Of a stretch of 64,000 nt of DNA, positions 1 through 64,000 are shown piece after piece. The DNA comes from Clostridia bacterium. Its GTDB lineage: Bacteria > Bacillota > Clostridia > Saccharofermentanales > UBA5734. The stretch's first letter is position 1, and each line of letters starts with the position of its first letter. The DNA is taken from the NCBI GenBank assembly GCA_040772725.1, contig JAXGXR010000001.1:856377-920376 (forward strand). The letters run 5' to 3'. A program made the translations under genes and the position numbers. Below the pieces are notes generated by a model that did no database searches, was not told where the DNA came from, and saw only the letters and a program-made list of their open reading frames with translations.

Positions 1-293
1 ACCAGCACCAGGACCAGGAGGGCGATGCCGGTGCCATAGACACCGAAGCCGACCAGACGGAGTGTCGGCACCTCGATCAGGCACAGGAACAGGGCAATGA
101 CAATCCCGACCAGCGCGGCCCCGGTCTGCTTGTAGAAGTTGACCGGATAGTCCCGGAAGCCGGACGACAGGACTTTGTTGAGCACGTAGAGACCGATCAG
201 GGTGATGGACAGGACCGGGACTATCAGGTAGTAGTCCAGAGCGCTGAAAAACGTGTCCTTCTTGATCTGCTGTACACCGAGCCGGTCGACCAT
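1..293 (-). CDS. FtsW/RodA/SpoVE (SEDS) family protein, N-terminal part (runs off the window)
   Basis: Manual translation from ATG at 293: MVDRLGVQQIKKDTFFSALDYYLIVPVLSITLIGLYVL...FYKQTGAALVGIVIALFL...; the D-TM1...KQ-TM2 pattern resembles SEDS N-termini; abuts the lgt stop. Confidence 0.6.
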   Translation of the reverse strand, partial: MVDRLGVQQIKKDTFFSALDYYLIVPVLSITLIGLYVLNKVLSSGFRDYPVNFYKQTGAALVGIVIALFLCLIEVPTLRLVGFGVYGTGIALLVLVL

Positions 294-1367
294 TCAGGCG
301 TCCTTGCCTTTTGCCTCAGTCTCATCGGATGATTCGACTTCGGTCTTTTCTGCAGGCGCGGCCTCGACCGCAGCGTCCGCGTCTTCCGTTGCGTCGGCCA
401 CATGTGGCGCTTCCAGGTCCTCGATCTCGACGAAACCGTCCATCGCGCTTGTCTCGGCCGTAAAATCAACGACTGCGTCCTCGGTCCCCCCGGCTCCTTC
501 CGGTGACAAGGCCGCCTTTTTGCGGGCGATCAGGCGGATCGCGACCAGGCCGGCAATCGCGGCGACCACCATCGCGGCGGACAGAACCTGGGAAACCCTG
601 AGCGACGAGCCGGGGATGTAGAGCGGGTCGGTCCGGATCCCCTCGACGAAGAAGCGGATGATCCCGTATCCGAGCAGATAGCTCAGGATGACGGTGAACG
701 GCTGCCGGAACCGGCGGCGGATCTGGTATAGGATGACAAACAGCACGATGTTGCCGATGAATTCATAAAGGAACGTCGGATGAACCGGCGAATAGGGGTC
801 GATGTTCGGAAACAGTTCCGGGTTCAAAAGCCCCAGGTAACGGATCGTTTCGTTGCTCATCATGCCCCAGGGCAGGTCGGTGTTGATGCCGAAGGCCTCC
901 TGGTTGAAAAAATTGCCCCAGCGGCCGATCGCCTGGCCAAGCGGGATGTAGACGGCCAGGAAGTCGAGCATGCGGTGGAACGGGATCTTTTTGATCCGGC
1001 AGACCAGGTACCCGGCCAGGACACCGCCGATGACGCCGCCATAGAAGGCCAGGCCGCCGGCCCGGGTGTCGAAGATCAGCTTCCAGTTGTCCTTGTACAT
1101 CTGCCACTCGAACACGACATAATAAAGCCGCGCGAAGATGATCATCCCCGGGATGAGGGCGATGAACGTGTCAAGGACATCGTCGGCCGTCAGCCGGAAA
1201 TAGCGGGCATGGCGCATGGCGAGGTACAGGCAGAGCAGGATGGCTGTCGCGATCAGCAGCCCGTACCAATAGACTGGTACATTGAACACCTTGAACGCGA
1301 TCCGGCTGATCTCGAGGTCTTCGATCCCCAGACCGGGGAAACGGACCAGATAATCATAAGTTGGCAT
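294..1367 (-). CDS. lgt: Prolipoprotein diacylglyceryl transferase with acidic C-terminal tail
   Basis: YWYG, ARLYYV, GGLAFYGG, GQAIGRWGNFFNQE, HPTFLYE and RFFVEGIR motifs; GGAGGTG RBS 9 nt before ATG 1367. Confidence 0.95.
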   Translation of the reverse strand: MPTYDYLVRFPGLGIEDLEISRIAFKVFNVPVYWYGLLIATAILLCLYLAMRHARYFRLTADDVLDTFIALIPGMIIFARLYYVVFEWQMYKDNWKLIFDTRAGGLAFYGGVIGGVLAGYLVCRIKKIPFHRMLDFLAVYIPLGQAIGRWGNFFNQEAFGINTDLPWGMMSNETIRYLGLLNPELFPNIDPYSPVHPTFLYEFIGNIVLFVILYQIRRRFRQPFTVILSYLLGYGIIRFFVEGIRTDPLYIPGSSLRVSQVLSAAMVVAAIAGLVAIRLIARKKAALSPEGAGGTEDAVVDFTAETSAMDGFVEIEDLEAPHVADATEDADAAVEAAPAEKTEVESSDETEAKGKDA

Positions 1368-2694
1368 TTGAGTCAACACCTCCGATGGGATTGAGAATCG
1401 TCACGGCGTAGTTGTCCGGGTCACCGATAAAGGCAAAGGCTTCCTTGATCGCCGTAAAACTCATCTTATCATAAATGGCCGGATAATCGAACAGATCGAT
1501 CGGCAGCAGATTGCTCCGGGCCTGCACCATGCCGCTGTGCTCGATGGAGTCAAGCCCGCGCAGGAAATCGCCGGCCGCAGCCTTCTTCTGGATCGAGAAA
1601 AGACGCGCGTCCAGACCATCGTTCCAGGTCTTGACCAAGAGGCTCACCAGTTTCTCACTCGCCTCTTCGGGCCGGTCCGATTCTCCTCCGGCCGCGGCAA
1701 AGGCGAAGTCGGACTCACAGGCGTAGTGGACACCGAACGAATCATGAATGAGACCGGCATCGAAGAGTTCGGCATGGATCGCGGAGGCTTCGGAGAGCAG
1801 CGTGTCGAAGACCAGGCGGCCGGCCCGCTGGCGCGCGGCCAGTTCCGGGCCGGATAGGACCGTTCCGTCCCTGAACACCGGATCCTTGATTCCGATCAGG
1901 AAAGAGGGGGCTGTGACATCCATGCTCAGCGTTTTGCTCGGGATGGCCGGACGCTCCGGTTCGACGGACCGGAGTGGTTTGGGCAGGGCCTTCCGGTCCT
2001 GGGGCAGGAGGCGTTCCAGCAAAGACAGGACAGCCGGTTCATCGATGTCGCCGACCAACGTCAGGGATAGCGCCGACGGATGGTAGAACGTGTCCATGAT
2101 CGCTCGCAAGTCCTGTGTCCGGATCGCGGACACAGACTCATGCGAGCCGCCAATGTCGAACCGGACCGGATGATGGGTGTACAGTTGCTCCATCAGGTCG
2201 GAAAACACCCGGCTGTCCGGGTCGTCGCGGTACATGTCGATCTCGGAAAGGATGACCGGGCGCTCCGCCTCGATGCGGGATGGGCTGATGTCCGGATGGA
2301 GAACGGCGTCCAGGTAGCGCTCGAGGGCGTCCTGCACCGGTCGGGCGGTCGTGAAGTAATACAGCGTATGCGTATGGGATGTATAGGCGTTGGCGCTGGC
2401 GCCGAATCGTGACAGGTTGCCCAGCAATCCACCCTCCTGGTCGCGCGAGAAGATGCAGTGCTCGAGAAAGTGGGCGGTCCCGGCCGGTACGGTGACGGGT
2501 CCTTGCGGGGTGGTGAATCGCAGGTGCACGGAGCCGTAAGGCACGGTGATGCCGGCGAACCGGCGTGTGAACCGTGGACGGGGCAGGACTTTGACCATGA
2601 AGCCGCATCGATGCCGGTACGTGCGGAGTTCGTGCCCGGTCAGCGGATCCCGTGTCGTTTCCAGGAAAAAGGATGCGTGGTTTTCCATATTCAT
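1354..2694 (-). CDS. M16 family zinc peptidase, YmfH-like
   Basis: GTAHFLEH (HxxEH), ANAYTS, ExxVIxSEIxMYxDDP; follows an YmfF-like partner. Confidence 0.9.
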   Translation of the reverse strand: MNMENHASFFLETTRDPLTGHELRTYRHRCGFMVKVLPRPRFTRRFAGITVPYGSVHLRFTTPQGPVTVPAGTAHFLEHCIFSRDQEGGLLGNLSRFGASANAYTSHTHTLYYFTTARPVQDALERYLDAVLHPDISPSRIEAERPVILSEIDMYRDDPDSRVFSDLMEQLYTHHPVRFDIGGSHESVSAIRTQDLRAIMDTFYHPSALSLTLVGDIDEPAVLSLLERLLPQDRKALPKPLRSVEPERPAIPSKTLSMDVTAPSFLIGIKDPVFRDGTVLSGPELAARQRAGRLVFDTLLSEASAIHAELFDAGLIHDSFGVHYACESDFAFAAAGGESDRPEEASEKLVSLLVKTWNDGLDARLFSIQKKAAAGDFLRGLDSIEHSGMVQARSNLLPIDLFDYPAIYDKMSFTAIKEAFAFIGDPDNYAVTILNPIGGVDSNANL

Positions 2695-4955
2695 CCGCCC
2701 TCCCCTGCCACTGTTGCTGCCGAACCGGCCGTGTCAGCCTGCGTGACCGGTTCAGAGGTCAGGAAATATCGGGTTTTGAGCGTAAGACGGGCCGCGAGCG
2801 CGGCCACTTGCTGCCGGTCGATGCCGGCCAGCAGGGACAGGCTGTCCTCGATTCCCAATTGACGCCCGGTGACGCGTGACAGGGCCAGATGGTGCAGCAG
2901 GGTGCCGAGGTCGTCAGCCCGGGAACGGATCGCCTGTTCGATCATGGTCCTGGCGCTTTCATAATGGCGCTCGTCATATGTGTCCGCGGCGATCCGGGCC
3001 ACCTGGGCGTCCATGGCCTGCGCGGCTGCCTGCGCCTCACGCGGCGGGACGCCGGCGATCAGCATCATGGTGGACAGGTAACGCAGCGGTGACGAGAAAA
3101 CACTGTAGGCCAGCCCCATTTTCTCGCGGACGATTTCAAACAGCAGCGAGTGGGCATCACCACCGAGGATGCTGTTCAGCATCAAGGTCGTGAAATGGCT
3201 GAGGGAGCAGTAAGGCGGCAGTCCTTCATAGAACAGCAGGACGCGCGCCTGTTCGACATCCCGGATTTCAGTCTTTTCCAGCAATGATTCCGGCTGGACG
3301 AAAGGTGTTGGCCAAAGCCCCGGCAGGAGGCGTCGGCGTTTTTGTGAATCCGGCAGTTTCTTGAGATGGGCGATCAGGCGTTCGAGCGTGTCCAGGTCGA
3401 TATCGCCCGCCAGATCGACGTTCAGCTCCGCTTCTTCAAGCAGTTCCCGGTAAGCGAGCATCAGGTCGTCCTCAGTCACGGCCGCCACATCCTCGGCCCG
3501 TCCGGATGCCGGCAGGCCGTGGAGCTGATCGCCGCTCAGCAACGCGACTCCCTGTTCGTAGGCGTACTGGGCACGGTCGTTTTCATGGGCCCGGATCTCC
3601 ATCAGGAGATTTTGCCGTTCCTTGCGCACGATTTGTGCGTCAAACCGCCCCTGGTCATCGAGAACAGGATCGAGCAGCATCTCGAACATCAGATCGAGCG
3701 CGGCTCCGAAAGGAGAGGAACCGTCCCGCCAGCGCATCAGGCCATCACAGGTCAGGGACGCTGAAAGGACATTCCCCTGGCGGTCGGTCCGCTCGTCGAT
3801 CGAGGAGCCATACAGGTCATCGAGGGCCAGGGCCAGGGACTTGCGGTCCGGATAGCGGCGGCAGCCTGCGGTCAGGACGCGGACCAGAAGGGCGATCCGG
3901 GCATTGCGGGCCGCCTCCATGGGCAATCGGAAAACCATCTGGGCCCCCGCCTGGGCAAAGCGGCGTGTGCGGATGACACTCAGACGGATCTGACGGTCTT
4001 CATAAGCGACATACGGCATTTCCACATCGCGGTGCCAGGCTCTCACCTCGTCGAGATCCTGTCGGATCCGGCTGCCCATTTCCATGACCGAGCCGAATTT
4101 CAGCTCCGGCCGGATGCGTTCCAGGAAGTGGACTGTGATGGTCTGGTCGTAAAGGGACAGGCTGATGTCGAACAGGAATGTCTCGATCAAGGGTTTTCTC
4201 GCGTTGGCTTCCACCGTCGGGCGGACGCCGATGTTGGTGATGGACTCATAGGTGCGTCCATTCACCGTTGTCCGCGTCGCGTAGACACCATATGCCGGAC
4301 AGACCAGCCCGTCCGGGACAGGGATGTTGGCGGTCGGGAAACCGAGGGTCTTGCCCAGTCCTCGCCCGCGACGGACGGTCCCCGAGATGCTGAACGGCCG
4401 TCCCAGCAGTCTTCCGGCCAGACGAAGTTCACCCTCGCTGACTGCCTTGCGGATGCCGGTGCTGGACACTTTCTGGCCATAAAGTTCGATTTCCGGCACA
4501 ATGTGGATCGAGATGCCCTTTTCTCCGGCCCAGTGCTGAAGCAAGGCGACATCGCCGCGGGCTCCCTTGCCAAAACGGTAGTCCGGTCCGACCACCACCA
4601 GCTGCGTCCCGAACGCTTCGCCCAGGACGAGGTCCAGAAATTCCTCGGCCTCGAGGCTGGCATAGGACTCGTCGAAGTGCTGCAGGAAGACTTCCTCGAC
4701 ACCGGCCGCTGCCAGCTGTGCCATCCGGTCGTCGAGGGTGGATACGTAGTCACAGAATGAGGCGTCCTTGTGCAGGACAACGCCCGGGTGTTCGGCAAAG
4801 GTGTACACCGTCGGCCGACAGCCGATGCGCCGGCATTCGTGTACAAGTGTATGGATCAATTCCCGATGGCCGATGTGGACACCGTCGAAAAAGCCGAGCC
4901 CGATGCCGCGTGGCGCCGCCTCCAGGGTTCCGAGATCACTTCTGATGATGTTCAA
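2691..4955 (-). CDS. ribF: Fusion of bifunctional riboflavin kinase/FAD synthetase (aa ~1-310) and an inactive M16 peptidase subunit, YmfF-like (aa ~313-754)
   Basis: GFFDGVHIGH, VSSTGIR, GFPTAN and NIGVRPT in the N-half; RLSVIRTRRF, YPDRKSL...LYG and SLLFEIVREKMGLAYSV in the C-half, no HxxEH; single frame, TTG start. Confidence 0.88.
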   Translation of the reverse strand: MNIIRSDLGTLEAAPRGIGLGFFDGVHIGHRELIHTLVHECRRIGCRPTVYTFAEHPGVVLHKDASFCDYVSTLDDRMAQLAAAGVEEVFLQHFDESYASLEAEEFLDLVLGEAFGTQLVVVGPDYRFGKGARGDVALLQHWAGEKGISIHIVPEIELYGQKVSSTGIRKAVSEGELRLAGRLLGRPFSISGTVRRGRGLGKTLGFPTANIPVPDGLVCPAYGVYATRTTVNGRTYESITNIGVRPTVEANARKPLIETFLFDISLSLYDQTITVHFLERIRPELKFGSVMEMGSRIRQDLDEVRAWHRDVEMPYVAYEDRQIRLSVIRTRRFAQAGAQMVFRLPMEAARNARIALLVRVLTAGCRRYPDRKSLALALDDLYGSSIDERTDRQGNVLSASLTCDGLMRWRDGSSPFGAALDLMFEMLLDPVLDDQGRFDAQIVRKERQNLLMEIRAHENDRAQYAYEQGVALLSGDQLHGLPASGRAEDVAAVTEDDLMLAYRELLEEAELNVDLAGDIDLDTLERLIAHLKKLPDSQKRRRLLPGLWPTPFVQPESLLEKTEIRDVEQARVLLFYEGLPPYCSLSHFTTLMLNSILGGDAHSLLFEIVREKMGLAYSVFSSPLRYLSTMMLIAGVPPREAQAAAQAMDAQVARIAADTYDERHYESARTMIEQAIRSRADDLGTLLHHLALSRVTGRQLGIEDSLSLLAGIDRQQVAALAARLTLKTRYFLTSEPVTQADTAGSAATVAGEGG

Positions 4956-5943
4956 GATCCAAAAACATCCTTTCTGCTGTCAAGACATGCCCTGCCCCAT
5001 CCGATGGTCCTTGTGTCGATTCGATGATCCGGCCAAGGCCGATGAAACCGTCTTCTGAGTAGACAGCCAGCAAGGTCTTGCCGTCGGTTCGAGGCTTCGT
5101 CTGAGAGTCAGGGCTGTCGACCGGTCCGGCCATGCGGACCGGCTGGCCTTGCGACAGGCGCTTTGCCCGCAATGGGTCCAGTCTGACTTGCGGATAGTCG
5201 TCGAACGCTGTATGGACCGGCAGGAGGGGCAATCGCACCCCGGCGTCGATCGCGTCCATGATCTGCGACCAGGAAAAGGCCTGATCAAGCGTGTAAGGGC
5301 CGTTTTCGAGCCGTGTCAGCGCGCTCGCGTGGGCCAGCAGTCCAGTGGCCTGGCCAACCGTGTCGGCGAGGCTCCTGATATAGGTCCCCTTGGAGCAGCG
5401 GATCAAGGCGTCTGTATAAAGCCCCGTTTCATCTGCCGCGACCTGAAGAACGGTCGCTTCATGAATGGTGACCGGCCTGGCCGCCCGTTCAATGTCACGG
5501 CCCGCGCGCGCGTAATCATAAAGCGGCCTTCCCTCGACCTTGACTGCGGAATACATGGGGGGAACCTGGCTTCGGATGTGGACCAGAGAGGAGATCGCCT
5601 CATGTATGGACGGATCATCGCCATCGACCAGCCGACGCATCCGGTCGTCCGGGATCGGACGCTCCTCCAGTGTTGTGCCTGTCAGATCCATGGTGTCCGT
5701 CCGTCGTCCGAAGCGGATCCGGACGCGGTAGGCTTTGTCGAATCCATCCATGTACTGGACCGCTCGTGTCGCCCGACCGACCACGACGGGCAGCAGCCCG
5801 TCCGCGAACGGGTCCAGGGTGCCGCAATGCCCCACCCGGCGCAGGCCGTACAGGCGTCTGATGACGGACACGACCTTGAAGGATGTGATGCCGACCGGCT
5901 TGTTGACGAGCAGGATGCCGGAATGGGAATGTTCCGGATTCAG
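4936..5943 (-). CDS. truB: tRNA pseudouridine(55) synthase; probable CTG start
   Basis: GHCGTLDPFADG, QVPPMYSAVKVEG and CSKGTYIRSL; the conserved GILLVNKPVGITS lies upstream of the ORF-track GTG at 5871. Confidence 0.93.
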   Translation of the reverse strand: MNPEHSHSGILLVNKPVGITSFKVVSVIRRLYGLRRVGHCGTLDPFADGLLPVVVGRATRAVQYMDGFDKAYRVRIRFGRRTDTMDLTGTTLEERPIPDDRMRRLVDGDDPSIHEAISSLVHIRSQVPPMYSAVKVEGRPLYDYARAGRDIERAARPVTIHEATVLQVAADETGLYTDALIRCSKGTYIRSLADTVGQATGLLAHASALTRLENGPYTLDQAFSWSQIMDAIDAGVRLPLLPVHTAFDDYPQVRLDPLRAKRLSQGQPVRMAGPVDSPDSQTKPRTDGKTLLAVYSEDGFIGLGRIIESTQGPSDGAGHVLTAERMFLDLEHHQK

Positions 5944-6959
5944 TTTCCGGTCGATAGCACCTCACCTGCCTTTCCGGCGACCCAGTCGACCGCCTCTTCA
6001 AGGGTCATGCCGGAAAGGGTCATGCCGGCGGCGCGGGGATGGCCGCCACCGCCGAAACGCGCCGCGAAGTCCGCCGAGTCGAAGTGATTGTCACTGCGGA
6101 TATTGACACGGATCGTTTTGTCCGGCATCTCCCGCAGCATGAACGAGACATCGACCCCATGCGCGCTGCGCAGTTGGCCGACCAGACCGTCAAGATCATC
6201 GTCGACCGCGCCCAATCGTCGCATCAGGTCCTGGGACACGGTACCGATCGCGATGCGGCCGTCCAGCAGGAAACGGGCATTTGAAAAAACGTCACCGGTC
6301 AGGCGAAGCTTCGCCTGGCTGGTCTCGTCAAAGAGCAGATAGGTCATCTGACGGATGTCGAGCGGTTCGGTCATGAGCTCCGAAGCGATCCTGAAGGTGC
6401 TCGACGAAGTATTGGAAAACGCAAAACCGCCTGTGTCCGACAGGATCGCGCCCATCAGGCAGGTCGCGATCTTGTGGTCCATCAGCTGCGTCTCCGTGAT
6501 TTCCTCAAACAGGCGGATCAACTGGAAAATAAGTTCGCCCGTCGCCGACGCGGTCGTCTCGACCCATCTCAGGCCCTCGCTCCGGCCGGCAGATTTGTGG
6601 TGGTCGATCGACGCCTTCTCCCGGGCCGACTCGAAGAGCGCCTGGCGCCGCCCGACTCGGGCGGCGTCCGAGCAATCGATTGCCAATGCCAGGCTTTGAC
6701 GACCGGACAGTCTGTCGAACTCTTCTTCGTCGAATACCCGCGCGCACTGGTATTCGGGCATGAAAGAAAGTTTGGCCGGTGGCGTTTCGTCCAGGAGAAC
6801 CAGACTGGGCACCCCGAGTTTCTCGAGGGCGAGATACAGGGCCAGCGCCGAGCCAAGCGCGTCACCGTCCACGCTGACATGCGGATAGAGGACGACCAGG
6901 CCGTCCTGTTCCGCGCGGTTAAGAAGCGCTTTGGCGATTCGCCGCTTCACTTCAGGCAC
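5940..6959 (-). CDS. nrnA: DHH/DHHA1 bifunctional oligoribonuclease/PAP phosphatase
   Basis: HVSVDGDALGS, IDHH, SDTGGF and GGGGHPRAAG; usual position between rbfA and truB. Confidence 0.9.
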   Translation of the reverse strand: MPEVKRRIAKALLNRAEQDGLVVLYPHVSVDGDALGSALALYLALEKLGVPSLVLLDETPPAKLSFMPEYQCARVFDEEEFDRLSGRQSLALAIDCSDAARVGRRQALFESAREKASIDHHKSAGRSEGLRWVETTASATGELIFQLIRLFEEITETQLMDHKIATCLMGAILSDTGGFAFSNTSSSTFRIASELMTEPLDIRQMTYLLFDETSQAKLRLTGDVFSNARFLLDGRIAIGTVSQDLMRRLGAVDDDLDGLVGQLRSAHGVDVSFMLREMPDKTIRVNIRSDNHFDSADFAARFGGGGHPRAAGMTLSGMTLEEAVDWVAGKAGEVLSTGN

Positions 6960-7365
6960 GAGTCCCTCCGGCCTGGTCAGCCTGTTTGGCCTTATTGTCC
7001 TCTGCCGACATGTCGGTCGGTTTCGACCCGGACATGGCCTGGTCGATCAGCTGGGACATGCGAATGCCGCGGGCAATGGAATCATCGATCTCAAAATGGA
7101 GTTCCGGCGCAATGCGCAGGCGCACCCGCCGGGTGATTTCGCGGCGGATGAAGCCGGACGCGCTGCGCAAGGCAGCCAGGCAGTCCTTTTTCTGCTGCTC
7201 GGTTCCGAGCACGCTGATATAGATGTGGGCGTGGGAGAGGTCACGGGAAGCTTTCACTTCAACAACGGAAACCATGTCCGGCAGGCGGGGGTCCTTGATG
7301 CCCGTCCGGATGATTTCCGCCACCGCGGTCCTGATTTCGTCTCCGACCCGATCGGATCGCTGCAC
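6952..7365 (-). CDS. rbfA: 30S ribosome-binding factor A
   Basis: IKDPRL, SRDLSHA, LRIAPELHF.IDDSI; directly downstream of infB. Confidence 0.95.
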   Translation of the reverse strand: MQRSDRVGDEIRTAVAEIIRTGIKDPRLPDMVSVVEVKASRDLSHAHIYISVLGTEQQKKDCLAALRSASGFIRREITRRVRLRIAPELHFEIDDSIARGIRMSQLIDQAMSGSKPTDMSAEDNKAKQADQAGGTRA

Positions 7366-7371
7366 GTGATG

Positions 7372-10300
7372 TCAGCTCCTTTCGACTTCCTTCATTTCGA
7401 ACGCCTCGATGACATCGCCTTCCTTGAGGTCGTTGAAACGTTCAATGCTCAAGCCACATTCGTAGCCAGTGGCGACTTCACGGACATCGTCCTTGAAGCG
7501 CTTGAGCGAGGAGAGTTTGCCTTCGTGAATGACGATGCCGTCGCGCACCAGGCGAATGTCGCAGGCGCGCAGGATCTTGCCGTCCGTCACATAGCAGCCG
7601 GCGATCGTGCCGACACCGGACACCTTGAACAGCTGACGGACCTCGGCATGGCCAAGCACCACTTCCTTGAAGGTCGGGGCCAGCATGCCTTTCATGGCTG
7701 CCTGGATATCCTCGATCGCATTGTAGATGACGCGGTACATGCGCACGTCGACCCCGTTGTCCTTGGCCATGTCCGCGACATTGGCCGCCGGTCGGACATT
7801 GAAGCCGATGACGATCGCGTTGGACACTTCTGCCAGGCGGATGTCCGACTCGGTGATCGCGCCTACCGCGCCATGGATGACGTTGATGCGCACTTCCGGA
7901 CTGGTGAGTTTTTCAAGGGACTGGCGAACCGCCTCGACGCTGCCTTGGACATCGGCCTTGACCAGAATGTTGAGGTCCTTGACCTCGCCGGTCGCCATCT
8001 GGGCATAAAGCGTCTCCAGCGACATGCGCGAGCTGGCGCGCAGCTGCTGTTCGCGCTGGTTGACACGGCGTTTCTCGACGAGCGCACGGGCCACTTTGTC
8101 GTCCGTGACGGCGTAGAACAGTTCACCGGCTTCCGGTACCTCAGGCAGGCCCAGAATCTCGACCGGGATGGATGGGCCGGCTTTCTTGACGGTGCTGCCT
8201 TTGTCGTCGACCATCGCCCGGACGTGGCCGATGATCGACCCGGTGACCAAGGTGTCACCTGTTCTGAGCGTGCCGCGCTGCACCAGGACGGTGGCCACAG
8301 GACCACGGTTTTTGTCGAGTTTGGCTTCGATGACCGTGCCCTTTGCCTGCTTGTCAGGATCCGCCTTCAAGTCGAGGATGTCGGCTGTCAGCAGAACCAT
8401 TTCCAGCAATTCGTCAATGCCCTGGCCCGTTTTGGCTGATACGGGCACCATGACGGTCGTGCCGCCCCATTCTTCGGGGATCAGCTCACGGGTGGCCAGT
8501 TCCTGCTTGACGCGGTCCAGGTTGGCGCCTTCCTTGTCGATCTTGTTGATCGCGACGACAATCTGGGTGTTGGCCGCCTTGGCGTGGTTGATCGCTTCGA
8601 CCGTCTGCGGCATGACACCGTCATCGGCCGCGACAACCAGGATCGCGATATCGGTCACCTGGGCACCACGAGCCCGCATGGTCGTGAAAGCTTCATGACC
8701 TGGTGTGTCGAGGAAGGTGATCTGGCGGCCATTGGCCCGCACGGTGTAGGCACCGATGTGCTGCGTGATGCCGCCTGCTTCGCCGGACACGACATTCGCG
8801 GAGCGGATGCGGTCGAGGATCGATGTCTTGCCATGGTCGACATGGCCCATGACCACGACGACCGGCGGACGGGTCTTGAGGTTTTCCTCCTTGTCATCCG
8901 TGTCGTCAAAGAGGATCTCCTCTTCAGTCACTTCGACCAGTTTCTCGCAGGTGATGCCGAACTCCTCGGCGACGAGGGACGCGGTGTCGAAATCGATTTC
9001 CTGGTTGACTGTCGCCATCATGCCCATCTTGATCAGTTTCTTGATGACTTCGGCGGACGTCTTCTTGATCGCCTCGGCGAATTCCTTGACTGTCAGGTTT
9101 TCAGGGATGGTGACATGCGTAAGGACAGCGCGCACGACGGGTGTCGGCGCGGGCTGCTGGCCACGGCCGCGGCCACCGCGTGGAGCGCGGCCTGACGGTT
9201 TTGCCTTGGCCGGAGCCGGCGCGATATAAAGCGTGTCCAGAACTGTTTCATCATTCAAGGCCTTGGACACATCTGTGCCCGACAGGACAGCCGCCTGCTG
9301 GCGCAAGGACTTGTGTTTGTCCCGGGTGTCCTGGACAGATTTCACGCTTTCCTTGCGGACATCATGCTTATCGTCGCGTTTCGCGTTCTTTTCGAATGTT
9401 TCCCGGGCCGCGATATTGTTCCGCGGCGGTTCGGGCAATTTTTCCCGAAGATCATCCGATGGAGCGGCACCGGCAGGACGTCCTCGTCCGCCTGTCCGCT
9501 GGCCTTGCGGACGAGGGCTGTATGGACGGTCGCCTTGCGGACGGTCACCATATGGACGATCACCCTGTGGACGGTCGCCATACGGACGATCACCCTGAGG
9601 ACGCGGGTTGTATGGACGGTCGCCCTGCGGACGCGGACTGTACGGCCGGTCGCCCTGCGGACGCGGGCTGTACGGCCGGTCGCCCTGCGGACGCGGACTG
9701 TACGGCCGGTCACTCTGCGGACGGTCGCCGTAAGGCCGGTCGCCCTGCGGGCGCGGGCTATATGGACGATCGCCCTGCGGACGGTCACCGTATGGACGAT
9801 CGCCCTGCGGGCGCGGGCTATACGGACGGTCGCCCTGCGGACGGTCACCGTATGGCCGGTCGCCCTGCGGGCGCGGGCTATACGGACGGTCACCCTGCGG
9901 ACGTGGGCCCTGTGGTCGATCCGACTGAGGACGCGGGCTGTATGTCCGGTCAGGCTGCGGACGAGCGGCTGAAGCCGCTGCCGGCGCAGGCGCTGCCGCG
10001 GCCGGGGCAGATGACGGTTCCATGGCCGCGGCCGGCGTTTTCGGCTCTGCTGCCATGGGCTTCCCTTCGATTCGGTCCCCTGCTGGCTCTGCGCGTGTAT
10101 CGGTGGCTTTCGGAGCCGGTTCGGCCTGAGTCTCGGCTTTGGCCGGCTGCGATGGCGTCGTGGAAACAACCGGTGGCTGTTCCGTGACACTTTCGGGTTT
10201 CTCAACCGACGGTTGTTCCGTACGGGAGACTGCCTCTTCCTGCACGGGCTTCTCTGCTTCAGCCTTCTTCTCCGGACGGTGGGCCTTGACCACTTTGACA

Positions 10301-10596
10301 ACACCCGTGATCTTCTTTCCCGACACGCCTTGCATGGTGATGGTCGGGCTGTCCAAGTCCGCTGCCGCGGCCGCATCCGGTGCCTGCTGCGGCTTTTCAG
10401 TTTCCTTCGCCGGCTGCGTATTGCCCGATTTGCTGTCTGAGGCCGGTTTGTCTGACTTGAGCGCTTTATTGTCCTTTTCCGGCGTCTCTGGCTCCGGCCT
10501 CGGGGCCGTGTTTCGCCCTTGAGGCTGTCCGAGTCCGTCACCTCTGACAAATCCTGCTCTCAAACCTGATCCGGCATCGTCTCTTCTTCCCAACAT
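7372..10596 (-). CDS. infB: Translation initiation factor IF-2 with long repetitive N-terminus
   Basis: [28 protein letters not shown] and NKID; start placed at ATG 10596 after GGAGG (start uncertain). Confidence 0.97.
9502..9963 (-). repeat. Intragenic 30-nt tandem repeat, 15 units plus a partial unit, encoding RPQGDRPY(SP/GD)
   Basis: Visible in both the DNA and the IF2 translation. Confidence 0.95.
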
Positions 10597-10597
10597 C

Positions 10598-10999
10598 CTA
10601 TGCTTTATCCTCCAAATTTTTCGCCTCCGGCTCTGCCGGTGCATGGCCCGAAGGCTCCGTTGACTGTTTCATCGACTGGCTTTCTGCAATTTCAACCAGT
10701 CTTTTGCCAAAACCGGGATCCGTCACACCAACGGCCACCCGTTCCTTTTTACCTGTCCAGTGCCCCAGTGTGCTCCGGTCTCCCATGACCAGCAGGGGCA
10801 CGTTGTAATGGGCGCATAGTCGCCCGATCTTGTCACGAGTGTTTGGTCCGGCGTCGATGGTCAGGATCGCCAGGCACACCTTGCCGCTGCGGATCCCTGT
10901 CTCCAGAGCATCGCTGCCGGCTGCCACCCGGCCGGCCTTCACAGCCAGACCCAGAAATCGCCAGAACGCGTCACGCACGGTTTCCATCGTCCGATCCAC
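10598..10999 (-). CDS. L7Ae-family RNA-binding protein (YlxQ)
   Basis: [20 protein letters not shown]; position between ylxR and infB. Confidence 0.88.
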
Positions 11000-11285
11000 G
11001 ATCCGGTTCCTCCGGCATTTCTTCCATGGCCTCGATGAGTTTTTCGATCACCGAGTCGTCCACCCGGGCCTTGAGGTTGCGATCAAACTGGTGTCGCTTG
11101 ATCGCTTGTGCCAGGCAGGTCCTGTTCCGGCAGACATACGCGCCGCGACCCGGCTTCTTTCCGGTCGGATCAAGGCTGATCTCGCCTGTCGGACTGAGAA
11201 CCAGTCGCATCAGGTCCTTTTTGGGACGCATCTCGCGACAGCTGACGCACATCCGCTCCGGTTGTTTTTTCACTCCCGCCGCCAT
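10971..11285 (-). CDS. ylxR: YlxR/RnpM family protein
   Basis: PERMCVSC...KKDLMRLV...GKKPGRGAYVC. Confidence 0.92.
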   Translation of the reverse strand: MAAGVKKQPERMCVSCREMRPKKDLMRLVLSPTGEISLDPTGKKPGRGAYVCRNRTCLAQAIKRHQFDRNLKARVDDSVIEKLIEAMEEMPEEPDRGSDDGNRA

Positions 11286-11296
11286 GTCCGATCCGA

Positions 11297-12409
11297 TCAG
11301 TCCTGATGATCAGCCGCAGTTTCTTCGGCGGCCTGCTCAAAGCGTGACATCAGTTCGGCCTCGATCATCGTCCGGTACTGCGACTCGCTCTTGATGTCGA
11401 TTTTCCAACCGGTCAGACGGGCCGCCAGTCGGGCGTTCTGCCCTTCCCGACCGATCGCGAGCGACAGCTGCTGGTCCGGAACAACCACCACGGCAATTTT
11501 TTCATCGGCATATATGTCGACACGGACGACCTTGGCCGGATTCAAGCTATTGCTGATGAATTCAACCTCGTCCGGGCGCCACTCGATGATGTCGATCTTC
11601 TCGCCCATGAGCTCGTCCATGACCGCCTGGACCCGCAGGCCGCGCTGGCCGACGCATGCGCCGACACTGTCGACATTTTCATCGCGCGACATGACGGCGA
11701 TCTTGGTCCGCGATCCCGCTTCCCGGGCGATCGAGACAATCTCGACGATGCCCGAGGCAATCTCCGGAACTTCCTGTTCAAACAGCTTGCGCACCAGATT
11801 GGGATGGCTTCGTGAGACATACACGATCGGCCGTCCCTTTTTCTCGTCCACCTTCAAGATGTAAAAACGCATGCGCTGATTGAAATTGTAGCCGTCCACG
11901 CGCACCTGCTCATTGAAGGGCAGCACCGCTTCCGCGCGACCGATGTCGACGATGACCTCCCGGCGGTCCTTGCGCTGGACGATGCCGGCCGCGATTTCGC
12001 CGATACGGCTGGAAAACTCGTTCTGGATCCGCTCACGTTCCGCGCTGCACAGTTTCTGGTTGATGACATTCTTGGCCGTCTGCGCCGCGAGCCGGCCGAA
12101 GTCCTGGGGATTCAGCTCGTAGTCGAGCATGTCGCCGACTTCAAACTCATCGGAAAGCGCATGCGCTTCAGCCAGACTCATCTCGGCATTCGGGTCCACG
12201 ACTTCGTCGACGACTGTCTTGGTCATGAACACCCGCATCGCGCCGGTTTCACGATCGACTTCAGCCCTGATGTTATCGGTCGTCTTGGCCTCGAACTCAC
12301 GCTTGTAGGCCGAAACCAAGGCTTCTTCGATCGCCTCGTAGAGAACTTCCGCGTCTATGCCGCGTTCCTTTTCCAGAGCGCGGATCGCTTCAATCAGTTC
12401 CTTGTTCAT
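11297..12409 (-). CDS. nusA: Transcription termination/antitermination factor NusA
   Basis: FGRLAAQTAK, AREAGSRTKIAV, GACVGQRG and LAIGREGQNARLAARLTGWKIDI. Confidence 0.97.
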   Translation of the reverse strand: MNKELIEAIRALEKERGIDAEVLYEAIEEALVSAYKREFEAKTTDNIRAEVDRETGAMRVFMTKTVVDEVVDPNAEMSLAEAHALSDEFEVGDMLDYELNPQDFGRLAAQTAKNVINQKLCSAERERIQNEFSSRIGEIAAGIVQRKDRREVIVDIGRAEAVLPFNEQVRVDGYNFNQRMRFYILKVDEKKGRPIVYVSRSHPNLVRKLFEQEVPEIASGIVEIVSIAREAGSRTKIAVMSRDENVDSVGACVGQRGLRVQAVMDELMGEKIDIIEWRPDEVEFISNSLNPAKVVRVDIYADEKIAVVVVPDQQLSLAIGREGQNARLAARLTGWKIDIKSESQYRTMIEAELMSRFEQAAEETAADHQD

Positions 12410-12924
12410 AAATGATGAGTCTCCTTCCTCATGCTCGGGTTCACCGGTTCCATCTTGTCAAACCGGACTGCTCTTTTCACTTTGGCGGTGTCCTTTCGGT
12501 CAAATCGTTGGACGACTCCATCATCGCCCTGGATCACCACCTGCCCGTCCTCCAGTGGACCAAGCCATCCTTCGAACTTCTTTTGGCCGTCACGCGCCTT
12601 GTAAAGGCCAACTTCGACCCAACTGCCCTCGTAGCGGGCGAAGTCACGATCGTCCTTGAGCGGGCGGTCAAGGCCGGGTGATGATACCTCGAGGTAATCA
12701 TGTGTCCTGATGTTCAGTTCGCCATCGATCACAGGATCGATCTGCTCACTGACTTTCGCGCACTCGTCGATGCTCACACCGCCGGGTCGATCCACATAAA
12801 CGCGCAGGAACCGGGCTTTGTTCTCGGTCACGAGCTCCACGTCGACAAGATCGAGGCCGAGCCCTGTGACAATGGGCTCTATCGCGTCATAGACGGTCTG
12901 GGCTGTTTTCGATCGAGCCGCCAT
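12406..12924 (-). CDS. rimP: Ribosome maturation factor RimP
   Basis: LRVYVDRPGGVSIDEC and YLEVSSPGLDRPL; AGGAGGT RBS before ATG 12924. Confidence 0.95.
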   Translation of the reverse strand: MAARSKTAQTVYDAIEPIVTGLGLDLVDVELVTENKARFLRVYVDRPGGVSIDECAKVSEQIDPVIDGELNIRTHDYLEVSSPGLDRPLKDDRDFARYEGSWVEVGLYKARDGQKKFEGWLGPLEDGQVVIQGDDGVVQRFDRKDTAKVKRAVRFDKMEPVNPSMRKETHHL

Positions 12925-13003
12925 CGGCACCTCCTGTATTGTCCGCATGGAAGCGGACTGCTTCATATCCTCAAGGCCATGGATAAACGGCAAGAAGCAA
13001 CAA

Positions 13004-13024
13004 AGAGTGGGGTCAGCCCACTCT
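13004..13024 (-). promoter_or_regulatory. rimP leader hairpin (putative attenuator)
   Basis: AGAGTGGG-ctgac-CCCACTCT followed by TTGTTG, between the promoter and rimP; resembles the known rimP-leader stem. Confidence 0.7.
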
Positions 13025-13051
13025 CCGTTCCATCCACCGTCATACGGTGAG

Positions 13052-13080
13052 AGTATACCATGTCGTTCCCTCGAATGCAA
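13052..13080 (-). promoter_or_regulatory. Sigma-A promoter of the rimP operon
   Basis: TTGCAT-17 nt-TATACT with extended TG. Confidence 0.75.
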
Positions 13081-13337
13081 TAAAAAGCCGGCATTGCGGC
13101 CTTTTATGGGTTCCCGTCCGGATGGGCCGGCCGGATGGCTGGACAGACCGTTGTGCAGGCGCTGTGCAAATACAGATACAAACGACAATATTTCGTCACA
13201 TTGACAATAATATTCAACGATTTTCGGTTGTTTCGACAAAACGAAATATCATCCTTTAACTTCATTTCACAACCCGAATCAGGTACAATGATACAAAGCC
13301 GTGGAAACGGCATGAACGATGTAAGGGAGTGATGCCC

Positions 13338-13748
13338 ATGATCAAGGTAATTGTCGGCAGCAAGGGCAGCGGCAAGACCGCTCGTCTGGTGGATGATCTC
13401 AACATGCAGGCTTTAAGCGACGCGGCCAATGTGGTCTGCATCGAACGGGGGCGGCGACTGGACCGCCTGGTGAAGTACCAGATCCGTCTGGTGGACATTT
13501 CCGAATACCCGATCAGCGGTTTCCGCGAATTGCTGGCTTTTATCGCCGGCATCAGCGCCAAGGACTATGACCTGACCCATATCTATATCGACAGCATCTT
13601 CAAGGTGGCCAACGACACCTCCATGATCAATCTTGAACGGTTCCTCAATGATATCGAGGGATTCACCGAAGTAAACAATTTCAATGTGAGCATAATCCTG
13701 TCCGCAGACCCCGATGCCCTTCCGGAATCGATACGCCGCTTCACTTGA
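13338..13748 (+). CDS. Small conserved P-loop protein of unknown function
   Basis: MIKVIVGSKGSGKT (Walker A) and THIYIDS (Walker B-like); AAGGGAG RBS. Confidence 0.8.
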   Translation: MIKVIVGSKGSGKTARLVDDLNMQALSDAANVVCIERGRRLDRLVKYQIRLVDISEYPISGFRELLAFIAGISAKDYDLTHIYIDSIFKVANDTSMINLERFLNDIEGFTEVNNFNVSIILSADPDALPESIRRFT

Positions 13749-13793
13749 CAGTCGGCCGGGAGGATGCCCAGCTGCGATCACAGCTTCCAATAG

Positions 13794-13825
13794 ACCGGGC
13801 CGGCACCAGTTGCCGGTCCGGTTTT
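13794..13825. terminator. Intrinsic terminator between convergent genes
   Basis: ACCGGGCCGGCA...TGCCGGTCCGGT followed by TTT. Confidence 0.65.
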
Positions 13826-14594
13826 ATGTTTGTCCGGGCTGTTCGGTCAGGTACTTCCAGTATTTTTTCGGCAGGTTGACACGCTGCAGTTCAAGGTTGC
13901 GTCTTTCCGGGATGGTGACATTCCGGAGGTATTGCCGCCAGAGCGCGTCGAATGGGTCAGATGCTTCGGGAGCCTGGGTGCCGTCTGCATCTAGAGCCGG
14001 CCCGCCAGGCACCAGGGCAAAGACACTGACCGGTTTTCCCGGAATATGCAGGGCTGCCAGATCGCGGCGCAAGTCACGGATGACAAACGGCTGGTCCGGC
14101 AGCCGCTCGCAAAAATGTGGCAGGATCAGGGGCAGCACGTGGTAGTCGGGTCTGAAGTCGGCCAGGAAGAGGCTTTGGGCGACCTTCCGGAATCGGATCA
14201 GTCCGAGGAAGACATGTGCCTGCCTGCGCACAGCCTGAGCGGCATGGACCACACGGGCGATATCCGGATCCAGCAGGTTGCCGGCGGGGTCGCACCGGCC
14301 ACGCAAGGCTGCCTTGAGATACCGGTGGATCGACAGTCCGATGCCCTCATCGTCTGACAGGAACGCCGCATAGGCCTGATCAAAAACCTCCGGGCCGGAC
14401 ACGCCGCCCAGTACCGATCGCAGGTGCGCGCGAAAAAGACGCTGTATGCCCGGCTCTGTCACAATGTCCTCACAAGGGAGCAGGGTCGGCTGGTCCAGAT
14501 CCGGAATCATCATCATGGGGTCATGGCCTGCCCGCAGGCCATGCGCGATCGCCGAAAGCAGGCCCGCGAAAGTGGCTTCATAACGCAGGAACAT
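13824..14594 (-). CDS. TIGR03915/DUF4130 putative DNA metabolism protein
   Basis: YEATFAGLLSAI, GLIRF, PHFCERL, LWRQY...IPERRN...PKKYWKYLTE; partner of the upstream radical SAM. Confidence 0.88.
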   Translation of the reverse strand: MFLRYEATFAGLLSAIAHGLRAGHDPMMMIPDLDQPTLLPCEDIVTEPGIQRLFRAHLRSVLGGVSGPEVFDQAYAAFLSDDEGIGLSIHRYLKAALRGRCDPAGNLLDPDIARVVHAAQAVRRQAHVFLGLIRFRKVAQSLFLADFRPDYHVLPLILPHFCERLPDQPFVIRDLRRDLAALHIPGKPVSVFALVPGGPALDADGTQAPEASDPFDALWRQYLRNVTIPERRNLELQRVNLPKKYWKYLTEQPGQT

Positions 14595-15849
14595 GTTCCA
14601 CCTCCGACAGGGTCAGCTGGAGCGGCGACTGCCGCTTCTTGCCGGCCTTGTCAGCCAGCAGCAGTCGAAGCGCTTCCGGCGACGGGATGCGGGTGGCCGG
14701 CAGGCGACCGTCACAGGTGATGAAGTAGGCGGCTCGCTTGAGGACAAGGCCCAGCCTGGTCAGGTCCTCGATCCGGATGCGACGATAGCGGCGCGCGTCA
14801 AGGATCTTCCTGGCGGACCGGGTACCGATACCGGGCACCCGCAGGAGGGTGTCGCGGTCGGCCCGGTTGATCTCAACCGGAAACAGGTCCAGATGCTGCA
14901 GGGCGTATGCGCACTTCGGATCCACCTCGAGATCGAGATCGGGCATCCGGTCATCAAGCAGTTCATCGGCAGTGAACCGGTAGAAGCGCAGCAGCCAGTC
15001 CGCCTGGTAAAGCCGGTGTTCGCGGAGCAGCGGCGGCGCGGTGTGCGTCGCGGGCAGGCGACTGTCCTCGTTGACGGGGATGTAGGCCGAGTAATAGACC
15101 CGCTTCAAGCTGTAACGGTCATAGAGTGTCTGGGCTGTCCGGAGAATCTGGACATCGCGCTCCGGGCTGGCACCGACGATCACCTGGGTGCTCTGACCGG
15201 CCGGCGCGAAGGCCGGTGCATGGCGGTAACGCACCAGGTCCGCCCGGTACTCCGCTCCGCGCTCCGCGATGTAGGCCATTTGAGGTCCGATCGCGCGCAA
15301 GGACTTTTCAGGGGCCAGTCTGCTCAGGCAAGCCTCGCTGCACTGCTCGATGTTGACGCTAACCCGGTCCGCAAGCAGTCCAAGCTGCTCGACAAGCGTG
15401 GCGCTGGCCCCCGGGATCGCCTTGGCATGGATGTAGCCGCCAAACCCCATCTGGTGGCGAAGCAGCGTGAGCGTCCGGCCCATCAGCTCCATCGTGTAAT
15501 CCGGTGACACGACCACGCCGGAACTCAGGAACAATCCTTCGATGAAATTGCGACGGTAGAAGGAGATCGTCAGGTCCGCCAGTTCCTGCGGTGTGAACGT
15601 GGCCCGTCGGATGTCGTTCGACCGGCGGTTCATGCAGTAGGCACAGTCGAACACGCAGGCATTTGACTGCAGGACCTTCAGAAGCGACACGCAGCGCCCA
15701 TCCTCCGTCCAGGTGTGGCAGATCCCGCTGGGCGCGGTGGTCCCGATGCCGCCTGGCGCAGGTCCACGTCCTGCGGTGCCGCTTGAGGAACAGGAGACAT
15801 CGTATCGCGCGGATTCACCCAGAATGCCCAGTTTCTGCATCAGGTCCAT
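14578..15849 (-). CDS. Putative DNA modification/repair radical SAM protein (TIGR03916) with HhH motif
   Basis: YDVSCSSSG, GICH, CVFDCAYC (CxxxCxxC), REHRLYQADWLLRFY and LLRVPGIG. Confidence 0.92.
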   Translation of the reverse strand: MDLMQKLGILGESARYDVSCSSSGTAGRGPAPGGIGTTAPSGICHTWTEDGRCVSLLKVLQSNACVFDCAYCMNRRSNDIRRATFTPQELADLTISFYRRNFIEGLFLSSGVVVSPDYTMELMGRTLTLLRHQMGFGGYIHAKAIPGASATLVEQLGLLADRVSVNIEQCSEACLSRLAPEKSLRAIGPQMAYIAERGAEYRADLVRYRHAPAFAPAGQSTQVIVGASPERDVQILRTAQTLYDRYSLKRVYYSAYIPVNEDSRLPATHTAPPLLREHRLYQADWLLRFYRFTADELLDDRMPDLDLEVDPKCAYALQHLDLFPVEINRADRDTLLRVPGIGTRSARKILDARRYRRIRIEDLTRLGLVLKRAAYFITCDGRLPATRIPSPEALRLLLADKAGKKRQSPLQLTLSEVEHVPAL

Positions 15850-15884
15850 CTGCCGCCCTCCGTGTGTGTGATGAGATCAAATCC

Positions 15885-15913
15885 AGTCTAGCATGGCCGA
15901 ATTGGCATGTCAA
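15885..15913 (-). promoter_or_regulatory. Sigma-A promoter of the radical SAM operon
   Basis: TTGACA-17 nt-TAGACT with extended TG. Confidence 0.75.
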
Positions 15914-15941
15914 ACATTTGTTCTTTTTGAAATCTATGTTC
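15912..15941 (-). promoter_or_regulatory. LexA (SOS) boxes, one strong and one weak
   Basis: GAACAAATGTTT (15912-15923) overlapping the -35, and GAACATAGATTT (15930-15941); Gram-positive consensus is GAAC-N4-GTTC. Confidence 0.7.
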
Positions 15942-16040
15942 CGTTTGCCGATTGATCTGCTATAATTTATTTAATATGACAGTTGTAGACGGACATCTTG
16001 TTTCCAGGCACCCCATTTCATTTCAGGAGGAGAGCAGAAC

Positions 16041-16475
16041 ATGTGGCAGGAATTCAAGAAATTCGCGATCAAGGGAAATGTCATCGACCTGGCTGTCGCT
16101 GTCGTTCTGGGCGGCGCGTTCGGCGCGATCGTGACCAGTTTCGTCAATGACATCATCATGCCGATCGTCGGGGTTTTGATCGCCGGCGTCAATTTCGCCG
16201 ATCTGAAAATCGTGCTGGCCGAAGCCAAGATCGTGGATGGCAAAGAAGTCGCCGAGGCCGCGATCCTGTACGGCAAGACCATCATGACGATCGTCCAGTT
16301 CATCATCATCGCCTTCAGCATTTTCCTGTTTGTCAAACTGATTGCCAAGGCCCGCGAGAAGGCCGAAGCGAAAGCGAAAGCCGAGGCCGAAGCGGCCGCA
16401 GCCGCCGCAGGACCGGCTCCGAAACCGGACGAAGTCCTGCTGCTCGAAGAAATCCGCGATCTGCTCAAGAAGTGA
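16041..16475 (+). CDS. mscL: Large-conductance mechanosensitive channel
   Basis: EFKKFAIKGNVIDLAVAVVLGGAF and LLEEIRDLL; TGCTATAAT extended -10 at 15958-15966. Confidence 0.96.
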   Translation: MWQEFKKFAIKGNVIDLAVAVVLGGAFGAIVTSFVNDIIMPIVGVLIAGVNFADLKIVLAEAKIVDGKEVAEAAILYGKTIMTIVQFIIIAFSIFLFVKLIAKAREKAEAKAKAEAEAAAAAAGPAPKPDEVLLLEEIRDLLKK

Positions 16476-16520
16476 GCATGCTTCAAGCGCTGGTCTGATT
16501 CGACCTGGCACAGGCAGACC

Positions 16521-16550
16521 GGCCCGGCTCCTCCCGGAGCCGGGCCTTTT
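16521..16550 (+). terminator. Intrinsic terminator after mscL
   Basis: GGCCCGGCTCC-tccc-GGAGCCGGGCC-TTTT. Confidence 0.8.
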
Positions 16551-16707
16551 CATCCCTTGTCGCCCACATGGCCATGCTGTTCTCGTTCGGCTCGTGTTTA
16601 TCTTCAAATTTCTGATCGTTTTTCCACATCCCGGTTGAAGCGTGTTGTCGACAGGCCGGAAAACGTGGTAACGTACTTCAATAACCTCGGGAGAGGAGAC
16701 TTTGCCT

Positions 16708-17211
16708 ATGCTTCGAACCTTGTCCATCCTGGTCGAGAACCGGACCGGTGTCCTGAACCGCATCACCAACCTGATCGCGCGGCGTGGTTTCAATATTGAA
16801 AGCATCGCGGCCGGTCCGACCCAGGATCCGACGATCACGCGGATCACGCTCATGCTCCTGTGCGACGAGGAGCGTCTGCAGCAAGTCATCCGTCAACTGC
16901 TCAAGCTGCCGGACATCCTGATGGTCCGCGATTTGACACCTGTCGACCATTTTTCGCGCGAACTTGCGTTCATCAAGGTCCGATCCGATGAACAGGCGCG
17001 GATGAACATCCTGCAGGTGGTCAACATATTCCGGGGTCATGTCATCGATGTATCGCCCACGACCATGACCATCGAGATCAGCGGCCGCGAGGACAAAATC
17101 AAGGCCATTCAGGAAATGCTTGTGCCTTACGGGATACTCGAAATCGTCCGGACCGGCCCGATCGCGGTCGAGCGCGGTGACCGGAGCATGAATGTCAGCA
17201 CGTCCGGTTGA
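16708..17211 (+). CDS. ilvN: Acetolactate synthase small subunit (copy 1)
   Basis: LSILVENRTGVLNRI...RRGFNIESI, RELAFIKV, EIVRTG. Confidence 0.92.
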   Translation: MLRTLSILVENRTGVLNRITNLIARRGFNIESIAAGPTQDPTITRITLMLLCDEERLQQVIRQLLKLPDILMVRDLTPVDHFSRELAFIKVRSDEQARMNILQVVNIFRGHVIDVSPTTMTIEISGREDKIKAIQEMLVPYGILEIVRTGPIAVERGDRSMNVSTSG

Positions 17212-17280
17212 CCTGAAAGTAGATGTTCAACAAGTCGTGCCGGGACTTTTACCGGCGATCAAAAAGCAGGAGGATATTTC

Positions 17281-18285
17281 ATGAAAAAGATCTACAAGGA
17301 AAATGAATGCCGCACCCACGCGCTGGACGGCAAGACCATCGCCGTCATTGGCTACGGCAGCCAGGGGCACGCTCATGCCTTGAACCTGCATGAAAGCGGT
17401 TTCGATGTCGTCGTCGGCCTCTATGAGGGAAGCAAATCGTGGGCCAAGGCTGAAAAAGCCGGTCTGAAGGTCGCCACGGCGGCAGAAGCGACCAGGATGG
17501 CGGATGTCATCATGATCCTGATCAACGATGAGAAGCAGCCCAGACTCTACGAGGAATCGATCGAGCCCAATCTGGCCGAAGGCAAGGCCATCGCCTTCGC
17601 CCACGGATTCAACATCAATTACGGCTGCATCAAGCCGCCGGCCAACATCGATGTATTCCTGATCGCGCCGAAAGGTCCCGGTCACACGGTGCGCAGCCAG
17701 TATGTCGCAGGCCGCGGTGTTCCGGCGCTCTACGCCGTCGAGCAGGACTACACAGGCAACGCACAGGCGATCGCCTTCGACTATGCCTATGGCATCGGCG
17801 CAGCCAGGGCCGGTGTGCTCGGCACGACATTCCGGGAAGAGACCGAAACTGACCTGTTCGGTGAGCAGGTCGTCCTTTGCGGCGGTGTCACCGAGTTGAT
17901 GAAGGTCGGCTTCGAGGTTCTCGTCGAAGCGGGCTATGATCCTGAAAACGCGTATTACGAGTGTGTGCACGAGATGAAGCTGATCATCGACATGGTCGCC
18001 CAGGGCGGATTGTCCTTGATGCGCTATTCGATCAGCGACACGGCCGAATACGGAGACTATTGCACGGGTCGTCGCATCATCACGGACGAGACCAAAAAGG
18101 AAATGAAAAAAGTGCTCAAGGAAATCCAGGAGGGTGTGTTTGCCCGCAACTGGATCATGGAGAATCAGGTCGGCCGCCCGAACCTGCTGTCCCGCCGCCG
18201 GATCGAGTCCGAGCACGAAGTGGAGCAGGTTGGCCGCGAGCTGCGGTCCCTGATGAGCTGGAACAAGGAGATCGATGTCCCCTGA
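17281..18285 (+). CDS. ilvC: Ketol-acid reductoisomerase
   Basis: [20 protein letters not shown] and [16 protein letters not shown]. Confidence 0.97.
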
Positions 18286-18309
18286 CAGCCAGTTCCGGAT
18301 ATAGACGCT

Positions 18310-18354
18310 AAAAGGCCTTGACCTTTGTCTTCTGACATCGGTCAAGGCCTTTTT
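18310..18354. terminator. Bidirectional intrinsic terminator
   Basis: AAAAGGCCTTGACC...GGTCAAGGCCTTTT between convergent ilvC and ilvN copy 2. Confidence 0.8.
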
Positions 18355-18389
18355 CATTTGCGATCAGTGGACAAAAATGTCTCGCCTGG

Positions 18390-18866
18390 TCAGCTGCGCG
18401 GCATCGCGACCAGTCCCGTCCGGACAATCTGCAGGATGTTGAACGGCTCCATCAGTCGGATGAACGCCTCGATTTTTTCGGTCTGGCCAGTCAGTTCGAG
18501 TGTCAGGCTCGAGGTCGCGACATCGATGACCTTGGCCCGGAACACCTCCGCCATCTGGAGCACTTCCGCCCTCTTGGACGACACGGCGTCAACCTTGACC
18601 AGGATCAATTCCCGCTGAACGGACTGGCGCTCCGGCAGCAACTCGATCTTGATCACGTCGACCAGCTTGTCCAATTGCTTGATGACCTGGTCGATCATGT
18701 CTTCATCCCCGTTGACCACGATCGTGATCCTGGAGCATCCAGGCACCTCGCAAATGCCGACGGCCAGACTCTCGATGTTGAAATTGCGGCGGCTGAACAG
18801 GCCGGACACTTTGGACAGCAGGCCTGGATGGTTATTGACCAGAACGGACAGAATCTGTTGTTCCAT
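18390..18866 (-). CDS. ilvN: Acetolactate synthase small subunit (copy 2)
   Basis: LSVLVNNHPGLLSKVSGLFSRRNFNIESL, KQLDKLVDV, RELILVKV. Confidence 0.92.
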   Translation of the reverse strand: MEQQILSVLVNNHPGLLSKVSGLFSRRNFNIESLAVGICEVPGCSRITIVVNGDEDMIDQVIKQLDKLVDVIKIELLPERQSVQRELILVKVDAVSSKRAEVLQMAEVFRAKVIDVATSSLTLELTGQTEKIEAFIRLMEPFNILQIVRTGLVAMPRS

Positions 18867-18869
18867 GAC

Positions 18870-20519
18870 TTAATCTTCCTTTCGAACGGCATAAAGAGTC
18901 GGCTCTTCGGGATCCACCACGCATTCCAGCATGAACGGGCCAGGATAGTCGAGCATCTGTCGAAGCGCTTCGTCGATTTTGTCGTTGCTTTCAAGGACTG
19001 TGTGACCAAATCCATATGCCTCGGCGACCAGCTGGAAATCGGGATTTTCTTCGAGGAACACCTGGGAATAGCGCTTGGAATATTTCAGGCTCTGGATCTC
19101 GTGCACCATGCCGAGTCGGCGGTTGTTGAACAGGATCACCTTGACCGCCGCCTTTTCCTGCTTGATCGTGCCGAGCTCCTGGATGGACATCTGCAGGCTG
19201 CCATCGCCGCTGACGGCGATGACGGTCCGGTCCGGGCAGGCAACCTTGGCGCCGAGGGATGCGGGCAAGCCATAGCCCATGGTCCCCATGCCACCCGAGG
19301 TGATGAACGTGCGCGGCTTCATGATCGGATAGTGGTTGGCTGCCCAGATCTGGTTCTGGCCCACCTCGGTCGTCACAATGGCGTCCGGTCCGGCCAGTTC
19401 CGCGAGCCGCTGCAACAGGCTGGGCGGATGGATTACGACGGATGGCTGGTCAAACCGCCTGGTGTAGCTCTTCTGTTGCTTGACATCCCGGATGGTGTCC
19501 AGCCATTCCGATTTTGTCCCGACCAGGTCAAGCGTCAGCATTTTCGCCAGCGCCTCGCCCGCGTCGGCGATGACAGCCAGATGCGGCTTGATGTTCTTGC
19601 CGATTTCCGCCGGATCGATATCGATGTGAATGATCCGGGCCTGACGCGCGATTTCAGCCGCTGAACCCATCGCACGGTTTCCCACCCGAGCGCCGATCAG
19701 GATCACCAGGTCGGCCTTGTGCAGCGAATAGTTGGCGGGAAACACGCCATGCGATCCGAGAATGCCAAGGTAAAGCGGGTGGTCGGCCGGCATCGCCCCG
19801 ATGCCCATCATGGTCGTCATGACCGGGATCCGATGCTTGTCGACAACCTGGCGGAGCTGATCGGCAGCATTGGCCGCGACAACGCCACCACCCGCGCAGA
19901 TCACGGGCCGCCTGGCCGCGTTGAGCATCTCGACCATGGCCTTGACCTTTTCATCCGGCAGTTGGCTTGAGGGATGGTATCCGGGAAGACTGACCGGTCC
20001 GGGATCCTGGTAGTCAAATTCGTCTGCCTGGACATCGAGCGGCACATCGATCAGGACGGGTCCCGGTCTTCCGGTCGAAGCGATATGGAAGGCCTCCTTG
20101 AATATCCTGGGCAGGTCGGAAGCGGACTTGACCAGATAGTTGTGCTTGGTGAACGGTGACGTGGCGCCCGTGATGTCGACCTCCTGGAAACTGTCGCTGC
20201 CGATCAGCTCGGATGAGACCTGACCGGTGATCGCCACCATCGGGATCGAGTCCATATAGGCCGTCGCGATCCCGGTGATCAGGTTCGTCGAGCCCGGTCC
20301 TGACGTTCCCACGCAGACGCCTGTGCGACCGATCGCCCGGGCGTACCCACTGGCCGCATGGGCGGCACCTTGTTCATTCCGGGAAAGGACATGCTTGATC
20401 CCGGAGTCCAGCAAAGCATCATAGAAGGGGCAGATGGCAGCGCCGGGATAGCCGAATACAGTCGAAACCTGCTCCAGTTCCAGCGCGTGAATCATCGCTT
20501 TGGCACCAGTCATTTTCAT
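18870..20519 (-). CDS. ilvB: Acetolactate synthase large subunit (copy 1)
   Basis: FGYPG, TSGPGSTN, GRPGPVLID, GMGTMGYG and GDGS...NN ThDP motif; GGAGGG RBS. Confidence 0.94.
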   Translation of the reverse strand: MKMTGAKAMIHALELEQVSTVFGYPGAAICPFYDALLDSGIKHVLSRNEQGAAHAASGYARAIGRTGVCVGTSGPGSTNLITGIATAYMDSIPMVAITGQVSSELIGSDSFQEVDITGATSPFTKHNYLVKSASDLPRIFKEAFHIASTGRPGPVLIDVPLDVQADEFDYQDPGPVSLPGYHPSSQLPDEKVKAMVEMLNAARRPVICAGGGVVAANAADQLRQVVDKHRIPVMTTMMGIGAMPADHPLYLGILGSHGVFPANYSLHKADLVILIGARVGNRAMGSAAEIARQARIIHIDIDPAEIGKNIKPHLAVIADAGEALAKMLTLDLVGTKSEWLDTIRDVKQQKSYTRRFDQPSVVIHPPSLLQRLAELAGPDAIVTTEVGQNQIWAANHYPIMKPRTFITSGGMGTMGYGLPASLGAKVACPDRTVIAVSGDGSLQMSIQELGTIKQEKAAVKVILFNNRRLGMVHEIQSLKYSKRYSQVFLEENPDFQLVAEAYGFGHTVLESNDKIDEALRQMLDYPGPFMLECVVDPEEPTLYAVRKED

Positions 20520-20546
20520 ATCGTGTCCCTCCTTGGGTTGCCCTTC

Positions 20547-20575
20547 ATGGTAGCGAATCGGCAAACCGCTGTCCA
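20547..20575 (-). promoter_or_regulatory. Candidate sigma-A promoter for ilvB-ilvN
   Basis: TGGACA-17 nt-TACCAT. Confidence 0.5.
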
Positions 20576-20612
20576 GAAGCCGGGTTGCACTCGTCAACTT
20601 TCGTTTAGTATT

Positions 20613-21599
20613 CTACGCCTGGACTGCTGTGAGGATGATCTGGTTGTACACGTCATCGGCGCTGCAGCCACGCGACAGGTCATTGACCGGCTTGGCCAGA
20701 CCTTGTGTCACCCCGCCATACACGGTGGCCTTGGCCAGCCGCTCGACCAGTTTGTAACAGATGTTGCCACTATTGAGGTCCGGCAGGATAAGCACGTTGG
20801 CTTGCCCGGCCACCGCGCTGTCCGGGGCTTTGGTCCTGGCCACGCGCTCGACGATCGCCGCATCAAGCTGGAGTTCCCCGTCGATCATGAGTTTGGGATT
20901 CTTTTCCCTGGCCAGCCGGGTCGCCTCGATCACTTTTTCCGTCAGTTCGCTCTTTGCGCTGCCGTGTGTCGAGTAGGACAGCATGGCCACACGCGGTTCC
21001 CGTCCCAGGAACTGCTGGAAGGAATGGGCCGATGAGACCGCGATCTCCGCCAGTTGTGCCGCTGTGGGGTTCTCGTTCAGACTGGCGTCGGCGAAGATGA
21101 ACGTGCCATGCTCGCCAAGGTCGCAGTCCGGCACGACCATGATGACAAAGGCGGAGACATAGCGGACACCCGGCGCCATCTGGACCACCTGCAGGGCCGG
21201 TCGCATGACCCGGCTGGTGGAATTGGCCGCACCGGCCACCATGCCATCGGCCGCATTGTCGCGCAGCATCAGGGCTGCATAGTAAAGCGGATTGGTCACT
21301 GTCCTGGCTGCTTCTTCACGTGTCATGCCCTTCTTGTGGCGAATCTCGAACAGCAGGTCGGTGTATCGTGCCAGGTCCGGCAGGCTCGACGTGTCCAGGA
21401 TACGGCAGTTTTTCAGCGCGCGCCCCTTGGCGTGGGCGTGGACCAGAGCGGGATCACCGAGGATGACCAGGTCGGCCAGGTCTTCCCCACCCGCCCGGAT
21501 GGCCGCCTCAACGGTCCGAGGATCGTCGCCCTCAGGCAGGACAATCCTGGTCTTTCGCGCTTTCACCTTGATTTTCATCTGTTCCAGAAAAGATGACAT
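20613..21599 (-). CDS. pta: Phosphate acetyltransferase
   Basis: IVLPEGDDPR, AMLSYSTHGS, DGELQLDAA and QGLAKPVNDLSRGCS. Confidence 0.93.
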   Translation of the reverse strand: MSSFLEQMKIKVKARKTRIVLPEGDDPRTVEAAIRAGGEDLADLVILGDPALVHAHAKGRALKNCRILDTSSLPDLARYTDLLFEIRHKKGMTREEAARTVTNPLYYAALMLRDNAADGMVAGAANSTSRVMRPALQVVQMAPGVRYVSAFVIMVVPDCDLGEHGTFIFADASLNENPTAAQLAEIAVSSAHSFQQFLGREPRVAMLSYSTHGSAKSELTEKVIEATRLAREKNPKLMIDGELQLDAAIVERVARTKAPDSAVAGQANVLILPDLNSGNICYKLVERLAKATVYGGVTQGLAKPVNDLSRGCSADDVYNQIILTAVQA

Positions 21600-21626
21600 G
21601 GATCACACCTCATTTCCCTGTCGTTA

Positions 21627-22466
21627 TTATTCACCGTGAAACCGGCCGAGGACATAGGTGCCGGCAAAAATGACCGCGCTGACCAGGACGATGGTCGCAC
21701 CAGCCGCTGTATCAAAATAATACGACAGAATCAGGCCAGTCAGGCCGCTGAACACGGAAAAAAGCACGGACAGCCCATGGTATTGGCGGACCGACCGCGC
21801 GACATTGCGGGACGCGGAGGCCGGCAGGATCAAAAGTGAGTTGATCAGCAGGACACCAATCCACTTGATCGAGACGGTCACGAGGATCGCGATCAGGACC
21901 ATGAACAGGTTTTCCAGCAGCCGCGCCGGAATGCCCTTGCTGATTGCCAGGGACCGGTTGACACTGACGATCAGCAGGCGGTTGAAGAAAGCGAGGTAGA
22001 ACAGGATCAGCAGGACGAGCACGGCCGCGATCAGCACGATATCGGAAGACTTGATGGTCAGGATGTCCCCCACCAGATAGCGGTTGTAGCGCGCGAACCC
22101 GCCTTTGCGCGACAACAGGGCGACCCCGAGGGCGACCGCCGAGGACGAGAAGACACCGATAATCGTGTCGGTGGAGGACCGGGCGTGGTTTTTCACAGAG
22201 GAGATACCCAGACCGAACAGGATCGCGAACACGATCATCGAGTATACCGGGTCCTGAAGGCCGACCAGTGTCCCGAGCGCGATGCCCGCCAGGGCCGAGT
22301 GCCCGAGCGCGTCTGAATAGAAAGTCATGCGGTTGTTGATCACGAGTGTCCCGGCCAGACCGAACATGGGTGCGATCAGGAGGATGGCCAGCAGCGCGTT
22401 TTTCATGAACGTGTACTGGATGAAAGAAAACGGCAGTTGTTCCAGGAGGGAGTACCAGACGTTCAT
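21627..22466 (-). CDS. Zn/Mn ABC transporter permease (ZnuB-like)
   Basis: SDALGHSALAG, YLVGDIL, GVLLINSLLILPA; hydrophobic. Confidence 0.92.
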   Translation of the reverse strand: MNVWYSLLEQLPFSFIQYTFMKNALLAILLIAPMFGLAGTLVINNRMTFYSDALGHSALAGIALGTLVGLQDPVYSMIVFAILFGLGISSVKNHARSSTDTIIGVFSSSAVALGVALLSRKGGFARYNRYLVGDILTIKSSDIVLIAAVLVLLILFYLAFFNRLLIVSVNRSLAISKGIPARLLENLFMVLIAILVTVSIKWIGVLLINSLLILPASASRNVARSVRQYHGLSVLFSVFSGLTGLILSYYFDTAAGATIVLVSAVIFAGTYVLGRFHGE

Positions 22467-22467
22467 C

Positions 22468-23232
22468 TCATCCCTCCCCGGCCAGCGCGTTGAAGTAATC
22501 TGCCGTCCCGGGATCGGCCAGCAGTTCTCTGATCGGGCCGCCTGACCGGATGGTCCCGTCGAGATAATAGGCATGCGTCGCGTACTGGTGGATAACCGAC
22601 AGATCGTGCGTCACAATCAGGGTCAGCAGATCATAGCGGTCGCGCAGGTTCTGCACCAGCCGGTAGAAAAGGGCTCGCCCCGTCCGGTCCAGCGCGGCGA
22701 CCGGCTCATCGAGCAGCAGGATGTCGGGGATGGGGTCGAGGGCAAATGCCAGGGAAACGCGCTGAAGCTCGCCGCCGGAAAGATCGCCGAGCCGCTGGTC
22801 GATCAGGTGGCCCGCCTCCACGAGCGATAGCCGTTCCCGGACCTGTTCGCGCTGGCTCTTGCCCAGCCCCAGGAAGACCGGCCATCTGGCTCCTTTGGCC
22901 GCGAGCAGGTCGGCGACCGTCAGTGGTGACTGGCGGTCAAATTGCATGTGCTGTGGCATGTAGCCGATCCGCGGGCGGGTGACACCGTGGCCACAGGCAT
23001 CGCCGAACCGGACCGCGCCATCGAAGGGGATCTCGCCGATCATCGCCCGAAGCAGGGTGCTTTTGCCCCCGCCGTTCGGTCCGACGAGCGCGACCATGTC
23101 CCCACAGTGGACGGTCAGTGAAACATCTTCAATCAGGTTGCGTCCACTTCGGCGCACCGTCAGATGATCGACCGAAACACGATGCAGCGGGTGACGGCCG
23201 ACACCGGGCGGACAGTTCTGCAGTTCACTCAT
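22468..23232 (-). CDS. Zn/Mn ABC transporter ATP-binding protein (ZnuC-like)
   Basis: GPNGGGKST, IGYMPQ, LSGGELQR and LLLDEP. Confidence 0.92.
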   Translation of the reverse strand: MSELQNCPPGVGRHPLHRVSVDHLTVRRSGRNLIEDVSLTVHCGDMVALVGPNGGGKSTLLRAMIGEIPFDGAVRFGDACGHGVTRPRIGYMPQHMQFDRQSPLTVADLLAAKGARWPVFLGLGKSQREQVRERLSLVEAGHLIDQRLGDLSGGELQRVSLAFALDPIPDILLLDEPVAALDRTGRALFYRLVQNLRDRYDLLTLIVTHDLSVIHQYATHAYYLDGTIRSGGPIRELLADPGTADYFNALAGEG

Positions 23233-24194
23233 CCGAGGGCCTCCACCAGCACCTGGCGGTTTTGTTCCATGGCTTCCAGATAGGCATCGAGGTTTTCCAG
23301 ATCACCGCTGGCCACCGGATCCAGTGTGAAAAGGCGCGCGCCCGACTCATCGGCGATCTGCCGGGCAGCCGAGGCTGGATACTGTGGCTCAGCGAAAACG
23401 GCCTTCACCTGTTTCTCTCTGATCAGGTCGATCGTGGTCGCCAGTTCCGCGGCGCTGGGCTCACTGTCCGGCTCCCGCTCGATCACGCCGATGATCTCGA
23501 GACCAAATTCATGCGCGAAATAGGGAAACGCCTCATGCACCGTGATGATCTGGCGATTGGCCAGTGATCCGATGCTGTCGTGCATCTTCTGACGCAGTTC
23601 GGACAGTCGGGCCACATAGGCGTTCGCGTTGTCCTGGTAAGCGGTCTTGTTCGTCGGATCCAGTCGTCCCATTTCCTCGGCCAGTGTCTCGACCTGGCGG
23701 ATCATCAGGGAAATCGACACCCACACATGCGGATTGTCATCCAGCAATTCGATGTCCGCCGCCGCTTCCACGATCTCAAGACCCGGGAGATCGCTGGCAA
23801 TCTGATCAAGATAGCCTTCCAGTCCGGCCCCATTGACAATGAAGACATCCGCCTGTTCAAGCGTCTTCATGTTGCCGGTGGTCAGCTGATAATCGTGCAG
23901 GCAGCCGGTGATCTCCTCCGTCAGGTTGGTGACGCGGACATTGGCAATGCCGTTGGCAATCTGGGAGGCCGCCAGGTAAAGCGGATAAACGGAGGTGACA
24001 TAGGTCCATTCCGCCTTGGCGGATCCGGTCGTATTCGATATCTCGCCACCGGTCGGCGCAGTTGTGCAGGCGGCAAGGGACATGATGGCCATGACGGCCA
24101 CGAGGGAAAACGCGACAGCCCGGACGGCCAGACCCTTGAAATGGCTGGATGACGCGGTCCGGTCGCTTGTGTTTTGATGATTGTGATATAACAT
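23229..24194 (-). CDS. Zn/Mn ABC transporter substrate-binding lipoprotein (ZnuA-like)
   Basis: LAAC lipobox; CLHDY, NPHVW and HEAFPY metal ligands. Confidence 0.92.
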   Translation of the reverse strand: MLYHNHQNTSDRTASSSHFKGLAVRAVAFSLVAVMAIMSLAACTTAPTGGEISNTTGSAKAEWTYVTSVYPLYLAASQIANGIANVRVTNLTEEITGCLHDYQLTTGNMKTLEQADVFIVNGAGLEGYLDQIASDLPGLEIVEAAADIELLDDNPHVWVSISLMIRQVETLAEEMGRLDPTNKTAYQDNANAYVARLSELRQKMHDSIGSLANRQIITVHEAFPYFAHEFGLEIIGVIEREPDSEPSAAELATTIDLIREKQVKAVFAEPQYPASAARQIADESGARLFTLDPVASGDLENLDAYLEAMEQNRQVLVEALG

Positions 24195-24241
24195 GGGCAC
24201 TCCTGATCAATGTGAACAGACAACTGTTCGCCGATGTCTAT

Positions 24242-24292
24242 TTGCAAATGATTCTCATTTGCATTATAATCGTCATCAGAACCCTTTGTCAA
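24242..24292. promoter_or_regulatory. Overlapping divergent promoters with a 9-3-9 palindromic operator (putative Zur/Fur box)
   Basis: TGCAAATGA-TTC-TCATTTGCA at 24243-24263; + strand TTGCAA-17-TATAAT; - strand TTGACA-18-TATAAT. Confidence 0.8.
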
Positions 24293-24336
24293 ACCATCCG
24301 GCGACATACACGCCCAGCGAAACAAGGAGATCCGAT

Positions 24337-24750
24337 ATGCCCTTGACCGGTATGAAAAACACACGGCAGCGCCAGCTGCTGCTGGAATTGTTCCACAACA
24401 CCGGCCGTTCCCTGACAGCAGAGGAGATATTCGCTAGTCCCTCCATCCGGAGCGCCCGCATGGCCTTGTCGACGATCTACCGCAATCTGGACCAGCTTTC
24501 GGGCCGGGGTGTCCTGGTCAAGACGCTGTTTCCCGATGGGCTGTCCCGGTACGAACTGGCGGGCGAACACGCCCATCATCATTACCTGGTCTGCACACAT
24601 TGCCAGAAACGCCAGACCTTTGACGAATGTCCGTTGAAGCGGATGCAGTCAGACCTTGAAAAGCAGACCGGCTTTCAGATCACCGGGCACAACCTGATGC
24701 TGTATGGACTCTGCCGCGAATGCCAGCAAGAAATGGCCGCGAACGCCTGA
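24337..24750 (+). CDS. Fur-family regulator, probably Zur
   Basis: TRQR, LTAEEIF, STIYRNL, HHHYLVCTHC and GLCREC; divergent from the metal ABC operon. Confidence 0.9.
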   Translation: MPLTGMKNTRQRQLLLELFHNTGRSLTAEEIFASPSIRSARMALSTIYRNLDQLSGRGVLVKTLFPDGLSRYELAGEHAHHHYLVCTHCQKRQTFDECPLKRMQSDLEKQTGFQITGHNLMLYGLCRECQQEMAANA

Positions 24751-24800
24751 ACGCGTCGTGGCAAGATCGCTGTCGGCGATGCGCCGGCATGGACAAAATG

Positions 24801-24828
24801 ACGGGCTCCCATGATGGGAGCCCGTTTC
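24801..24828. terminator. Terminator hairpin between convergent fur and ilvB copy 2
   Basis: ACGGGCTCCCAT-g-ATGGGAGCCCGT. Confidence 0.75.
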
Positions 24829-24853
24829 AGTTCGTTTGACATCGAAAAATCAA

Positions 24854-26569
24854 TCAGTCCATGCCGGGCATGATCATTTCATGCGGTAGTTTTCCGGCCG
24901 GAATCATCGGGTAGACGTTTTCTCCGACATCGAGGACGCAGTGGACCACATATGGTCCGTCCGCCTCCATGGCCATGCCGATCTCCTTTTTCAGCGAATC
25001 CGGATCGAAGGCCAGGCCGGTCTGGATGCCGTAGGCCTCGGCAATCATGCAGAAGTCCGGGTTGTTGTCCAGGATCGTGCATCCGTAACGACGCTCGAAG
25101 AAGAGCTCCTGCCACTGCCGGACCATGCCCAGGCAGCTATTGTTCAGGATGAACACCTTGACCGGCAGGCCCAGTTTGGCCAGAAGGCCCAGTTCCTGGA
25201 TGGTCATCTGGAAGCCACCGTCGCCACAGAACAGGACCGTGGTGCGCTCCGGCTGAGCGCTGGAAGCGCCGATCGCCGCCGGCAGACCAAAGCCCATCGT
25301 GCCCAGGCCGCCTGAGGTGATGAACGAACGCGAGCTCTCGATCGCGTAATGCTGGGCGGCAAACATCTGGTGCTGGCCGACATCCGTCACAACGATCGGG
25401 TTCTGTCCCTTGAGCGATTCGTGGACCTCATGGATGACATATTGTGGTGTCAGCGGTGTGGATGGCTGGTACATGGCCTGCTTGCGCGCTTCATACTTGG
25501 CTTTCTTCTCGTTCAGCTGGTCGACCCAGGCCTGCCAGCGGTCCGCGGTCAGATGCCCATCGTGGGATTCCATCATTTTCTGGAAGAAGTCGGCCGCGTC
25601 CTCCTCGATCTCAATGTCCGGGCGGACATTCTTGCCAATTTCAGCCGGATCGATGTCGACATGGATGATGGTGCGTCCAGTGATCAGGTTGTACTTTTCC
25701 GGATCGCCGATAACCCGGTCGCTGAATCGGGTGCCGACGGCCAGCATCAGGTCGCACCGACCGATGGCCATGTTGCCCTGAAGGGATCCATGCATGCCGA
25801 CCATGCCCATGTACAGGGGGTGGTCTTCGCGGATGGCACCCTTCCCCATCAACGTACTGGCGACCGGGATGCCGGTGCGGTTGACAAAGGCTTCGAGGCT
25901 GTCGACAGCGCCCGGGGATATGACACATCCCCCGCCGACCAGCAGCAGCGGCCGCTGGCTTTTCTTCAGGGCGTCATAGACCTTGTCGGACATGGACTCG
26001 GTGCGGATCTTGGGGGGACGATGTCGGATGTAGGTCCGGAGGGACCCCTCGGCCAACGATTCGTACGTGCCGATCTCCATCGCAAGGATGTCCTTGGGGA
26101 TGTTGATCAGGACCGGTCCGGGACGGCCCTCCGTCGTCATGTTCCAGGCTTCTTCCAGGATCGGCAGCAGTTCCAGCGGTTCCATGACCAGATAGTTGTA
26201 TTTGGTGATCGGCATGGTGATGCCGGTGATGTCCGCTTCCTGGAACGCGTCTTTGCCGGTCGCGTTGCGCGCGACCGCGCCGGTGATGGCCAGAAGCGGC
26301 ACAGAGTCGAGGAACGCGTCGGTCAGACCAGTCACCAGATTGGTGGCGCCCGGCCCGGAAGTCGCGATCATGACGCCCGGCTTGCCGCTGACGCGGGCGT
26401 AGCCTTCGGCGGCATGCGCCGCCCCCTGCTCATGACGGGTCAGGATATGCGGGAAATTCATCCGGTTGATGGCGTCGAACAGGACGATGATCGGACCGCC
26501 TGGATAGCCGAACGTGTGGGTCACGTTCTTGCGGGTCAGAAAATCGATCACAAGCTCTGCTCCGTTCAT
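24854..26569 (-). CDS. ilvB: Acetolactate synthase large subunit (copy 2)
   Basis: FGYPGG, RHEQGAAHAA, TSGPGATN, GMVGMHG, GDGG...NN and GMVRQWQ. Confidence 0.95.
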   Translation of the reverse strand: MNGAELVIDFLTRKNVTHTFGYPGGPIIVLFDAINRMNFPHILTRHEQGAAHAAEGYARVSGKPGVMIATSGPGATNLVTGLTDAFLDSVPLLAITGAVARNATGKDAFQEADITGITMPITKYNYLVMEPLELLPILEEAWNMTTEGRPGPVLINIPKDILAMEIGTYESLAEGSLRTYIRHRPPKIRTESMSDKVYDALKKSQRPLLLVGGGCVISPGAVDSLEAFVNRTGIPVASTLMGKGAIREDHPLYMGMVGMHGSLQGNMAIGRCDLMLAVGTRFSDRVIGDPEKYNLITGRTIIHVDIDPAEIGKNVRPDIEIEEDAADFFQKMMESHDGHLTADRWQAWVDQLNEKKAKYEARKQAMYQPSTPLTPQYVIHEVHESLKGQNPIVVTDVGQHQMFAAQHYAIESSRSFITSGGLGTMGFGLPAAIGASSAQPERTTVLFCGDGGFQMTIQELGLLAKLGLPVKVFILNNSCLGMVRQWQELFFERRYGCTILDNNPDFCMIAEAYGIQTGLAFDPDSLKKEIGMAMEADGPYVVHCVLDVGENVYPMIPAGKLPHEMIMPGMD

Positions 26570-26594
26570 GTCACTTGTCCTCCTTTTTTCGGTA

Positions 26595-28250
26595 TCAGAA
26601 CGGGTTCATGCGGGCTCCGGCCGCGCAGGAGGCGACCTGCGGCTCGTACCGGGCCAGGACGCCCTTGAGCTGGCGATCCGGCTTGGGCGCAGGCTGACGG
26701 GATGCCAGTTCAGCCGCGTCAACCAGAAGCGTGATGGTGCGGGCCGGGATGTCGATCCTGATGCGATCCCCTTCATGGACATAGGCAAGAGGACCGCCTA
26801 CTGCCGCCTCCGGCGCGACATGGCCGACGGACGAGCCGCGGGACGCACCTGAGAAACGGCCATCGGTGATCAAAGCGACGGTCTTGTCCAGACCCATGCC
26901 GGCCAGCGCGCTGGTCGGGGTCAGCATTTCCCGCATGCCGGGGCCGCCGCGCGGGCCTTCGAACCGGACGACCACAACGTCGCCCGGCTTGATCTGGCCA
27001 CCGAAGATGGCATCCGAGACTTCTTCCTCACTGTCAAAGACACGGGCCGGGCCTTCATGTACCATCATCTCGGGCAGCACGGCGCCTTTCTTGACGACGC
27101 TGCCGTCCGGCGCGAGATTGCCCTTGAGGATGGCCAGTCCACCATCGGGGGCATGCGGGTCGGACGCCGTGCGGATGATCACGCCATCGGCCTTTGGCGC
27201 CCTGGAGAAACGTTCAGAGAGACGTCCTTCGACGGTTTCGGTCTCGCGGCTGAGCAGGCCGGCGCGGTCGAGCTCGGCCATGACGCCGGAAATGCCGCCG
27301 ACTTCGTTCAGATCGGAAATGTAGATCGAGCTGGCGGGATTGAGCTTGCACAGCTGCGGTGTCGAGTCGCTGATCTCACTGATCTCGTCCAGGCACAGTT
27401 CGTAACCGGCTTCACGGGCGATCGCCAGGAGATGCAGGATGGTGTTGGTCGATCCGCCGAGCGCCATGTCTGTTTTCAAGGCGTTGCGGATGCTGTCCGG
27501 GGTCATGATCGAAAGGGCGGTCTTCCCTTCCCGATAAAGCCGCATCACCTGTTCGCCAGCCTGCTTGGCCAGGCGCACCCGATCCGCATGCACGGCCGGA
27601 ATCGTGCCGGAGCCGGGCAGGGACATGCCCATCGCCTCGGTCAGGCAGTTCATTGTGTTGGCTGTGTACATGCCGGCGCAGCTGCCACAGGTCGGACAAC
27701 AGGACAATTCCATGAGTGTGAGGTCCTCATCGCTCATGTTGCCTGCTGAATGGGCTCCGACCGCTTCAAAGATGTTGGACAGGCCGATGCGTTCACCATG
27801 GAGGCGGCCAGGCAGCATGGGCCCGCCGTTGATGAAGATGGACGGCAGGTTCATGCGGGCGGCTGCCATCAGCATGCCGGGCACGACCTTGTCGCAGCTG
27901 GTCACGAAAACGACCGCGTCGAACGCGTGGGCCATCAGCATGAGTTCACAGCTGTCGGCGATGTAATCGCGGCTGACCAGCGAGTATTTCATGCCCGCAT
28001 GGTTCATGGCCAGGCCGTCACAGATGGCGATCGCCGGAAATTCGAATGGTACGCCGCCCTCGTTGCGGATGCCGGCCTTGACCGCGTCCGTCAGCGTGCG
28101 CAAATGGATGTGGCCGGGCACGACCTCATTGAACGAATTGATCACGGCGACAAACGGCCGGTCCATCTCCTCAGTGGTCAGTCCAAGTGCGTAAAGCAGC
28201 GAGCGGTGGGCCGCACGGCCGGATCCCTTTTTGATCGCGTCACTTCTCAT
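26595..28250 (-). CDS. ilvD: Dihydroxy-acid dehydratase
   Basis: [35 protein letters not shown] and TDGRFSG. Confidence 0.96.
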
Positions 28251-28261
28251 GATAGTCCTCC

Positions 28262-29350
28262 TTATTCGATCGCTTCAGCCACCAGCGCCGTGATGGCACG
28301 CGTGCCGAGCACTTTGTCACGGTCATCTTCCGGTCTGGCGATGTCCGCTGTCCGGTAACCGTCATTCAGAAGCCGGGATACGGCGTTTTCAATCGACGCA
28401 GCCTCCCGTTCGAGCCCGAAAGAAAGCCGCAGCATCATCGCGCTCGACAGGATCGCGGCCAGTGGGTTGGCGATGTCACGTCCGGCGATGTCAGGCGCCG
28501 AGCCGTGGATCGGTTCGTACATGCCAGGCGTCCCGGGCTTCCCGAGCGACGCGGACGGCAGCATGCCGATCGAGCCGGTGATCTGGGCCGCCTCGTCGGA
28601 CAGGATGTCACCGAACATGTTGGTGGTCACGACCACATCGAAGTCCCCCGGGCGCCGGATCAGCTGCATCGAGGCGTTGTCGACATACATGTGTTCCAGC
28701 GCGACGTCCGGGTACTCCTTCGCGACCTCCAGCACCGTCGAGCGCCACAGGCGGGAGCTTTCCAGCACATTGGCCTTGTCGACGTTCAACAAGCGCTTGC
28801 GACGCCCACGCGCCAGTTCGAAGGCTGTGCGGGCGATCCGGTCGACCTCAAAAGCACTATAACACTCCGTGTCGTAGGCTTCCAGCCCCCGGTCCCCTTC
28901 CCGGCGGCCACTGTCACCGAAATAGATGCCACCAGTCAATTCGCGGACAATCATCATGTCGATGCCACGGGCGGCTGTTTCCGGGTGCAGCGGACAAGCG
29001 CCGGCCAGTGATGGATAGAGCACCGCCGGTCGCAGGTTGGCAAACAGGCCAAGCGCGGAGCGCAGGCCAAGCAGGGCCTTTTCCGGACGCTTGTCGCCCG
29101 GCAGGCTGTCCCAGCGGGGGCCGCCGACCGCACCGAGCAGGACGGCATCGCTCTTGAGGCAGGCCATCACGGTTGCTGGAGGGAGCGGTTCGCCGGTCGC
29201 GTCGATGGCAATGCCACCGGCCAGCAGTTCCTCGAACTGAAATTCATGCCCGTATCGGGCGGCCACGGTCTCCAGGATGGTTCGCGTGCTATTGGTGACT
29301 TCAGGACCGATGCCATCGCCGGGGATGACAGCCAGGTGAAAACGCGTCAT
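28262..29350 (-). CDS. leuB: 3-isopropylmalate dehydrogenase
   Basis: [28 protein letters not shown] and [12 protein letters not shown]. Confidence 0.96.
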
Positions 29351-29361
29351 GTCCGTTCTCC

Positions 29362-29853
29362 TTATTGATTGCGTGTCGCGATGTACCCGACCAGTCCGTC
29401 GGCCGCGATGATTTTCTTGATGAACTCAGGAAAGGGCTCGGCCTGAAAAGACTGGCCGGTTGTCAAATCGCGGATCAGGCCGGAGTCGAAGTCGACCTCG
29501 ACCTCGTCGCCATCCTGGATCGCCTCGCTGGCTGCCGGGCATTCGAGGATCGCCAGGCCCATGTCGATCGCGTTGCGATAGAAGATCCGGGCGAAGCTGG
29601 CCGCGATGACACAGCTGATGCCGGATGCCTTGATGGCGATCGGCGCGTGCTCGCGGGAGGATCCGCAGCCGAAATTGGTGCCGGCGACCATGATGTCGCC
29701 CTTTTTGACCCGATTGACGAAGGTCTTGTCGATGTCCTCCATGCAGTGGCAGGCCAGTTCATCCGGGTTGGAAGTCACGAGATACCGGGCAGGGATGATG
29801 ACATCGGTGTCGACATTCGCGCCGAACTTGAAAACTTTTCCTCTGGCATTCAT
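29362..29853 (-). CDS. leuD: 3-isopropylmalate dehydratase small subunit
   Basis: [25 protein letters not shown] and SFARIFYRN. Confidence 0.95.
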
Positions 29854-29870
29854 GATCGATACTCCTCCTC

Positions 29871-31154
29871 TTAGGCCAGCTCGGCCGGGGATGCAATGCG
29901 GCCGAGAACAGCGGTGGCACAGGCGACCGGCACGCCGGACAGGTAGAGTTCCGACTTCGGATGACCCATGCGGCCGACAAAATTGCGATTGGTGGTCGAG
30001 ACACAGCGTTCACCGCTGGCCAGGATGCCCATGTGTCCGCCGAGGCAGGGACCGCAGGTCGGCGCGCTGACAACCGCGCCGGCGTCCACGAGGATCTCCG
30101 CGAGGCCTTCCCGGAGCATCTCGCGATAGACGCGCTGCGAGCCGGGGATGACGATCAGTCTCAAACCCTTTGCGACCTTTCTCCCCTTCATGTACCGGGC
30201 GGCGACGCGCATGTCCTCCAGGCGACCGTTGGTGCAGGAGCCGATGACGACCTGGTCGATCGCGATCGGCTCGAACGTGCCGACGACACGCGTGTTTTCC
30301 GGGAGGTGCGGGAACGCGACGGTCAAGGGCACCTCGGACAGGTCGATGTCATAGGTCTTGACATACTCCGCGTCCGCGTCAGCCTGTTCGGCCACCCATT
30401 CACCACGGGTGTAGCGGTCAGGGGCAAAGGTCTTCAGGTAAGCTTCGGTCTGTTCGTCGACCGGGAAAATGCCGTTCTTGCCACCGGCTTCGATCGCCAT
30501 GTTGGCGATCGTCAGGCGGTCGGCCATGGTCAGGCTGGCCACACCCGGGCCGGTGAACTCCATCGACTGGTACAGCGCGCCATCCACCCCGATCATGCCG
30601 ATGATGTGCAGGATCAGGTCCTTGCCGCTCACCGGCCGCTTCATCTCGCCCGTCAGGTTGAACCGCAGGGCAGCGGGCACCTTGAACCATGTTTCACCGG
30701 TCGCCATCGTGCAGGCCAGGTCCGTGCTGCCGACGCCGGTCGCGAACGCGCCCAGCGCACCGTACGTGCAGGTGTGCGAATCCGCGCCGATGACGACATC
30801 GCCCGGCATGACCAGTCCGTTTTCAGGCAGGATGACATGCTCGATGCCCATCCCGGCCTCGCCTTGCTCATAGATGTGGCTGACGCCGAACCGGCGGGCG
30901 AACTCCCGCATCATCCGGCAGTTCTCAGCCGACTTGATGTCCTTGTTCGGGGTGAAGTGGTCCGGCACCAGCACGACCTTGTCCTGGTCAAACACTTTGT
31001 CCGAACCGGTCTTCTTGAAAACATCGATCGCCGGTGGTGTCGTGACATCATTGCCGAGGGCCAGGTCTACCTTGGCCTCGATCAGCTGGCCGGCTGTGAC
31101 CTGTTCGAGTCCGGCGTGACGGGCCAGGATTTTTTGTGTCAGGGTCATTCCCAT
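29871..31154 (-). CDS. leuC: 3-isopropylmalate dehydratase large subunit
   Basis: [22 protein letters not shown] and [12 protein letters not shown]. Confidence 0.95.
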
Positions 31155-31246
31155 ATTGGATCCTCCTTGGTTGATGGACGCCGGACGGTTCGCCCGACAG
31201 TCTGGTTATCTATTTTGATGACGGTGTTCACCTGTGCCGGCAGCGT

Positions 31247-32842
31247 TCAGGATTCACGGCCGAGCTGGTGCAGCATGAGCTTGTACTCCAGCGAATCGAC
31301 CAAGGCATGCCAGGATGCCTGCAGGACGTCGGTCGAAACACCGACCGTGCGCCAGAGCATGCGTCCGTCTGTCGACTCGATCAACGTCCGCACACGCGAG
31401 GCTGTCGCCTCGGCATTCAGGACACGGACCTTGAAGTCGGTCAGCCGGACATGCGTCAGTTCCGGGTAGAAAACCTCCATGGCCTTCTTGAGGGCACGGT
31501 CCATCGCGTTGACCGGACCTTCGCCCTCAGCGGCCGTCACTTCCTCGACCCCGTCGACCAGGATCTTGATGAAGGTGTAGGCACTGTTCGCGCCGGTCTG
31601 TGGCTGTTCGCTCGTGATGCGGATTTTTTCCAGTTCGAAGAACGGCTTGTAGAGGCCCAGTTCCTTGCAGATCAGCAGCTCCTGGGAGGCTTCGGCACCT
31701 TCGAAATGATACCCTTGATGTTCCATGGCCTTCAGTTTGTGCAGCACCCGGTTCACTTCGGGCGCGTCCCGCTCGATATCCGGGCGGATCCGGCGGATGA
31801 TGTCGATGATGGCGGAACGACCGGAGACCTCGGACAGCAGGAAGCGACGGCTGTTGCCGACCTGTCCGGGATCGACATGTTCGAATGTGACCGGGTTTTT
31901 CTTGACTCCGTCGACATGCATGCCGCCCTTGTGTGAAAAGGCTGCCGTTCCGACATATGGCTCACCCCCGGGCAAGGTCATGTTGGCGATCTCCGCCATG
32001 CGCCGGGCAGACGGGGTCAGTTCGGCGAGCGCTTCTTCAGACACGCACTGGACCCCGTATTTCAGCTGCAGGTTGGCGATGATGGTGGACAGGTTCGCGT
32101 TGCCGCAGCGCTCCCCGATCCCGATGAACGTGCCTTGGACATGTGACGCGCCTTCGCGGACAGCCGCCAGGCTGTTGGCGACAGCCAGTCCACTGTCATT
32201 GTGGCAGTGGATGCCGATCCGGATATCCGGGTACTGCTCCACCGCCAGCCTCACCTCTTCGGCGATCGACTCGGGCATCGTCCCGCCATTGGTGTCACAC
32301 AGGCAGAGCACCGACGCGCCCGCCTCCGCAGCCACCGCCAGCGTGCGATGGGCATAGTCCTGATTGGCCTTCGCGCCATCAAAATAATGCTCGGCATCGA
32401 AAATGACTTCCTTGCCCTGCGCGACCAGATACCGCACGGTGTCACCGATCATCGCCAGATTCTCCTCGAGCGAGCAGCGCAGGATCTCATGCACATGCAG
32501 GTCCCAGGACTTGCCGAACACAACGATCACCGGCGTTCCAGCCGACAGGAGGTCTTTGATGTTCTGGTCCTCTTCAGGACGGGTTCCTTTGCGCTTTGTG
32601 CTGCCGAACGCGGCGAGCAGGCTGGTGCCCATGTCGAAGCCCGTTTCATGAAAACGGGCGAAAAATTCGCGGTCCTTGGGATTGGATCCCGGGTTGCCGG
32701 CCTCGATATATCGGACGCCCAGTGCAATCAGTGTCTCAAGGATCTGGAACTTGTCATTGACCGAAAACGAAATGCCTTCAGCCTGGGCTCCATCCCGCAA
32801 CGTGGTGTCGAATATCTCGACCTGACGGTATGTTTCGTTCAT
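31247..32842 (-). CDS. cimA: Citramalate synthase (LeuA family)
   Basis: DTTLRDGAQAEG, GNPGSNPKD, FGKSWDLHV, HCHND and HKGGMH typical of the bacterial CimA clade; the start could be 32866. Confidence 0.85.
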   Translation of the reverse strand: MNETYRQVEIFDTTLRDGAQAEGISFSVNDKFQILETLIALGVRYIEAGNPGSNPKDREFFARFHETGFDMGTSLLAAFGSTKRKGTRPEEDQNIKDLLSAGTPVIVVFGKSWDLHVHEILRCSLEENLAMIGDTVRYLVAQGKEVIFDAEHYFDGAKANQDYAHRTLAVAAEAGASVLCLCDTNGGTMPESIAEEVRLAVEQYPDIRIGIHCHNDSGLAVANSLAAVREGASHVQGTFIGIGERCGNANLSTIIANLQLKYGVQCVSEEALAELTPSARRMAEIANMTLPGGEPYVGTAAFSHKGGMHVDGVKKNPVTFEHVDPGQVGNSRRFLLSEVSGRSAIIDIIRRIRPDIERDAPEVNRVLHKLKAMEHQGYHFEGAEASQELLICKELGLYKPFFELEKIRITSEQPQTGANSAYTFIKILVDGVEEVTAAEGEGPVNAMDRALKKAMEVFYPELTHVRLTDFKVRVLNAEATASRVRTLIESTDGRMLWRTVGVSTDVLQASWHALVDSLEYKLMLHQLGRES

Positions 32843-32895
32843 CACCAGAGCTTCCTCCCCATTCATCCTATCGGTTCAGTATCAGTCCATGCCTT

Positions 32896-32924
32896 AGCAT
32901 ACGGCCGAGCCTGCCGCAGTACAA
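32896..32924 (-). promoter_or_regulatory. Candidate sigma-A promoter for cimA-leuCDB-ilvD-ilvB
   Basis: TTGTAC-17 nt-TATGCT. Confidence 0.55.
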
Positions 32925-33058
32925 GGACAATCCGGCGCTATTTTCTTCACACTTTCTGCCGGTTGCCTGGAATCATATGCTATACTGTTTGTTGTTTTCG
33001 ATCATCAATCCGAAATTTCGCCCGGTTGGGCCTTCACCCAGCAAAGGAGCCGCAGCGC

Positions 33059-35041
33059 TTGAGTCTTCTTCTGATCGACCAGGTTGAAAAATCCTATTTT
33101 GGCCGCAAAGTCCTCGACAAAGTCTCGCTACGGCTCGACCGGGGCGAGCGTCTGGCGCTCATCGGCGGAAACGGCGCGGGAAAAACCACGCTCATGCGGC
33201 TGGTCACAGGGGAAGAAAAGCCGGACGCCGGTCGGATCACCATGGCCGGACAGGTCATCCCGGCCTATCTTGCCCAGATGCAGGAAAACGGTCTGACCGA
33301 TGATTCCAGCCCCCTGATGAGCCCGGAGCTGGCTGCGCTCGAAGGGGAACTGCGTCTGCTCGAGCGTGAGATGGCCGGCACCATCGGTGATGAAGCGGCC
33401 CACAACCGTGTCATGGCCCGTTATGGCGAAATGACGGCACGGTTTGAAGCGCTCGGCGGTTATGATTTCACCCGGCGGATCGAGGAAGCGCTTCGCGGAC
33501 TGGGCCTGGAAGACGATGTGATCCGTCGTCCGATGGGTTCCCTGTCCGGCGGGGAACGCATGCGCGTCGCGTTGGCCAGGATTCTGCTGCGCGACCCTGA
33601 CATCCTGCTGTTGGACGAACCGACCAATCACCTGGACCTGGACGCCATGGAATGGCTTGAGTCCTATCTGCAGCGTTTCAAGGGCGCCGTGATCGTAATC
33701 TCTCATGACCGGATGTTCATCGACCGGACCGCCACATCCGTCGCGGAGCTCGAAAGTGGCAGCATCACCATCCGTCCCGGCAATTACACCCGGTTCCGCG
33801 AGATCGAGGCAGCCGAGCAGCAAGCGCTCGAGCGCGAGGTCAAAAAGGTGGAGCGCGAATTGTCGCATCAGCGGGAAGTCACCCAGACCATGCTGTCACA
33901 CCGCAAGATGTCCTCCTATCACGCGCGCGAAAAGGTGGTTGCCAAGGTGACCGAAGAACTCGGTCGGATCCGTGACCGCGGCAAGCGGTCAGATACGAAG
34001 CTGGCTTTCTCCTTTCTGCCGACCGCCAGCGAAGGCGACCCGAAAAGGATCCTGCTGGCGACAGAAGGGCTCACCCTTTCCTATGGGGACCGCGTCCTGT
34101 TCCGCGATGCCGATTTTCACCTCCGATGCGGCGAGAAGCTATTCCTGCTGGGGCCGAACGGTTGTGGCAAATCAACCTTGCTGTCCGTGCTTCTGGGGCA
34201 GATCCCGGCAGACCGTGGCACCGTCCGCCTGTCGTCCCGGTCGGTGTTCGGGCACATGAGCCAGTCGCTTTCATTTCCCGATGAACAGGCGACCCTGCTC
34301 CAGACCCTGCTGTCAGCCTACGACCTGGATGAAGGGCAGGCCCGTAGCCTGCTGGCCCGCTATGGATTCCGCGATGTCGATGTCTTCAAGCAGGTTCGCG
34401 TATTGAGCGGAGGAGAGCGAGCCAGGCTGTTCCTTTGTCAGCTCCTGCTCGACCAGCCGGATCTGCTTTTCCTGGATGAACCGACCAACCATCTCGATAT
34501 CCGTTCCCGGGAAATCCTCGAGGCCGCGCTCATGGACTACAAGGGCGCGCTTCTGGTTGTCAGTCACGACCGATACCTGATCGAACGCCTGTCCAGCCGG
34601 ATCCTCGGCTTCATCGGCACCGAAATCCGCTCGTTCGACCACTATCCGGCATACCAGAAGGCGCGTGACACCTTTACGCTGACCCGATCAGACATGAAGG
34701 CCGGGCCGGAGTCTGCCCCGGTTTCGAAATCGAGCCAGGCAGTGGCTGAGCCGGTGCGTGATGATTCAGATCACGATGGCAAAGCCGGGGACCGATCGGA
34801 AAACACCGCCATCCAGCCGCGGATCAATCGGGCCAAAGAGCGGCGCGAGATCGCGCTGCGCAAAGAGCGTATCCGCCAGGTGGAACGCGAGATCGAAAGC
34901 ATGGAACAGCAGCGCCACGAGATGGAGCAGTCATTTGCCGCCAACGCCGGATCCGGCAACTACGACGTTTACGCCGATCTACTGGAGCGGCTTGATGAAG
35001 CGTACACCGAGTTTCTGACGCTGTCTGAAGAATCGTCCTGA
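33059..35041 (+). CDS. ABC-F family ribosome-associated ATPase
   Basis: Two NBDs (GGNGAGKTT and GPNGCGKST, LSGGE, DEPTNHLD twice), no TM segments, coiled-coil C-tail; TTG start after AAGGAG. Confidence 0.92.
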   Translation: MSLLLIDQVEKSYFGRKVLDKVSLRLDRGERLALIGGNGAGKTTLMRLVTGEEKPDAGRITMAGQVIPAYLAQMQENGLTDDSSPLMSPELAALEGELRLLEREMAGTIGDEAAHNRVMARYGEMTARFEALGGYDFTRRIEEALRGLGLEDDVIRRPMGSLSGGERMRVALARILLRDPDILLLDEPTNHLDLDAMEWLESYLQRFKGAVIVISHDRMFIDRTATSVAELESGSITIRPGNYTRFREIEAAEQQALEREVKKVERELSHQREVTQTMLSHRKMSSYHAREKVVAKVTEELGRIRDRGKRSDTKLAFSFLPTASEGDPKRILLATEGLTLSYGDRVLFRDADFHLRCGEKLFLLGPNGCGKSTLLSVLLGQIPADRGTVRLSSRSVFGHMSQSLSFPDEQATLLQTLLSAYDLDEGQARSLLARYGFRDVDVFKQVRVLSGGERARLFLCQLLLDQPDLLFLDEPTNHLDIRSREILEAALMDYKGALLVVSHDRYLIERLSSRILGFIGTEIRSFDHYPAYQKARDTFTLTRSDMKAGPESAPVSKSSQAVAEPVRDDSDHDGKAGDRSENTAIQPRINRAKERREIALRKERIRQVEREIESMEQQRHEMEQSFAANAGSGNYDVYADLLERLDEAYTEFLTLSEESS

Positions 35042-35057
35042 AATCGGGCCGAATTGA

Positions 35058-35957
35058 TCACGGAACAATGATGTTGATCGCTTCAGGAACCGCAGTCACC
35101 GTCACGGGCAGCTGACCGTACTGTTCACCGTCCAGGTCGAGCGGCACCGGACTCGTCCGGTCGCGGCTTGAGATGCGGACTGTGCGAGCCTGGAAATAAC
35201 TGATCTTGCTGTTCGTCACATGATACCCGTTCATCAGCTGGACCAGAAGCGGCAACAACTCCAGGATCCCCTGGCGATGAACGACCAGAACATCCAGCAG
35301 GCCGTCTTCGAAACTCGCGTCGGGCGCCAGGCAGCGAAAACCACCGACACTGGTCGTGTTGGAGACCAGGAACAGCAGGACATCCTCCTCGATCCGGACC
35401 CCGTCCGCCTCGATCGTGATGGGAATGACATTGAACAGTTGGCTCGGCAGATCCAGCGCCCCGTTGATGATGTAGGCCAGCTGGCCGAGCAGGGTCTTCG
35501 ACTCGGACGGCGTCTTGTAGGCGACATCGGTCAGAATGCCGCCGGCCAGGACATTGAAGAAATAACGGTCCCCGACCTTGCCGACATCCACCTTCCGGAC
35601 CTTGAAACGCCGGATCATCTCAACGTATGCTTCCGGGTCCTTCGGGATCTGCATGGCTGTCGCGAAGTCATTGACAGTGCCGGCCGGGAAAATCGCCAGG
35701 GGTGTCTGATGTCCGCCATTGATCAGTCCGTTCACCACCTCATGCACCGTTCCGTCTCCGCCGACAGCCATGATCAGGTCGACCGAGTACGTGTTGATGT
35801 CAAAGGCCGCCTTGTAAGCGTCACCCGCACCGTTCGTCTCGATGATTTCAGCCTGTCGGACAATGCCGCTGCTGATGAGGCTCCTGACGACCTTGTGGGC
35901 GTTTTTCTGAACCATCTGCCGTCCGGCCGTGGGATTGATGATGACCCTTAAGCGCAT
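35058..35957 (-). CDS. Diacylglycerol kinase family lipid kinase (YegS/DagK)
   Basis: NPTAG, GGDGT, PAGTVNDFA and DGE. Confidence 0.92.
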   Translation of the reverse strand: MRLRVIINPTAGRQMVQKNAHKVVRSLISSGIVRQAEIIETNGAGDAYKAAFDINTYSVDLIMAVGGDGTVHEVVNGLINGGHQTPLAIFPAGTVNDFATAMQIPKDPEAYVEMIRRFKVRKVDVGKVGDRYFFNVLAGGILTDVAYKTPSESKTLLGQLAYIINGALDLPSQLFNVIPITIEADGVRIEEDVLLFLVSNTTSVGGFRCLAPDASFEDGLLDVLVVHRQGILELLPLLVQLMNGYHVTNSKISYFQARTVRISSRDRTSPVPLDLDGEQYGQLPVTVTAVPEAINIIVP

Positions 35958-36005
35958 GGGACGCTCCTCTTTTTCGTAATTGATCCGATCAACGATCCGG
36001 CCTGG

Positions 36006-37355
36006 TCAGCCGGGCGGCAGGAATTCCAGAATGACGATCGATTTGTCCACCCGTCGCGTGTACAGGATCTGCCCGGTTCGTCCTGCCTGTTGCAGGGCAT
36101 CCGCCAGCATGTCCTCAAGGTTGGCGATCGTCGGCATGTCCTTGCCGGTGTAAAGCACTTCCATCTGCTGGGGTTTGTCGATTGTCCTGGGCAACGACGC
36201 GACAAATGTGTTGATCCGATTCTGCAATTCCTTCCGGGTCGATGAAACCAGATCCCCTTCCCGATAATAGAAGGCACCGTCTTCGGGAGCAGCCGGGAAA
36301 TCGGTCTGTTTCCAGGCGTGGGTGCTTTGCATCTGTCTGTCCGATCGCAGGAAGTGAACATGATCGACCGGCGCGTCCGGACCGCCATCCGGGGTCGGAT
36401 CGTCATAGGTCAGGTCTATATGATAGTATGAATCGTCCAGTTTGACCAGATTCCAGGCATGATTGACTTCCTCGGCCATGCCGGTCACCAGCAATGTCTC
36501 CGTGCCTAACTGCTGTGCGACCAGTTGGAACGCGGCCGCGTAGCCCTGGCAAAGTGCCAGGCGGTCCAGAACCGCGCTGGCCGCATTGCTTCTTTCCCGG
36601 TTCATTGTGGACACCTCGGCCGCTTCCAGATCATAGCTGATCATCCGGATCAGCGTGTCGTGGACATGCTGCAATTGCGAAAGCGTGCTGTCACCGGCTT
36701 CGCGCGCCCGGTCAGCCAGTTCGCCGGCAGCCTTCTCCAGCTTCGCTTTCCGGTCCAGGATCAGGCCGGCATCCAGGTTCTGCACCGAATCGATGAATCC
36801 CGGCTTCAACGTGACGGACTGCAGGGTCGTCGTCGTGCCGCGCAAGAGGACATAGCCGGCATTGGCCTGACCGCTCAGGAAATAATACTCCGGGCGGTTG
36901 TAGTAGATTTCCTGGAACAGGTCAAACACCTGTTCGATCGTTTCATCCACATCCTCCTCTTCGATCCGGAGGCCGGCCAGGGCTTCGTCGAGCACGATCT
37001 CACGGCTGGCCGCATCGAGCCCTTTGACGATCAGGTATGTGACACGTGAGGCGAAGTCGTCGCCGGGCAGCGTCGCGGTGGTCGTCATGGCCGGAGAAGT
37101 CGCTGATGATGCCGGGGAAGACGTGGCCGCGCTTGTCAAGGATGTCCGGGTGGTTGTGGCAGACGGCGGCGCGGTCGTCGTCGTCAGGGTCTCGATCGAG
37201 GGCAACGTGGGCGGCGGCGGCAGCGGTTCCAGAAGAAACCGGACCATGTCGCAACCGCTGGTCGCCAGCATGATCAGCGCGGCCACCAGCAATACCGCCA
37301 TCCGGCGGACAGCAGCCGCGCCTTTTCGCCTCTCTGGTCCTGCCCTCTTCCTCAT
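36006..37355 (-). CDS. Transglutaminase-like domain lipoprotein
   Basis: TSGC lipobox, Thr/Ser linker, Cys-His-Asp triad (LCQGYA, HAWN, HIDLT). Confidence 0.82.
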   Translation of the reverse strand: MRKRAGPERRKGAAAVRRMAVLLVAALIMLATSGCDMVRFLLEPLPPPPTLPSIETLTTTTAPPSATTTRTSLTSAATSSPASSATSPAMTTTATLPGDDFASRVTYLIVKGLDAASREIVLDEALAGLRIEEEDVDETIEQVFDLFQEIYYNRPEYYFLSGQANAGYVLLRGTTTTLQSVTLKPGFIDSVQNLDAGLILDRKAKLEKAAGELADRAREAGDSTLSQLQHVHDTLIRMISYDLEAAEVSTMNRERSNAASAVLDRLALCQGYAAAFQLVAQQLGTETLLVTGMAEEVNHAWNLVKLDDSYYHIDLTYDDPTPDGGPDAPVDHVHFLRSDRQMQSTHAWKQTDFPAAPEDGAFYYREGDLVSSTRKELQNRINTFVASLPRTIDKPQQMEVLYTGKDMPTIANLEDMLADALQQAGRTGQILYTRRVDKSIVILEFLPPG

Positions 37356-38365
37356 GCCATCAGATACCGTTCACTGGTCATTTCCAGCAAGTGCCTGACC
37401 TCATCGCGTGTCGGCATCGCCGGAATGCCACCGCGACGACCGACACAGCAGGTCGCAACCGCGTTGCCAATCCGCGCGAGATCATAGGACACGGACGCGT
37501 CGACGGTTTCCAGCGTCAGGCCGCGCTCCAGAAATGCGGACAGGAAGCCGCCCCAGAAGGAATCGCCGGCTCCAGTCGTGTCCACCACGTCGCCGGGGAA
37601 CACAGGGACAGTGACCATATCCTTTTGCGTGGCCACCATGGCACCATGCCGGCCCATGGTGACGGCCACGACCTTGGGACCCATGGCAAGCAGGCGGGCT
37701 GCCGCCTCTTTCTGATCAGCCAGACCGGTCAGCAATTGCGTCTCCTCATCGGACACCTTGACCATGTCCGCCAGTCGGATGCCCGCCAGCATCTGTTCGA
37801 CAGCCTTTTCCGGCGATGGCCAGAGGAGCGGCCGGTAATTCGGGTCAAAGGAAATGATCCTGCCTTTTTCACGAGCCGCGCGGACCGCGACCAGCGTCGT
37901 CGACCGCATCGGCTCATCCGTCAGGGACAGCGAACCGAAATGCAGGATGTGGCCGGCGGTCGCGATGTCGAGCCTCAGCTCCTGCTGCGTGAGCAGGGTG
38001 TCTGCTCCCGGCTTGCGCGCGAACGAAAACTGGCGCTCACCGTCCGGACCAAGTTCGACAAATGCCAAAGTCGTAAAAGCGTCCGGATCATCGACCAGGC
38101 CTTCCGCGTCAATGTCATGGTTGACCAGCACTTCACGGAGAAAGTCACCCGGTCCGTCCTGTCCGACCTTGCCGATGAACGCTGTGCGATGGCCAAGCCG
38201 GGCCAGTGACGCCAGGACATTGGCCGGCGCGCCGCCGGCATTGCGCTCAAAAAGCCGCATCCCGTTTTCGGACTGGCCATGTTCCGTGAAATCAATCAGC
38301 AATTCACCGATCGCGACGACATCGAATCGTACCGATGGATCCGTCACATGAACATCATTGGTCAT
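37352..38365 (-). CDS. PfkB family carbohydrate kinase (fructokinase-like)
   Basis: GELLIDF, GGAPANV, FDPNYRP.LW and DTTGAGDSF. Confidence 0.9.
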   Translation of the reverse strand: MTNDVHVTDPSVRFDVVAIGELLIDFTEHGQSENGMRLFERNAGGAPANVLASLARLGHRTAFIGKVGQDGPGDFLREVLVNHDIDAEGLVDDPDAFTTLAFVELGPDGERQFSFARKPGADTLLTQQELRLDIATAGHILHFGSLSLTDEPMRSTTLVAVRAAREKGRIISFDPNYRPLLWPSPEKAVEQMLAGIRLADMVKVSDEETQLLTGLADQKEAAARLLAMGPKVVAVTMGRHGAMVATQKDMVTVPVFPGDVVDTTGAGDSFWGGFLSAFLERGLTLETVDASVSYDLARIGNAVATCCVGRRGGIPAMPTRDEVRHLLEMTSERYLMA

Positions 38366-38489
38366 GCCTTTTCACCTCGTATCCTTTGCCTGTGGGATGC
38401 CCACGCGCCGGTTCTCCCCATCTGACGAAAGCACTTCTTCACCTTCTTGCTCACCTTGATTTTATCATACCGGCAATCCGACTAGAACA

Positions 38490-38527
38490 GGCGGCTCTCC
38501 GGGGAACTCCCCGAAGAGCCGTCTTTC
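38490..38527. terminator. Hairpin/terminator after the aldehyde dehydrogenase gene
   Basis: GGCGGCTCT(C)CGGGGA...TCCCCG(A)AGAGCCGTC. Confidence 0.6.
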
Positions 38528-38570
38528 CTTGCTTTTGCCTCATACCAGGTGTCTGGCCGCACCGGCCTGC

Positions 38571-40043
38571 TCAGTCTTCGTTGAAGAAGCGTTCCGTGAT
38601 GACCTTGTCCTCCGTGTAGAAGTTGATCACCGCTTTCCCCTGGGCCTTGATGTCCGCGTACTGCGATTCCTTCATGCCACCGAAGGGCAGATATGCCACC
38701 GGTGCCGGGATGCCAATGTTGACACCCACCATGCCGGCCTGGACTTCCAATTTGAATTTTCTTGCGTAATAGCCATTCTGGGTGTAGATGGAAGCGCCAT
38801 TTCCATACTGGTGGTCGTTGATGATCTGGATCGCTTCATCGAGCGTATCGGCCTTCAGGATCACCACTACCGGACCGAAAATTTCCGTTTCATGGATCTT
38901 CATGCCGGGCTTGACATCCGTGAATACGGTCGGCCCGATGTAGAAGCCGTTCTCGCCGCCAGGCACCGTGATGTCACGGCCGTCAAGCGCCAGTGTCGCG
39001 CCTTCCTTGATGCCCTGGTCGATCATGGACAGGATGAAGTCCTTTGCCTTCTGCGAGATGACCGGCCCCATGACCAGAGACTCGTCCGCAAACCGCGGAT
39101 CAAGCGGATTGCCGACAATGATGTTCTTCGAGTCCTCGACAAACTTCTTGCAGATCACATCATACATCTCACCGACACCGATGATTGCCGAAGAAGCCAT
39201 GCAGCGCTGACCGGCGCAGCCATAGCAGGAGGTGGTCATGTTGCGGATGACCTGATCGAGCTTCGCGTCCGGCATGACCACCAGGTGGTTCTTGGCGCCG
39301 CCCATGGCCTGGAAGCGCTTGTTGTTTTTGGCGCATTTTTCCGCCACCACTTTACAGGTCCTGGTTGAGCCGACCAGGGAAACACCCTTGATCTTCGGGT
39401 TTTCCATGAACGCGTCCGCCACTTCCTTGTCACCATTGAGCAGGTTGAAAACGCCCGCCGGGAATCCGGCCTCGTGAATGTATTTCGTGATCAGCTGCAT
39501 GGTCATCGGCACTTGCTTCGACGCCTTGATCAGGAAGGTGTTGCCGGTCGCCAGCGCGTACGGCAGGAACCAGAACGGAACCATCGCCGGGAAATTGAAC
39601 GGTGCGATCATCGCGAACGGTCCGAGCGGAAGCCTTAAGACCTCGCCGTCAATGCCGAAGGAAGATCCGATGATCTTGTCGCCCTGCTGCAGGACCGGCA
39701 TACCGCAAGCCACCTCGATGTTCTCGTAGATCCGCTTCATTTCGGCAGCCGCGTCCGGAATGGATTTGCCCATCTCCGCCACGAGGGTGCGAACGATCTC
39801 ATCTTCATGCGCGCGAAGCAGTTCGTTCAAGACAAACAAATACCTCACTCTGCGGGCTACGGGGGTCGCGCCCCATGTCTTGAACGCCTCGGACGCGATG
39901 TCGATTGCCTTGTCGACATCCGCGCGGGTTGTCAGGGGAACCTGTGCCAGCGCTTCACCGGTCGCGGGATTGATGACATCGATGTAGCCTGAATTCTCAG
40001 GATCGACCCATTGTCCGCCAACATAATTCTTGAGTTTTTCCAT
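38571..40043 (-). CDS. CoA-acylating (methyl)malonate-semialdehyde dehydrogenase family (MmsA/IolA)
   Basis: PFNFPAMVP, AMGGAKNH, GCAGQRCMA, EIFGPV and GVNIGIPAP. Confidence 0.88.
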   Translation of the reverse strand: MEKLKNYVGGQWVDPENSGYIDVINPATGEALAQVPLTTRADVDKAIDIASEAFKTWGATPVARRVRYLFVLNELLRAHEDEIVRTLVAEMGKSIPDAAAEMKRIYENIEVACGMPVLQQGDKIIGSSFGIDGEVLRLPLGPFAMIAPFNFPAMVPFWFLPYALATGNTFLIKASKQVPMTMQLITKYIHEAGFPAGVFNLLNGDKEVADAFMENPKIKGVSLVGSTRTCKVVAEKCAKNNKRFQAMGGAKNHLVVMPDAKLDQVIRNMTTSCYGCAGQRCMASSAIIGVGEMYDVICKKFVEDSKNIIVGNPLDPRFADESLVMGPVISQKAKDFILSMIDQGIKEGATLALDGRDITVPGGENGFYIGPTVFTDVKPGMKIHETEIFGPVVVILKADTLDEAIQIINDHQYGNGASIYTQNGYYARKFKLEVQAGMVGVNIGIPAPVAYLPFGGMKESQYADIKAQGKAVINFYTEDKVITERFFNED

Positions 40044-40136
40044 GGTTCATACCTCTTTCTTCTTGCCTCTTTGGCATGGTTGCCTTGCTTCCTGGTCTTT
40101 GGTCCCCACTTTTATCAGTGTGCCCGGAATCAGGCT

Positions 40137-41138
40137 TCAACTGATCCGCCTGACGCTGCCGCGAACGGCCAAGGATGGCGGGAACACGATCTTTCTTGGT
40201 TTTTGTCCATCAGTCGTAATCAGGTCAATCATCATCTCGGCGGCCGAAACCCCCATGGGATAAGGGTCATGACTGATTGTCGTCAGTTTGACCGGTCCAC
40301 TGATGGCCGCCGGTGAATCATCAAAGCAAATGACACTGACATCTCCCGGAATGGAAAGGCCCTGCGCAAGGATCCGCTCACAGAATCCGGTCGCCATCAG
40401 GTCATTGGCGCAGAAGACAGCTGAACAATCACCAAGTTTTCCGAGAAAATACTCGCCAAAACGAATTCCGGAATCCTTTTTCAAATCGCCGTGGCGGACC
40501 GCGTCTTCCGAAAGGGAGATCTGGCAATCCCGAAGCGCGTCCCGAAAGCCACGTTCCCGGTCCTGGCTCGCTGTCGAATTTTCCGGTCCGGCCAAGTGGG
40601 CGATCCTGCGATGGCCTTCATCAGCCAGATGGATCGCCGCCATGTATCCGCCACGATAATTGTCGATGCAGACGGTGTTCAGATCCATCGACCGGATCGT
40701 CCGATTGGCCAGGACGACCGGAAATCGCACCTGTTTCAGGGCGGTCAGCAGGCCGGCTGTCTCGATGGCCGTCAGCATGATCAGACCGTCATATCTGTTA
40801 TCCCCAGCATAACGAACCAGTTCCTCCTCAGACGCAGGATCATAGTCACTGCTGAAAATCGCGAGCTTGAGACCCTGTTCCTTGAGTGTTTCCTGTATCC
40901 CTCTGATCATGCCTAGATAAAATGGATTCATCAGGTCACCGACAATGAGCATGACGGTACCGATCCTTGCAGCCTCCCTCCTGACGTGTGGCTGATGCCT
41001 GTACCCCAGTTCCTGCGCAAGTTCACGAATTTTCAGCCGGGTCTCCGGCTTGACTGATGTTGTTTCAGAGAACGCTCTGGAAATGGTGGCAATGGAATAG
41101 CCACTTTTTCGCGCGATGTCTCTGATTGTCACCGACAT
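40137..41138 (-). CDS. LacI family transcriptional regulator
   Basis: TIRDIARKSGYSIATISRA HTH; CANDLMA, VSVICFDD and LTTI. Confidence 0.92.
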   Translation of the reverse strand: MSVTIRDIARKSGYSIATISRAFSETTSVKPETRLKIRELAQELGYRHQPHVRREAARIGTVMLIVGDLMNPFYLGMIRGIQETLKEQGLKLAIFSSDYDPASEEELVRYAGDNRYDGLIMLTAIETAGLLTALKQVRFPVVLANRTIRSMDLNTVCIDNYRGGYMAAIHLADEGHRRIAHLAGPENSTASQDRERGFRDALRDCQISLSEDAVRHGDLKKDSGIRFGEYFLGKLGDCSAVFCANDLMATGFCERILAQGLSIPGDVSVICFDDSPAAISGPVKLTTISHDPYPMGVSAAEMMIDLITTDGQKPRKIVFPPSLAVRGSVRRIS

Positions 41139-41179
41139 GCCGATACCTCTTCACATTTTCCATCAAGGATGGGGCGGAT

Positions 41180-41382
41180 ATGTAACGAATAAATTGTTAC
41201 ATTCATTCTTGCTCATTTCCATAATACCTATCGTAACAAATGATCATGATCATATTTGTTACATCATCATTGTACGTCATTGACGCGAATATTCAAGCCA
41301 CTTTATATGTTTTTGACATATCATCAAAAATCATATCATTGTTTTGCTTAACATGCATATGTAACATATTCATTTGTTACAT
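41180..41382. promoter_or_regulatory. Three inverted-repeat operator candidates upstream of the LacI gene
   Basis: ATGTAAC-N9-GTTACAT (41180), GTAAC-N20-GTTAC (41233) and ATGTAAC-N10-GTTACAT (41359) in an AT-rich spacer. Confidence 0.65.
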
Positions 41383-41401
41383 TATTTTCTGAATGCAACA
41401 G

Positions 41402-41444
41402 AAAAGCCGGCCCGATGCTGGTTTTTGCATGCGCGGCCGGCTTT
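41402..41444 (-). terminator. Terminator after the glycerate kinase gene
   Basis: AAAGCCGGCC...GGCCGGCTTT with a U tract on the minus strand. Confidence 0.6.
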
Positions 41445-41503
41445 GACTAACGTTTTTCAATGGGCTTGGCGTTGTCTCTATCGTCGGTGATCAGCCATGT
41501 GGT

Positions 41504-42643
41504 TCATTTTTTGGCTACGATCAGTCGAACGAGGGTCCGGACCATCGCGATGAGGTCGATCTTGGCGTTCTGGAGTGTCTCCTCTAACGGAGCCAGGTCA
41601 CGGATGGTGCTCACGACCGTCGTAAAACCAACGCCGTAAAGGGGATCCACATCCTTGCCCAGCGAGCCGACGACGCCGATTACCGGTACATTGAACTTCC
41701 TGGCCCGCATCGCGACGCCCACCGGGGTCTTGCCTGATAGGCTCTGGCCGTCCATTCGGCCTTCGCCGGTAAAGACATAATCCGCCTGGCTCACCAATTC
41801 GTCGAAATGAGCCGCGTCGAGAAGCAGTTCGATGCCGGGACGCAACGTTCCTCCCAGGAATGCCACCACAGCAGCACCCAGACCGCCGGCCGCGCCGGCG
41901 CCGGGGATAGTGCGGACATCGAGGCCCAGATCGGCTTCAATGCGTTCGGCCATGTTGCGCAGGCCCTTGTCGAGCGCTTCTACCATGGCCGGGTCTGCGC
42001 CTTTTTGCGGACCGTAGATGTAGGCGGCACCATTCGTCCCATACAAAGGGTTGTTCACGTCACAGGCAGCCTCGATAACGACCGAATCGGGAATCATGCG
42101 GGTCTTGGGCGGGATGATCTTCGCAACTTTCGACAGGCTTCCGCCCACGGGCGACAGCTCTTGACCGTCCTGATCCACAAAACGGAAACCCAGGGCCTGG
42201 GCCATGCCCAGTCCGCAATCATTGGTCGCGCTGCCGCCAAGTCCGATCACGATTTTCTTCGCGCCGGCTTCAGCCGCCTTGAGGATCAGCTCGCCGACAC
42301 CCAGGGAAGTTGTCTTTTCCGGGTTGCGCTCTTCACGGGACAGCATCGGCAATCCAGCGGCCGCAGCCATTTCCACGATCGCCGTATCGTCATCCAGCAT
42401 GCCGTAGAATGAACTGACCGGAGCGAACAAAGGGCCGGTGACCGTTGTTTCGATCCGGCGGCCTTTGCCGCCGCTCATGGAAAGGAAGGCATCGACAAGG
42501 CCTTCGCCGCCATCGGCGACCGGGACTTTGTCAACATGAGCGCCCGGGTCGAGTTCCTGGATGATGGATTCAATCAGGTCGCAAATCTCAATCGAGGACA
42601 TGGTCCCTTTGAATGAGTCAGGGGCTAACACATATCTGCGCAT
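41504..42643 (-). CDS. Glycerate kinase (GlxK/GarK family)
   Basis: APDSFKGT, VADGGEG, GLGGSATND, GAGAAGG and TGEGRMDGQS. Confidence 0.94.
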   Translation of the reverse strand: MRRYVLAPDSFKGTMSSIEICDLIESIIQELDPGAHVDKVPVADGGEGLVDAFLSMSGGKGRRIETTVTGPLFAPVSSFYGMLDDDTAIVEMAAAAGLPMLSREERNPEKTTSLGVGELILKAAEAGAKKIVIGLGGSATNDCGLGMAQALGFRFVDQDGQELSPVGGSLSKVAKIIPPKTRMIPDSVVIEAACDVNNPLYGTNGAAYIYGPQKGADPAMVEALDKGLRNMAERIEADLGLDVRTIPGAGAAGGLGAAVVAFLGGTLRPGIELLLDAAHFDELVSQADYVFTGEGRMDGQSLSGKTPVGVAMRARKFNVPVIGVVGSLGKDVDPLYGVGFTTVVSTIRDLAPLEETLQNAKIDLIAMVRTLVRLIVAKK

Positions 42644-42659
42644 GGCATTCCCTCTCACT

Positions 42660-43619
42660 TCATTTGTTGACGACGTTGACCGGCGTTCCCTTCAGGAACT
42701 TCGCCAGGTTTTCCACGGCAATGTTCATCAGGCGCTGGCGGCTTTCCTTCGGCGCCCAGGCGATGTGCGGCGTGATGATGCAGTTCTTCGCTGTCAGCAA
42801 GACGTTGTCCGGCAGGATTGGTTCAGCGGAAACAACATCGGTGGCATAATAGCCAATCTGGCCGGACTCCAATGCGTCTTTCACATCCTGCTCGTTGACC
42901 AGCGGTCCGCGGGAGGTGTTGATGATGATGACGCCCTTCTTCATCCTGGCGATTGAATCCTTGTTGATCATGCCCTGGGTGGACGGGAAAAGCGGGACAT
43001 GCAGGCTGATCACATCGGCTTTGGCAAACAGCTCATCAAGTGACACATAGTCGGCCATTTCACGGAAGTCATCGTTTGGATACTCGTCATAAGCCAGGAT
43101 GTGCATGCCGAGGGCTTTCGCGATGCCCGCAGTCTGTTGGCCGATACGGCCAAACCCGATCACGCCGAGCGTCTTGCCGGCCAATTCAATAAGCGGGTAA
43201 TCCCAGAAGCAGAAATCCGGATTGGATGACCAACGGCCTTTCTTGACTTCCTCAGAGTGATGGCCGACATGGTGGCAAACTTCCAGAAGGAGGGCGATCG
43301 CCATCTGGGCCACGGCAATCGTGCCATAGGTCGGGATGTTGGTGACCGGAATGCCTTTTTCCTTGGCGTAAACATAGTCAACCACGTTGTACCCGGTGGC
43401 AAGGACGCTGATGAACTTGAGATTCGGGCATGCGTCGATGGTCTCCTTGGTGATCGGGGTCTTGTTGGTGTAAACAACATCCGCGTCGCCGATTCGGGCG
43501 ACGATCTGGTCGGCGGGTGTACGGTCATAAACCGTCAGTTCGCCCAGGGCTTCGAGGCCGGACCAGGAAAGGTCACCGGGATTTTCTGTATAGCCGTCTA
43601 AAACAACAATCTTGGTCAT
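42660..43619 (-). CDS. D-2-hydroxyacid dehydrogenase (glycerate dehydrogenase/hydroxypyruvate reductase-like)
   Basis: KIVVLDGYTENPGDLSW, GFGRIG, INTSRG and TPHIAW. Confidence 0.9.
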   Translation of the reverse strand: MTKIVVLDGYTENPGDLSWSGLEALGELTVYDRTPADQIVARIGDADVVYTNKTPITKETIDACPNLKFISVLATGYNVVDYVYAKEKGIPVTNIPTYGTIAVAQMAIALLLEVCHHVGHHSEEVKKGRWSSNPDFCFWDYPLIELAGKTLGVIGFGRIGQQTAGIAKALGMHILAYDEYPNDDFREMADYVSLDELFAKADVISLHVPLFPSTQGMINKDSIARMKKGVIIINTSRGPLVNEQDVKDALESGQIGYYATDVVSAEPILPDNVLLTAKNCIITPHIAWAPKESRQRLMNIAVENLAKFLKGTPVNVVNK

Positions 43620-43701
43620 AGTCTTGTTCTCCTGTTTTCTTGTGATTCCATCGTCAGGATGGATCCGATCACATTGTCCTGTCGGGGTTGATGGCCCGAG
43701 A

Positions 43702-44610
43702 TCAAAGCTTGGCCCATGCTTCGTTGAGGTAACGCTTCGCGTTGGCGATGACCATTTCGGGATCCTCATCCCCCCACGGCTTCACCTCAAAACTGACGAT
43801 CTTGCGCTCGTTCTCGTTCAGGTAACCAATCTCGAAAAGCGCTTTCAGATAGTCTGCCAGCTCATTGACGCCATTGGCGCTGTTCGGGAAGCCGAAACGC
43901 GGATGCTGGTCGCCATGGGCTTCGGCACCGGGAAGATTGACTGCGTTGCCAACATGCGCATGCTTGACATACTTGGCAACCGGCACCAGGTTTTCACGAA
44001 TGGATTCATGCAGGATCGGAACATGGCTGAGATCGACCATCAGGCCGAAATTGTCGACGTGCTTGTTCACTTCCTCGGCAAAGCGTGCCGCAAGCGGTGC
44101 CGGGCCGATCAAGGAGCTCTTGTCGATGTCAAAGTCAAACACTTCCAGGTTGACCGGCATGTTGGCCTTCTCCTTGGCGTATTTGCACACTTCGACCGTT
44201 GATTTGACGAGAGCCTGGAAGCTTTCTTCCTTGGTCTCTTCTTCGTATTTGCCGGACAGGAAACCAAAACCGGTGCAGCCAAGCTCGGCTGCGATATCGA
44301 TGCCTTCCTTCAGGTTGGCCACCGCGACCAGGCGTTTCTCCTCGTCAAGGTCGTTGATGTTCTGCTTGGTCCGCAGCAGGCGCGGCTGGGCACCGAAAAC
44401 CATCGAGATTCCGGACACGTCCACCATCTTCCTGACGGCTTCGCGGGCGGCCGGATCATTGATTGTCGTCACCTCAATGGCGTCAAAGTAGTCGTCCGCA
44501 CAGATCCTGCGGATCGTGTTGACGATGTCGCCGTCTCCGCTCATGGCAAACGGATAGGCCATGAAATGGATCAATCCCACTTTCATGTATTTCTTCATGG
44601 ATTCATTCAT
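43702..44610 (-). CDS. Xylose-isomerase-like TIM-barrel isomerase/epimerase
   Basis: Metal-ligand pattern NLEVFD, VDLSH, HAHVG, SFEVKP. Confidence 0.8.
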   Translation of the reverse strand: MNESMKKYMKVGLIHFMAYPFAMSGDGDIVNTIRRICADDYFDAIEVTTINDPAAREAVRKMVDVSGISMVFGAQPRLLRTKQNINDLDEEKRLVAVANLKEGIDIAAELGCTGFGFLSGKYEEETKEESFQALVKSTVEVCKYAKEKANMPVNLEVFDFDIDKSSLIGPAPLAARFAEEVNKHVDNFGLMVDLSHVPILHESIRENLVPVAKYVKHAHVGNAVNLPGAEAHGDQHPRFGFPNSANGVNELADYLKALFEIGYLNENERKIVSFEVKPWGDEDPEMVIANAKRYLNEAWAKL

Positions 44611-44710
44611 TCTTATTCCCCCTTTGTGAAAACGTGTACGATTATCATCCCGCAAGTGAGCCTGAATTGTCAATCGGGCTCATGCGGGCAAAATCACGTC
44701 TTTGGAGATT

Positions 44711-45445
44711 TCAGGCACGCTTCGCTTTGGCAAACTTGCCAAGGTAGGCTTCGACAACGCGGTCATCTGTCCGCAGTTCATGGGCTTTGCCGCTCAGGAT
44801 GACCCGGCCCTGTTCGATGACGTACGCTTCGTGCGAGATTTCCAGCGCCAGTTTCGCGTTCTGCTCGACCAGCAGGATCGGTATGCCGAGTTTGTTGATT
44901 TCAATGATCTTTTTGAACAGGTCGGCGACAATGACCGGGGCCAGGCCCATGGATGGTTCGTCAAGCATCAGCACTTTCGGCCTCGCCATCAGTGCCCGTC
45001 CGATGGCGAGCATCTGCTGCTCACCGCCGGAAAGGCTCCAGCCCAACTGGTTGCGGCGTTCCTCGAGGCGCGGGAACAGCTCGAAGACGGCTTTCATGTC
45101 CTTGTCATACGGCTTTCTCCCGAAAAAGCCATGCCAGTTGATCGTTCCGGTTTCGAGATTCTCTTCAACCGACAGTCCGGGAAACACGTGACGGCCTTCG
45201 GGAACATGGACGATGCCCTTCTTGGCTATCTGGATCGAATTCTTGCCGATGATCTCTTCCGTGTCATTGTAAATGATGCTGCCGGTTCGCTGGATCATGC
45301 CCGAGATGGATTTAAGAAGCGTCGTCTTGCCGGCGCCGTTCGATCCGATCAGGCAGGTGATCTTGCCGGCCTCCACATTGAGGTCAAGTCCTTTCAACGC
45401 TTCAACCGGGCCATAGTATGCATGCAGGTTTTTAATCTTAAGCAT
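44711..45445 (-). CDS. HAAT-family ABC ATP-binding protein (LivF-like)
   Basis: GSNGAGKTT, VPEGRHVF, LSGGEQQMLAIGRALM and DEPSMGLAP. Confidence 0.93.
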   Translation of the reverse strand: MLKIKNLHAYYGPVEALKGLDLNVEAGKITCLIGSNGAGKTTLLKSISGMIQRTGSIIYNDTEEIIGKNSIQIAKKGIVHVPEGRHVFPGLSVEENLETGTINWHGFFGRKPYDKDMKAVFELFPRLEERRNQLGWSLSGGEQQMLAIGRALMARPKVLMLDEPSMGLAPVIVADLFKKIIEINKLGIPILLVEQNAKLALEISHEAYVIEQGRVILSGKAHELRTDDRVVEAYLGKFAKAKRA

Positions 45446-46196
45446 CGAGACTCCTCCCCAGATACGCTTCAATGACATCTTCATTGCTGGAGATCTCAGC
45501 CGGGCCGCCGGACGCGATGACTTTGCCGAAGTTGATGACCACGATCGATTGACAGATGTTCATGATCATGTCCATTGAGTGCTCGATCAGCAAGACGCCG
45601 ATACCGCGTTTCTTGGCCGCCAGATTCAATAGGTCCATGGCATGTTCGATCTCTTTGTTGTTGAGTCCGGCTGCCGGCTCGTCGACCAGCATGACCTTGG
45701 GGCTCGACAGCATGGAACGGACGATCTCCAGGATCTTGCGTTTGCCATAGGGGAGCGCGGTGATGTCATCCTCCCAGTCGAATGAAAACTTCGCCAGTTC
45801 CATCAATTCGTTCAGGTTGTGTTCGAAATCCTTGTTCGCTTTTGAGAAATAGGACTTGAAATAGCCCAATTGTTCACCCAGGTCTGTCCCCAGGAGCAGG
45901 TTGTCGCGAATGTTCGAGCGCTGGAGGAAGCGGGGCGTCTGGAATGTCCGGCCAATCCCCATCCGGGCCCGTTGATGGGACGGCACAGCGGAGATGTCCT
46001 GCTCGTTCAGGTAGATACGGCCGGCATCGGGTGTGTAGATGCCGCTGATCAGGTTCATCATGGTCGATTTTCCGGCGCCGTTGGGGCCAATCAGGCCGTG
46101 AACCTCGCCCGGCATGACAGAAAAGGTGACATTGTCGGCGGCGACGACGCCGCCAAACCGTTTGCTGACGCCATCCAGCCTAAGAATCGGATTCAT
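45438..46196 (-). CDS. HAAT-family ABC ATP-binding protein (LivG-like)
   Basis: GPNGAGKST, GRTFQ, LPYG, DEPAAGL and VIEAYLG. Confidence 0.93.
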   Translation of the reverse strand: MNPILRLDGVSKRFGGVVAADNVTFSVMPGEVHGLIGPNGAGKSTMMNLISGIYTPDAGRIYLNEQDISAVPSHQRARMGIGRTFQTPRFLQRSNIRDNLLLGTDLGEQLGYFKSYFSKANKDFEHNLNELMELAKFSFDWEDDITALPYGKRKILEIVRSMLSSPKVMLVDEPAAGLNNKEIEHAMDLLNLAAKKRGIGVLLIEHSMDMIMNICQSIVVINFGKVIASGGPAEISSNEDVIEAYLGRSLDA

Positions 46197-47178
46197 CTTT
46201 TGCCACCTCCATGCCTACTTTGCGCCTTTTCTTGAGAATTGATGTTATCAGTCCGGCCAGGCCCATGGGCATGAAGACCATCAGGAGGATGACCCCGATG
46301 CCGTAGAAGAGTTTCAGGAATTCCTTGACTGGTCTGAGCCATTCAGGAAGCATGGTGACCAGCAGCGCGCCGACAAATGTGCCGGCCGTATTGTTGACAC
46401 CGCCGAGCATGGCCATGATGATGAAGGTCGCGGCAGCGTCGAACGTGAATGTGTCCGCGCCGACATAGCGGTTGTGCATGGCGTACAGGGCGCCGGCTAG
46501 GCCGGCCAGGGCGCCGGCGACGGTGAACGCGATCACCTTGGTGCGATACACGTTGACACCCAGTGTCTGGGCGGCGATTTCATTGTCACGGATCGAGGCA
46601 AGCGATCGGCCAAGGCTCGTCTGGCGGATGCGCTCGACAAAAATCATGCTGATGATGACGAAGCCCATGATGATGTAAAACCAGTCGCGATACCCGGAAG
46701 GCGACAGGCCGAACATGGAGATGAACGGAATTCTCGGGATGCCGTCCGGGCCGCCGGACAACGGCTTGAAGTTCATGTACACCGAATAGGTCACCTGGAC
46801 GAGTCCGATCGTCGCGAATGTGAAGTAGGTGCCTTTCAGTCGGAAAAGGATCATCCCGAATACGAAGGCGAGCAATGTCGAAACCAGAACGGCCACCCAA
46901 AGGGAGACAACGGTGTTGAGGACAAATCCGTTGCGTCCGCTCGTCAGGTTGCCGACGGTGAAAGCGCCGATTCCAAGGAATGAAACAGCCGCAAAGGAAA
47001 GCTGGCCGCCCATGCCGAGCATGACAGTGAGGCCCAGGGCCGCGATGCTGTTGATGCAGGCGTTGTTGAGCACCATCATGCTGTAGTCATTCGTGAACAG
47101 AGGAGCCACGATCATGAAGGCAATGAGAACCGCTGCGATGATGATCGGCGTCAGGAGGGATCTGTTTTTCGTCTGCAT
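46180..47178 (-). CDS. HAAT-family ABC permease (LivM-like)
   Basis: GQLSF, RLKGTYF, GGPDG and IRDNEIAAQTLGVN. Confidence 0.92.
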   Translation of the reverse strand: MQTKNRSLLTPIIIAAVLIAFMIVAPLFTNDYSMMVLNNACINSIAALGLTVMLGMGGQLSFAAVSFLGIGAFTVGNLTSGRNGFVLNTVVSLWVAVLVSTLLAFVFGMILFRLKGTYFTFATIGLVQVTYSVYMNFKPLSGGPDGIPRIPFISMFGLSPSGYRDWFYIIMGFVIISMIFVERIRQTSLGRSLASIRDNEIAAQTLGVNVYRTKVIAFTVAGALAGLAGALYAMHNRYVGADTFTFDAAATFIIMAMLGGVNNTAGTFVGALLVTMLPEWLRPVKEFLKLFYGIGVILLMVFMPMGLAGLITSILKKRRKVGMEVAKDESDS

Positions 47179-47188
47179 GTCAGCCTCC

Positions 47189-48064
47189 TTAAGCCTTGTC
47201 GGCGATACGATCGCCGAATAGTCCCTGAGGACGGAACAGAAGCATCAGGATCAGGATCAGGAAGACGATGGCATCTTTGTACGTTGTCGTGATGACAGAG
47301 CTGTAGGATTCAACAAGGCCAATGAGGACCGAACCGACAATCGCGCCCTTGATGTTGCCGAATCCGCCGATGACAACACCGGCGAAGGCTCTCAACTGAA
47401 GCGAGCCGAGTGTGACATTGACCATGAACATGGGCGCGATCATGAATCCGCCGATCGAAGCCAGGCTGACTACGATGATGTAGGTGGCCGCCGTTGTCAG
47501 GATGGTGGGGATGCCTAGAAGCTCCGCAGCGTATTTGTCCTGAGCCGCTGCCTGCATCATGCGTCCGGCATAAAGCTTTTCAAACAGCATGAAAACAAGG
47601 AAAATGAGGATACCTCCGACCAGGATGGTCAGCAGGTACTGATACTGGAGACGGACATTGCCGATCTTCAAAATGCCCTTGATGATCGGCCGCGCGGTCA
47701 GCGGCTGGCTCCCCCAGATCAGGATGACGATTTCCTTGATGGCCATGGACGCACCCATCGTCGCAATGATCGTGGCAACCGGATAGGAGGCATTGCGCAA
47801 CGGCCAGTAAATTGAAAACATGAAGATGACCCCGAAGATCGCGAAAGAGATCATGGCAGCCGGAATCATCGCATAGATGGGCAATTTCAACTGGTTGGTC
47901 AATGCCCATGTGATGAAAGCGCCGATCATGAGCAGTTCGCCCTGGGCGAAGTTCATGACGCCAACGGCCCGGATCAGAAGGATCAGGCCCATTGCCATCA
48001 GGGCGTAGATCATGCCCATCGCGATACCGTTGATCAAAAGCTGGACGAATAACGTAAGATTCAT
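47189..48064 (-). CDS. HAAT-family ABC permease (LivH-like)
   Basis: YALMAMGL, NFAQGE, IGGFGNIKGA and RPQGLFG. Confidence 0.92.
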   Translation of the reverse strand: MNLTLFVQLLINGIAMGMIYALMAMGLILLIRAVGVMNFAQGELLMIGAFITWALTNQLKLPIYAMIPAAMISFAIFGVIFMFSIYWPLRNASYPVATIIATMGASMAIKEIVILIWGSQPLTARPIIKGILKIGNVRLQYQYLLTILVGGILIFLVFMLFEKLYAGRMMQAAAQDKYAAELLGIPTILTTAATYIIVVSLASIGGFMIAPMFMVNVTLGSLQLRAFAGVVIGGFGNIKGAIVGSVLIGLVESYSSVITTTYKDAIVFLILILMLLFRPQGLFGDRIADKA

Positions 48065-48109
48065 ACGATGTTACCACCCCTCGGATAGTTTCCGAATGTT
48101 TCCGGACAA

Positions 48110-48142
48110 TGCTGAGGGACGATTTTTGGTCGTCCCTCAGCA
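48110..48142 (-). other. Intergenic stem-loop after the substrate-binding gene (probable mRNA-stabilising element)
   Basis: TGCTGAGGGACGA...TCGTCCCTCAGCA, 13-bp stem without a clear U tract. Confidence 0.6.
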
Positions 48143-48162
48143 GTCAGTCGAATCGATGGGGT

Positions 48163-49431
48163 TTAGCCAACCTTGACGACTTCGATCATCGTCGCCTTGC
48201 CGTCCTTGTTCAGGGTCAGGAACTGGCTGGTGCTGAAGCACCGGTTGGCTTGTGCGGTGTAGGTGGACATGGCACCCGGATAATCCTTGATCTTGGCAAG
48301 GTTGTCATTGATCTTCTGCGGGTCGGCGGATCCGCCCATCTTGATCGCTTCCGCGATCATCATGATGGAGTCGTAGGCGGTAACGGCCGGCATGTCGGAT
48401 TCCTGGTTATAGGCAGCCTGGTAGGCATCGGCGAACGCCTTGCCTGAAGCTGTTGTAACTTCGACGGTCCAGTCGGAAACAGCGTACCAGCCATCGGCTG
48501 AAGCGCCGGCCGCTTCGCGGGCGACGGCAGAACCAAACGAGGACGAACCGAGTGTCGGCAGGTCGAAGCCTGCGTCATCAGCCTGCATCATGATCAGGGA
48601 AGCCTGGACCTGGTGGCTGATGGAGATCAGGCCATCGACATCGGAAGCCAGGATCTGGTTGATGATCGGTCCATACTGCTTTTCATCCGGAATATGCGAA
48701 TAGACGTTCTTGGAGTCGACTTCGATGCCCTTGGTCTTGAGGGCGGCGATCGTCTGCTCGGCCAGTCCGCTTCCGAACGAGTCATTGATGTGCAGGATGG
48801 CGGGGTTCTTCATGCCGAGCGTGCCTGTGGCGGCGGTGGCGAGCAGCATGCCGGACTTGTCGTCAGTCATGCGGGCCTGCCAGATGTAGGGGTTGTTCTG
48901 CTTCGGGATGTTGGCAGAGGAGCCGCCCGAAAGCATCGGGATCTTCTTTTCCTGCACCTGCGGGGAAACCGCGATACAGAAGGCAGAGTAGGTGGAACCA
49001 AAGAAAGCGGAAACATTGGGGTTGTTGATCAGCTTGGTCATCGCGTTGACGGAGGAAGCCTGGTCATAGACTTCGTCTTCGAAAACCAGCTCGATCTGCT
49101 TGCCCAGGACGCCACCTTTGTCGTTGATGTGCTTGGCAGCCAGTTTGGAGCCGTTGACGACATAGTCGCCGACCAGCTTGTTCGTACCGGTTAGGGCGGC
49201 GGTGACGCCGATGTAGATCTTGTCGAGCTTGTCATAGGGGCTGTCGCTGGCCGCGGTGGTGCCGGCCGTTGTCCCGGCTGTTGTCCCGGCGGTGGTGGCA
49301 GCGGTCGTCGCCGCGGTGGTGGCGGCGGTCGTTGCGGCAGTGGTCGCGGCGGTGGTGGTCGCGGTCGACTGGCATGCCGACAGCAGCATCAGCGCTACGA
49401 GCAGGATGGCGAGGATTGAGCGTTTTTTCAT
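48163..49431 (-). CDS. HAAT-family ABC substrate-binding lipoprotein with Thr/Ala repeat linker
   Basis: LLSAC lipobox, (TTAA)n/(TTAG)n linker, IGVTAALTG and INDKGGVLGKQIELVFED. Confidence 0.92.
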   Translation of the reverse strand: MKKRSILAILLVALMLLSACQSTATTTAATTAATTAATTAATTAATTAGTTAGTTAGTTAASDSPYDKLDKIYIGVTAALTGTNKLVGDYVVNGSKLAAKHINDKGGVLGKQIELVFEDEVYDQASSVNAMTKLINNPNVSAFFGSTYSAFCIAVSPQVQEKKIPMLSGGSSANIPKQNNPYIWQARMTDDKSGMLLATAATGTLGMKNPAILHINDSFGSGLAEQTIAALKTKGIEVDSKNVYSHIPDEKQYGPIINQILASDVDGLISISHQVQASLIMMQADDAGFDLPTLGSSSFGSAVAREAAGASADGWYAVSDWTVEVTTASGKAFADAYQAAYNQESDMPAVTAYDSIMMIAEAIKMGGSADPQKINDNLAKIKDYPGAMSTYTAQANRCFSTSQFLTLNKDGKATMIEVVKVG

Positions 49432-49700
49432 GATGTTGTGTCCTCCTTGATAAATATGTCTCATGGCTTTTATAGCCGGTAGACCCGAAAACAAACGGTC
49501 CATCCCCTGTCGTCCTTCAGTTGTGGGGCGAGGCCGCCTTGCGTGGCACTGGTCCAGACTAGACCCATTATGCAAAATGTTCCGTCACATTGTCACATTT
49601 TGACTGAAAACTATCCTAATTATATCAAACGCTCATGGCTGATTCAACAAATCATTTCAAACGAATATCATGATTCGTTCAATCAGCAAGAGGCGTTTGC

Positions 49701-49729
49701 TTGATAAGCAGCCAGCCATTTAATATACT
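49701..49729 (+). promoter_or_regulatory. Sigma-A promoter of the dehydrogenase-transketolase operon
   Basis: TTGATA-17 nt-TATACT. Confidence 0.65.
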
Positions 49730-49832
49730 GGTATGAGAACGCCTGTTTGCAGGCACGAACAATCAAGCCGCAAACCGTTGACAGGCGGCAATCAAAGAGA
49801 GGGGGGCCAGCGCATCTCATGCGCGTGAACAG

Positions 49833-50873
49833 ATGAAAGCACTCGTCAAGTACGCACCAGGACCCGGCAACATGGAAATCCGTGATATCCCCGAGCCGAC
49901 ACCCGGACCCGGCCAGATCAAGATCGAGGTCAAGGAAGCCGGCATATGCGGATCTGACCTTCATATTTACCACAGCGACATTGCCATCCCCGTCAACCCG
50001 CCGGTCGTCACCGGCCACGAATTCTCTGGCGTCGTCGCCGCTGTCGGCGAAGGCGTCACCCGTTTCAAGCCCGGTGACCGTGTCGTTTCCGAGACCGCCT
50101 ACCACTATTGCGGTGTCTGCGACTATTGCCGCGAAGGCTTCTACAACCTCTGCGTCGAGCGCAAGACACTCGGCTACTGGTTCAACGGCGTCTTCACCAG
50201 ATACACCGTCGTTCCGGAAGGACGTGTACACGCCATCCCGGACAATGTCAGCTTCACGGCCGCCGCCATGACGGAGCCTCTCGCTTGCGTCGCTCACGCG
50301 GTCTATGATCTGTGCCATATCGTTCCGAACGACCTGGTCCTGATTTCAGGTCCAGGCGCGATCGGCCTCATGGCCCTGCAGATCGCCAAGGCCTTCGGCG
50401 CCCGCACGATCGTCAGCGGCACCAATGTCGACACCGAGCGCCTTGAGCTGGCAAAAAAGCTTGGAGCGGACTACACGATCAATTCCCAGCAGGAAAGCCT
50501 GGCCGAGCGCATCAACGGCCTGACCAACAATTACGGTGCCAATGTCGTCCTCGAATGCTCGGGCAACCAGTATGCCGTGGACGCCGCGCTCAATGTCATC
50601 AAGAAGCGCGGTTATTACACCCAGATCGGCCTGCCGGGCAAGAAAATCGAATTTGACATCGAAAAAGTCTGCTATAAGGAACTTCATTTCTCCGGCTCGC
50701 TCGGTTCCAGGAACCACAGCTGGCGCATGGCGCTCGGCCTGATGTCGAGCGGCAAAGTGCAGCTCGAGCCGCTGGCGACGGTCAAGCTCCCGATCACCGA
50801 ATGGGAGAAGGGCTTCGAGATGTTCGAGAAGAAGCAGGGCTACAAGCTCTTCCTGATGCCGGTCGAAGATTAG
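49833..50873 (+). CDS. Zn-dependent polyol/sugar-acid dehydrogenase (MDR family) 1
   Basis: CGSDLH, GHE, CGVCDYC...C and GPGAIG. Confidence 0.92.
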
Positions 50874-50913
50874 GCAAACGATCCATTCCAATTAGAATCA
50901 TTGGAGGTAATAC

Positions 50914-51747
50914 ATGGGCATTTCAGTCGAAAGAAAAAAAGAACTCTCTGACCTGGCCAACAAGTTCCGCATCGATGTGCTGGGCACCATCCATGACGCG
51001 CAGACCGGCCACCCGGGCGGATCCCTGTCCGTCGTCGAAATCCTGACGGCCCTTTTCTTCGAGAAGGCGAACGTCGACGCTCAAAACCCCAAATGGCCGG
51101 AACGGGACCGTGTTGTCCTGTGCAAAGGCCACGCTGCCCCGATGCTCTACCGCATCCTGGCTGAAAAGGGCTTCTTCCCGGTCGACGAGATGAAGACCCT
51201 GAGAAAACTCAACACCCGGCTCCAGGGCCATCCTTCCGCCAAGGACACGCCCGGTGTCGAGCTTTCCACCGGACCGCTCGGCCTCGGCCTCTCCGCCTGC
51301 CTCGGCATGGCCTGCGGCCTGAAGCTCGACAAGATCGACAGCACCGTGTTCGCCATCCTCGGTGACGGCGAATTGAACGAAGGCACCGTCTGGGAAGCCA
51401 CGATGGCGGCGCCGAAGTTCAAGGCCGACAACCTGATCGCGATCGTCGACTGGAACGGCGTCCAGCTCGATGGCACAAATGACGAGATCCTGCCTTTAGG
51501 CGACCTGCATGCCAAGTTCGAGCTTTTCGGCTGGGATGTCCAGACTGTCGACGGCCATGACCTCGAAGCCCTGTGCGACGCGATCGACAACGCCCGCGAG
51601 AAGAACGGCAAACCGAAGATGATCCTGGCCAAGACGGTCAAGGGCAAGGGTGTCTCCTTCATGGAAGGCAAGAACACCTGGCACGGCAAGCCCATCAATG
51701 ACGAAGAATTCGCCCTGGCGATGAAAGAACTGGGAGGTGCACAATAA
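50914..51747 (+). CDS. Split transketolase, N-terminal (ThDP-binding) subunit
   Basis: GHPGGSLS, KGHAAP, LQGHP, GDGELNEG...N and KGKGVSFME...WH. Confidence 0.93.
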   Translation: MGISVERKKELSDLANKFRIDVLGTIHDAQTGHPGGSLSVVEILTALFFEKANVDAQNPKWPERDRVVLCKGHAAPMLYRILAEKGFFPVDEMKTLRKLNTRLQGHPSAKDTPGVELSTGPLGLGLSACLGMACGLKLDKIDSTVFAILGDGELNEGTVWEATMAAPKFKADNLIAIVDWNGVQLDGTNDEILPLGDLHAKFELFGWDVQTVDGHDLEALCDAIDNAREKNGKPKMILAKTVKGKGVSFMEGKNTWHGKPINDEEFALAMKELGGAQ

Positions 51748-52682
51748 TGCCGCGTGCAATTAGAGATGTTTATGGTGACATGCTGGTCAAATACGGCAAA
51801 GACAACCTGGACGTCGTCGTCCTGGACGCTGACGTCGCCAGTTCGACGAAGACCGGTGCTTTCGGCAAGGCCTATCCGGATCGATTCTTCAATGTCGGCA
51901 TCGCCGAGGCCAACATGGTCGCGATGGCTGCCGGCCTTTCAACCACCGGAAAAATCCCCTTTGCCAACACCTTCGCGGTCTTCCTGACCTCGATCGGCCT
52001 GATCGGCGCCCGCGCGTTCGGTTCCTATTCCAAACTCAACATCAAGATGATGGGTGCTTACGGCGGCCTGTCGGACGCCTTTGACGGCCCGACCCACCAT
52101 TCGGTCGAGGATATCGCGATCATGCGGTCCCTGCCGAATTTCGAAGTCCTCGTCGCCACGGATGAAGTCCAGACCGAATGGCTCGTCCAGCATGCGATCG
52201 AGAAAAAGGGCCCGATGTACATCCGCCTCAGCCGCGATGCGTCCCCGACGGTCTACCAGCCGGGCACGACCTTCGAACCCGGCAAGGGCAAGCTCGTCCG
52301 CGAGGGCAAGGATGTCACCGTCTTCGCCTGCGGCATCATGGTCGGCCAGGCCATGGAAGCGGCTGAAAACCTCGCGAAAAAGGGCATTGACGTCGAAATC
52401 ATCGACCTGTTCAGCATCAAGCCGATCGATGCGGAGATGATCCTGAAATCCGCCGCCAAGACCAAAGCCGTTGTGACAGCCGAGGAGCACAACATCATCG
52501 GCGGCCTGGGCAGCGCGGTATCCGAAGTGCTTTCTGCCGGCAACGCGCGCGTGCCGGTCGAATTCGTCGGTCTCAAGGACACCCATGCCGAGTGCGGCAA
52601 ATATTCCGAGTTGCTCTGCAAGTACGGTCTCGACGTCGACAGCATTGAACTGGGCGTCGAAGCGGTCATGAAGAAGAAATGA
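51747..52682 (+). CDS. Split transketolase, C-terminal subunit
   Basis: GIAEANM, DGPTHHS.ED, PMYIRL and EEHNIIGGLGS. Confidence 0.93.
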   Translation: MPRAIRDVYGDMLVKYGKDNLDVVVLDADVASSTKTGAFGKAYPDRFFNVGIAEANMVAMAAGLSTTGKIPFANTFAVFLTSIGLIGARAFGSYSKLNIKMMGAYGGLSDAFDGPTHHSVEDIAIMRSLPNFEVLVATDEVQTEWLVQHAIEKKGPMYIRLSRDASPTVYQPGTTFEPGKGKLVREGKDVTVFACGIMVGQAMEAAENLAKKGIDVEIIDLFSIKPIDAEMILKSAAKTKAVVTAEEHNIIGGLGSAVSEVLSAGNARVPVEFVGLKDTHAECGKYSELLCKYGLDVDSIELGVEAVMKKK

Positions 52683-52768
52683 TTCAATGAAATGAGCCGA
52701 TCGGATCGGGGCTGGCTTTGCCGGCCCTGATTCATCTGGCGAGTCTTTTGGGAAAGGAAGCCGATATT

Positions 52769-53803
52769 ATGCTGAGAGCCAATCTTGTCGCCCCCTTCAC
52801 GATCAATCTCGAGGAAGTCCCCATTCCGGAAATCAAGGACAATGAAGTCCTGCTCAAAGTCCATTATGTTGGCATCTGCGGCTCCGACCTCCAGATGTAC
52901 CATGGCAAGCACAAATACATGACATTCCCGGTTGTCTTCGGTCACGAGCTTTCCGCCTCGATTGTCAAGGTCGGACAAGCGGTCAATGACTGGCAGGAAG
53001 GCGAAATGGTCACCGTTGAGCCCCAGATCGCCTGTGGAGAGTGCTTCCCCTGCCAGATCGGGCGTTTCAACGTCTGTGAAAACCTCAAGGTCCAGGGTGT
53101 GCACGCGGATGGCTACATGGCCCAGTATGTCGCGGCGGAACCCAAATTCCTGCATCGCTGCCCTCCGGGCCTGGATCCCCAGCAGGTCGCGCTCGTCGAG
53201 CCGCTCGCGGTCGGCGTCGGCTCTGTCAAACGGGCTGGCAACTACAAGGACGCAAACATCCTGGTCGTTGGTGCCGGCACGATCGGCAACATGGTCGCCC
53301 AGGCAGCCAAGGCACTCGGTGCAGCCAAGGTCCTGGTCTCGGACATCAACCCGATGAAACTGGCCCTGGCGCTTGAATGCGGTGCCGACGCAGTTGTCAA
53401 CGTCGCCGAGAAGAGCCTCAAGGACGCCATCGCCGAAACCTTTGGCACCCGCAAGGCCGACATCATCATTGACGCCGCCGCCACCCGGGCCGGTTTCCAG
53501 AGCATCCTCGAAGTCGCCCGCCCCAGTTCCACGATCGTCATCACCGGCAATTACAAGGATCCGCTCGAGGTCGAGATGCCGCGCATCCAGCGCCAGGAGA
53601 TCTCCCTGCTTGGCCACATGATGTATGTCCGCGAGGACTTCGCTGACGCGATCTCCTTCATACAGGAAGGCAAGATCCGCACCGATGGCTTCATCACCGC
53701 CGTCTATCCGTTCAGGAAGACGCTCGACGCGTTCCACTGGATCGATGAACACCCCAACGACTTCATGAAGCTTCTCGTCGACGTCCAGAACCTCGAAAGC
53801 TGA
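52769..53803 (+). CDS. Zn-dependent dehydrogenase (MDR family) 2
   Basis: CGSDLQ, GHE, CGECFPC...C and GAGTIG. Confidence 0.9.
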   Translation: MLRANLVAPFTINLEEVPIPEIKDNEVLLKVHYVGICGSDLQMYHGKHKYMTFPVVFGHELSASIVKVGQAVNDWQEGEMVTVEPQIACGECFPCQIGRFNVCENLKVQGVHADGYMAQYVAAEPKFLHRCPPGLDPQQVALVEPLAVGVGSVKRAGNYKDANILVVGAGTIGNMVAQAAKALGAAKVLVSDINPMKLALALECGADAVVNVAEKSLKDAIAETFGTRKADIIIDAAATRAGFQSILEVARPSSTIVITGNYKDPLEVEMPRIQRQEISLLGHMMYVREDFADAISFIQEGKIRTDGFITAVYPFRKTLDAFHWIDEHPNDFMKLLVDVQNLES

Positions 53804-53825
53804 CACCCTCAGGGTTCCGGAAAAC

Positions 53826-53865
53826 GCGGCAGATGATCCATCCAGAGTCATCTGCCGCTGCTTTT
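53826..53865 (+). terminator. Terminator-like hairpin before pdxA2
   Basis: GCGGCAGATGA...TCATCTGCCGC followed by TGCTTTT. Confidence 0.6.
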
Positions 53866-53912
53866 AATCACGAAGGGCAAATCATCCTGCCTGATACCGG
53901 AGGTGTTTTTCC

Positions 53913-54887
53913 ATGATTGCAGTCACAATGGGCGACGGCAACGGCGTCGGCCCCGAAATCATCCTCAATGCCTACCGCCAGGGGCTACTGACCGGCGAAT
54001 ATGTCATCGTCGGTGACGCCTCTGTCCTCAGTCTTTGCAACAGCCAGCTCCAGTACGGAGTCAGTGTCCACCCGATCCAGGCAATCTCGGAATACAAGCC
54101 TGGCCGTCTGAACGTCCTGGACCTGGGTCTCCTGAATAGTGCCGATGTGGTGCCAGGCACCATTTCGGAAAAAGTCGCGGCTGCTTCCCGCGCCTACATC
54201 GTCCGCGCCACCCAGCTCTGCCTGGCCCGGACATTCGACGCGATGGTGACGCTGCCGGTCAACAAGGAAGCAATCCGCCTGAGCGACCCGAACTTCACCG
54301 GGCACACCGAGCTGATCGCGGAGATATGCGGCCAGTCAGACTATACCATGATGCTCGCGTCCGACAAACTGACAGTCACCCATGTCAACACGCACTGCTC
54401 GATGCAGGACTCGATCGACCGGACCACAAGGGCCAATGTCCTCAAGATCATCCGTCTGACCCATGAGGCCCTGAGCCGCATGAAAGCCGAACCGCGCATC
54501 GCCGTCGCCGGACTCAATCCGCACGCGGGCGAGGGTGGTGCGTTTGGCAGGCAGGAGATTGACGAGATCGCGCCGGCCATCGAGGACGCGCGTCAGGAGG
54601 GCATCAACGCGTCCGGCCCTCACCCGGCCGACACCGTCTTCCTCAAGGCCGTCCAGGGCCAGTTTGACGCGGTTGTCTGCATGTATCACGACCAGGGGCA
54701 TGTCCCGATGAAACTTCTGGATTTCCATGGCGGCGTCAACATCACCCTCGGGCTTTCCGTCATCCGTACTTCTGTCGACCATGGAACGGCTTTCGACATC
54801 GCCTACAAGGGCATCGCGGCGACCGGCAGTTTCCTGGAAGCCTACAAGATGGCCGTGAAAATGACCGCGCAGCAAGCTGAAGCATAA
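53913..54887 (+). CDS. pdxA: PdxA family dehydrogenase, probably PdxA2 (tetronate-4-phosphate dehydrogenase)
   Basis: TMGDGNGVGPE, GHTE, LNPHAGE, MYHDQG and RTSVDHGTAFDIA; adjacent to a DUF1537 kinase. Confidence 0.9.
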   Translation: MIAVTMGDGNGVGPEIILNAYRQGLLTGEYVIVGDASVLSLCNSQLQYGVSVHPIQAISEYKPGRLNVLDLGLLNSADVVPGTISEKVAAASRAYIVRATQLCLARTFDAMVTLPVNKEAIRLSDPNFTGHTELIAEICGQSDYTMMLASDKLTVTHVNTHCSMQDSIDRTTRANVLKIIRLTHEALSRMKAEPRIAVAGLNPHAGEGGAFGRQEIDEIAPAIEDARQEGINASGPHPADTVFLKAVQGQFDAVVCMYHDQGHVPMKLLDFHGGVNITLGLSVIRTSVDHGTAFDIAYKGIAATGSFLEAYKMAVKMTAQQAEA

Positions 54888-54937
54888 TCGAGCTGCTGTC
54901 TAGTACAACAAAAGGGCCGAATCAATGATCCCACATG

Positions 54938-54963
54938 AAAGGACGCCGGGCGGCGTCCTTTTT
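54938..54963. terminator. Bidirectional terminator
   Basis: AAAGGACGCCG-gg-CGGCGTCCTTTTT. Confidence 0.8.
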
Positions 54964-54999
54964 CGTTGCTTTGCACGCGAATTGGCTTCAGTCCACTGA

Positions 55000-56283
55000 T
55001 CAGATCGAATTCAGGAATGTCTCGATTTTCTCCACGACATCGTCTCCGCCAAAGCCGCCGGCTTTCGTAATCACATACAGATTGAGCCTTTCATCCGCAA
55101 AACGGGCCAGCGCGACGCCCGGCGTGATCTCAACGACCGGACGCATCAGGTGGCAGCCGAGCTTGTCAGCGATGCCCAGAAGCGTGTCCCCGCCAAAAAC
55201 AATCAATGTCCCAATACGCGGCGAATCCATCCTGTCGATCATCCTTTTGACGATCGTGCCAATGTTGCCGGCGATCAAAGCGGCCAGTTCCTCACCGGAG
55301 ATGCCCAGTTCCCCGGCCCGCGCGGCAGCGTCGTCCGCGGCAGACTGGCCCCGTTTTGACCAGATGGCTGCCCGGCCCGATTCTTGAAGCTGCTTCCCCA
55401 GACGGGATTCCCAGGCTTCGTCTACGTGACCGGCGAGGATCTTCTGTTCCACGGTGAGCAGGCTGTCGGCGTAGTCACAATGCTCAAACGCGTATTGGAC
55501 CTGCTTGACGGACATTGGATTGACGCTGCCGGAGACCAGAAGCGTGCTTCCATCCGGCTTCACGACTTCAGGAGCGGCCGCTTCAAGGCCCAATAGTTCC
55601 GGCAGATACTCGGCAAAACCGGCACAGCCGGCCAATAGATTGAGTTTGCCGGCCGATTCCAGTATCCGGCCGATCGCCTGCAGGTCTGCATCGCTTTCGG
55701 TATCGATGACACGGATCACTTTTTCGCCAGCCGGCTTTCCGGCCAATATGTCAAACTGCCCCATCCATACATTTTCGACAGGCAGTTCTGTCTGCGCATG
55801 AATGATCTCCTTGACGCCGCTTTCGCGGATCGGGTTGAATGGATCGTTGGCAAAGGCGGTTTCATGCAGCAAAGTGTCCCCGACATACTGCAGGCCCTGC
55901 CGGGTGAAACGGCCCGACTTGGGGAAAGCGGGCACAAAGACCATTTCCCGCCAACGAGGATCGTCATCTTCGCCAAGGGCGTCGAGCACGGCCATCATCT
56001 CACTGCCGATGTTGCCGCGCAGTGTGGAGTCGGTTTTCTTGTAGATGTGCGTAAACCCCGCTGCCAGGGCGCCGTCTACGACCGAACGGACCTTCCGGTA
56101 CGCCTCCTCGGGGGTCACATGCCGGCTTTCCGTGTTGACGACCAGGACCTGGCAGGCGGCCTTCAGGTCAACCGGCTGGTCGCGCAGGACCGTCACCAAC
56201 GTGTCGATCCCTCGTTTGGCAAACTGCACACCGGTGTCCAGGCTGCCGGTGAAATCATCGGCGATCATCAGAAGTCTGGTCAT
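55000..56283 (-). CDS. Four-carbon acid sugar kinase family protein (DUF1537)
   Basis: IADDFTG, YKKTDSTLRGN, PAFP..GR, GGDT and TKAGGFG. Confidence 0.92.
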   Translation of the reverse strand: MTRLLMIADDFTGSLDTGVQFAKRGIDTLVTVLRDQPVDLKAACQVLVVNTESRHVTPEEAYRKVRSVVDGALAAGFTHIYKKTDSTLRGNIGSEMMAVLDALGEDDDPRWREMVFVPAFPKSGRFTRQGLQYVGDTLLHETAFANDPFNPIRESGVKEIIHAQTELPVENVWMGQFDILAGKPAGEKVIRVIDTESDADLQAIGRILESAGKLNLLAGCAGFAEYLPELLGLEAAAPEVVKPDGSTLLVSGSVNPMSVKQVQYAFEHCDYADSLLTVEQKILAGHVDEAWESRLGKQLQESGRAAIWSKRGQSAADDAAARAGELGISGEELAALIAGNIGTIVKRMIDRMDSPRIGTLIVFGGDTLLGIADKLGCHLMRPVVEITPGVALARFADERLNLYVITKAGGFGGDDVVEKIETFLNSI

Positions 56284-56314
56284 AGGCTGGTCCTCCATTT
56301 CCGAAAATCCGGTT

Positions 56315-57352
56315 CTATTGGCCGTAAAGCTGCTTATGCAGGGCGTTGACATTCTTTTCCACATCAAACCATTCCATCTGGGTCCCGCGAACGACAATCA
56401 TCTTGTGTGTGTCCGGAATCGGCAGCATCAATTGCTTGATGGGATAATTTTTGTATTTCAGTCCATCCACGGCCAGTTTGACCAGGGCCGATCCGGACAG
56501 GTTGGTCTTGACGAGCGGCAGGAGCTGGCGGGCTGTCGCATCGAGTTCGGACACGCTCAAGGTCGTCATTTTCTTGATCAAAGCCTCGATGACCTCCCGT
56601 TGACGGCCGGTCCGTTTGAAGTCGGAATCGATCTTGCGGATGCGGGCGAAGGCCAGGGCGATCGTCCCGTTGAGGCGATTCGTACCCACTTTAAGACCTG
56701 CGTCGGGGTAGGATTTTGTCAAATGCGTCACTTCAGCCTGTGTCAGTGAAATATTGACACCGCCCACCAGATCGATCGCCTTGGTGAAACCACCAAAGTT
56801 GATTGAAACATAGTCATCGATGCGGACGCGCAGATTGTCCTCAATCGTCTGCCGCAGCAGTTTCGCGCCGCCGTACGAATAAGAGGCGTTCAGCATCCCA
56901 TAGCCGCGCCCCGGGATCTGGACATATAATCCACGCATCAGGGAAACAAGACTGATCTGTTTCGTCTTCTTGTTGACCGACAGGATGATCATGGCATCCG
57001 AACGGCCATTGACTTCATTGCCACGGTTGTCCGTGCCGATCAGCAGGATATTGTAGACGTTCTTGTCTTGAGGGATTGCGATCTTCTGCCTGACTTCCTC
57101 GATCTGGCTCTCGACCTGCTTCATCTCTTCCGTGCTGTCCGGCGCGTCAACCGTTTCTTCTGGCTCGATCAAATCGCTTTCCTGGATCGATGTATTGCCC
57201 GTGAATTCAGGTTCCTCCACCAGGTTGACCAGGGAATTGACGTACAGGCTGATCGCGACCGCGACAATCAGGATCACGCCGGCCGTGACACCTCCGAAAA
57301 GAAGCCATTTTGAACGGGGCTGCTTATTGTTCTGCGGTAAATGCTTTTTCAT
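56315..57352 (-). CDS. LCP (LytR-CpsA-Psr) family protein
   Basis: N-terminal TM, NILLIGTD, RSDAM, SLMRGLYV, ARIRK and SDFKRTGRQR. Confidence 0.92.
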   Translation of the reverse strand: MKKHLPQNNKQPRSKWLLFGGVTAGVILIVAVAISLYVNSLVNLVEEPEFTGNTSIQESDLIEPEETVDAPDSTEEMKQVESQIEEVRQKIAIPQDKNVYNILLIGTDNRGNEVNGRSDAMIILSVNKKTKQISLVSLMRGLYVQIPGRGYGMLNASYSYGGAKLLRQTIEDNLRVRIDDYVSINFGGFTKAIDLVGGVNISLTQAEVTHLTKSYPDAGLKVGTNRLNGTIALAFARIRKIDSDFKRTGRQREVIEALIKKMTTLSVSELDATARQLLPLVKTNLSGSALVKLAVDGLKYKNYPIKQLMLPIPDTHKMIVVRGTQMEWFDVEKNVNALHKQLYGQ

Positions 57353-57426
57353 GTCTGCTCCATGTATTGGACATGCCACTCTTCGTCATGTCATTATCGA
57401 TTTCGTGCCCACTTATTCTATCATCA

Positions 57427-57453
57427 TTTCATCAAACTGGCTATTTGATGAAA
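57427..57453. promoter_or_regulatory. 10-7-10 inverted repeat between the divergent LCP and Wzz-like genes
   Basis: TTTCATCAAA-ctggcta-TTTGATGAAA. Confidence 0.5.
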
Positions 57454-57606
57454 AACAGGCCATTGACGATTGAGCCGAGTGCCGGAAATGGCGTACAATG
57501 GGCAGACAGACTGGATGAAAAATCATTTATCCAGTATGATCATTCATGAAGATATCAACAATTCACAGATCGATAATCGATTGGTGACAGGATCGGGGGG
57601 GTTATT

Positions 57607-59013
57607 TTGGATTCAGACCAGGAATACACGCTGAAGGAGCTGATCTATCCCGTACTGAAGGGATGGCGTCTGCTTTTGATCCTGATGATCGTGTTTGGAC
57701 TTGTGTCGGGTGCATTCGCGTTTGTCAGCAACAAGCGCGTGACATTTACAGAAGAACAAATCAGCCAGCAGCAGAAAACCCTTTCCGAAAAAAACACCGA
57801 GGTGAAGGATCTGCTGGCTAAAATAGAGAACGATCGCAAGGCCTTGGCAGCAAAAGAGACCTATCTCAAGCAGAGCATTCTGTTGAACATCGATCCGGCG
57901 GCCCAGGCCGAAGCGACGGCCGATGTATCCATCGAACTGGTCACCGGCAGCCCGATGAGCGAGCAGCAGACGCAGCTCCTGGTCACGGCCCTGACAGAAA
58001 AATATCTGCAGACCAGAAACCAGGAAGACCTGAACAAGTATGTCAACAGCAAGATTTCCGCCAATTACGCTGCCAATTATCTGAACGAAATCATCAGCAT
58101 CGCTTCGGGCAATCCCGGACAGCTGACCATCAAGGCGGTCTTCACGGATACCGGCACCGCTTCGAATATCGCAGCCGCAGTCGTTGATTATTGGCGAGCC
58201 TATGGCAATGCCAACCTGCAGATTTCAATGCCGCATGAGCTGATTGTGCCTGAGATCAAGACAGCCGTGTCAGCCAATCCGAAAATCACCCAGGCGCGAG
58301 ATGCCCAGCAAGCCGCAATCAGCGACCTTCAGGCCAGCATGGACAAGAACCAGACGACAATCGATGGCATCGTGCTGGCGGAACTGAGCAAAGGGGCCTA
58401 TAAGAGCATCCCGATGTATCTGATCATCGGCGTGATACTGGCCCTGATGCTGGGCGTGTTCATCCTGTTCCTGAAGGCCTACGCGGACCCCTATGTCCGT
58501 GACGAGCAGTCCGTCCAGAAGCGGCTGGGTCTGTTCGTCCTGGGCACTGTCAGGAGCACCCGGGAAAAGTCTGACCGGCGTACGACGATTGGCAAGGGTG
58601 TCGACCGGCTTGTCGATCAATATTTCGGTGACGAAGTTGTGCCATTCACCCGCAAGGAAAGCCTGCGTTACATCTATGCCAGCATCCTGAACGTCTCGGC
58701 TTATGCCGGGGCTCAAGAACCGGCAAATTCCGGGAAAATCCTGTGTCTGAGCTTTTCATCGCCAGATGCCGCGAGCCAGGTCATGGCTGAAATCATGGAT
58801 CAGGCACGTCAGGACGGGCTTCATCACCAACTCGACCTGACAGTTGGTGGCGACCTGCTGGCTTCGCCTGAAGCCATGCTGATGCTCCATGACAGCAAAG
58901 CCGTCGTCCTGGTGGAAAAGATCCGGCAGGCAAAAGTTTCCCGGATAACCAAAGGGCTGACCGTCCTGAAGCAGATGGGGAAAAAAGTCGCCGGCATCGT
59001 GCTGGTCGAATAG
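57607..59013 (+). CDS. Wzz/CpsC-like polysaccharide co-polymerase with degenerate kinase-like C-terminus
   Basis: EYTLKELI..VLKGW + TM1, coiled coil, TM2, VRDEQSVQKRLGLFVLGTV and terminal VAGIVLVE. Confidence 0.7.
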   Translation: MDSDQEYTLKELIYPVLKGWRLLLILMIVFGLVSGAFAFVSNKRVTFTEEQISQQQKTLSEKNTEVKDLLAKIENDRKALAAKETYLKQSILLNIDPAAQAEATADVSIELVTGSPMSEQQTQLLVTALTEKYLQTRNQEDLNKYVNSKISANYAANYLNEIISIASGNPGQLTIKAVFTDTGTASNIAAAVVDYWRAYGNANLQISMPHELIVPEIKTAVSANPKITQARDAQQAAISDLQASMDKNQTTIDGIVLAELSKGAYKSIPMYLIIGVILALMLGVFILFLKAYADPYVRDEQSVQKRLGLFVLGTVRSTREKSDRRTTIGKGVDRLVDQYFGDEVVPFTRKESLRYIYASILNVSAYAGAQEPANSGKILCLSFSSPDAASQVMAEIMDQARQDGLHHQLDLTVGGDLLASPEAMLMLHDSKAVVLVEKIRQAKVSRITKGLTVLKQMGKKVAGIVLVE

Positions 59014-59056
59014 TATTCCCAACTAAACGGACAAACACGCTATTTTCAAAACGCCT

Positions 59057-59851
59057 TCAAGTTTCAGATTTTGCCTTTTTCACGCGTTCCCGCAACGCCC
59101 GTACCAGCGCGGCCCGACTGGCTACCCAGGATCGCAGACTGTCTAGGGGCTTTTTCGCCAGACCCTGGTCATCTTTTCGCGTCAGCATGAGGACACCGTC
59201 CAGGAACACCGCCTGGCCGACCTGTTCCGCCAGCAGGCCGATCCACTGGGCCGAAGACGCGATCTCCGGCGGGATCGGCAAAGCGATCCGAAGGAATTTT
59301 TTCCGGATCGCGATCGCCCCCAGCCGGTACGGGTTTTTGAAGATGTTGCGGATCATCCCCGGACGGGCCTTATGCAAATCGAAAAGCGTCCCGCTTTCCG
59401 CGAAGCGGTTCCTGTCCGTATAACGGACATCATGCTGGACCATCATCGCGTCCGGTTGCCGTGCAAAAGCGGCCAGGACCCGCGAAATCTTCTCATCGAG
59501 CCAGACATCACCCGGTTCGCTGATGAACACAATCTCCCCCTGGCAGTATCGCAAGGCGTTGGTCAGGTTCAGGACCGGACCGCGCCGAGGTCCGTCGATC
59601 CAGCGGATCCGGCGGTCCTTGAAAATCAGGCTGGCCAGCAGGTCAGCTGTACCATCCATCGAGCCGTCATCCGAAATGACCAGTTCATCATCCGGTCCCA
59701 AATGTCGCAAGATAGCAGGCACCTGGTCGATGATCGAGTCTTTGTCGTTCTGCACAGCAAGCGCAACTGATACACGCGGGGTCCAGCCAATCAGGACCGT
59801 TTCCTGACCAGGCAAAGCCTGTTGGTCTTTCGATGTGAGAAAGCGCTTCAT
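59057..59851 (-). CDS. Glycosyltransferase family 2 protein with degenerate active-site motifs
   Basis: RVSVAL, ELVISDDGSMDGT and GEIVFISEPGDVWLDEK (DxD lost). Confidence 0.75.
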   Translation of the reverse strand: MKRFLTSKDQQALPGQETVLIGWTPRVSVALAVQNDKDSIIDQVPAILRHLGPDDELVISDDGSMDGTADLLASLIFKDRRIRWIDGPRRGPVLNLTNALRYCQGEIVFISEPGDVWLDEKISRVLAAFARQPDAMMVQHDVRYTDRNRFAESGTLFDLHKARPGMIRNIFKNPYRLGAIAIRKKFLRIALPIPPEIASSAQWIGLLAEQVGQAVFLDGVLMLTRKDDQGLAKKPLDSLRSWVASRAALVRALRERVKKAKSET

Positions 59852-59853
59852 CG

Positions 59854-61443
59854 TCAGTCACCCATGAGGCCGGATGCCACGATCTTCTCGGCGCAACGCA
59901 GGCCGTCCACCGCAGCCGACATGATGCCTCCGGCATATCCGGCACCTTCCCCGCAAGGGAAAAGGCCTGCCAGGCTGCTCTGGCCGGACTCGTCACGGAC
60001 GATGCGCACCGGTGACGAACTGCGGGTCTCCACGCCGGTCAGAACAGCCCCGGGATCCGCAAAACCATGGAGTTTGCGTGCCAGGAGCGGCAGCCCGTCC
60101 TTCAGGTCATGAAGAACAAATGCTGGCAGCACGTCCGCAAGATCAGTGAACGCCACGCCGTTGGCATAGGTCGGGTTGACCATCCGATCAGCCGCAATGC
60201 CCCCGTGCAGCGACAGGAAATCGCCGACTCTCTGGGCCGGAGCCTTTCCCGCTTGCCCGGCTGCCGCGAAAGCCTTGCGTTCGATCTGTTGCTGGAAATG
60301 CATGCCGGCGAGCGGATCGTCGGTGGCGAAGTCTTCCGGCCTGACCGGTACCAGCAGGGCGCTGTTGGCATTTTCACCATCGCGGCTGAAGTGGCTCATG
60401 CCGTTAGTGACGACTTCCCCGTCCGCGGAGGCGGCGGCGATCACCTGGCCGCCCGGGCACATGCAAAAGCTATAGAGCGTCCGGCCGCTGTCCAATGGGC
60501 AGGACAACTTGTATTCGGCCGGCGGGAGGCTCGGGTGACCGGCTGCCGGACCATATTGGGCCCGATCGATCAGACTCTGGCAATGCTCGATCCGGACGCC
60601 GACCGAGAAGGGTTTGGGCGACATGGCGACACCGACCTCCTTCAGCAGGCCAAACGTGTCCCGCGCACTGTGGCCGATCGCCAGGACGATCGCGTCAGCC
60701 GGTATTTCCTGCGGTGCTTGTGTTCCTGTCTGGATCCGGATCCCGCGGACCTGGTCAGGGCCGCCCGGAGCAGAGGCTGATCCGGTCAGAACACCGGTCA
60801 ACCGGGTCTGGAAACGGACTTCTCCGCCGGCAGCCACGATTTTCTGACGCATCGCGGCCACGACGGTCCTCAGGCGGTCTGTGCCGATGTGCGGCTTGGA
60901 AAGGAACAGGATCTCAGGAGGTGCGCCCAAGAGGACGAATTCTTCCAGGACCGCTCGAATGCGCGGATCACGGATGCCTGTGGTGAGTTTGCCATCCGAA
61001 AAAGTGCCCGCGCCACCCTCGCCAAACTGGACGTTGGACTCAGGATCGAGCGGGCCGCCATTCCAGAAGCGTGCGACATCGAGCTGGCGTTGCTCCACCG
61101 GCCGGCCACGTTCGATCAGGAGCGGCTGAAGTCCGGCCAGCGCCAGATACAGGGCGGCAAAAAGCCCTGCGGGGCCGGCGCCGACCACCACCACGCGCTT
61201 GTGGGCAGACGCGGTCCATGCCCGATCGACCAGTTCAGCGACTCCCCGCGGTATTTCCAGAAACCGGTCTTCCGTCAGCTGGTAGACAATGCGGATGTCA
61301 CTTTTCTTTCGAGCATCGATCGACTTGCGCAAGATCGCGTAGTGAGCGGCCTGTTCAAGCGACAGGTGAGCCTTCCGGGCGAATGCCTCGACAAGCTGTG
61401 ATGGCGTATGCGTATAGGGCAGACTCAGATCGACCGGTTTCAT
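59854..61443 (-). CDS. FAD-dependent oxidoreductase (conserved uncharacterised family)
   Basis: GAGPAG, NVQFGEGGAGTFSDGKL, PHIGTD, FCMCPGG and GEGAGYAGGI; ATGA overlap with the upstream gene. Confidence 0.88.
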   Translation of the reverse strand: MKPVDLSLPYTHTPSQLVEAFARKAHLSLEQAAHYAILRKSIDARKKSDIRIVYQLTEDRFLEIPRGVAELVDRAWTASAHKRVVVVGAGPAGLFAALYLALAGLQPLLIERGRPVEQRQLDVARFWNGGPLDPESNVQFGEGGAGTFSDGKLTTGIRDPRIRAVLEEFVLLGAPPEILFLSKPHIGTDRLRTVVAAMRQKIVAAGGEVRFQTRLTGVLTGSASAPGGPDQVRGIRIQTGTQAPQEIPADAIVLAIGHSARDTFGLLKEVGVAMSPKPFSVGVRIEHCQSLIDRAQYGPAAGHPSLPPAEYKLSCPLDSGRTLYSFCMCPGGQVIAAASADGEVVTNGMSHFSRDGENANSALLVPVRPEDFATDDPLAGMHFQQQIERKAFAAAGQAGKAPAQRVGDFLSLHGGIAADRMVNPTYANGVAFTDLADVLPAFVLHDLKDGLPLLARKLHGFADPGAVLTGVETRSSSPVRIVRDESGQSSLAGLFPCGEGAGYAGGIMSAAVDGLRCAEKIVASGLMGD

Positions 61444-62852
61444 GACGGGCTTCTCGTACGCGGTCCGTCCTCGCCAAATCGGTGACGGCGATCCTTGACG
61501 GCTGTGCGGAACTGCTTGTCCATGGCGGCGTGGCGACCACCGTCCGTCGCTTCCCGGATCAGCGCTTCGGCGGCTTTGCGGCCGGCCAGGCATCCGCTCG
61601 CCCAGGCCCACTGCAGATTGAACCCGCCGCAATCGCCATCGATGTCGAGAACCTCGCCGGCTGCATAGAGGCCGGGTACCTGGCGCGACTCCAGCGTATC
61701 CGGACGAAAGCCTGCGGTCGCGATCCCCCCGGCCGTTGCCTGGGCAAACGCGAAACCCCGCGTGCCGGTGACCTTGAAGGGCAGGTTCTTGACCATTGCG
61801 GCGATCAGACGCCGATCATCTCGAGTCAAAGAGCGGGCCGGATCTGTCATCCTGCCGTCCAAGGCCTGGCGGACGATCGTCTGTGCGAGTTTTCTATGCA
61901 GCAGTCCGTTCAGGCAATCGCCGACACTGATACCGGCGCTTGCCCCTGAAAATTCACTCAGCAGCGCGACCACGGCCGGTTCATCGTACTCCGGCATCAG
62001 ATCCAGGACAATATGCAATGGAGAGGCCGGGTGTTTTTCGCTGATCAGGCGGGCCAGGTTCAAAATGGGCGGTCCGGACAGGCCATAGTCGGTGAACAGG
62101 ATTTCACCGTCCTCCTGCGCGATCACGGACTGTTTTTCATAAAGGCGGGCTCTCCCTTGCACCTTGATGCCCGTCAATGTCCGCGTGAGGGTTGTTTCAG
62201 TCGTCACCTGCACGATGGCAGGGAGTGGCTCGACCAGTTCATGTCCAAGGTCTGCAAGCAGCGCAAACCCGCTGCCGTCGCTGCCCAGCGCGGGGCTGGC
62301 GCAGCCGCCGGTCGCCACCAGCACTTTCGCTGCGTGAAGCCGGTCTCCGGAAGCGGTGGTCAGATCGAGGCCTGACGCGTCATTCAGCGGGCTTTTGACC
62401 AGATAGAGGGGTTCGGTAGGCCGGATCGAAGCGACCGGTGAGCTGGTGCGCAACTCGACACCCCGATCGATGGCAGCCTGGCGCAAGGTGTCCAGCACCG
62501 TGTTGGCCTGCAAACTGTAGGGGAATACACGCCCATCGGCTTCCGTTCGGCATAGCATGCCCAATTCGCGAAAAAACCGGATGGTCGAATCGCTGTCCAT
62601 GCGCTTCAGCGCGCCTAGCGCGAACCGGGGATCCTGACCGTGATATCGGTCAAGCGCCACATCGACATGAGTCAGGTTGCAGCGGCCGTTGCCGGTCGCC
62701 AGGATCTTTTTGCCGACGCGGTCGAGCCGCTCGAGCACCAGGACCGGTCCGATGCGATGCGTCTTCAAAAGACGGGCGGCGGTGATCGCGGCCGCGAGGC
62801 CGGAAGCGCCGCCGCCGACAATGACAAATGGAACCGTGATCCGTTCAGGCAT
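61440..62852 (-). CDS. HI0933/BaiN family flavoprotein
   Basis: GGGASG, GKKILATGNGRCNLT, GRVFP, GLSGP and GGFNLQWAWASG. Confidence 0.92.
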   Translation of the reverse strand: MPERITVPFVIVGGGASGLAAAITAARLLKTHRIGPVLVLERLDRVGKKILATGNGRCNLTHVDVALDRYHGQDPRFALGALKRMDSDSTIRFFRELGMLCRTEADGRVFPYSLQANTVLDTLRQAAIDRGVELRTSSPVASIRPTEPLYLVKSPLNDASGLDLTTASGDRLHAAKVLVATGGCASPALGSDGSGFALLADLGHELVEPLPAIVQVTTETTLTRTLTGIKVQGRARLYEKQSVIAQEDGEILFTDYGLSGPPILNLARLISEKHPASPLHIVLDLMPEYDEPAVVALLSEFSGASAGISVGDCLNGLLHRKLAQTIVRQALDGRMTDPARSLTRDDRRLIAAMVKNLPFKVTGTRGFAFAQATAGGIATAGFRPDTLESRQVPGLYAAGEVLDIDGDCGGFNLQWAWASGCLAGRKAAEALIREATDGGRHAAMDKQFRTAVKDRRHRFGEDGPRTRSPS

Positions 62853-63519
62853 AATCAAGCATGTTTAGGCAACGGCCGTACTTGCTTCTCGATTCCGGTT
62901 CGAGCGGCAGGCTGCCTGCCAGTTCCTCGCCCAGCGCGAACAGGTCGCGGGCATCGCCTTCCTTGAGTTCGATCTCCAGTTCGCAAATGGATTCGCGCTT
63001 GTCCCCCGCGATCAATTCGCCGGTGTCAACGGACAGTTCCATCAAGGTGTCACCATACCCGACATCCATGCTCTCGCGGGTGAAGTTCGCCTGGCAGATC
63101 TCGACCAGTGGCTTCCCGTCCAGCAAGGCGAGCACCTCCCGGAGTGCTTCGTCCGGATCGCCCTCGCTGACGGAGCAGCGTAAAAACCAATCGACATCGA
63201 AGCCGACCTTGAAAAATGTTTCAGGCTCTTCATCCTCGTCAAGCTCGACCGACCACTCCATGCGTTGGTGCAAGCCGCTGCCGGGATCCGTGAAGCCGTC
63301 ACCGCGCTTGATGGTCACAACGTGAACATCTCCCTCTTTGCGGATGCGCAGAGAAGCCTTGATCGTCAGAAGATCATGGTCGGCCGTATCAAAGTAGGTA
63401 CTGTACATCTCTCGGACAATGGTGGATTCAGGCATGACCAGATCCCGAAGCCAGAAAACATCGGACAGCAGCTTCGGTCCGTCTTCGCGAAGAAAGCGAA
63501 GTTTTAGTTCGGTTTCCAA
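62845..63519 (-). CDS. CYTH domain protein
   Basis: ETELK (ExExK), STYFDT, LRIR, ICELEIELKEG and SKY; TTG start after GGAGG. Confidence 0.85.
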   Translation of the reverse strand: METELKLRFLREDGPKLLSDVFWLRDLVMPESTIVREMYSTYFDTADHDLLTIKASLRIRKEGDVHVVTIKRGDGFTDPGSGLHQRMEWSVELDEDEEPETFFKVGFDVDWFLRCSVSEGDPDEALREVLALLDGKPLVEICQANFTRESMDVGYGDTLMELSVDTGELIAGDKRESICELEIELKEGDARDLFALGEELAGSLPLEPESRSKYGRCLNMLDYA

Positions 63520-63649
63520 GAAAAATCCTCCCGGGTCAGCCGGTTGCAATTCCGGCTTGCCATGACCGGACAGCCAAGTCCAATGGCCATCGGTCGACTC
63601 TTGATGCTGATTATAGCAGATTTTGCCGATTTGGACAGGACGGGCCCAT

Positions 63650-64000
63650 TCAGCCGACCAACTCTTCAAATTCGCTCAAGGTTTTGGCGAACTCGGCCAT
63701 GGCCGCTTCAATGGGCGCAGTGGTCGTCATGTCGATGCCTGCTTTGCCAAGGGTCACCAGCGGATAATCCGAACCGCCCGCGCCAAGGAACTCAAGGTAT
63801 GGACCTACAGCCGACCGGCCCTCGGACAGGATCCGCTGGCCGATCGCAACGGCGCAGGAAAGACCGGTCGCGTATTTGTAGACATAGAACGAATTGTAGA
63901 AATGCGGAATTCGTGCCCATTCATAACGCATGAACGCGTCCACCACGACACCCGGTCCAAAGTACTGCCTAAGCAAATCTTCATAGATCCGGCTGAAGCC
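63650..64000 (-). CDS. pepF: Oligoendopeptidase F, C-terminal part
   Basis: EWARIPHFYNSFYVYKYATG and FLGAGGSDYP. Confidence 0.9.
   Translation of the reverse strand, partial: GFSRIYEDLLRQYFGPGVVVDAFMRYEWARIPHFYNSFYVYKYATGLSCAVAIGQRILSEGRSAVGPYLEFLGAGGSDYPLVTLGKAGIDMTTTAPIEAAMAEFAKTLSEFEELVG

Follow-up and report, generated by a model that had tools for sequence, protein, structure and literature searches.

Here, we report that the gene island at positions 38571-56283 of the window (the whole 64,000-nucleotide stretch of DNA analyzed) is, by comparative genomics, a conserved core with add-ons. The core comprises a HAAT-type ABC importer, a D-isomer-specific 2-hydroxyacid dehydrogenase (2-HADH), a TIM barrel, two Zn-MDR dehydrogenases, and a split transketolase, glycerate kinase being optional. 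Quite possibly, this is an operon for the catabolism of a polyhydroxy-carboxylate taken up in unphosphorylated form, acting via MDR, transketolase, TIM barrel, 2-HADH, and glycerate kinase, a reading that we hold tentatively and place just short of an even chance. The original prediction, a transketolase-based sugar-acid pathway with C3 and C4 exits, stands as regards a co-conserved unit, an unusual transketolase, and the C3 exit; its C4 branch does not stand as part of the core.

Profile searches (Pfam and NCBIfam) recovered every gene named in that prediction as an intact ORF, and the interval is laid out as follows.

38571-40043, minus: methylmalonate/malonate-semialdehyde-dehydrogenase-type ALDH, CoA-acylating (TIGR01722, 514 bits, cutoff 448.5)
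40137-41138, minus: LacI-family regulator (Pfam)
41504-42658, minus: class I glycerate kinase (NCBIfam TIGR00045, 444.7 bits, cutoff 168)
42660-43769, minus: 2-HADH (PF02826/PF00389)
43702-44673, minus: AP_endonuc_2 TIM barrel, xylose-isomerase-like (PF01261, 66 bits)
44711-45484, minus: LivG/LivF-type ABC ATPase (PF00005 and BCA_ABC_TP_C)
45438-46196, minus: LivG/LivF-type ABC ATPase (PF00005 and BCA_ABC_TP_C)
46180-47178, minus: BPD_transp_2 permease (PF02653)
47189-48064, minus: BPD_transp_2 permease (PF02653)
48163-49575, minus: HAAT-family substrate-binding lipoprotein, Peripla_BP_6 (PF13458, 187 bits)
49576-49832, intergenic: divergent promoter region between the importer and MDR-transketolase operons
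49833-50873, plus: Zn-MDR dehydrogenase 1 (MDR1), threonine-3-dehydrogenase-like (PF08240/PF00107)
50914-51747, plus: split transketolase N subunit, ThDP-binding (PF00456, 200 bits)
51747-52682, plus: split transketolase C subunit (Pyr/C), "YD" clade (PF02779/PF02780)
52718-53803, plus: Zn-MDR dehydrogenase 2 (MDR2), sorbitol-dehydrogenase/ketose-reductase-like (Pfam)
53913-54887, plus: PdxA2-type dehydrogenase (PF04166, 338 bits)
55000 to c. 56283, minus, convergent with PdxA: DUF1537 four-carbon acid-sugar kinase (PF07005 and PF17042)

The host is an anaerobic-digester bacterium. The binding-protein gene is the first of the minus-strand operon, and the divergent promoter holds a 30-nt inverted repeat (49626-49655 and 49670-49699, arms 80% complementary); no shared LacI-type operator was found. 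As first noted, no dehydratase, KDPG-type aldolase, or RuBisCO-like domain occurred among the 20 ORFs searched with Pfam, which were picked from the window's listed ORFs of at least 100 amino acids. Two ORFs without any Pfam match (49683-50318, minus, antisense to MDR1; 54935-55387, plus, antisense to the kinase) are probably spurious. For some ORFs, the listed start probably lies too far upstream; orthologues of the TIM barrel are ∼303 to 305 amino acids long and those of 2-HADH ∼319 to 333, and the true starts of the two genes are likely near 44616 and 43630, respectively.

Besides the window, nine of the 80 TIM-anchored loci, from about six lineages, carry the core as a single co-directional operon, which bears out the predicted co-conservation in the neighborhood check; the arrangement goes beyond chance, with the same set syntenic in other genomes. 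The gene order in L023, L024, L027, and L043 is GntR regulator, binding protein, two permeases, two ATPases, 2-HADH, TIM barrel, MDR, transketolase N and C subunits, and MDR, optionally followed by glycerate kinase. Variants are found in L019, L031 (a locus sequence of only 9.6 kb), L038 (which lacks 2-HADH), L081, and L083, and L026 is a truncated copy. MDR1 is 73 to 84% identical in core loci and MDR2 58 to 76% identical in eight of the nine. Both permease genes are syntenic across core-type loci, and binding-protein orthologues (59 to 78% identity) occur in 8 of the 80 loci; LivJ Glu226 is replaced by Ser and LivJ Tyr202 by His in 9/9 orthologues. Glycerate kinase is the only kinase in the core, and for five of the nine core loci (L019, L024, L027, and L038, with ∼20 kb fetched each, and L083, with 13.8 kb) no copy was detected; a sugar kinase is absent from every core locus.

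The ALDH, LacI, and PfkB genes are neighbors outside the core. A 42% homologue of the ALDH was present in the congener locus L019 and in no other core locus, and a 60 to 65% identical LacI copy lies beside 2-HADH in L019 to L022 only. LacI is a genus-specific neighbor in whose stead other lineages have a GntR/FCD regulator (GntR in L023, L024, L026, L027, L038, L043, L081, and L083). The interval had been taken as one unit, and on this point the prediction needs trimming: LacI and, probably, the ALDH lie inside its coordinates and outside the conserved unit.

The PdxA2-type dehydrogenase and DUF1537 kinase are an accessory, lineage-specific add-on that looks like the known tetronate pair. That pair converts D-threonate or D-erythronate via the 4-phosphate to DHAP and CO2, and by analogy the two enzymes here most likely do the same. 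In the PDB, PdxA best matches 2hi1 (PdxA2) and 6e85 (D-threonate 4-phosphate dehydrogenase); among NCBIfam profiles, the kinase scores highest against D-threonate kinase, with 238.6 bits falling short of the cutoff (450). It is unlikely that the pair belongs with the core in a single pathway with two exits, in which the transketolase would cleave keto-aldonates, the C3 or C4 uronate would be isomerized by the TIM barrel and re-reduced, glycerate kinase or DUF1537 kinase would phosphorylate the product, and PdxA2 would complete the C4 branch. Such a pathway is consistent with the position of PdxA on the same strand 110 bp after MDR2, which is kept in the congener (G002 has PdxA [70%] and a 60% identical kinase copy at the same place), with the pair also flanking the core in G045/L081, and with PdxA, with or without DUF1537, beside TIM/2-HADH in L025, L045, and L061 and beside YD-type transketolases in L104 and L133. 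However, the pair adjoins the core in two lineages only, and with the window's kinase as the query, DUF1537 kinase was found in two of five other core genomes and not found in three. In L081, the pair comes with a Mem_trans permease of its own, and a CdaR-type regulator stands between pair and core. The route is also roundabout, as 3-oxo-tetronate would be reduced and then re-oxidized by PdxA2, and no reductase was identified for the 3-oxo-tetronate step. The pair may either act independently or provide an exit for the cleavage of six-carbon acids.

The transketolase is not of the housekeeping type, as had been anticipated. Its N subunit scored 290 bits against the N chain of the Carboxydothermus split transketolase (6yak), and the alignment retains the GDG...N motif and His residues. 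In the C subunit, aligned with human transketolase, R318, S345, D424, and R474 are kept and H416 is replaced by Tyr105. Residues Y105, D110, G103, and S162, at or beside phosphate-site positions, distinguish the 31 YD-type sequences from the 65 canonical ones; the YD signature is Tyr for the phosphate-binding His and Asp for a Val, and YD-type C subunits form one clade (FastTree). Tyr occupies the His position in 18 of 23 transketolase C subunits adjoining a TIM gene. In a transketolase-anchored metagenome scan, 2 of 13 YD/YS-type loci had TIM versus 0 of 67 others, and TIM/2-HADH was missing from seven of nine YD loci of at least 6 kb. The gene set maps onto neither the apiose nor the sulfoquinovose transketolase pathway, in line with its predicted distinctness. 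Unphosphorylated sulfofructose is cleaved by SqwGH with GAP as the acceptor (PMC9594981).

The C subunit keeps Arg6, Ser33, and Arg163 at the phosphate site, so its donor could still be phosphorylated, and the island could be ordinary modules side by side. The transketolase would then act on phosphorylated ketoses derived from polyols by the MDRs and a kinase encoded elsewhere, with TIM/2-HADH/glycerate kinase as a separate glyoxylate/glycerate unit and PdxA/DUF1537 as a separate tetronate unit. Six split transketolase pairs are encoded in the host genome, several beside MDRs, FGGY kinases, or TRAP genes, and the two MDRs look like polyol or threonine dehydrogenases (best PDB matches, L-threonine 3-dehydrogenases for MDR1 and ketose reductase, RspB, and sorbitol dehydrogenase for MDR2). 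We nonetheless consider this quite improbable, given the single-operon synteny in about six lineages with TIM/2-HADH between the importer and MDR-transketolase genes, the lack of a sugar kinase in core loci, the clade-specific His-to-Tyr change, and the absence of TIM near canonical-type split transketolases in the scan noted above (0 of 67). A glyoxylate carboligase orthologue is likewise absent from the genome, where the closest matches (36 to 37% identity) are acetolactate-synthase-like genes.

A hexonate route patterned on tartrate biosynthesis would assign each core enzyme a role. Oxidation of L-idonate or D-gluconate would give 5-keto-D-gluconate, which transketolase would cleave to L-threo-tetruronate (tartaric semialdehyde); this would be oxidized to tartrate and pass via oxaloglycolate, with decarboxylation, to hydroxypyruvate/tartronate semialdehyde, and TIM, 2-HADH, and glycerate kinase would yield phosphoglycerate. 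Both MDRs score against the L-idonate 5-dehydrogenase profile (154 and 166 bits, below cutoff). The predicted cleavage of 5-keto-D-gluconate has precedent with E. coli and engineered transketolases: mutation of E. coli TktA R358/H461/R520 raises 5-keto-D-gluconate activity (PMC12016104) and 5-KGA cleavage is initiated by transketolase (PMC13527115). The route is very unlikely, since it demands an MDR as aldehyde dehydrogenase and 2-HADH as tartrate dehydrogenase, roles that no result supports; the sole ALDH, of the methylmalonate-semialdehyde type, is specific to the window, and the surplus NADH would be awkward for a fermenter.

The C3 exit predicted via TIM barrel, 2-HADH, and glycerate kinase gains backing from independent genomic contexts. 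TIM relatives number 465 in species genomes and are ∼60% identical across phyla. The TIM/2-HADH pair occurs in 68 of the 80 TIM-anchored loci, from several phyla (2-HADH counted at ≥50% identity to the window's protein), with the two genes within 600 bp in 66 of the 68. Class I glycerate kinase accompanies them in 28/80 loci, and L066 and L085 have a class II glycerate kinase immediately upstream. In L063, L072, and L097, the gene immediately upstream of TIM encodes a glyoxylate-carboligase-like ThDP enzyme (624 to 636 bits versus 463 to 513 for acetolactate synthase), and in L064, L067, and L079 it encodes a KDPG/KHG-type aldolase. These carboligase and aldolase contexts and two unrelated glycerate kinase classes fit conversion of tartronate semialdehyde via hydroxypyruvate to D-glycerate. 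From context, we propose that the TIM barrel is a tartronate semialdehyde/hydroxypyruvate isomerase of an uncharacterized family and that 2-HADH (best PDB match, uncharacterized 2-HADH 5tx7, then glycerate/glyoxylate reductases) is a hydroxypyruvate reductase. Membership of the TIM barrel in the Hyi/OtnI family was not borne out, with no sequence relation to Hyi or OtnI (hhalign probability, 1.1% and 0.4%).

With no such kinship and with ketose 3-epimerases as the nearest folds (TM, ∼0.7; AF2 model pLDDT, 92), the TIM barrel could instead be a 3-epimerase fitting the keto-acid to transketolase stereochemistry, with 2-HADH/glycerate kinase acting on a different product. Its sole NCBIfam match is 5-keto-L-gluconate epimerase IolO (42 bits), yet we regard this as highly doubtful, because TIM/2-HADH adjacency persists without transketolase or keto-sugar genes (in the carboligase-like, aldolase, and also lactate-permease contexts) and in TRAP-type clusters the epimerase could be a further, distinct AP_endonuc_2 gene that these clusters also contain. 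In L032, genes for a TRAP (carboxylate-type) transporter lead into transketolase-TIM-2-HADH-glycerate kinase, the same enzyme genes occur in L050, and L080 has, downstream of DctP and DctM, a second TIM-like gene and a transketolase that is not of the YD type (signature N..G).

In the preferred reading, the HAAT-type ABC system would bring the acid in, and a Zn-MDR would oxidize its penultimate carbon to an HOCH2-CO-CHOH- terminus, with the second MDR perhaps serving an epimeric or related substrate. The YD-clade transketolase would pass the C2 ketol on to an acceptor that carries phosphate, such as glyceraldehyde 3-phosphate, giving xylulose 5-phosphate without ATP cost and an aldehyde-acid. 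The 5-keto-D-gluconate and sulfofructose precedents cited above are in keeping with this step. Transketolase donors require the D-threo configuration, from which we infer the stereochemistry of this step. We know of no HAAT binding proteins that bind sugar acids, which speaks against sugar-acid import, and no account of such a route was found in the literature open to search. A pentonate oxidized at C4 fits best as the substrate. Two points count against it: the second MDR has no necessary role, and to our knowledge neither D-arabinonate nor L-xylonate is abundant. With five carbons and 4-keto-D-arabinonate/L-xylonate stereochemistry, such an acid would leave behind tartronate semialdehyde of the "wrong" hand; the TIM barrel would convert it to hydroxypyruvate, the D-specific 2-HADH would reduce this to D-glycerate, and glycerate kinase would form phosphoglycerate. 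The sequence from MDR to 2-HADH would be redox-neutral and would thus suit a fermenter.

The window (C1:856377-920376 of the 2.74-Mb source genome, G000) has closest public relatives labelled uncultured Oscillospiraceae or Clostridia, and 94% of the region's sampled words are present in DNA runs from an anaerobic digester. The original prediction drew a transketolase-based sugar-acid pathway with C3 and C4 exits from this DNA, and every gene that it listed was verified with Pfam and NCBIfam. A run of genes on the minus strand codes for a Peripla_BP_6 binding protein (SBP), two permeases and two ATPases of a HAAT-type ABC importer, an AP_endonuc_2 xylose-isomerase-like barrel (TIM), a D-2-hydroxyacid dehydrogenase (2-HADH), and a class I glycerate kinase (GK; TIGR00045, 444.7 bits; cutoff, 168.45), after which come LacI, a methylmalonate-semialdehyde-type aldehyde dehydrogenase (ALDH), and a PfkB kinase. 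The divergent plus-strand run encodes a zinc MDR dehydrogenase (MDR1), transketolase N and C subunits (TKN and TKC), a second zinc MDR dehydrogenase (MDR2), and PdxA; a DUF1537 kinase is convergent with PdxA, with 113 bp between them. The enzyme classes said to be missing (dehydratase, KDPG-type aldolase, and RuBisCO-like domain) numbered zero among 20 open reading frames (Pfam). Metatranscriptome contigs from two libraries of one anaerobic-digester study match PfkB, LacI, 2-HADH/TIM, SBP, MDR1, TKN, TKC, MDR2, and the kinase. Among the matches listed, these contigs are 159 to 420 nt long and at least 99% alike in 13 of 14 and 8 of 9 cases; they are blind to level and strand, DNA carry-over is possible, and the parts left uncovered are uninformative.

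Co-occurrence of these genes was followed with a TIM-anchored scan (alignment A1) of 185,579 species genomes, which returned 465 relatives. Eighty loci were kept, with flanks of up to 10 kb, and their neighbors were analyzed by tblastn with all window proteins and by clustering of neighbor open reading frames (greedy calling fails in high-GC loci, where antisense frames win, and tblastn was relied on there). Among the taxa represented are Clostridia, Bacteroidota, Planctomycetota, and Treponema, with TIM proteins ~60% identical to that of the window. A 2-HADH homologue at least 50% identical was found in 68 of the 80, within 600 bp of TIM in 66 of those 68, and in 52 of the 62 loci having at least 1.5 kb on both TIM flanks; class I GK joins the pair in 28 of the 80. 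Orthologues of MDR1, TKN, and TKC (at least 55% identity) occur in 9/80 loci (L019, L023, L024, L027, L031, L038, L043, L081, and L083), and L026 is a truncated tenth core locus. As L024/L027 and L081/L083 are near-duplicates, the count stands for about six lineages besides the window's genus, and the recurrence that had been predicted is thereby borne out. MDR2 is present in eight of the nine core loci, the HAAT importer in most, and GK in four (three lineages, L081 and L083 being near-duplicates); L038 has no 2-HADH, and in L031 DsbD-like and thioredoxin-like genes occupy the place of MDR2. Most core loci are co-directional, in the order GntR-SBP-permease-permease-ATPase-ATPase-2HADH-TIM-MDR-TKN-TKC-MDR(-GK). 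Carriers in culture include Oscillospiraceae bacterium PP1C4 (L038, of core type), Anaerosolibacter carboniphilus DSM 103526 (L032, of TRAP type), and Christensenella tenuis NSJ-35 (L075, with the module only).

Around and beside the core, the window holds the following features.

32201-35041, plus strand, 946-aa ABC-F protein (ribosomal-protection-like ABC-F model, 433 bits; cutoff, 380), with an N-terminal extension of ~280 residues outside model coverage

37352-40043, minus strand, methylmalonate-semialdehyde-type ALDH and PfkB kinase, downstream of LacI

41443-41460, palindrome upstream of lacI

49626-49699, 30-nt inverted repeat, arms 80% complementary with 14 nt between them, in the divergent promoter region between importer and MDR1

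The inverted repeat is a candidate operator. The palindrome was rejected as a shared LacI operator, occurring once in the window against 1.58 occurrences expected by chance. LacI is restricted to the window's genus (L019 to L022). The stretch downstream of it is a variable second sugar unit; an ALDH counterpart was found in the congener locus L019 only (42%), and in L019:13518-18360 the PfkB kinase is accompanied by an additional Asp-type split transketolase and by an ALDH different from that of the window.

The TIM/2-HADH/GK module recurs behind four kinds of carbon-carbon bond enzyme, split transketolases among them. In L063, L072, and L097, the gene directly upstream of TIM encodes a ThDP enzyme whose top-scoring model is glyoxylate carboligase (624 to 636 bits, with an equivalog cutoff of 791; acetolactate synthase models, 463 to 513), and members of the same cluster of open reading frames were also found in L040, L041, and L058. 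A KDPG/KHG-type aldolase precedes the module in L064, L067, and L079, itself preceded in L064 by glucose/sorbosone dehydrogenase, Amidohydro_2, and RraA-like genes, and HMG-CoA-lyase-like genes precede it in nine Clostridia loci. Elsewhere, a class II GK (DUF4147 plus MOFRL) replaces class I directly upstream of TIM (L066 and L085), and in six Bacteroidota loci (L071, L076, L077, L089, L090, and L095) a lactate/glycolate-permease-family gene lies directly upstream of TIM-2HADH. Glyoxylate carboligase yields tartronate semialdehyde, as in the E. coli cluster gcl-hyi-glxR; a 2-HADH requires a 2-oxo acid, and GK requires glycerate. A route from tartronate semialdehyde through hydroxypyruvate and D-glycerate to phosphoglycerate fits this gene context, as it is the sole chain that suits an aldose-ketose isomerase, a D-2-HADH, and a GK together.

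Two of these groups have gene content of their own. In the nine Clostridia loci (L028, L029, L033, L034, L035, L037, L051, L055, and L056; example, L034:110-13000), genes for RraA-like, zinc MDR, HMG-CoA-lyase-like, and HMG-CoA-reductase-like proteins precede TIM/2-HADH/GK; the lyase-like protein scores 363 bits, which exceeds the subfamily cutoff. These loci also encode an ABC importer of the CUT1 class, an AraC-type response regulator, and a protein with a PCC domain, and their pathway is perhaps one for a branched-chain sugar. GK is present in four of the six Bacteroidota loci, SusC/SusD in L071, L077, L089, and L095, and GHL6-family proteins in L071 and L077, and these loci look like polysaccharide utilization loci feeding the TIM/2-HADH module.

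The TIM protein has the xylose-isomerase-like fold (PF01261) and is linked in genomes to glyoxylate-carboligase-like and GK genes. As a 42-sequence profile, it gave hhalign probabilities of 1.1% against E. coli Hyi and 0.4% against YgbM (OtnI), with no NCBIfam Hyi/OtnI match at an E value of ≤1e-10. An Atlas search returned generic names only and a PDB sequence search weak epimerase matches only, and the structures nearest to the predicted model (pLDDT 92) are ketose 3-epimerases (TM ~0.7; 17 to 20% identity). Enediol chemistry is shared with such epimerases; on the predicted model, TIM may possibly be an epimerase instead of an isomerase. In L061 (5635-11911), PdxA-DUF1537-TIM-2HADH is preceded by a gene of the LarA family (lactate racemase-like), a variant that hints at 2-epimerization of a hydroxy acid.

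With 290 and 306 bits, both transketolase subunits are close to the split enzyme solved from Carboxydothermus hydrogenoformans; they contain PF00456, PF02779, and PF02780 and align with 6yak and human transketolase at the GDG...N motif and the catalytic His residues. The phosphate-binding set is human R318, S345, H416, and R474, equivalent to E. coli R358, S385, H461, and R520; the triad R358/H461/R520 is the part named in PMC12016104. Human R318, S345, D424, and R474 are kept in the window as R6, S33, D113, and R163, and the canonical Arg/Ser/His/Arg set is incomplete, with Tyr105 for H416. This Tyr, followed by Ser-Asp (canonically Ser-Val), is carried by 18 of the 23 C subunits beside TIM. 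Across 110 C subunits from both scans and G000, positions 103, 105, 110, and 162, which lie at or beside the phosphate-site His and Arg, separate 31 'YD' sequences (named for Tyr105 and for Asp110 in place of Val) from 65 canonical 'HV' sequences, position 105 being Tyr in 31/31 and His in 65/65. A FastTree tree (support values local only) groups the YD sequences in a single clade, whose 32 leaves include one nested 'YS' member. A transketolase-anchored scan of metagenome contigs (alignment A2) served as a control unconditioned on TIM: of the 13 YD/YS-type loci, 9 of them at least 6 kb long, 2 had TIM nearby (both among those 9), and of the 67 others none did, so the link between TIM and the YD clade is specific and not universal.

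Other split transketolases show further arrangements. A 'YDALDHH' subclade of the YD clade (L102, L103, L105, and L112; GC content, 62 to 66%) has no TIM or 2-HADH within 10 kb, and in L102 a GHMP/galactokinase-like gene is directly downstream of the transketolase. In L133:3084-10888 and L104:11-9928, a YD-type transketolase is accompanied by TRAP genes, a PdxA-like gene, and a second gene of the AP_endonuc_2 family; no DUF1537 kinase was detected in either locus, and their PdxA homologue may act on an unphosphorylated acid. A GlxR/GarR-like beta-hydroxyacid dehydrogenase directly follows a Ser-type transketolase in G000 (C2:70687-73349), L082 (2111-5926, where GK also follows), and L130, and a YD-type one (signature YDFKDHH) in L111; these loci are the same theme, with a direct semialdehyde reductase replacing TIM and 2-HADH. 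G000 encodes one long transketolase and six split pairs, the other five at C1:623-625 kb, C1:992-994 kb, C1:1315-1317 kb, C2:70.7-72.4 kb, and C2:102.5-104.3 kb. At the phosphate-binding His position, the six carry Tyr (window), His (three pairs), Ser, and Asp, a variation that suggests several donor specificities.

Replacement of R358/H461/R520 in E. coli TktA raises activity on 5-keto-D-gluconate (PMC12016104, in part), transketolase-initiated cleavage of that compound is described in the available part of PMC13527115, and the split transketolase SqwGH serves an unphosphorylated anionic ketose with GAP as acceptor (PMC9594981, in part). Because of these precedents, and because the core has no kinase except GK, the donor of the window transketolase is, judged from sequence, most likely unphosphorylated. 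The retained Arg/Ser/Arg residues could bind a carboxylate and equally a phosphate.

The importer and dehydrogenases bear on the substrate. LivJ/LivK GPEGV aligns with GSSS[FW] in the window SBP and eight orthologues, where the acidic residue is missing; we take this residue, LivJ Glu226, to be the one that binds the alpha-ammonium group, and an amino acid is therefore unlikely to be what the HAAT importer carries. MDR2 resembles sorbitol dehydrogenase/ketose reductase and RspB, and MDR1 resembles threonine 3-dehydrogenase; both types oxidize a penultimate secondary alcohol. TRAP transporters are typical of carboxylates, and one is present in L032, followed by a fucose-isomerase-like gene, a second AP_endonuc_2 gene, transketolase, TIM, 2-HADH, and GK. 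L050 has the same transketolase-TIM-2HADH-GK genes, and L080 has a transketolase outside the YD type (signature N..G) and a second TIM-like gene, with DctP and DctM upstream of them.

A five-carbon aldonate would be oxidized at C4, and its cleavage would release tartronate semialdehyde. Transketolase donors obey the usual D-threo rule, by which the five-carbon substrate would be D-arabinonate or L-xylonate. Direct reduction of a semialdehyde of this configuration would yield L-glycerate, which would explain the pairing of an isomerase with a D-specific reductase; the stereochemical argument for isomerizing and then reducing again would thus hold for tartronate semialdehyde from a pentonate. 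With six-carbon acids, the leftover would be a tetruronate. On the boldest reading, the YD clade would be a natural family that cleaves unphosphorylated keto-aldonates (4-keto-pentonates and/or 5-keto-hexonates). Its members would work with a dedicated reductase for hydroxypyruvate and with a hitherto unrecognized family of tartronate semialdehyde/hydroxypyruvate isomerases in a 'carboxy-transketolase' route for sugar acids that spares ATP, is redox-neutral, and is spread in anaerobic Clostridia, with variants in other phyla; as a whole, this reading is credible but less likely than not.

The DUF1537 kinase has two domains, SBD_N and NBD_C (PF07005 and PF17042), adjoins the PdxA2-type gene, and is below equivalog level (D-threonate kinase, 238.6 bits, cutoff 450; 3-oxo-tetronate kinase, 130.8 bits, cutoff 350). 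PdxA matched PdxA2 2hi1 (269 bits), D-threonate 4-phosphate dehydrogenase 6e85 (262), and PdxA (203) in the PDB; in NCBIfam, it scored 295.5 bits with the D-threonate-4-phosphate dehydrogenase model (cutoff, 583), and the general pdxA model passes. Zhang et al. reportedly described, in 2016, the catabolism of D-threonate/D-erythronate by a DUF1537 kinase and PdxA2. The window shares with that system a two-domain kinase gene beside a PdxA2-type gene, with D-threonate kinase and D-threonate 4-phosphate dehydrogenase among the best family and PDB matches, but it scores below the equivalog cutoffs, has the transketolase operon alongside, and has no dedicated permease beside the pair. The congener G002 has the pair at the same place (PdxA, 70% identity; kinase, 60%), and in G045 (L081) it adjoins the core with a Mem_trans permease of its own, a CdaR-type regulator coming after it. 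In G041, the pair is on another contig than the core, and in G042 to G044 the kinase was not found with the window kinase as the query. L045 and L061, which have no transketolase, also place PdxA and DUF1537 genes next to TIM/2-HADH, and L025 places them next to TIM alone. In our reading, the pair is the known tetronate module, recruited to the vicinity of sugar-acid genes, where C4 products may leave through it; the core does not depend on it. The original prediction is partly supported: comparative genomics gives good grounds for the proposed core transketolase route and its C3 exit, and the other exit, C4, is an accessory.

Among described pathways, sulfo-TK is like the window proposal in that a split transketolase cleaves an unphosphorylated ketose with a far-end anion, passing the ketol to glyceraldehyde 3-phosphate, and an isomerase acts on the aldehyde product before a final reductase (PMC9594981, in part). 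The markers named in the available part of that source, sulfoquinovosidase, SqvD, an RpiB-family isomerase (SqwI), and an Fe-ADH (SqwF), are absent from the window cluster (Pfam). Compared by pathway description, the window's proposed anion is a carboxylate, and the product would be kept as phosphoglycerate, whereas that of sulfo-TK is excreted. The E. coli gcl-hyi-glxR-glxK and garL-garR-garK routes also convert tartronate semialdehyde/hydroxypyruvate to D-glycerate and then phosphorylate it, and relatives of the window TIM adjoin a glyoxylate-carboligase-like gene. TIM is, however, of a different family from Hyi (the hhalign probability of 1.1%), the proposed reduction is by D-2-HADH on hydroxypyruvate rather than by a beta-hydroxyacid dehydrogenase on the semialdehyde, and the aldehyde would derive from transketolase. 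As a tartronate semialdehyde source in G000, glyoxylate carboligase was rejected, the matches being acetolactate-synthase-like only (36 to 37% identity).

Formation of tartaric semialdehyde from 5-keto-D-gluconate, in the plant tartrate route and by an engineered TktA (R358I/H461S/R520Q), shares with the proposal a penultimate-carbon keto-aldonate donor, an MDR-type L-idonate dehydrogenase upstream, and specificity tuned at the phosphate-binding His (PMC12016104 and PMC13527115, each in part). Those activities are biosynthetic, promiscuous, or engineered, whereas the window would encode a dedicated natural catabolic enzyme with Tyr at the His position and both Arg kept. The D-apiose pathway of E. 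coli (apsI, aplK, and aptA/aptB), in which two oxidoreductases replace the isomerase (PMC13001218, in part), likewise places a split transketolase and an ABC importer in a sugar catabolic cluster, but what that cluster encodes, besides AptAB, is a pair of SDRs, an importer of CUT2 type, and an FGGY kinase; the substrate there is phosphorylated, and TIM, 2-HADH, and GK are absent. It was rejected for the window: AptB of E. coli SE15 is 31.5% identical to the window C subunit and differs at every signature position, the window cluster has no FGGY gene (Pfam), and the best AplK homologue of G000 (39%) is ~23 kb past the window end. The tetronate routes with OtnI, OtnK, and OtnC (PMC13753588, in part) are absent, the best OtnI- and OtnC-like matches of G000 being weak (25 to 29% identity) and elsewhere in the genome, and the Thermotoga-type inositol route (IolM/IolN/IolO) was dismissed on subthreshold scores (219, 198, and 42 bits) and the absence of IolG and IolN families from the cluster. 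No description of the gene set was found in the searchable literature, a scope with most subscription journals and supplements outside it, and an earlier description is possible.

If the reading is true, this would be the third natural case of transketolase as the key cleaver in peripheral catabolism, after apiose and sulfoquinovose, and the first for carboxylated sugars. A function would also be assigned to the partner dehydrogenase and to TIM itself, whose family counts at least 465 members among species-representative genomes. Natural enzymes would become available for keto-aldonate cleavage toward tartaric and tartronic semialdehydes, for which engineers at present rely solely on transketolases that are promiscuous or mutated (PMC12016104 and PMC13527115, each in part). 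Tyr in place of the phosphate-binding His, with Asp five residues on, is a signature by which the numerous split transketolase paralogues of anaerobes can be sorted.
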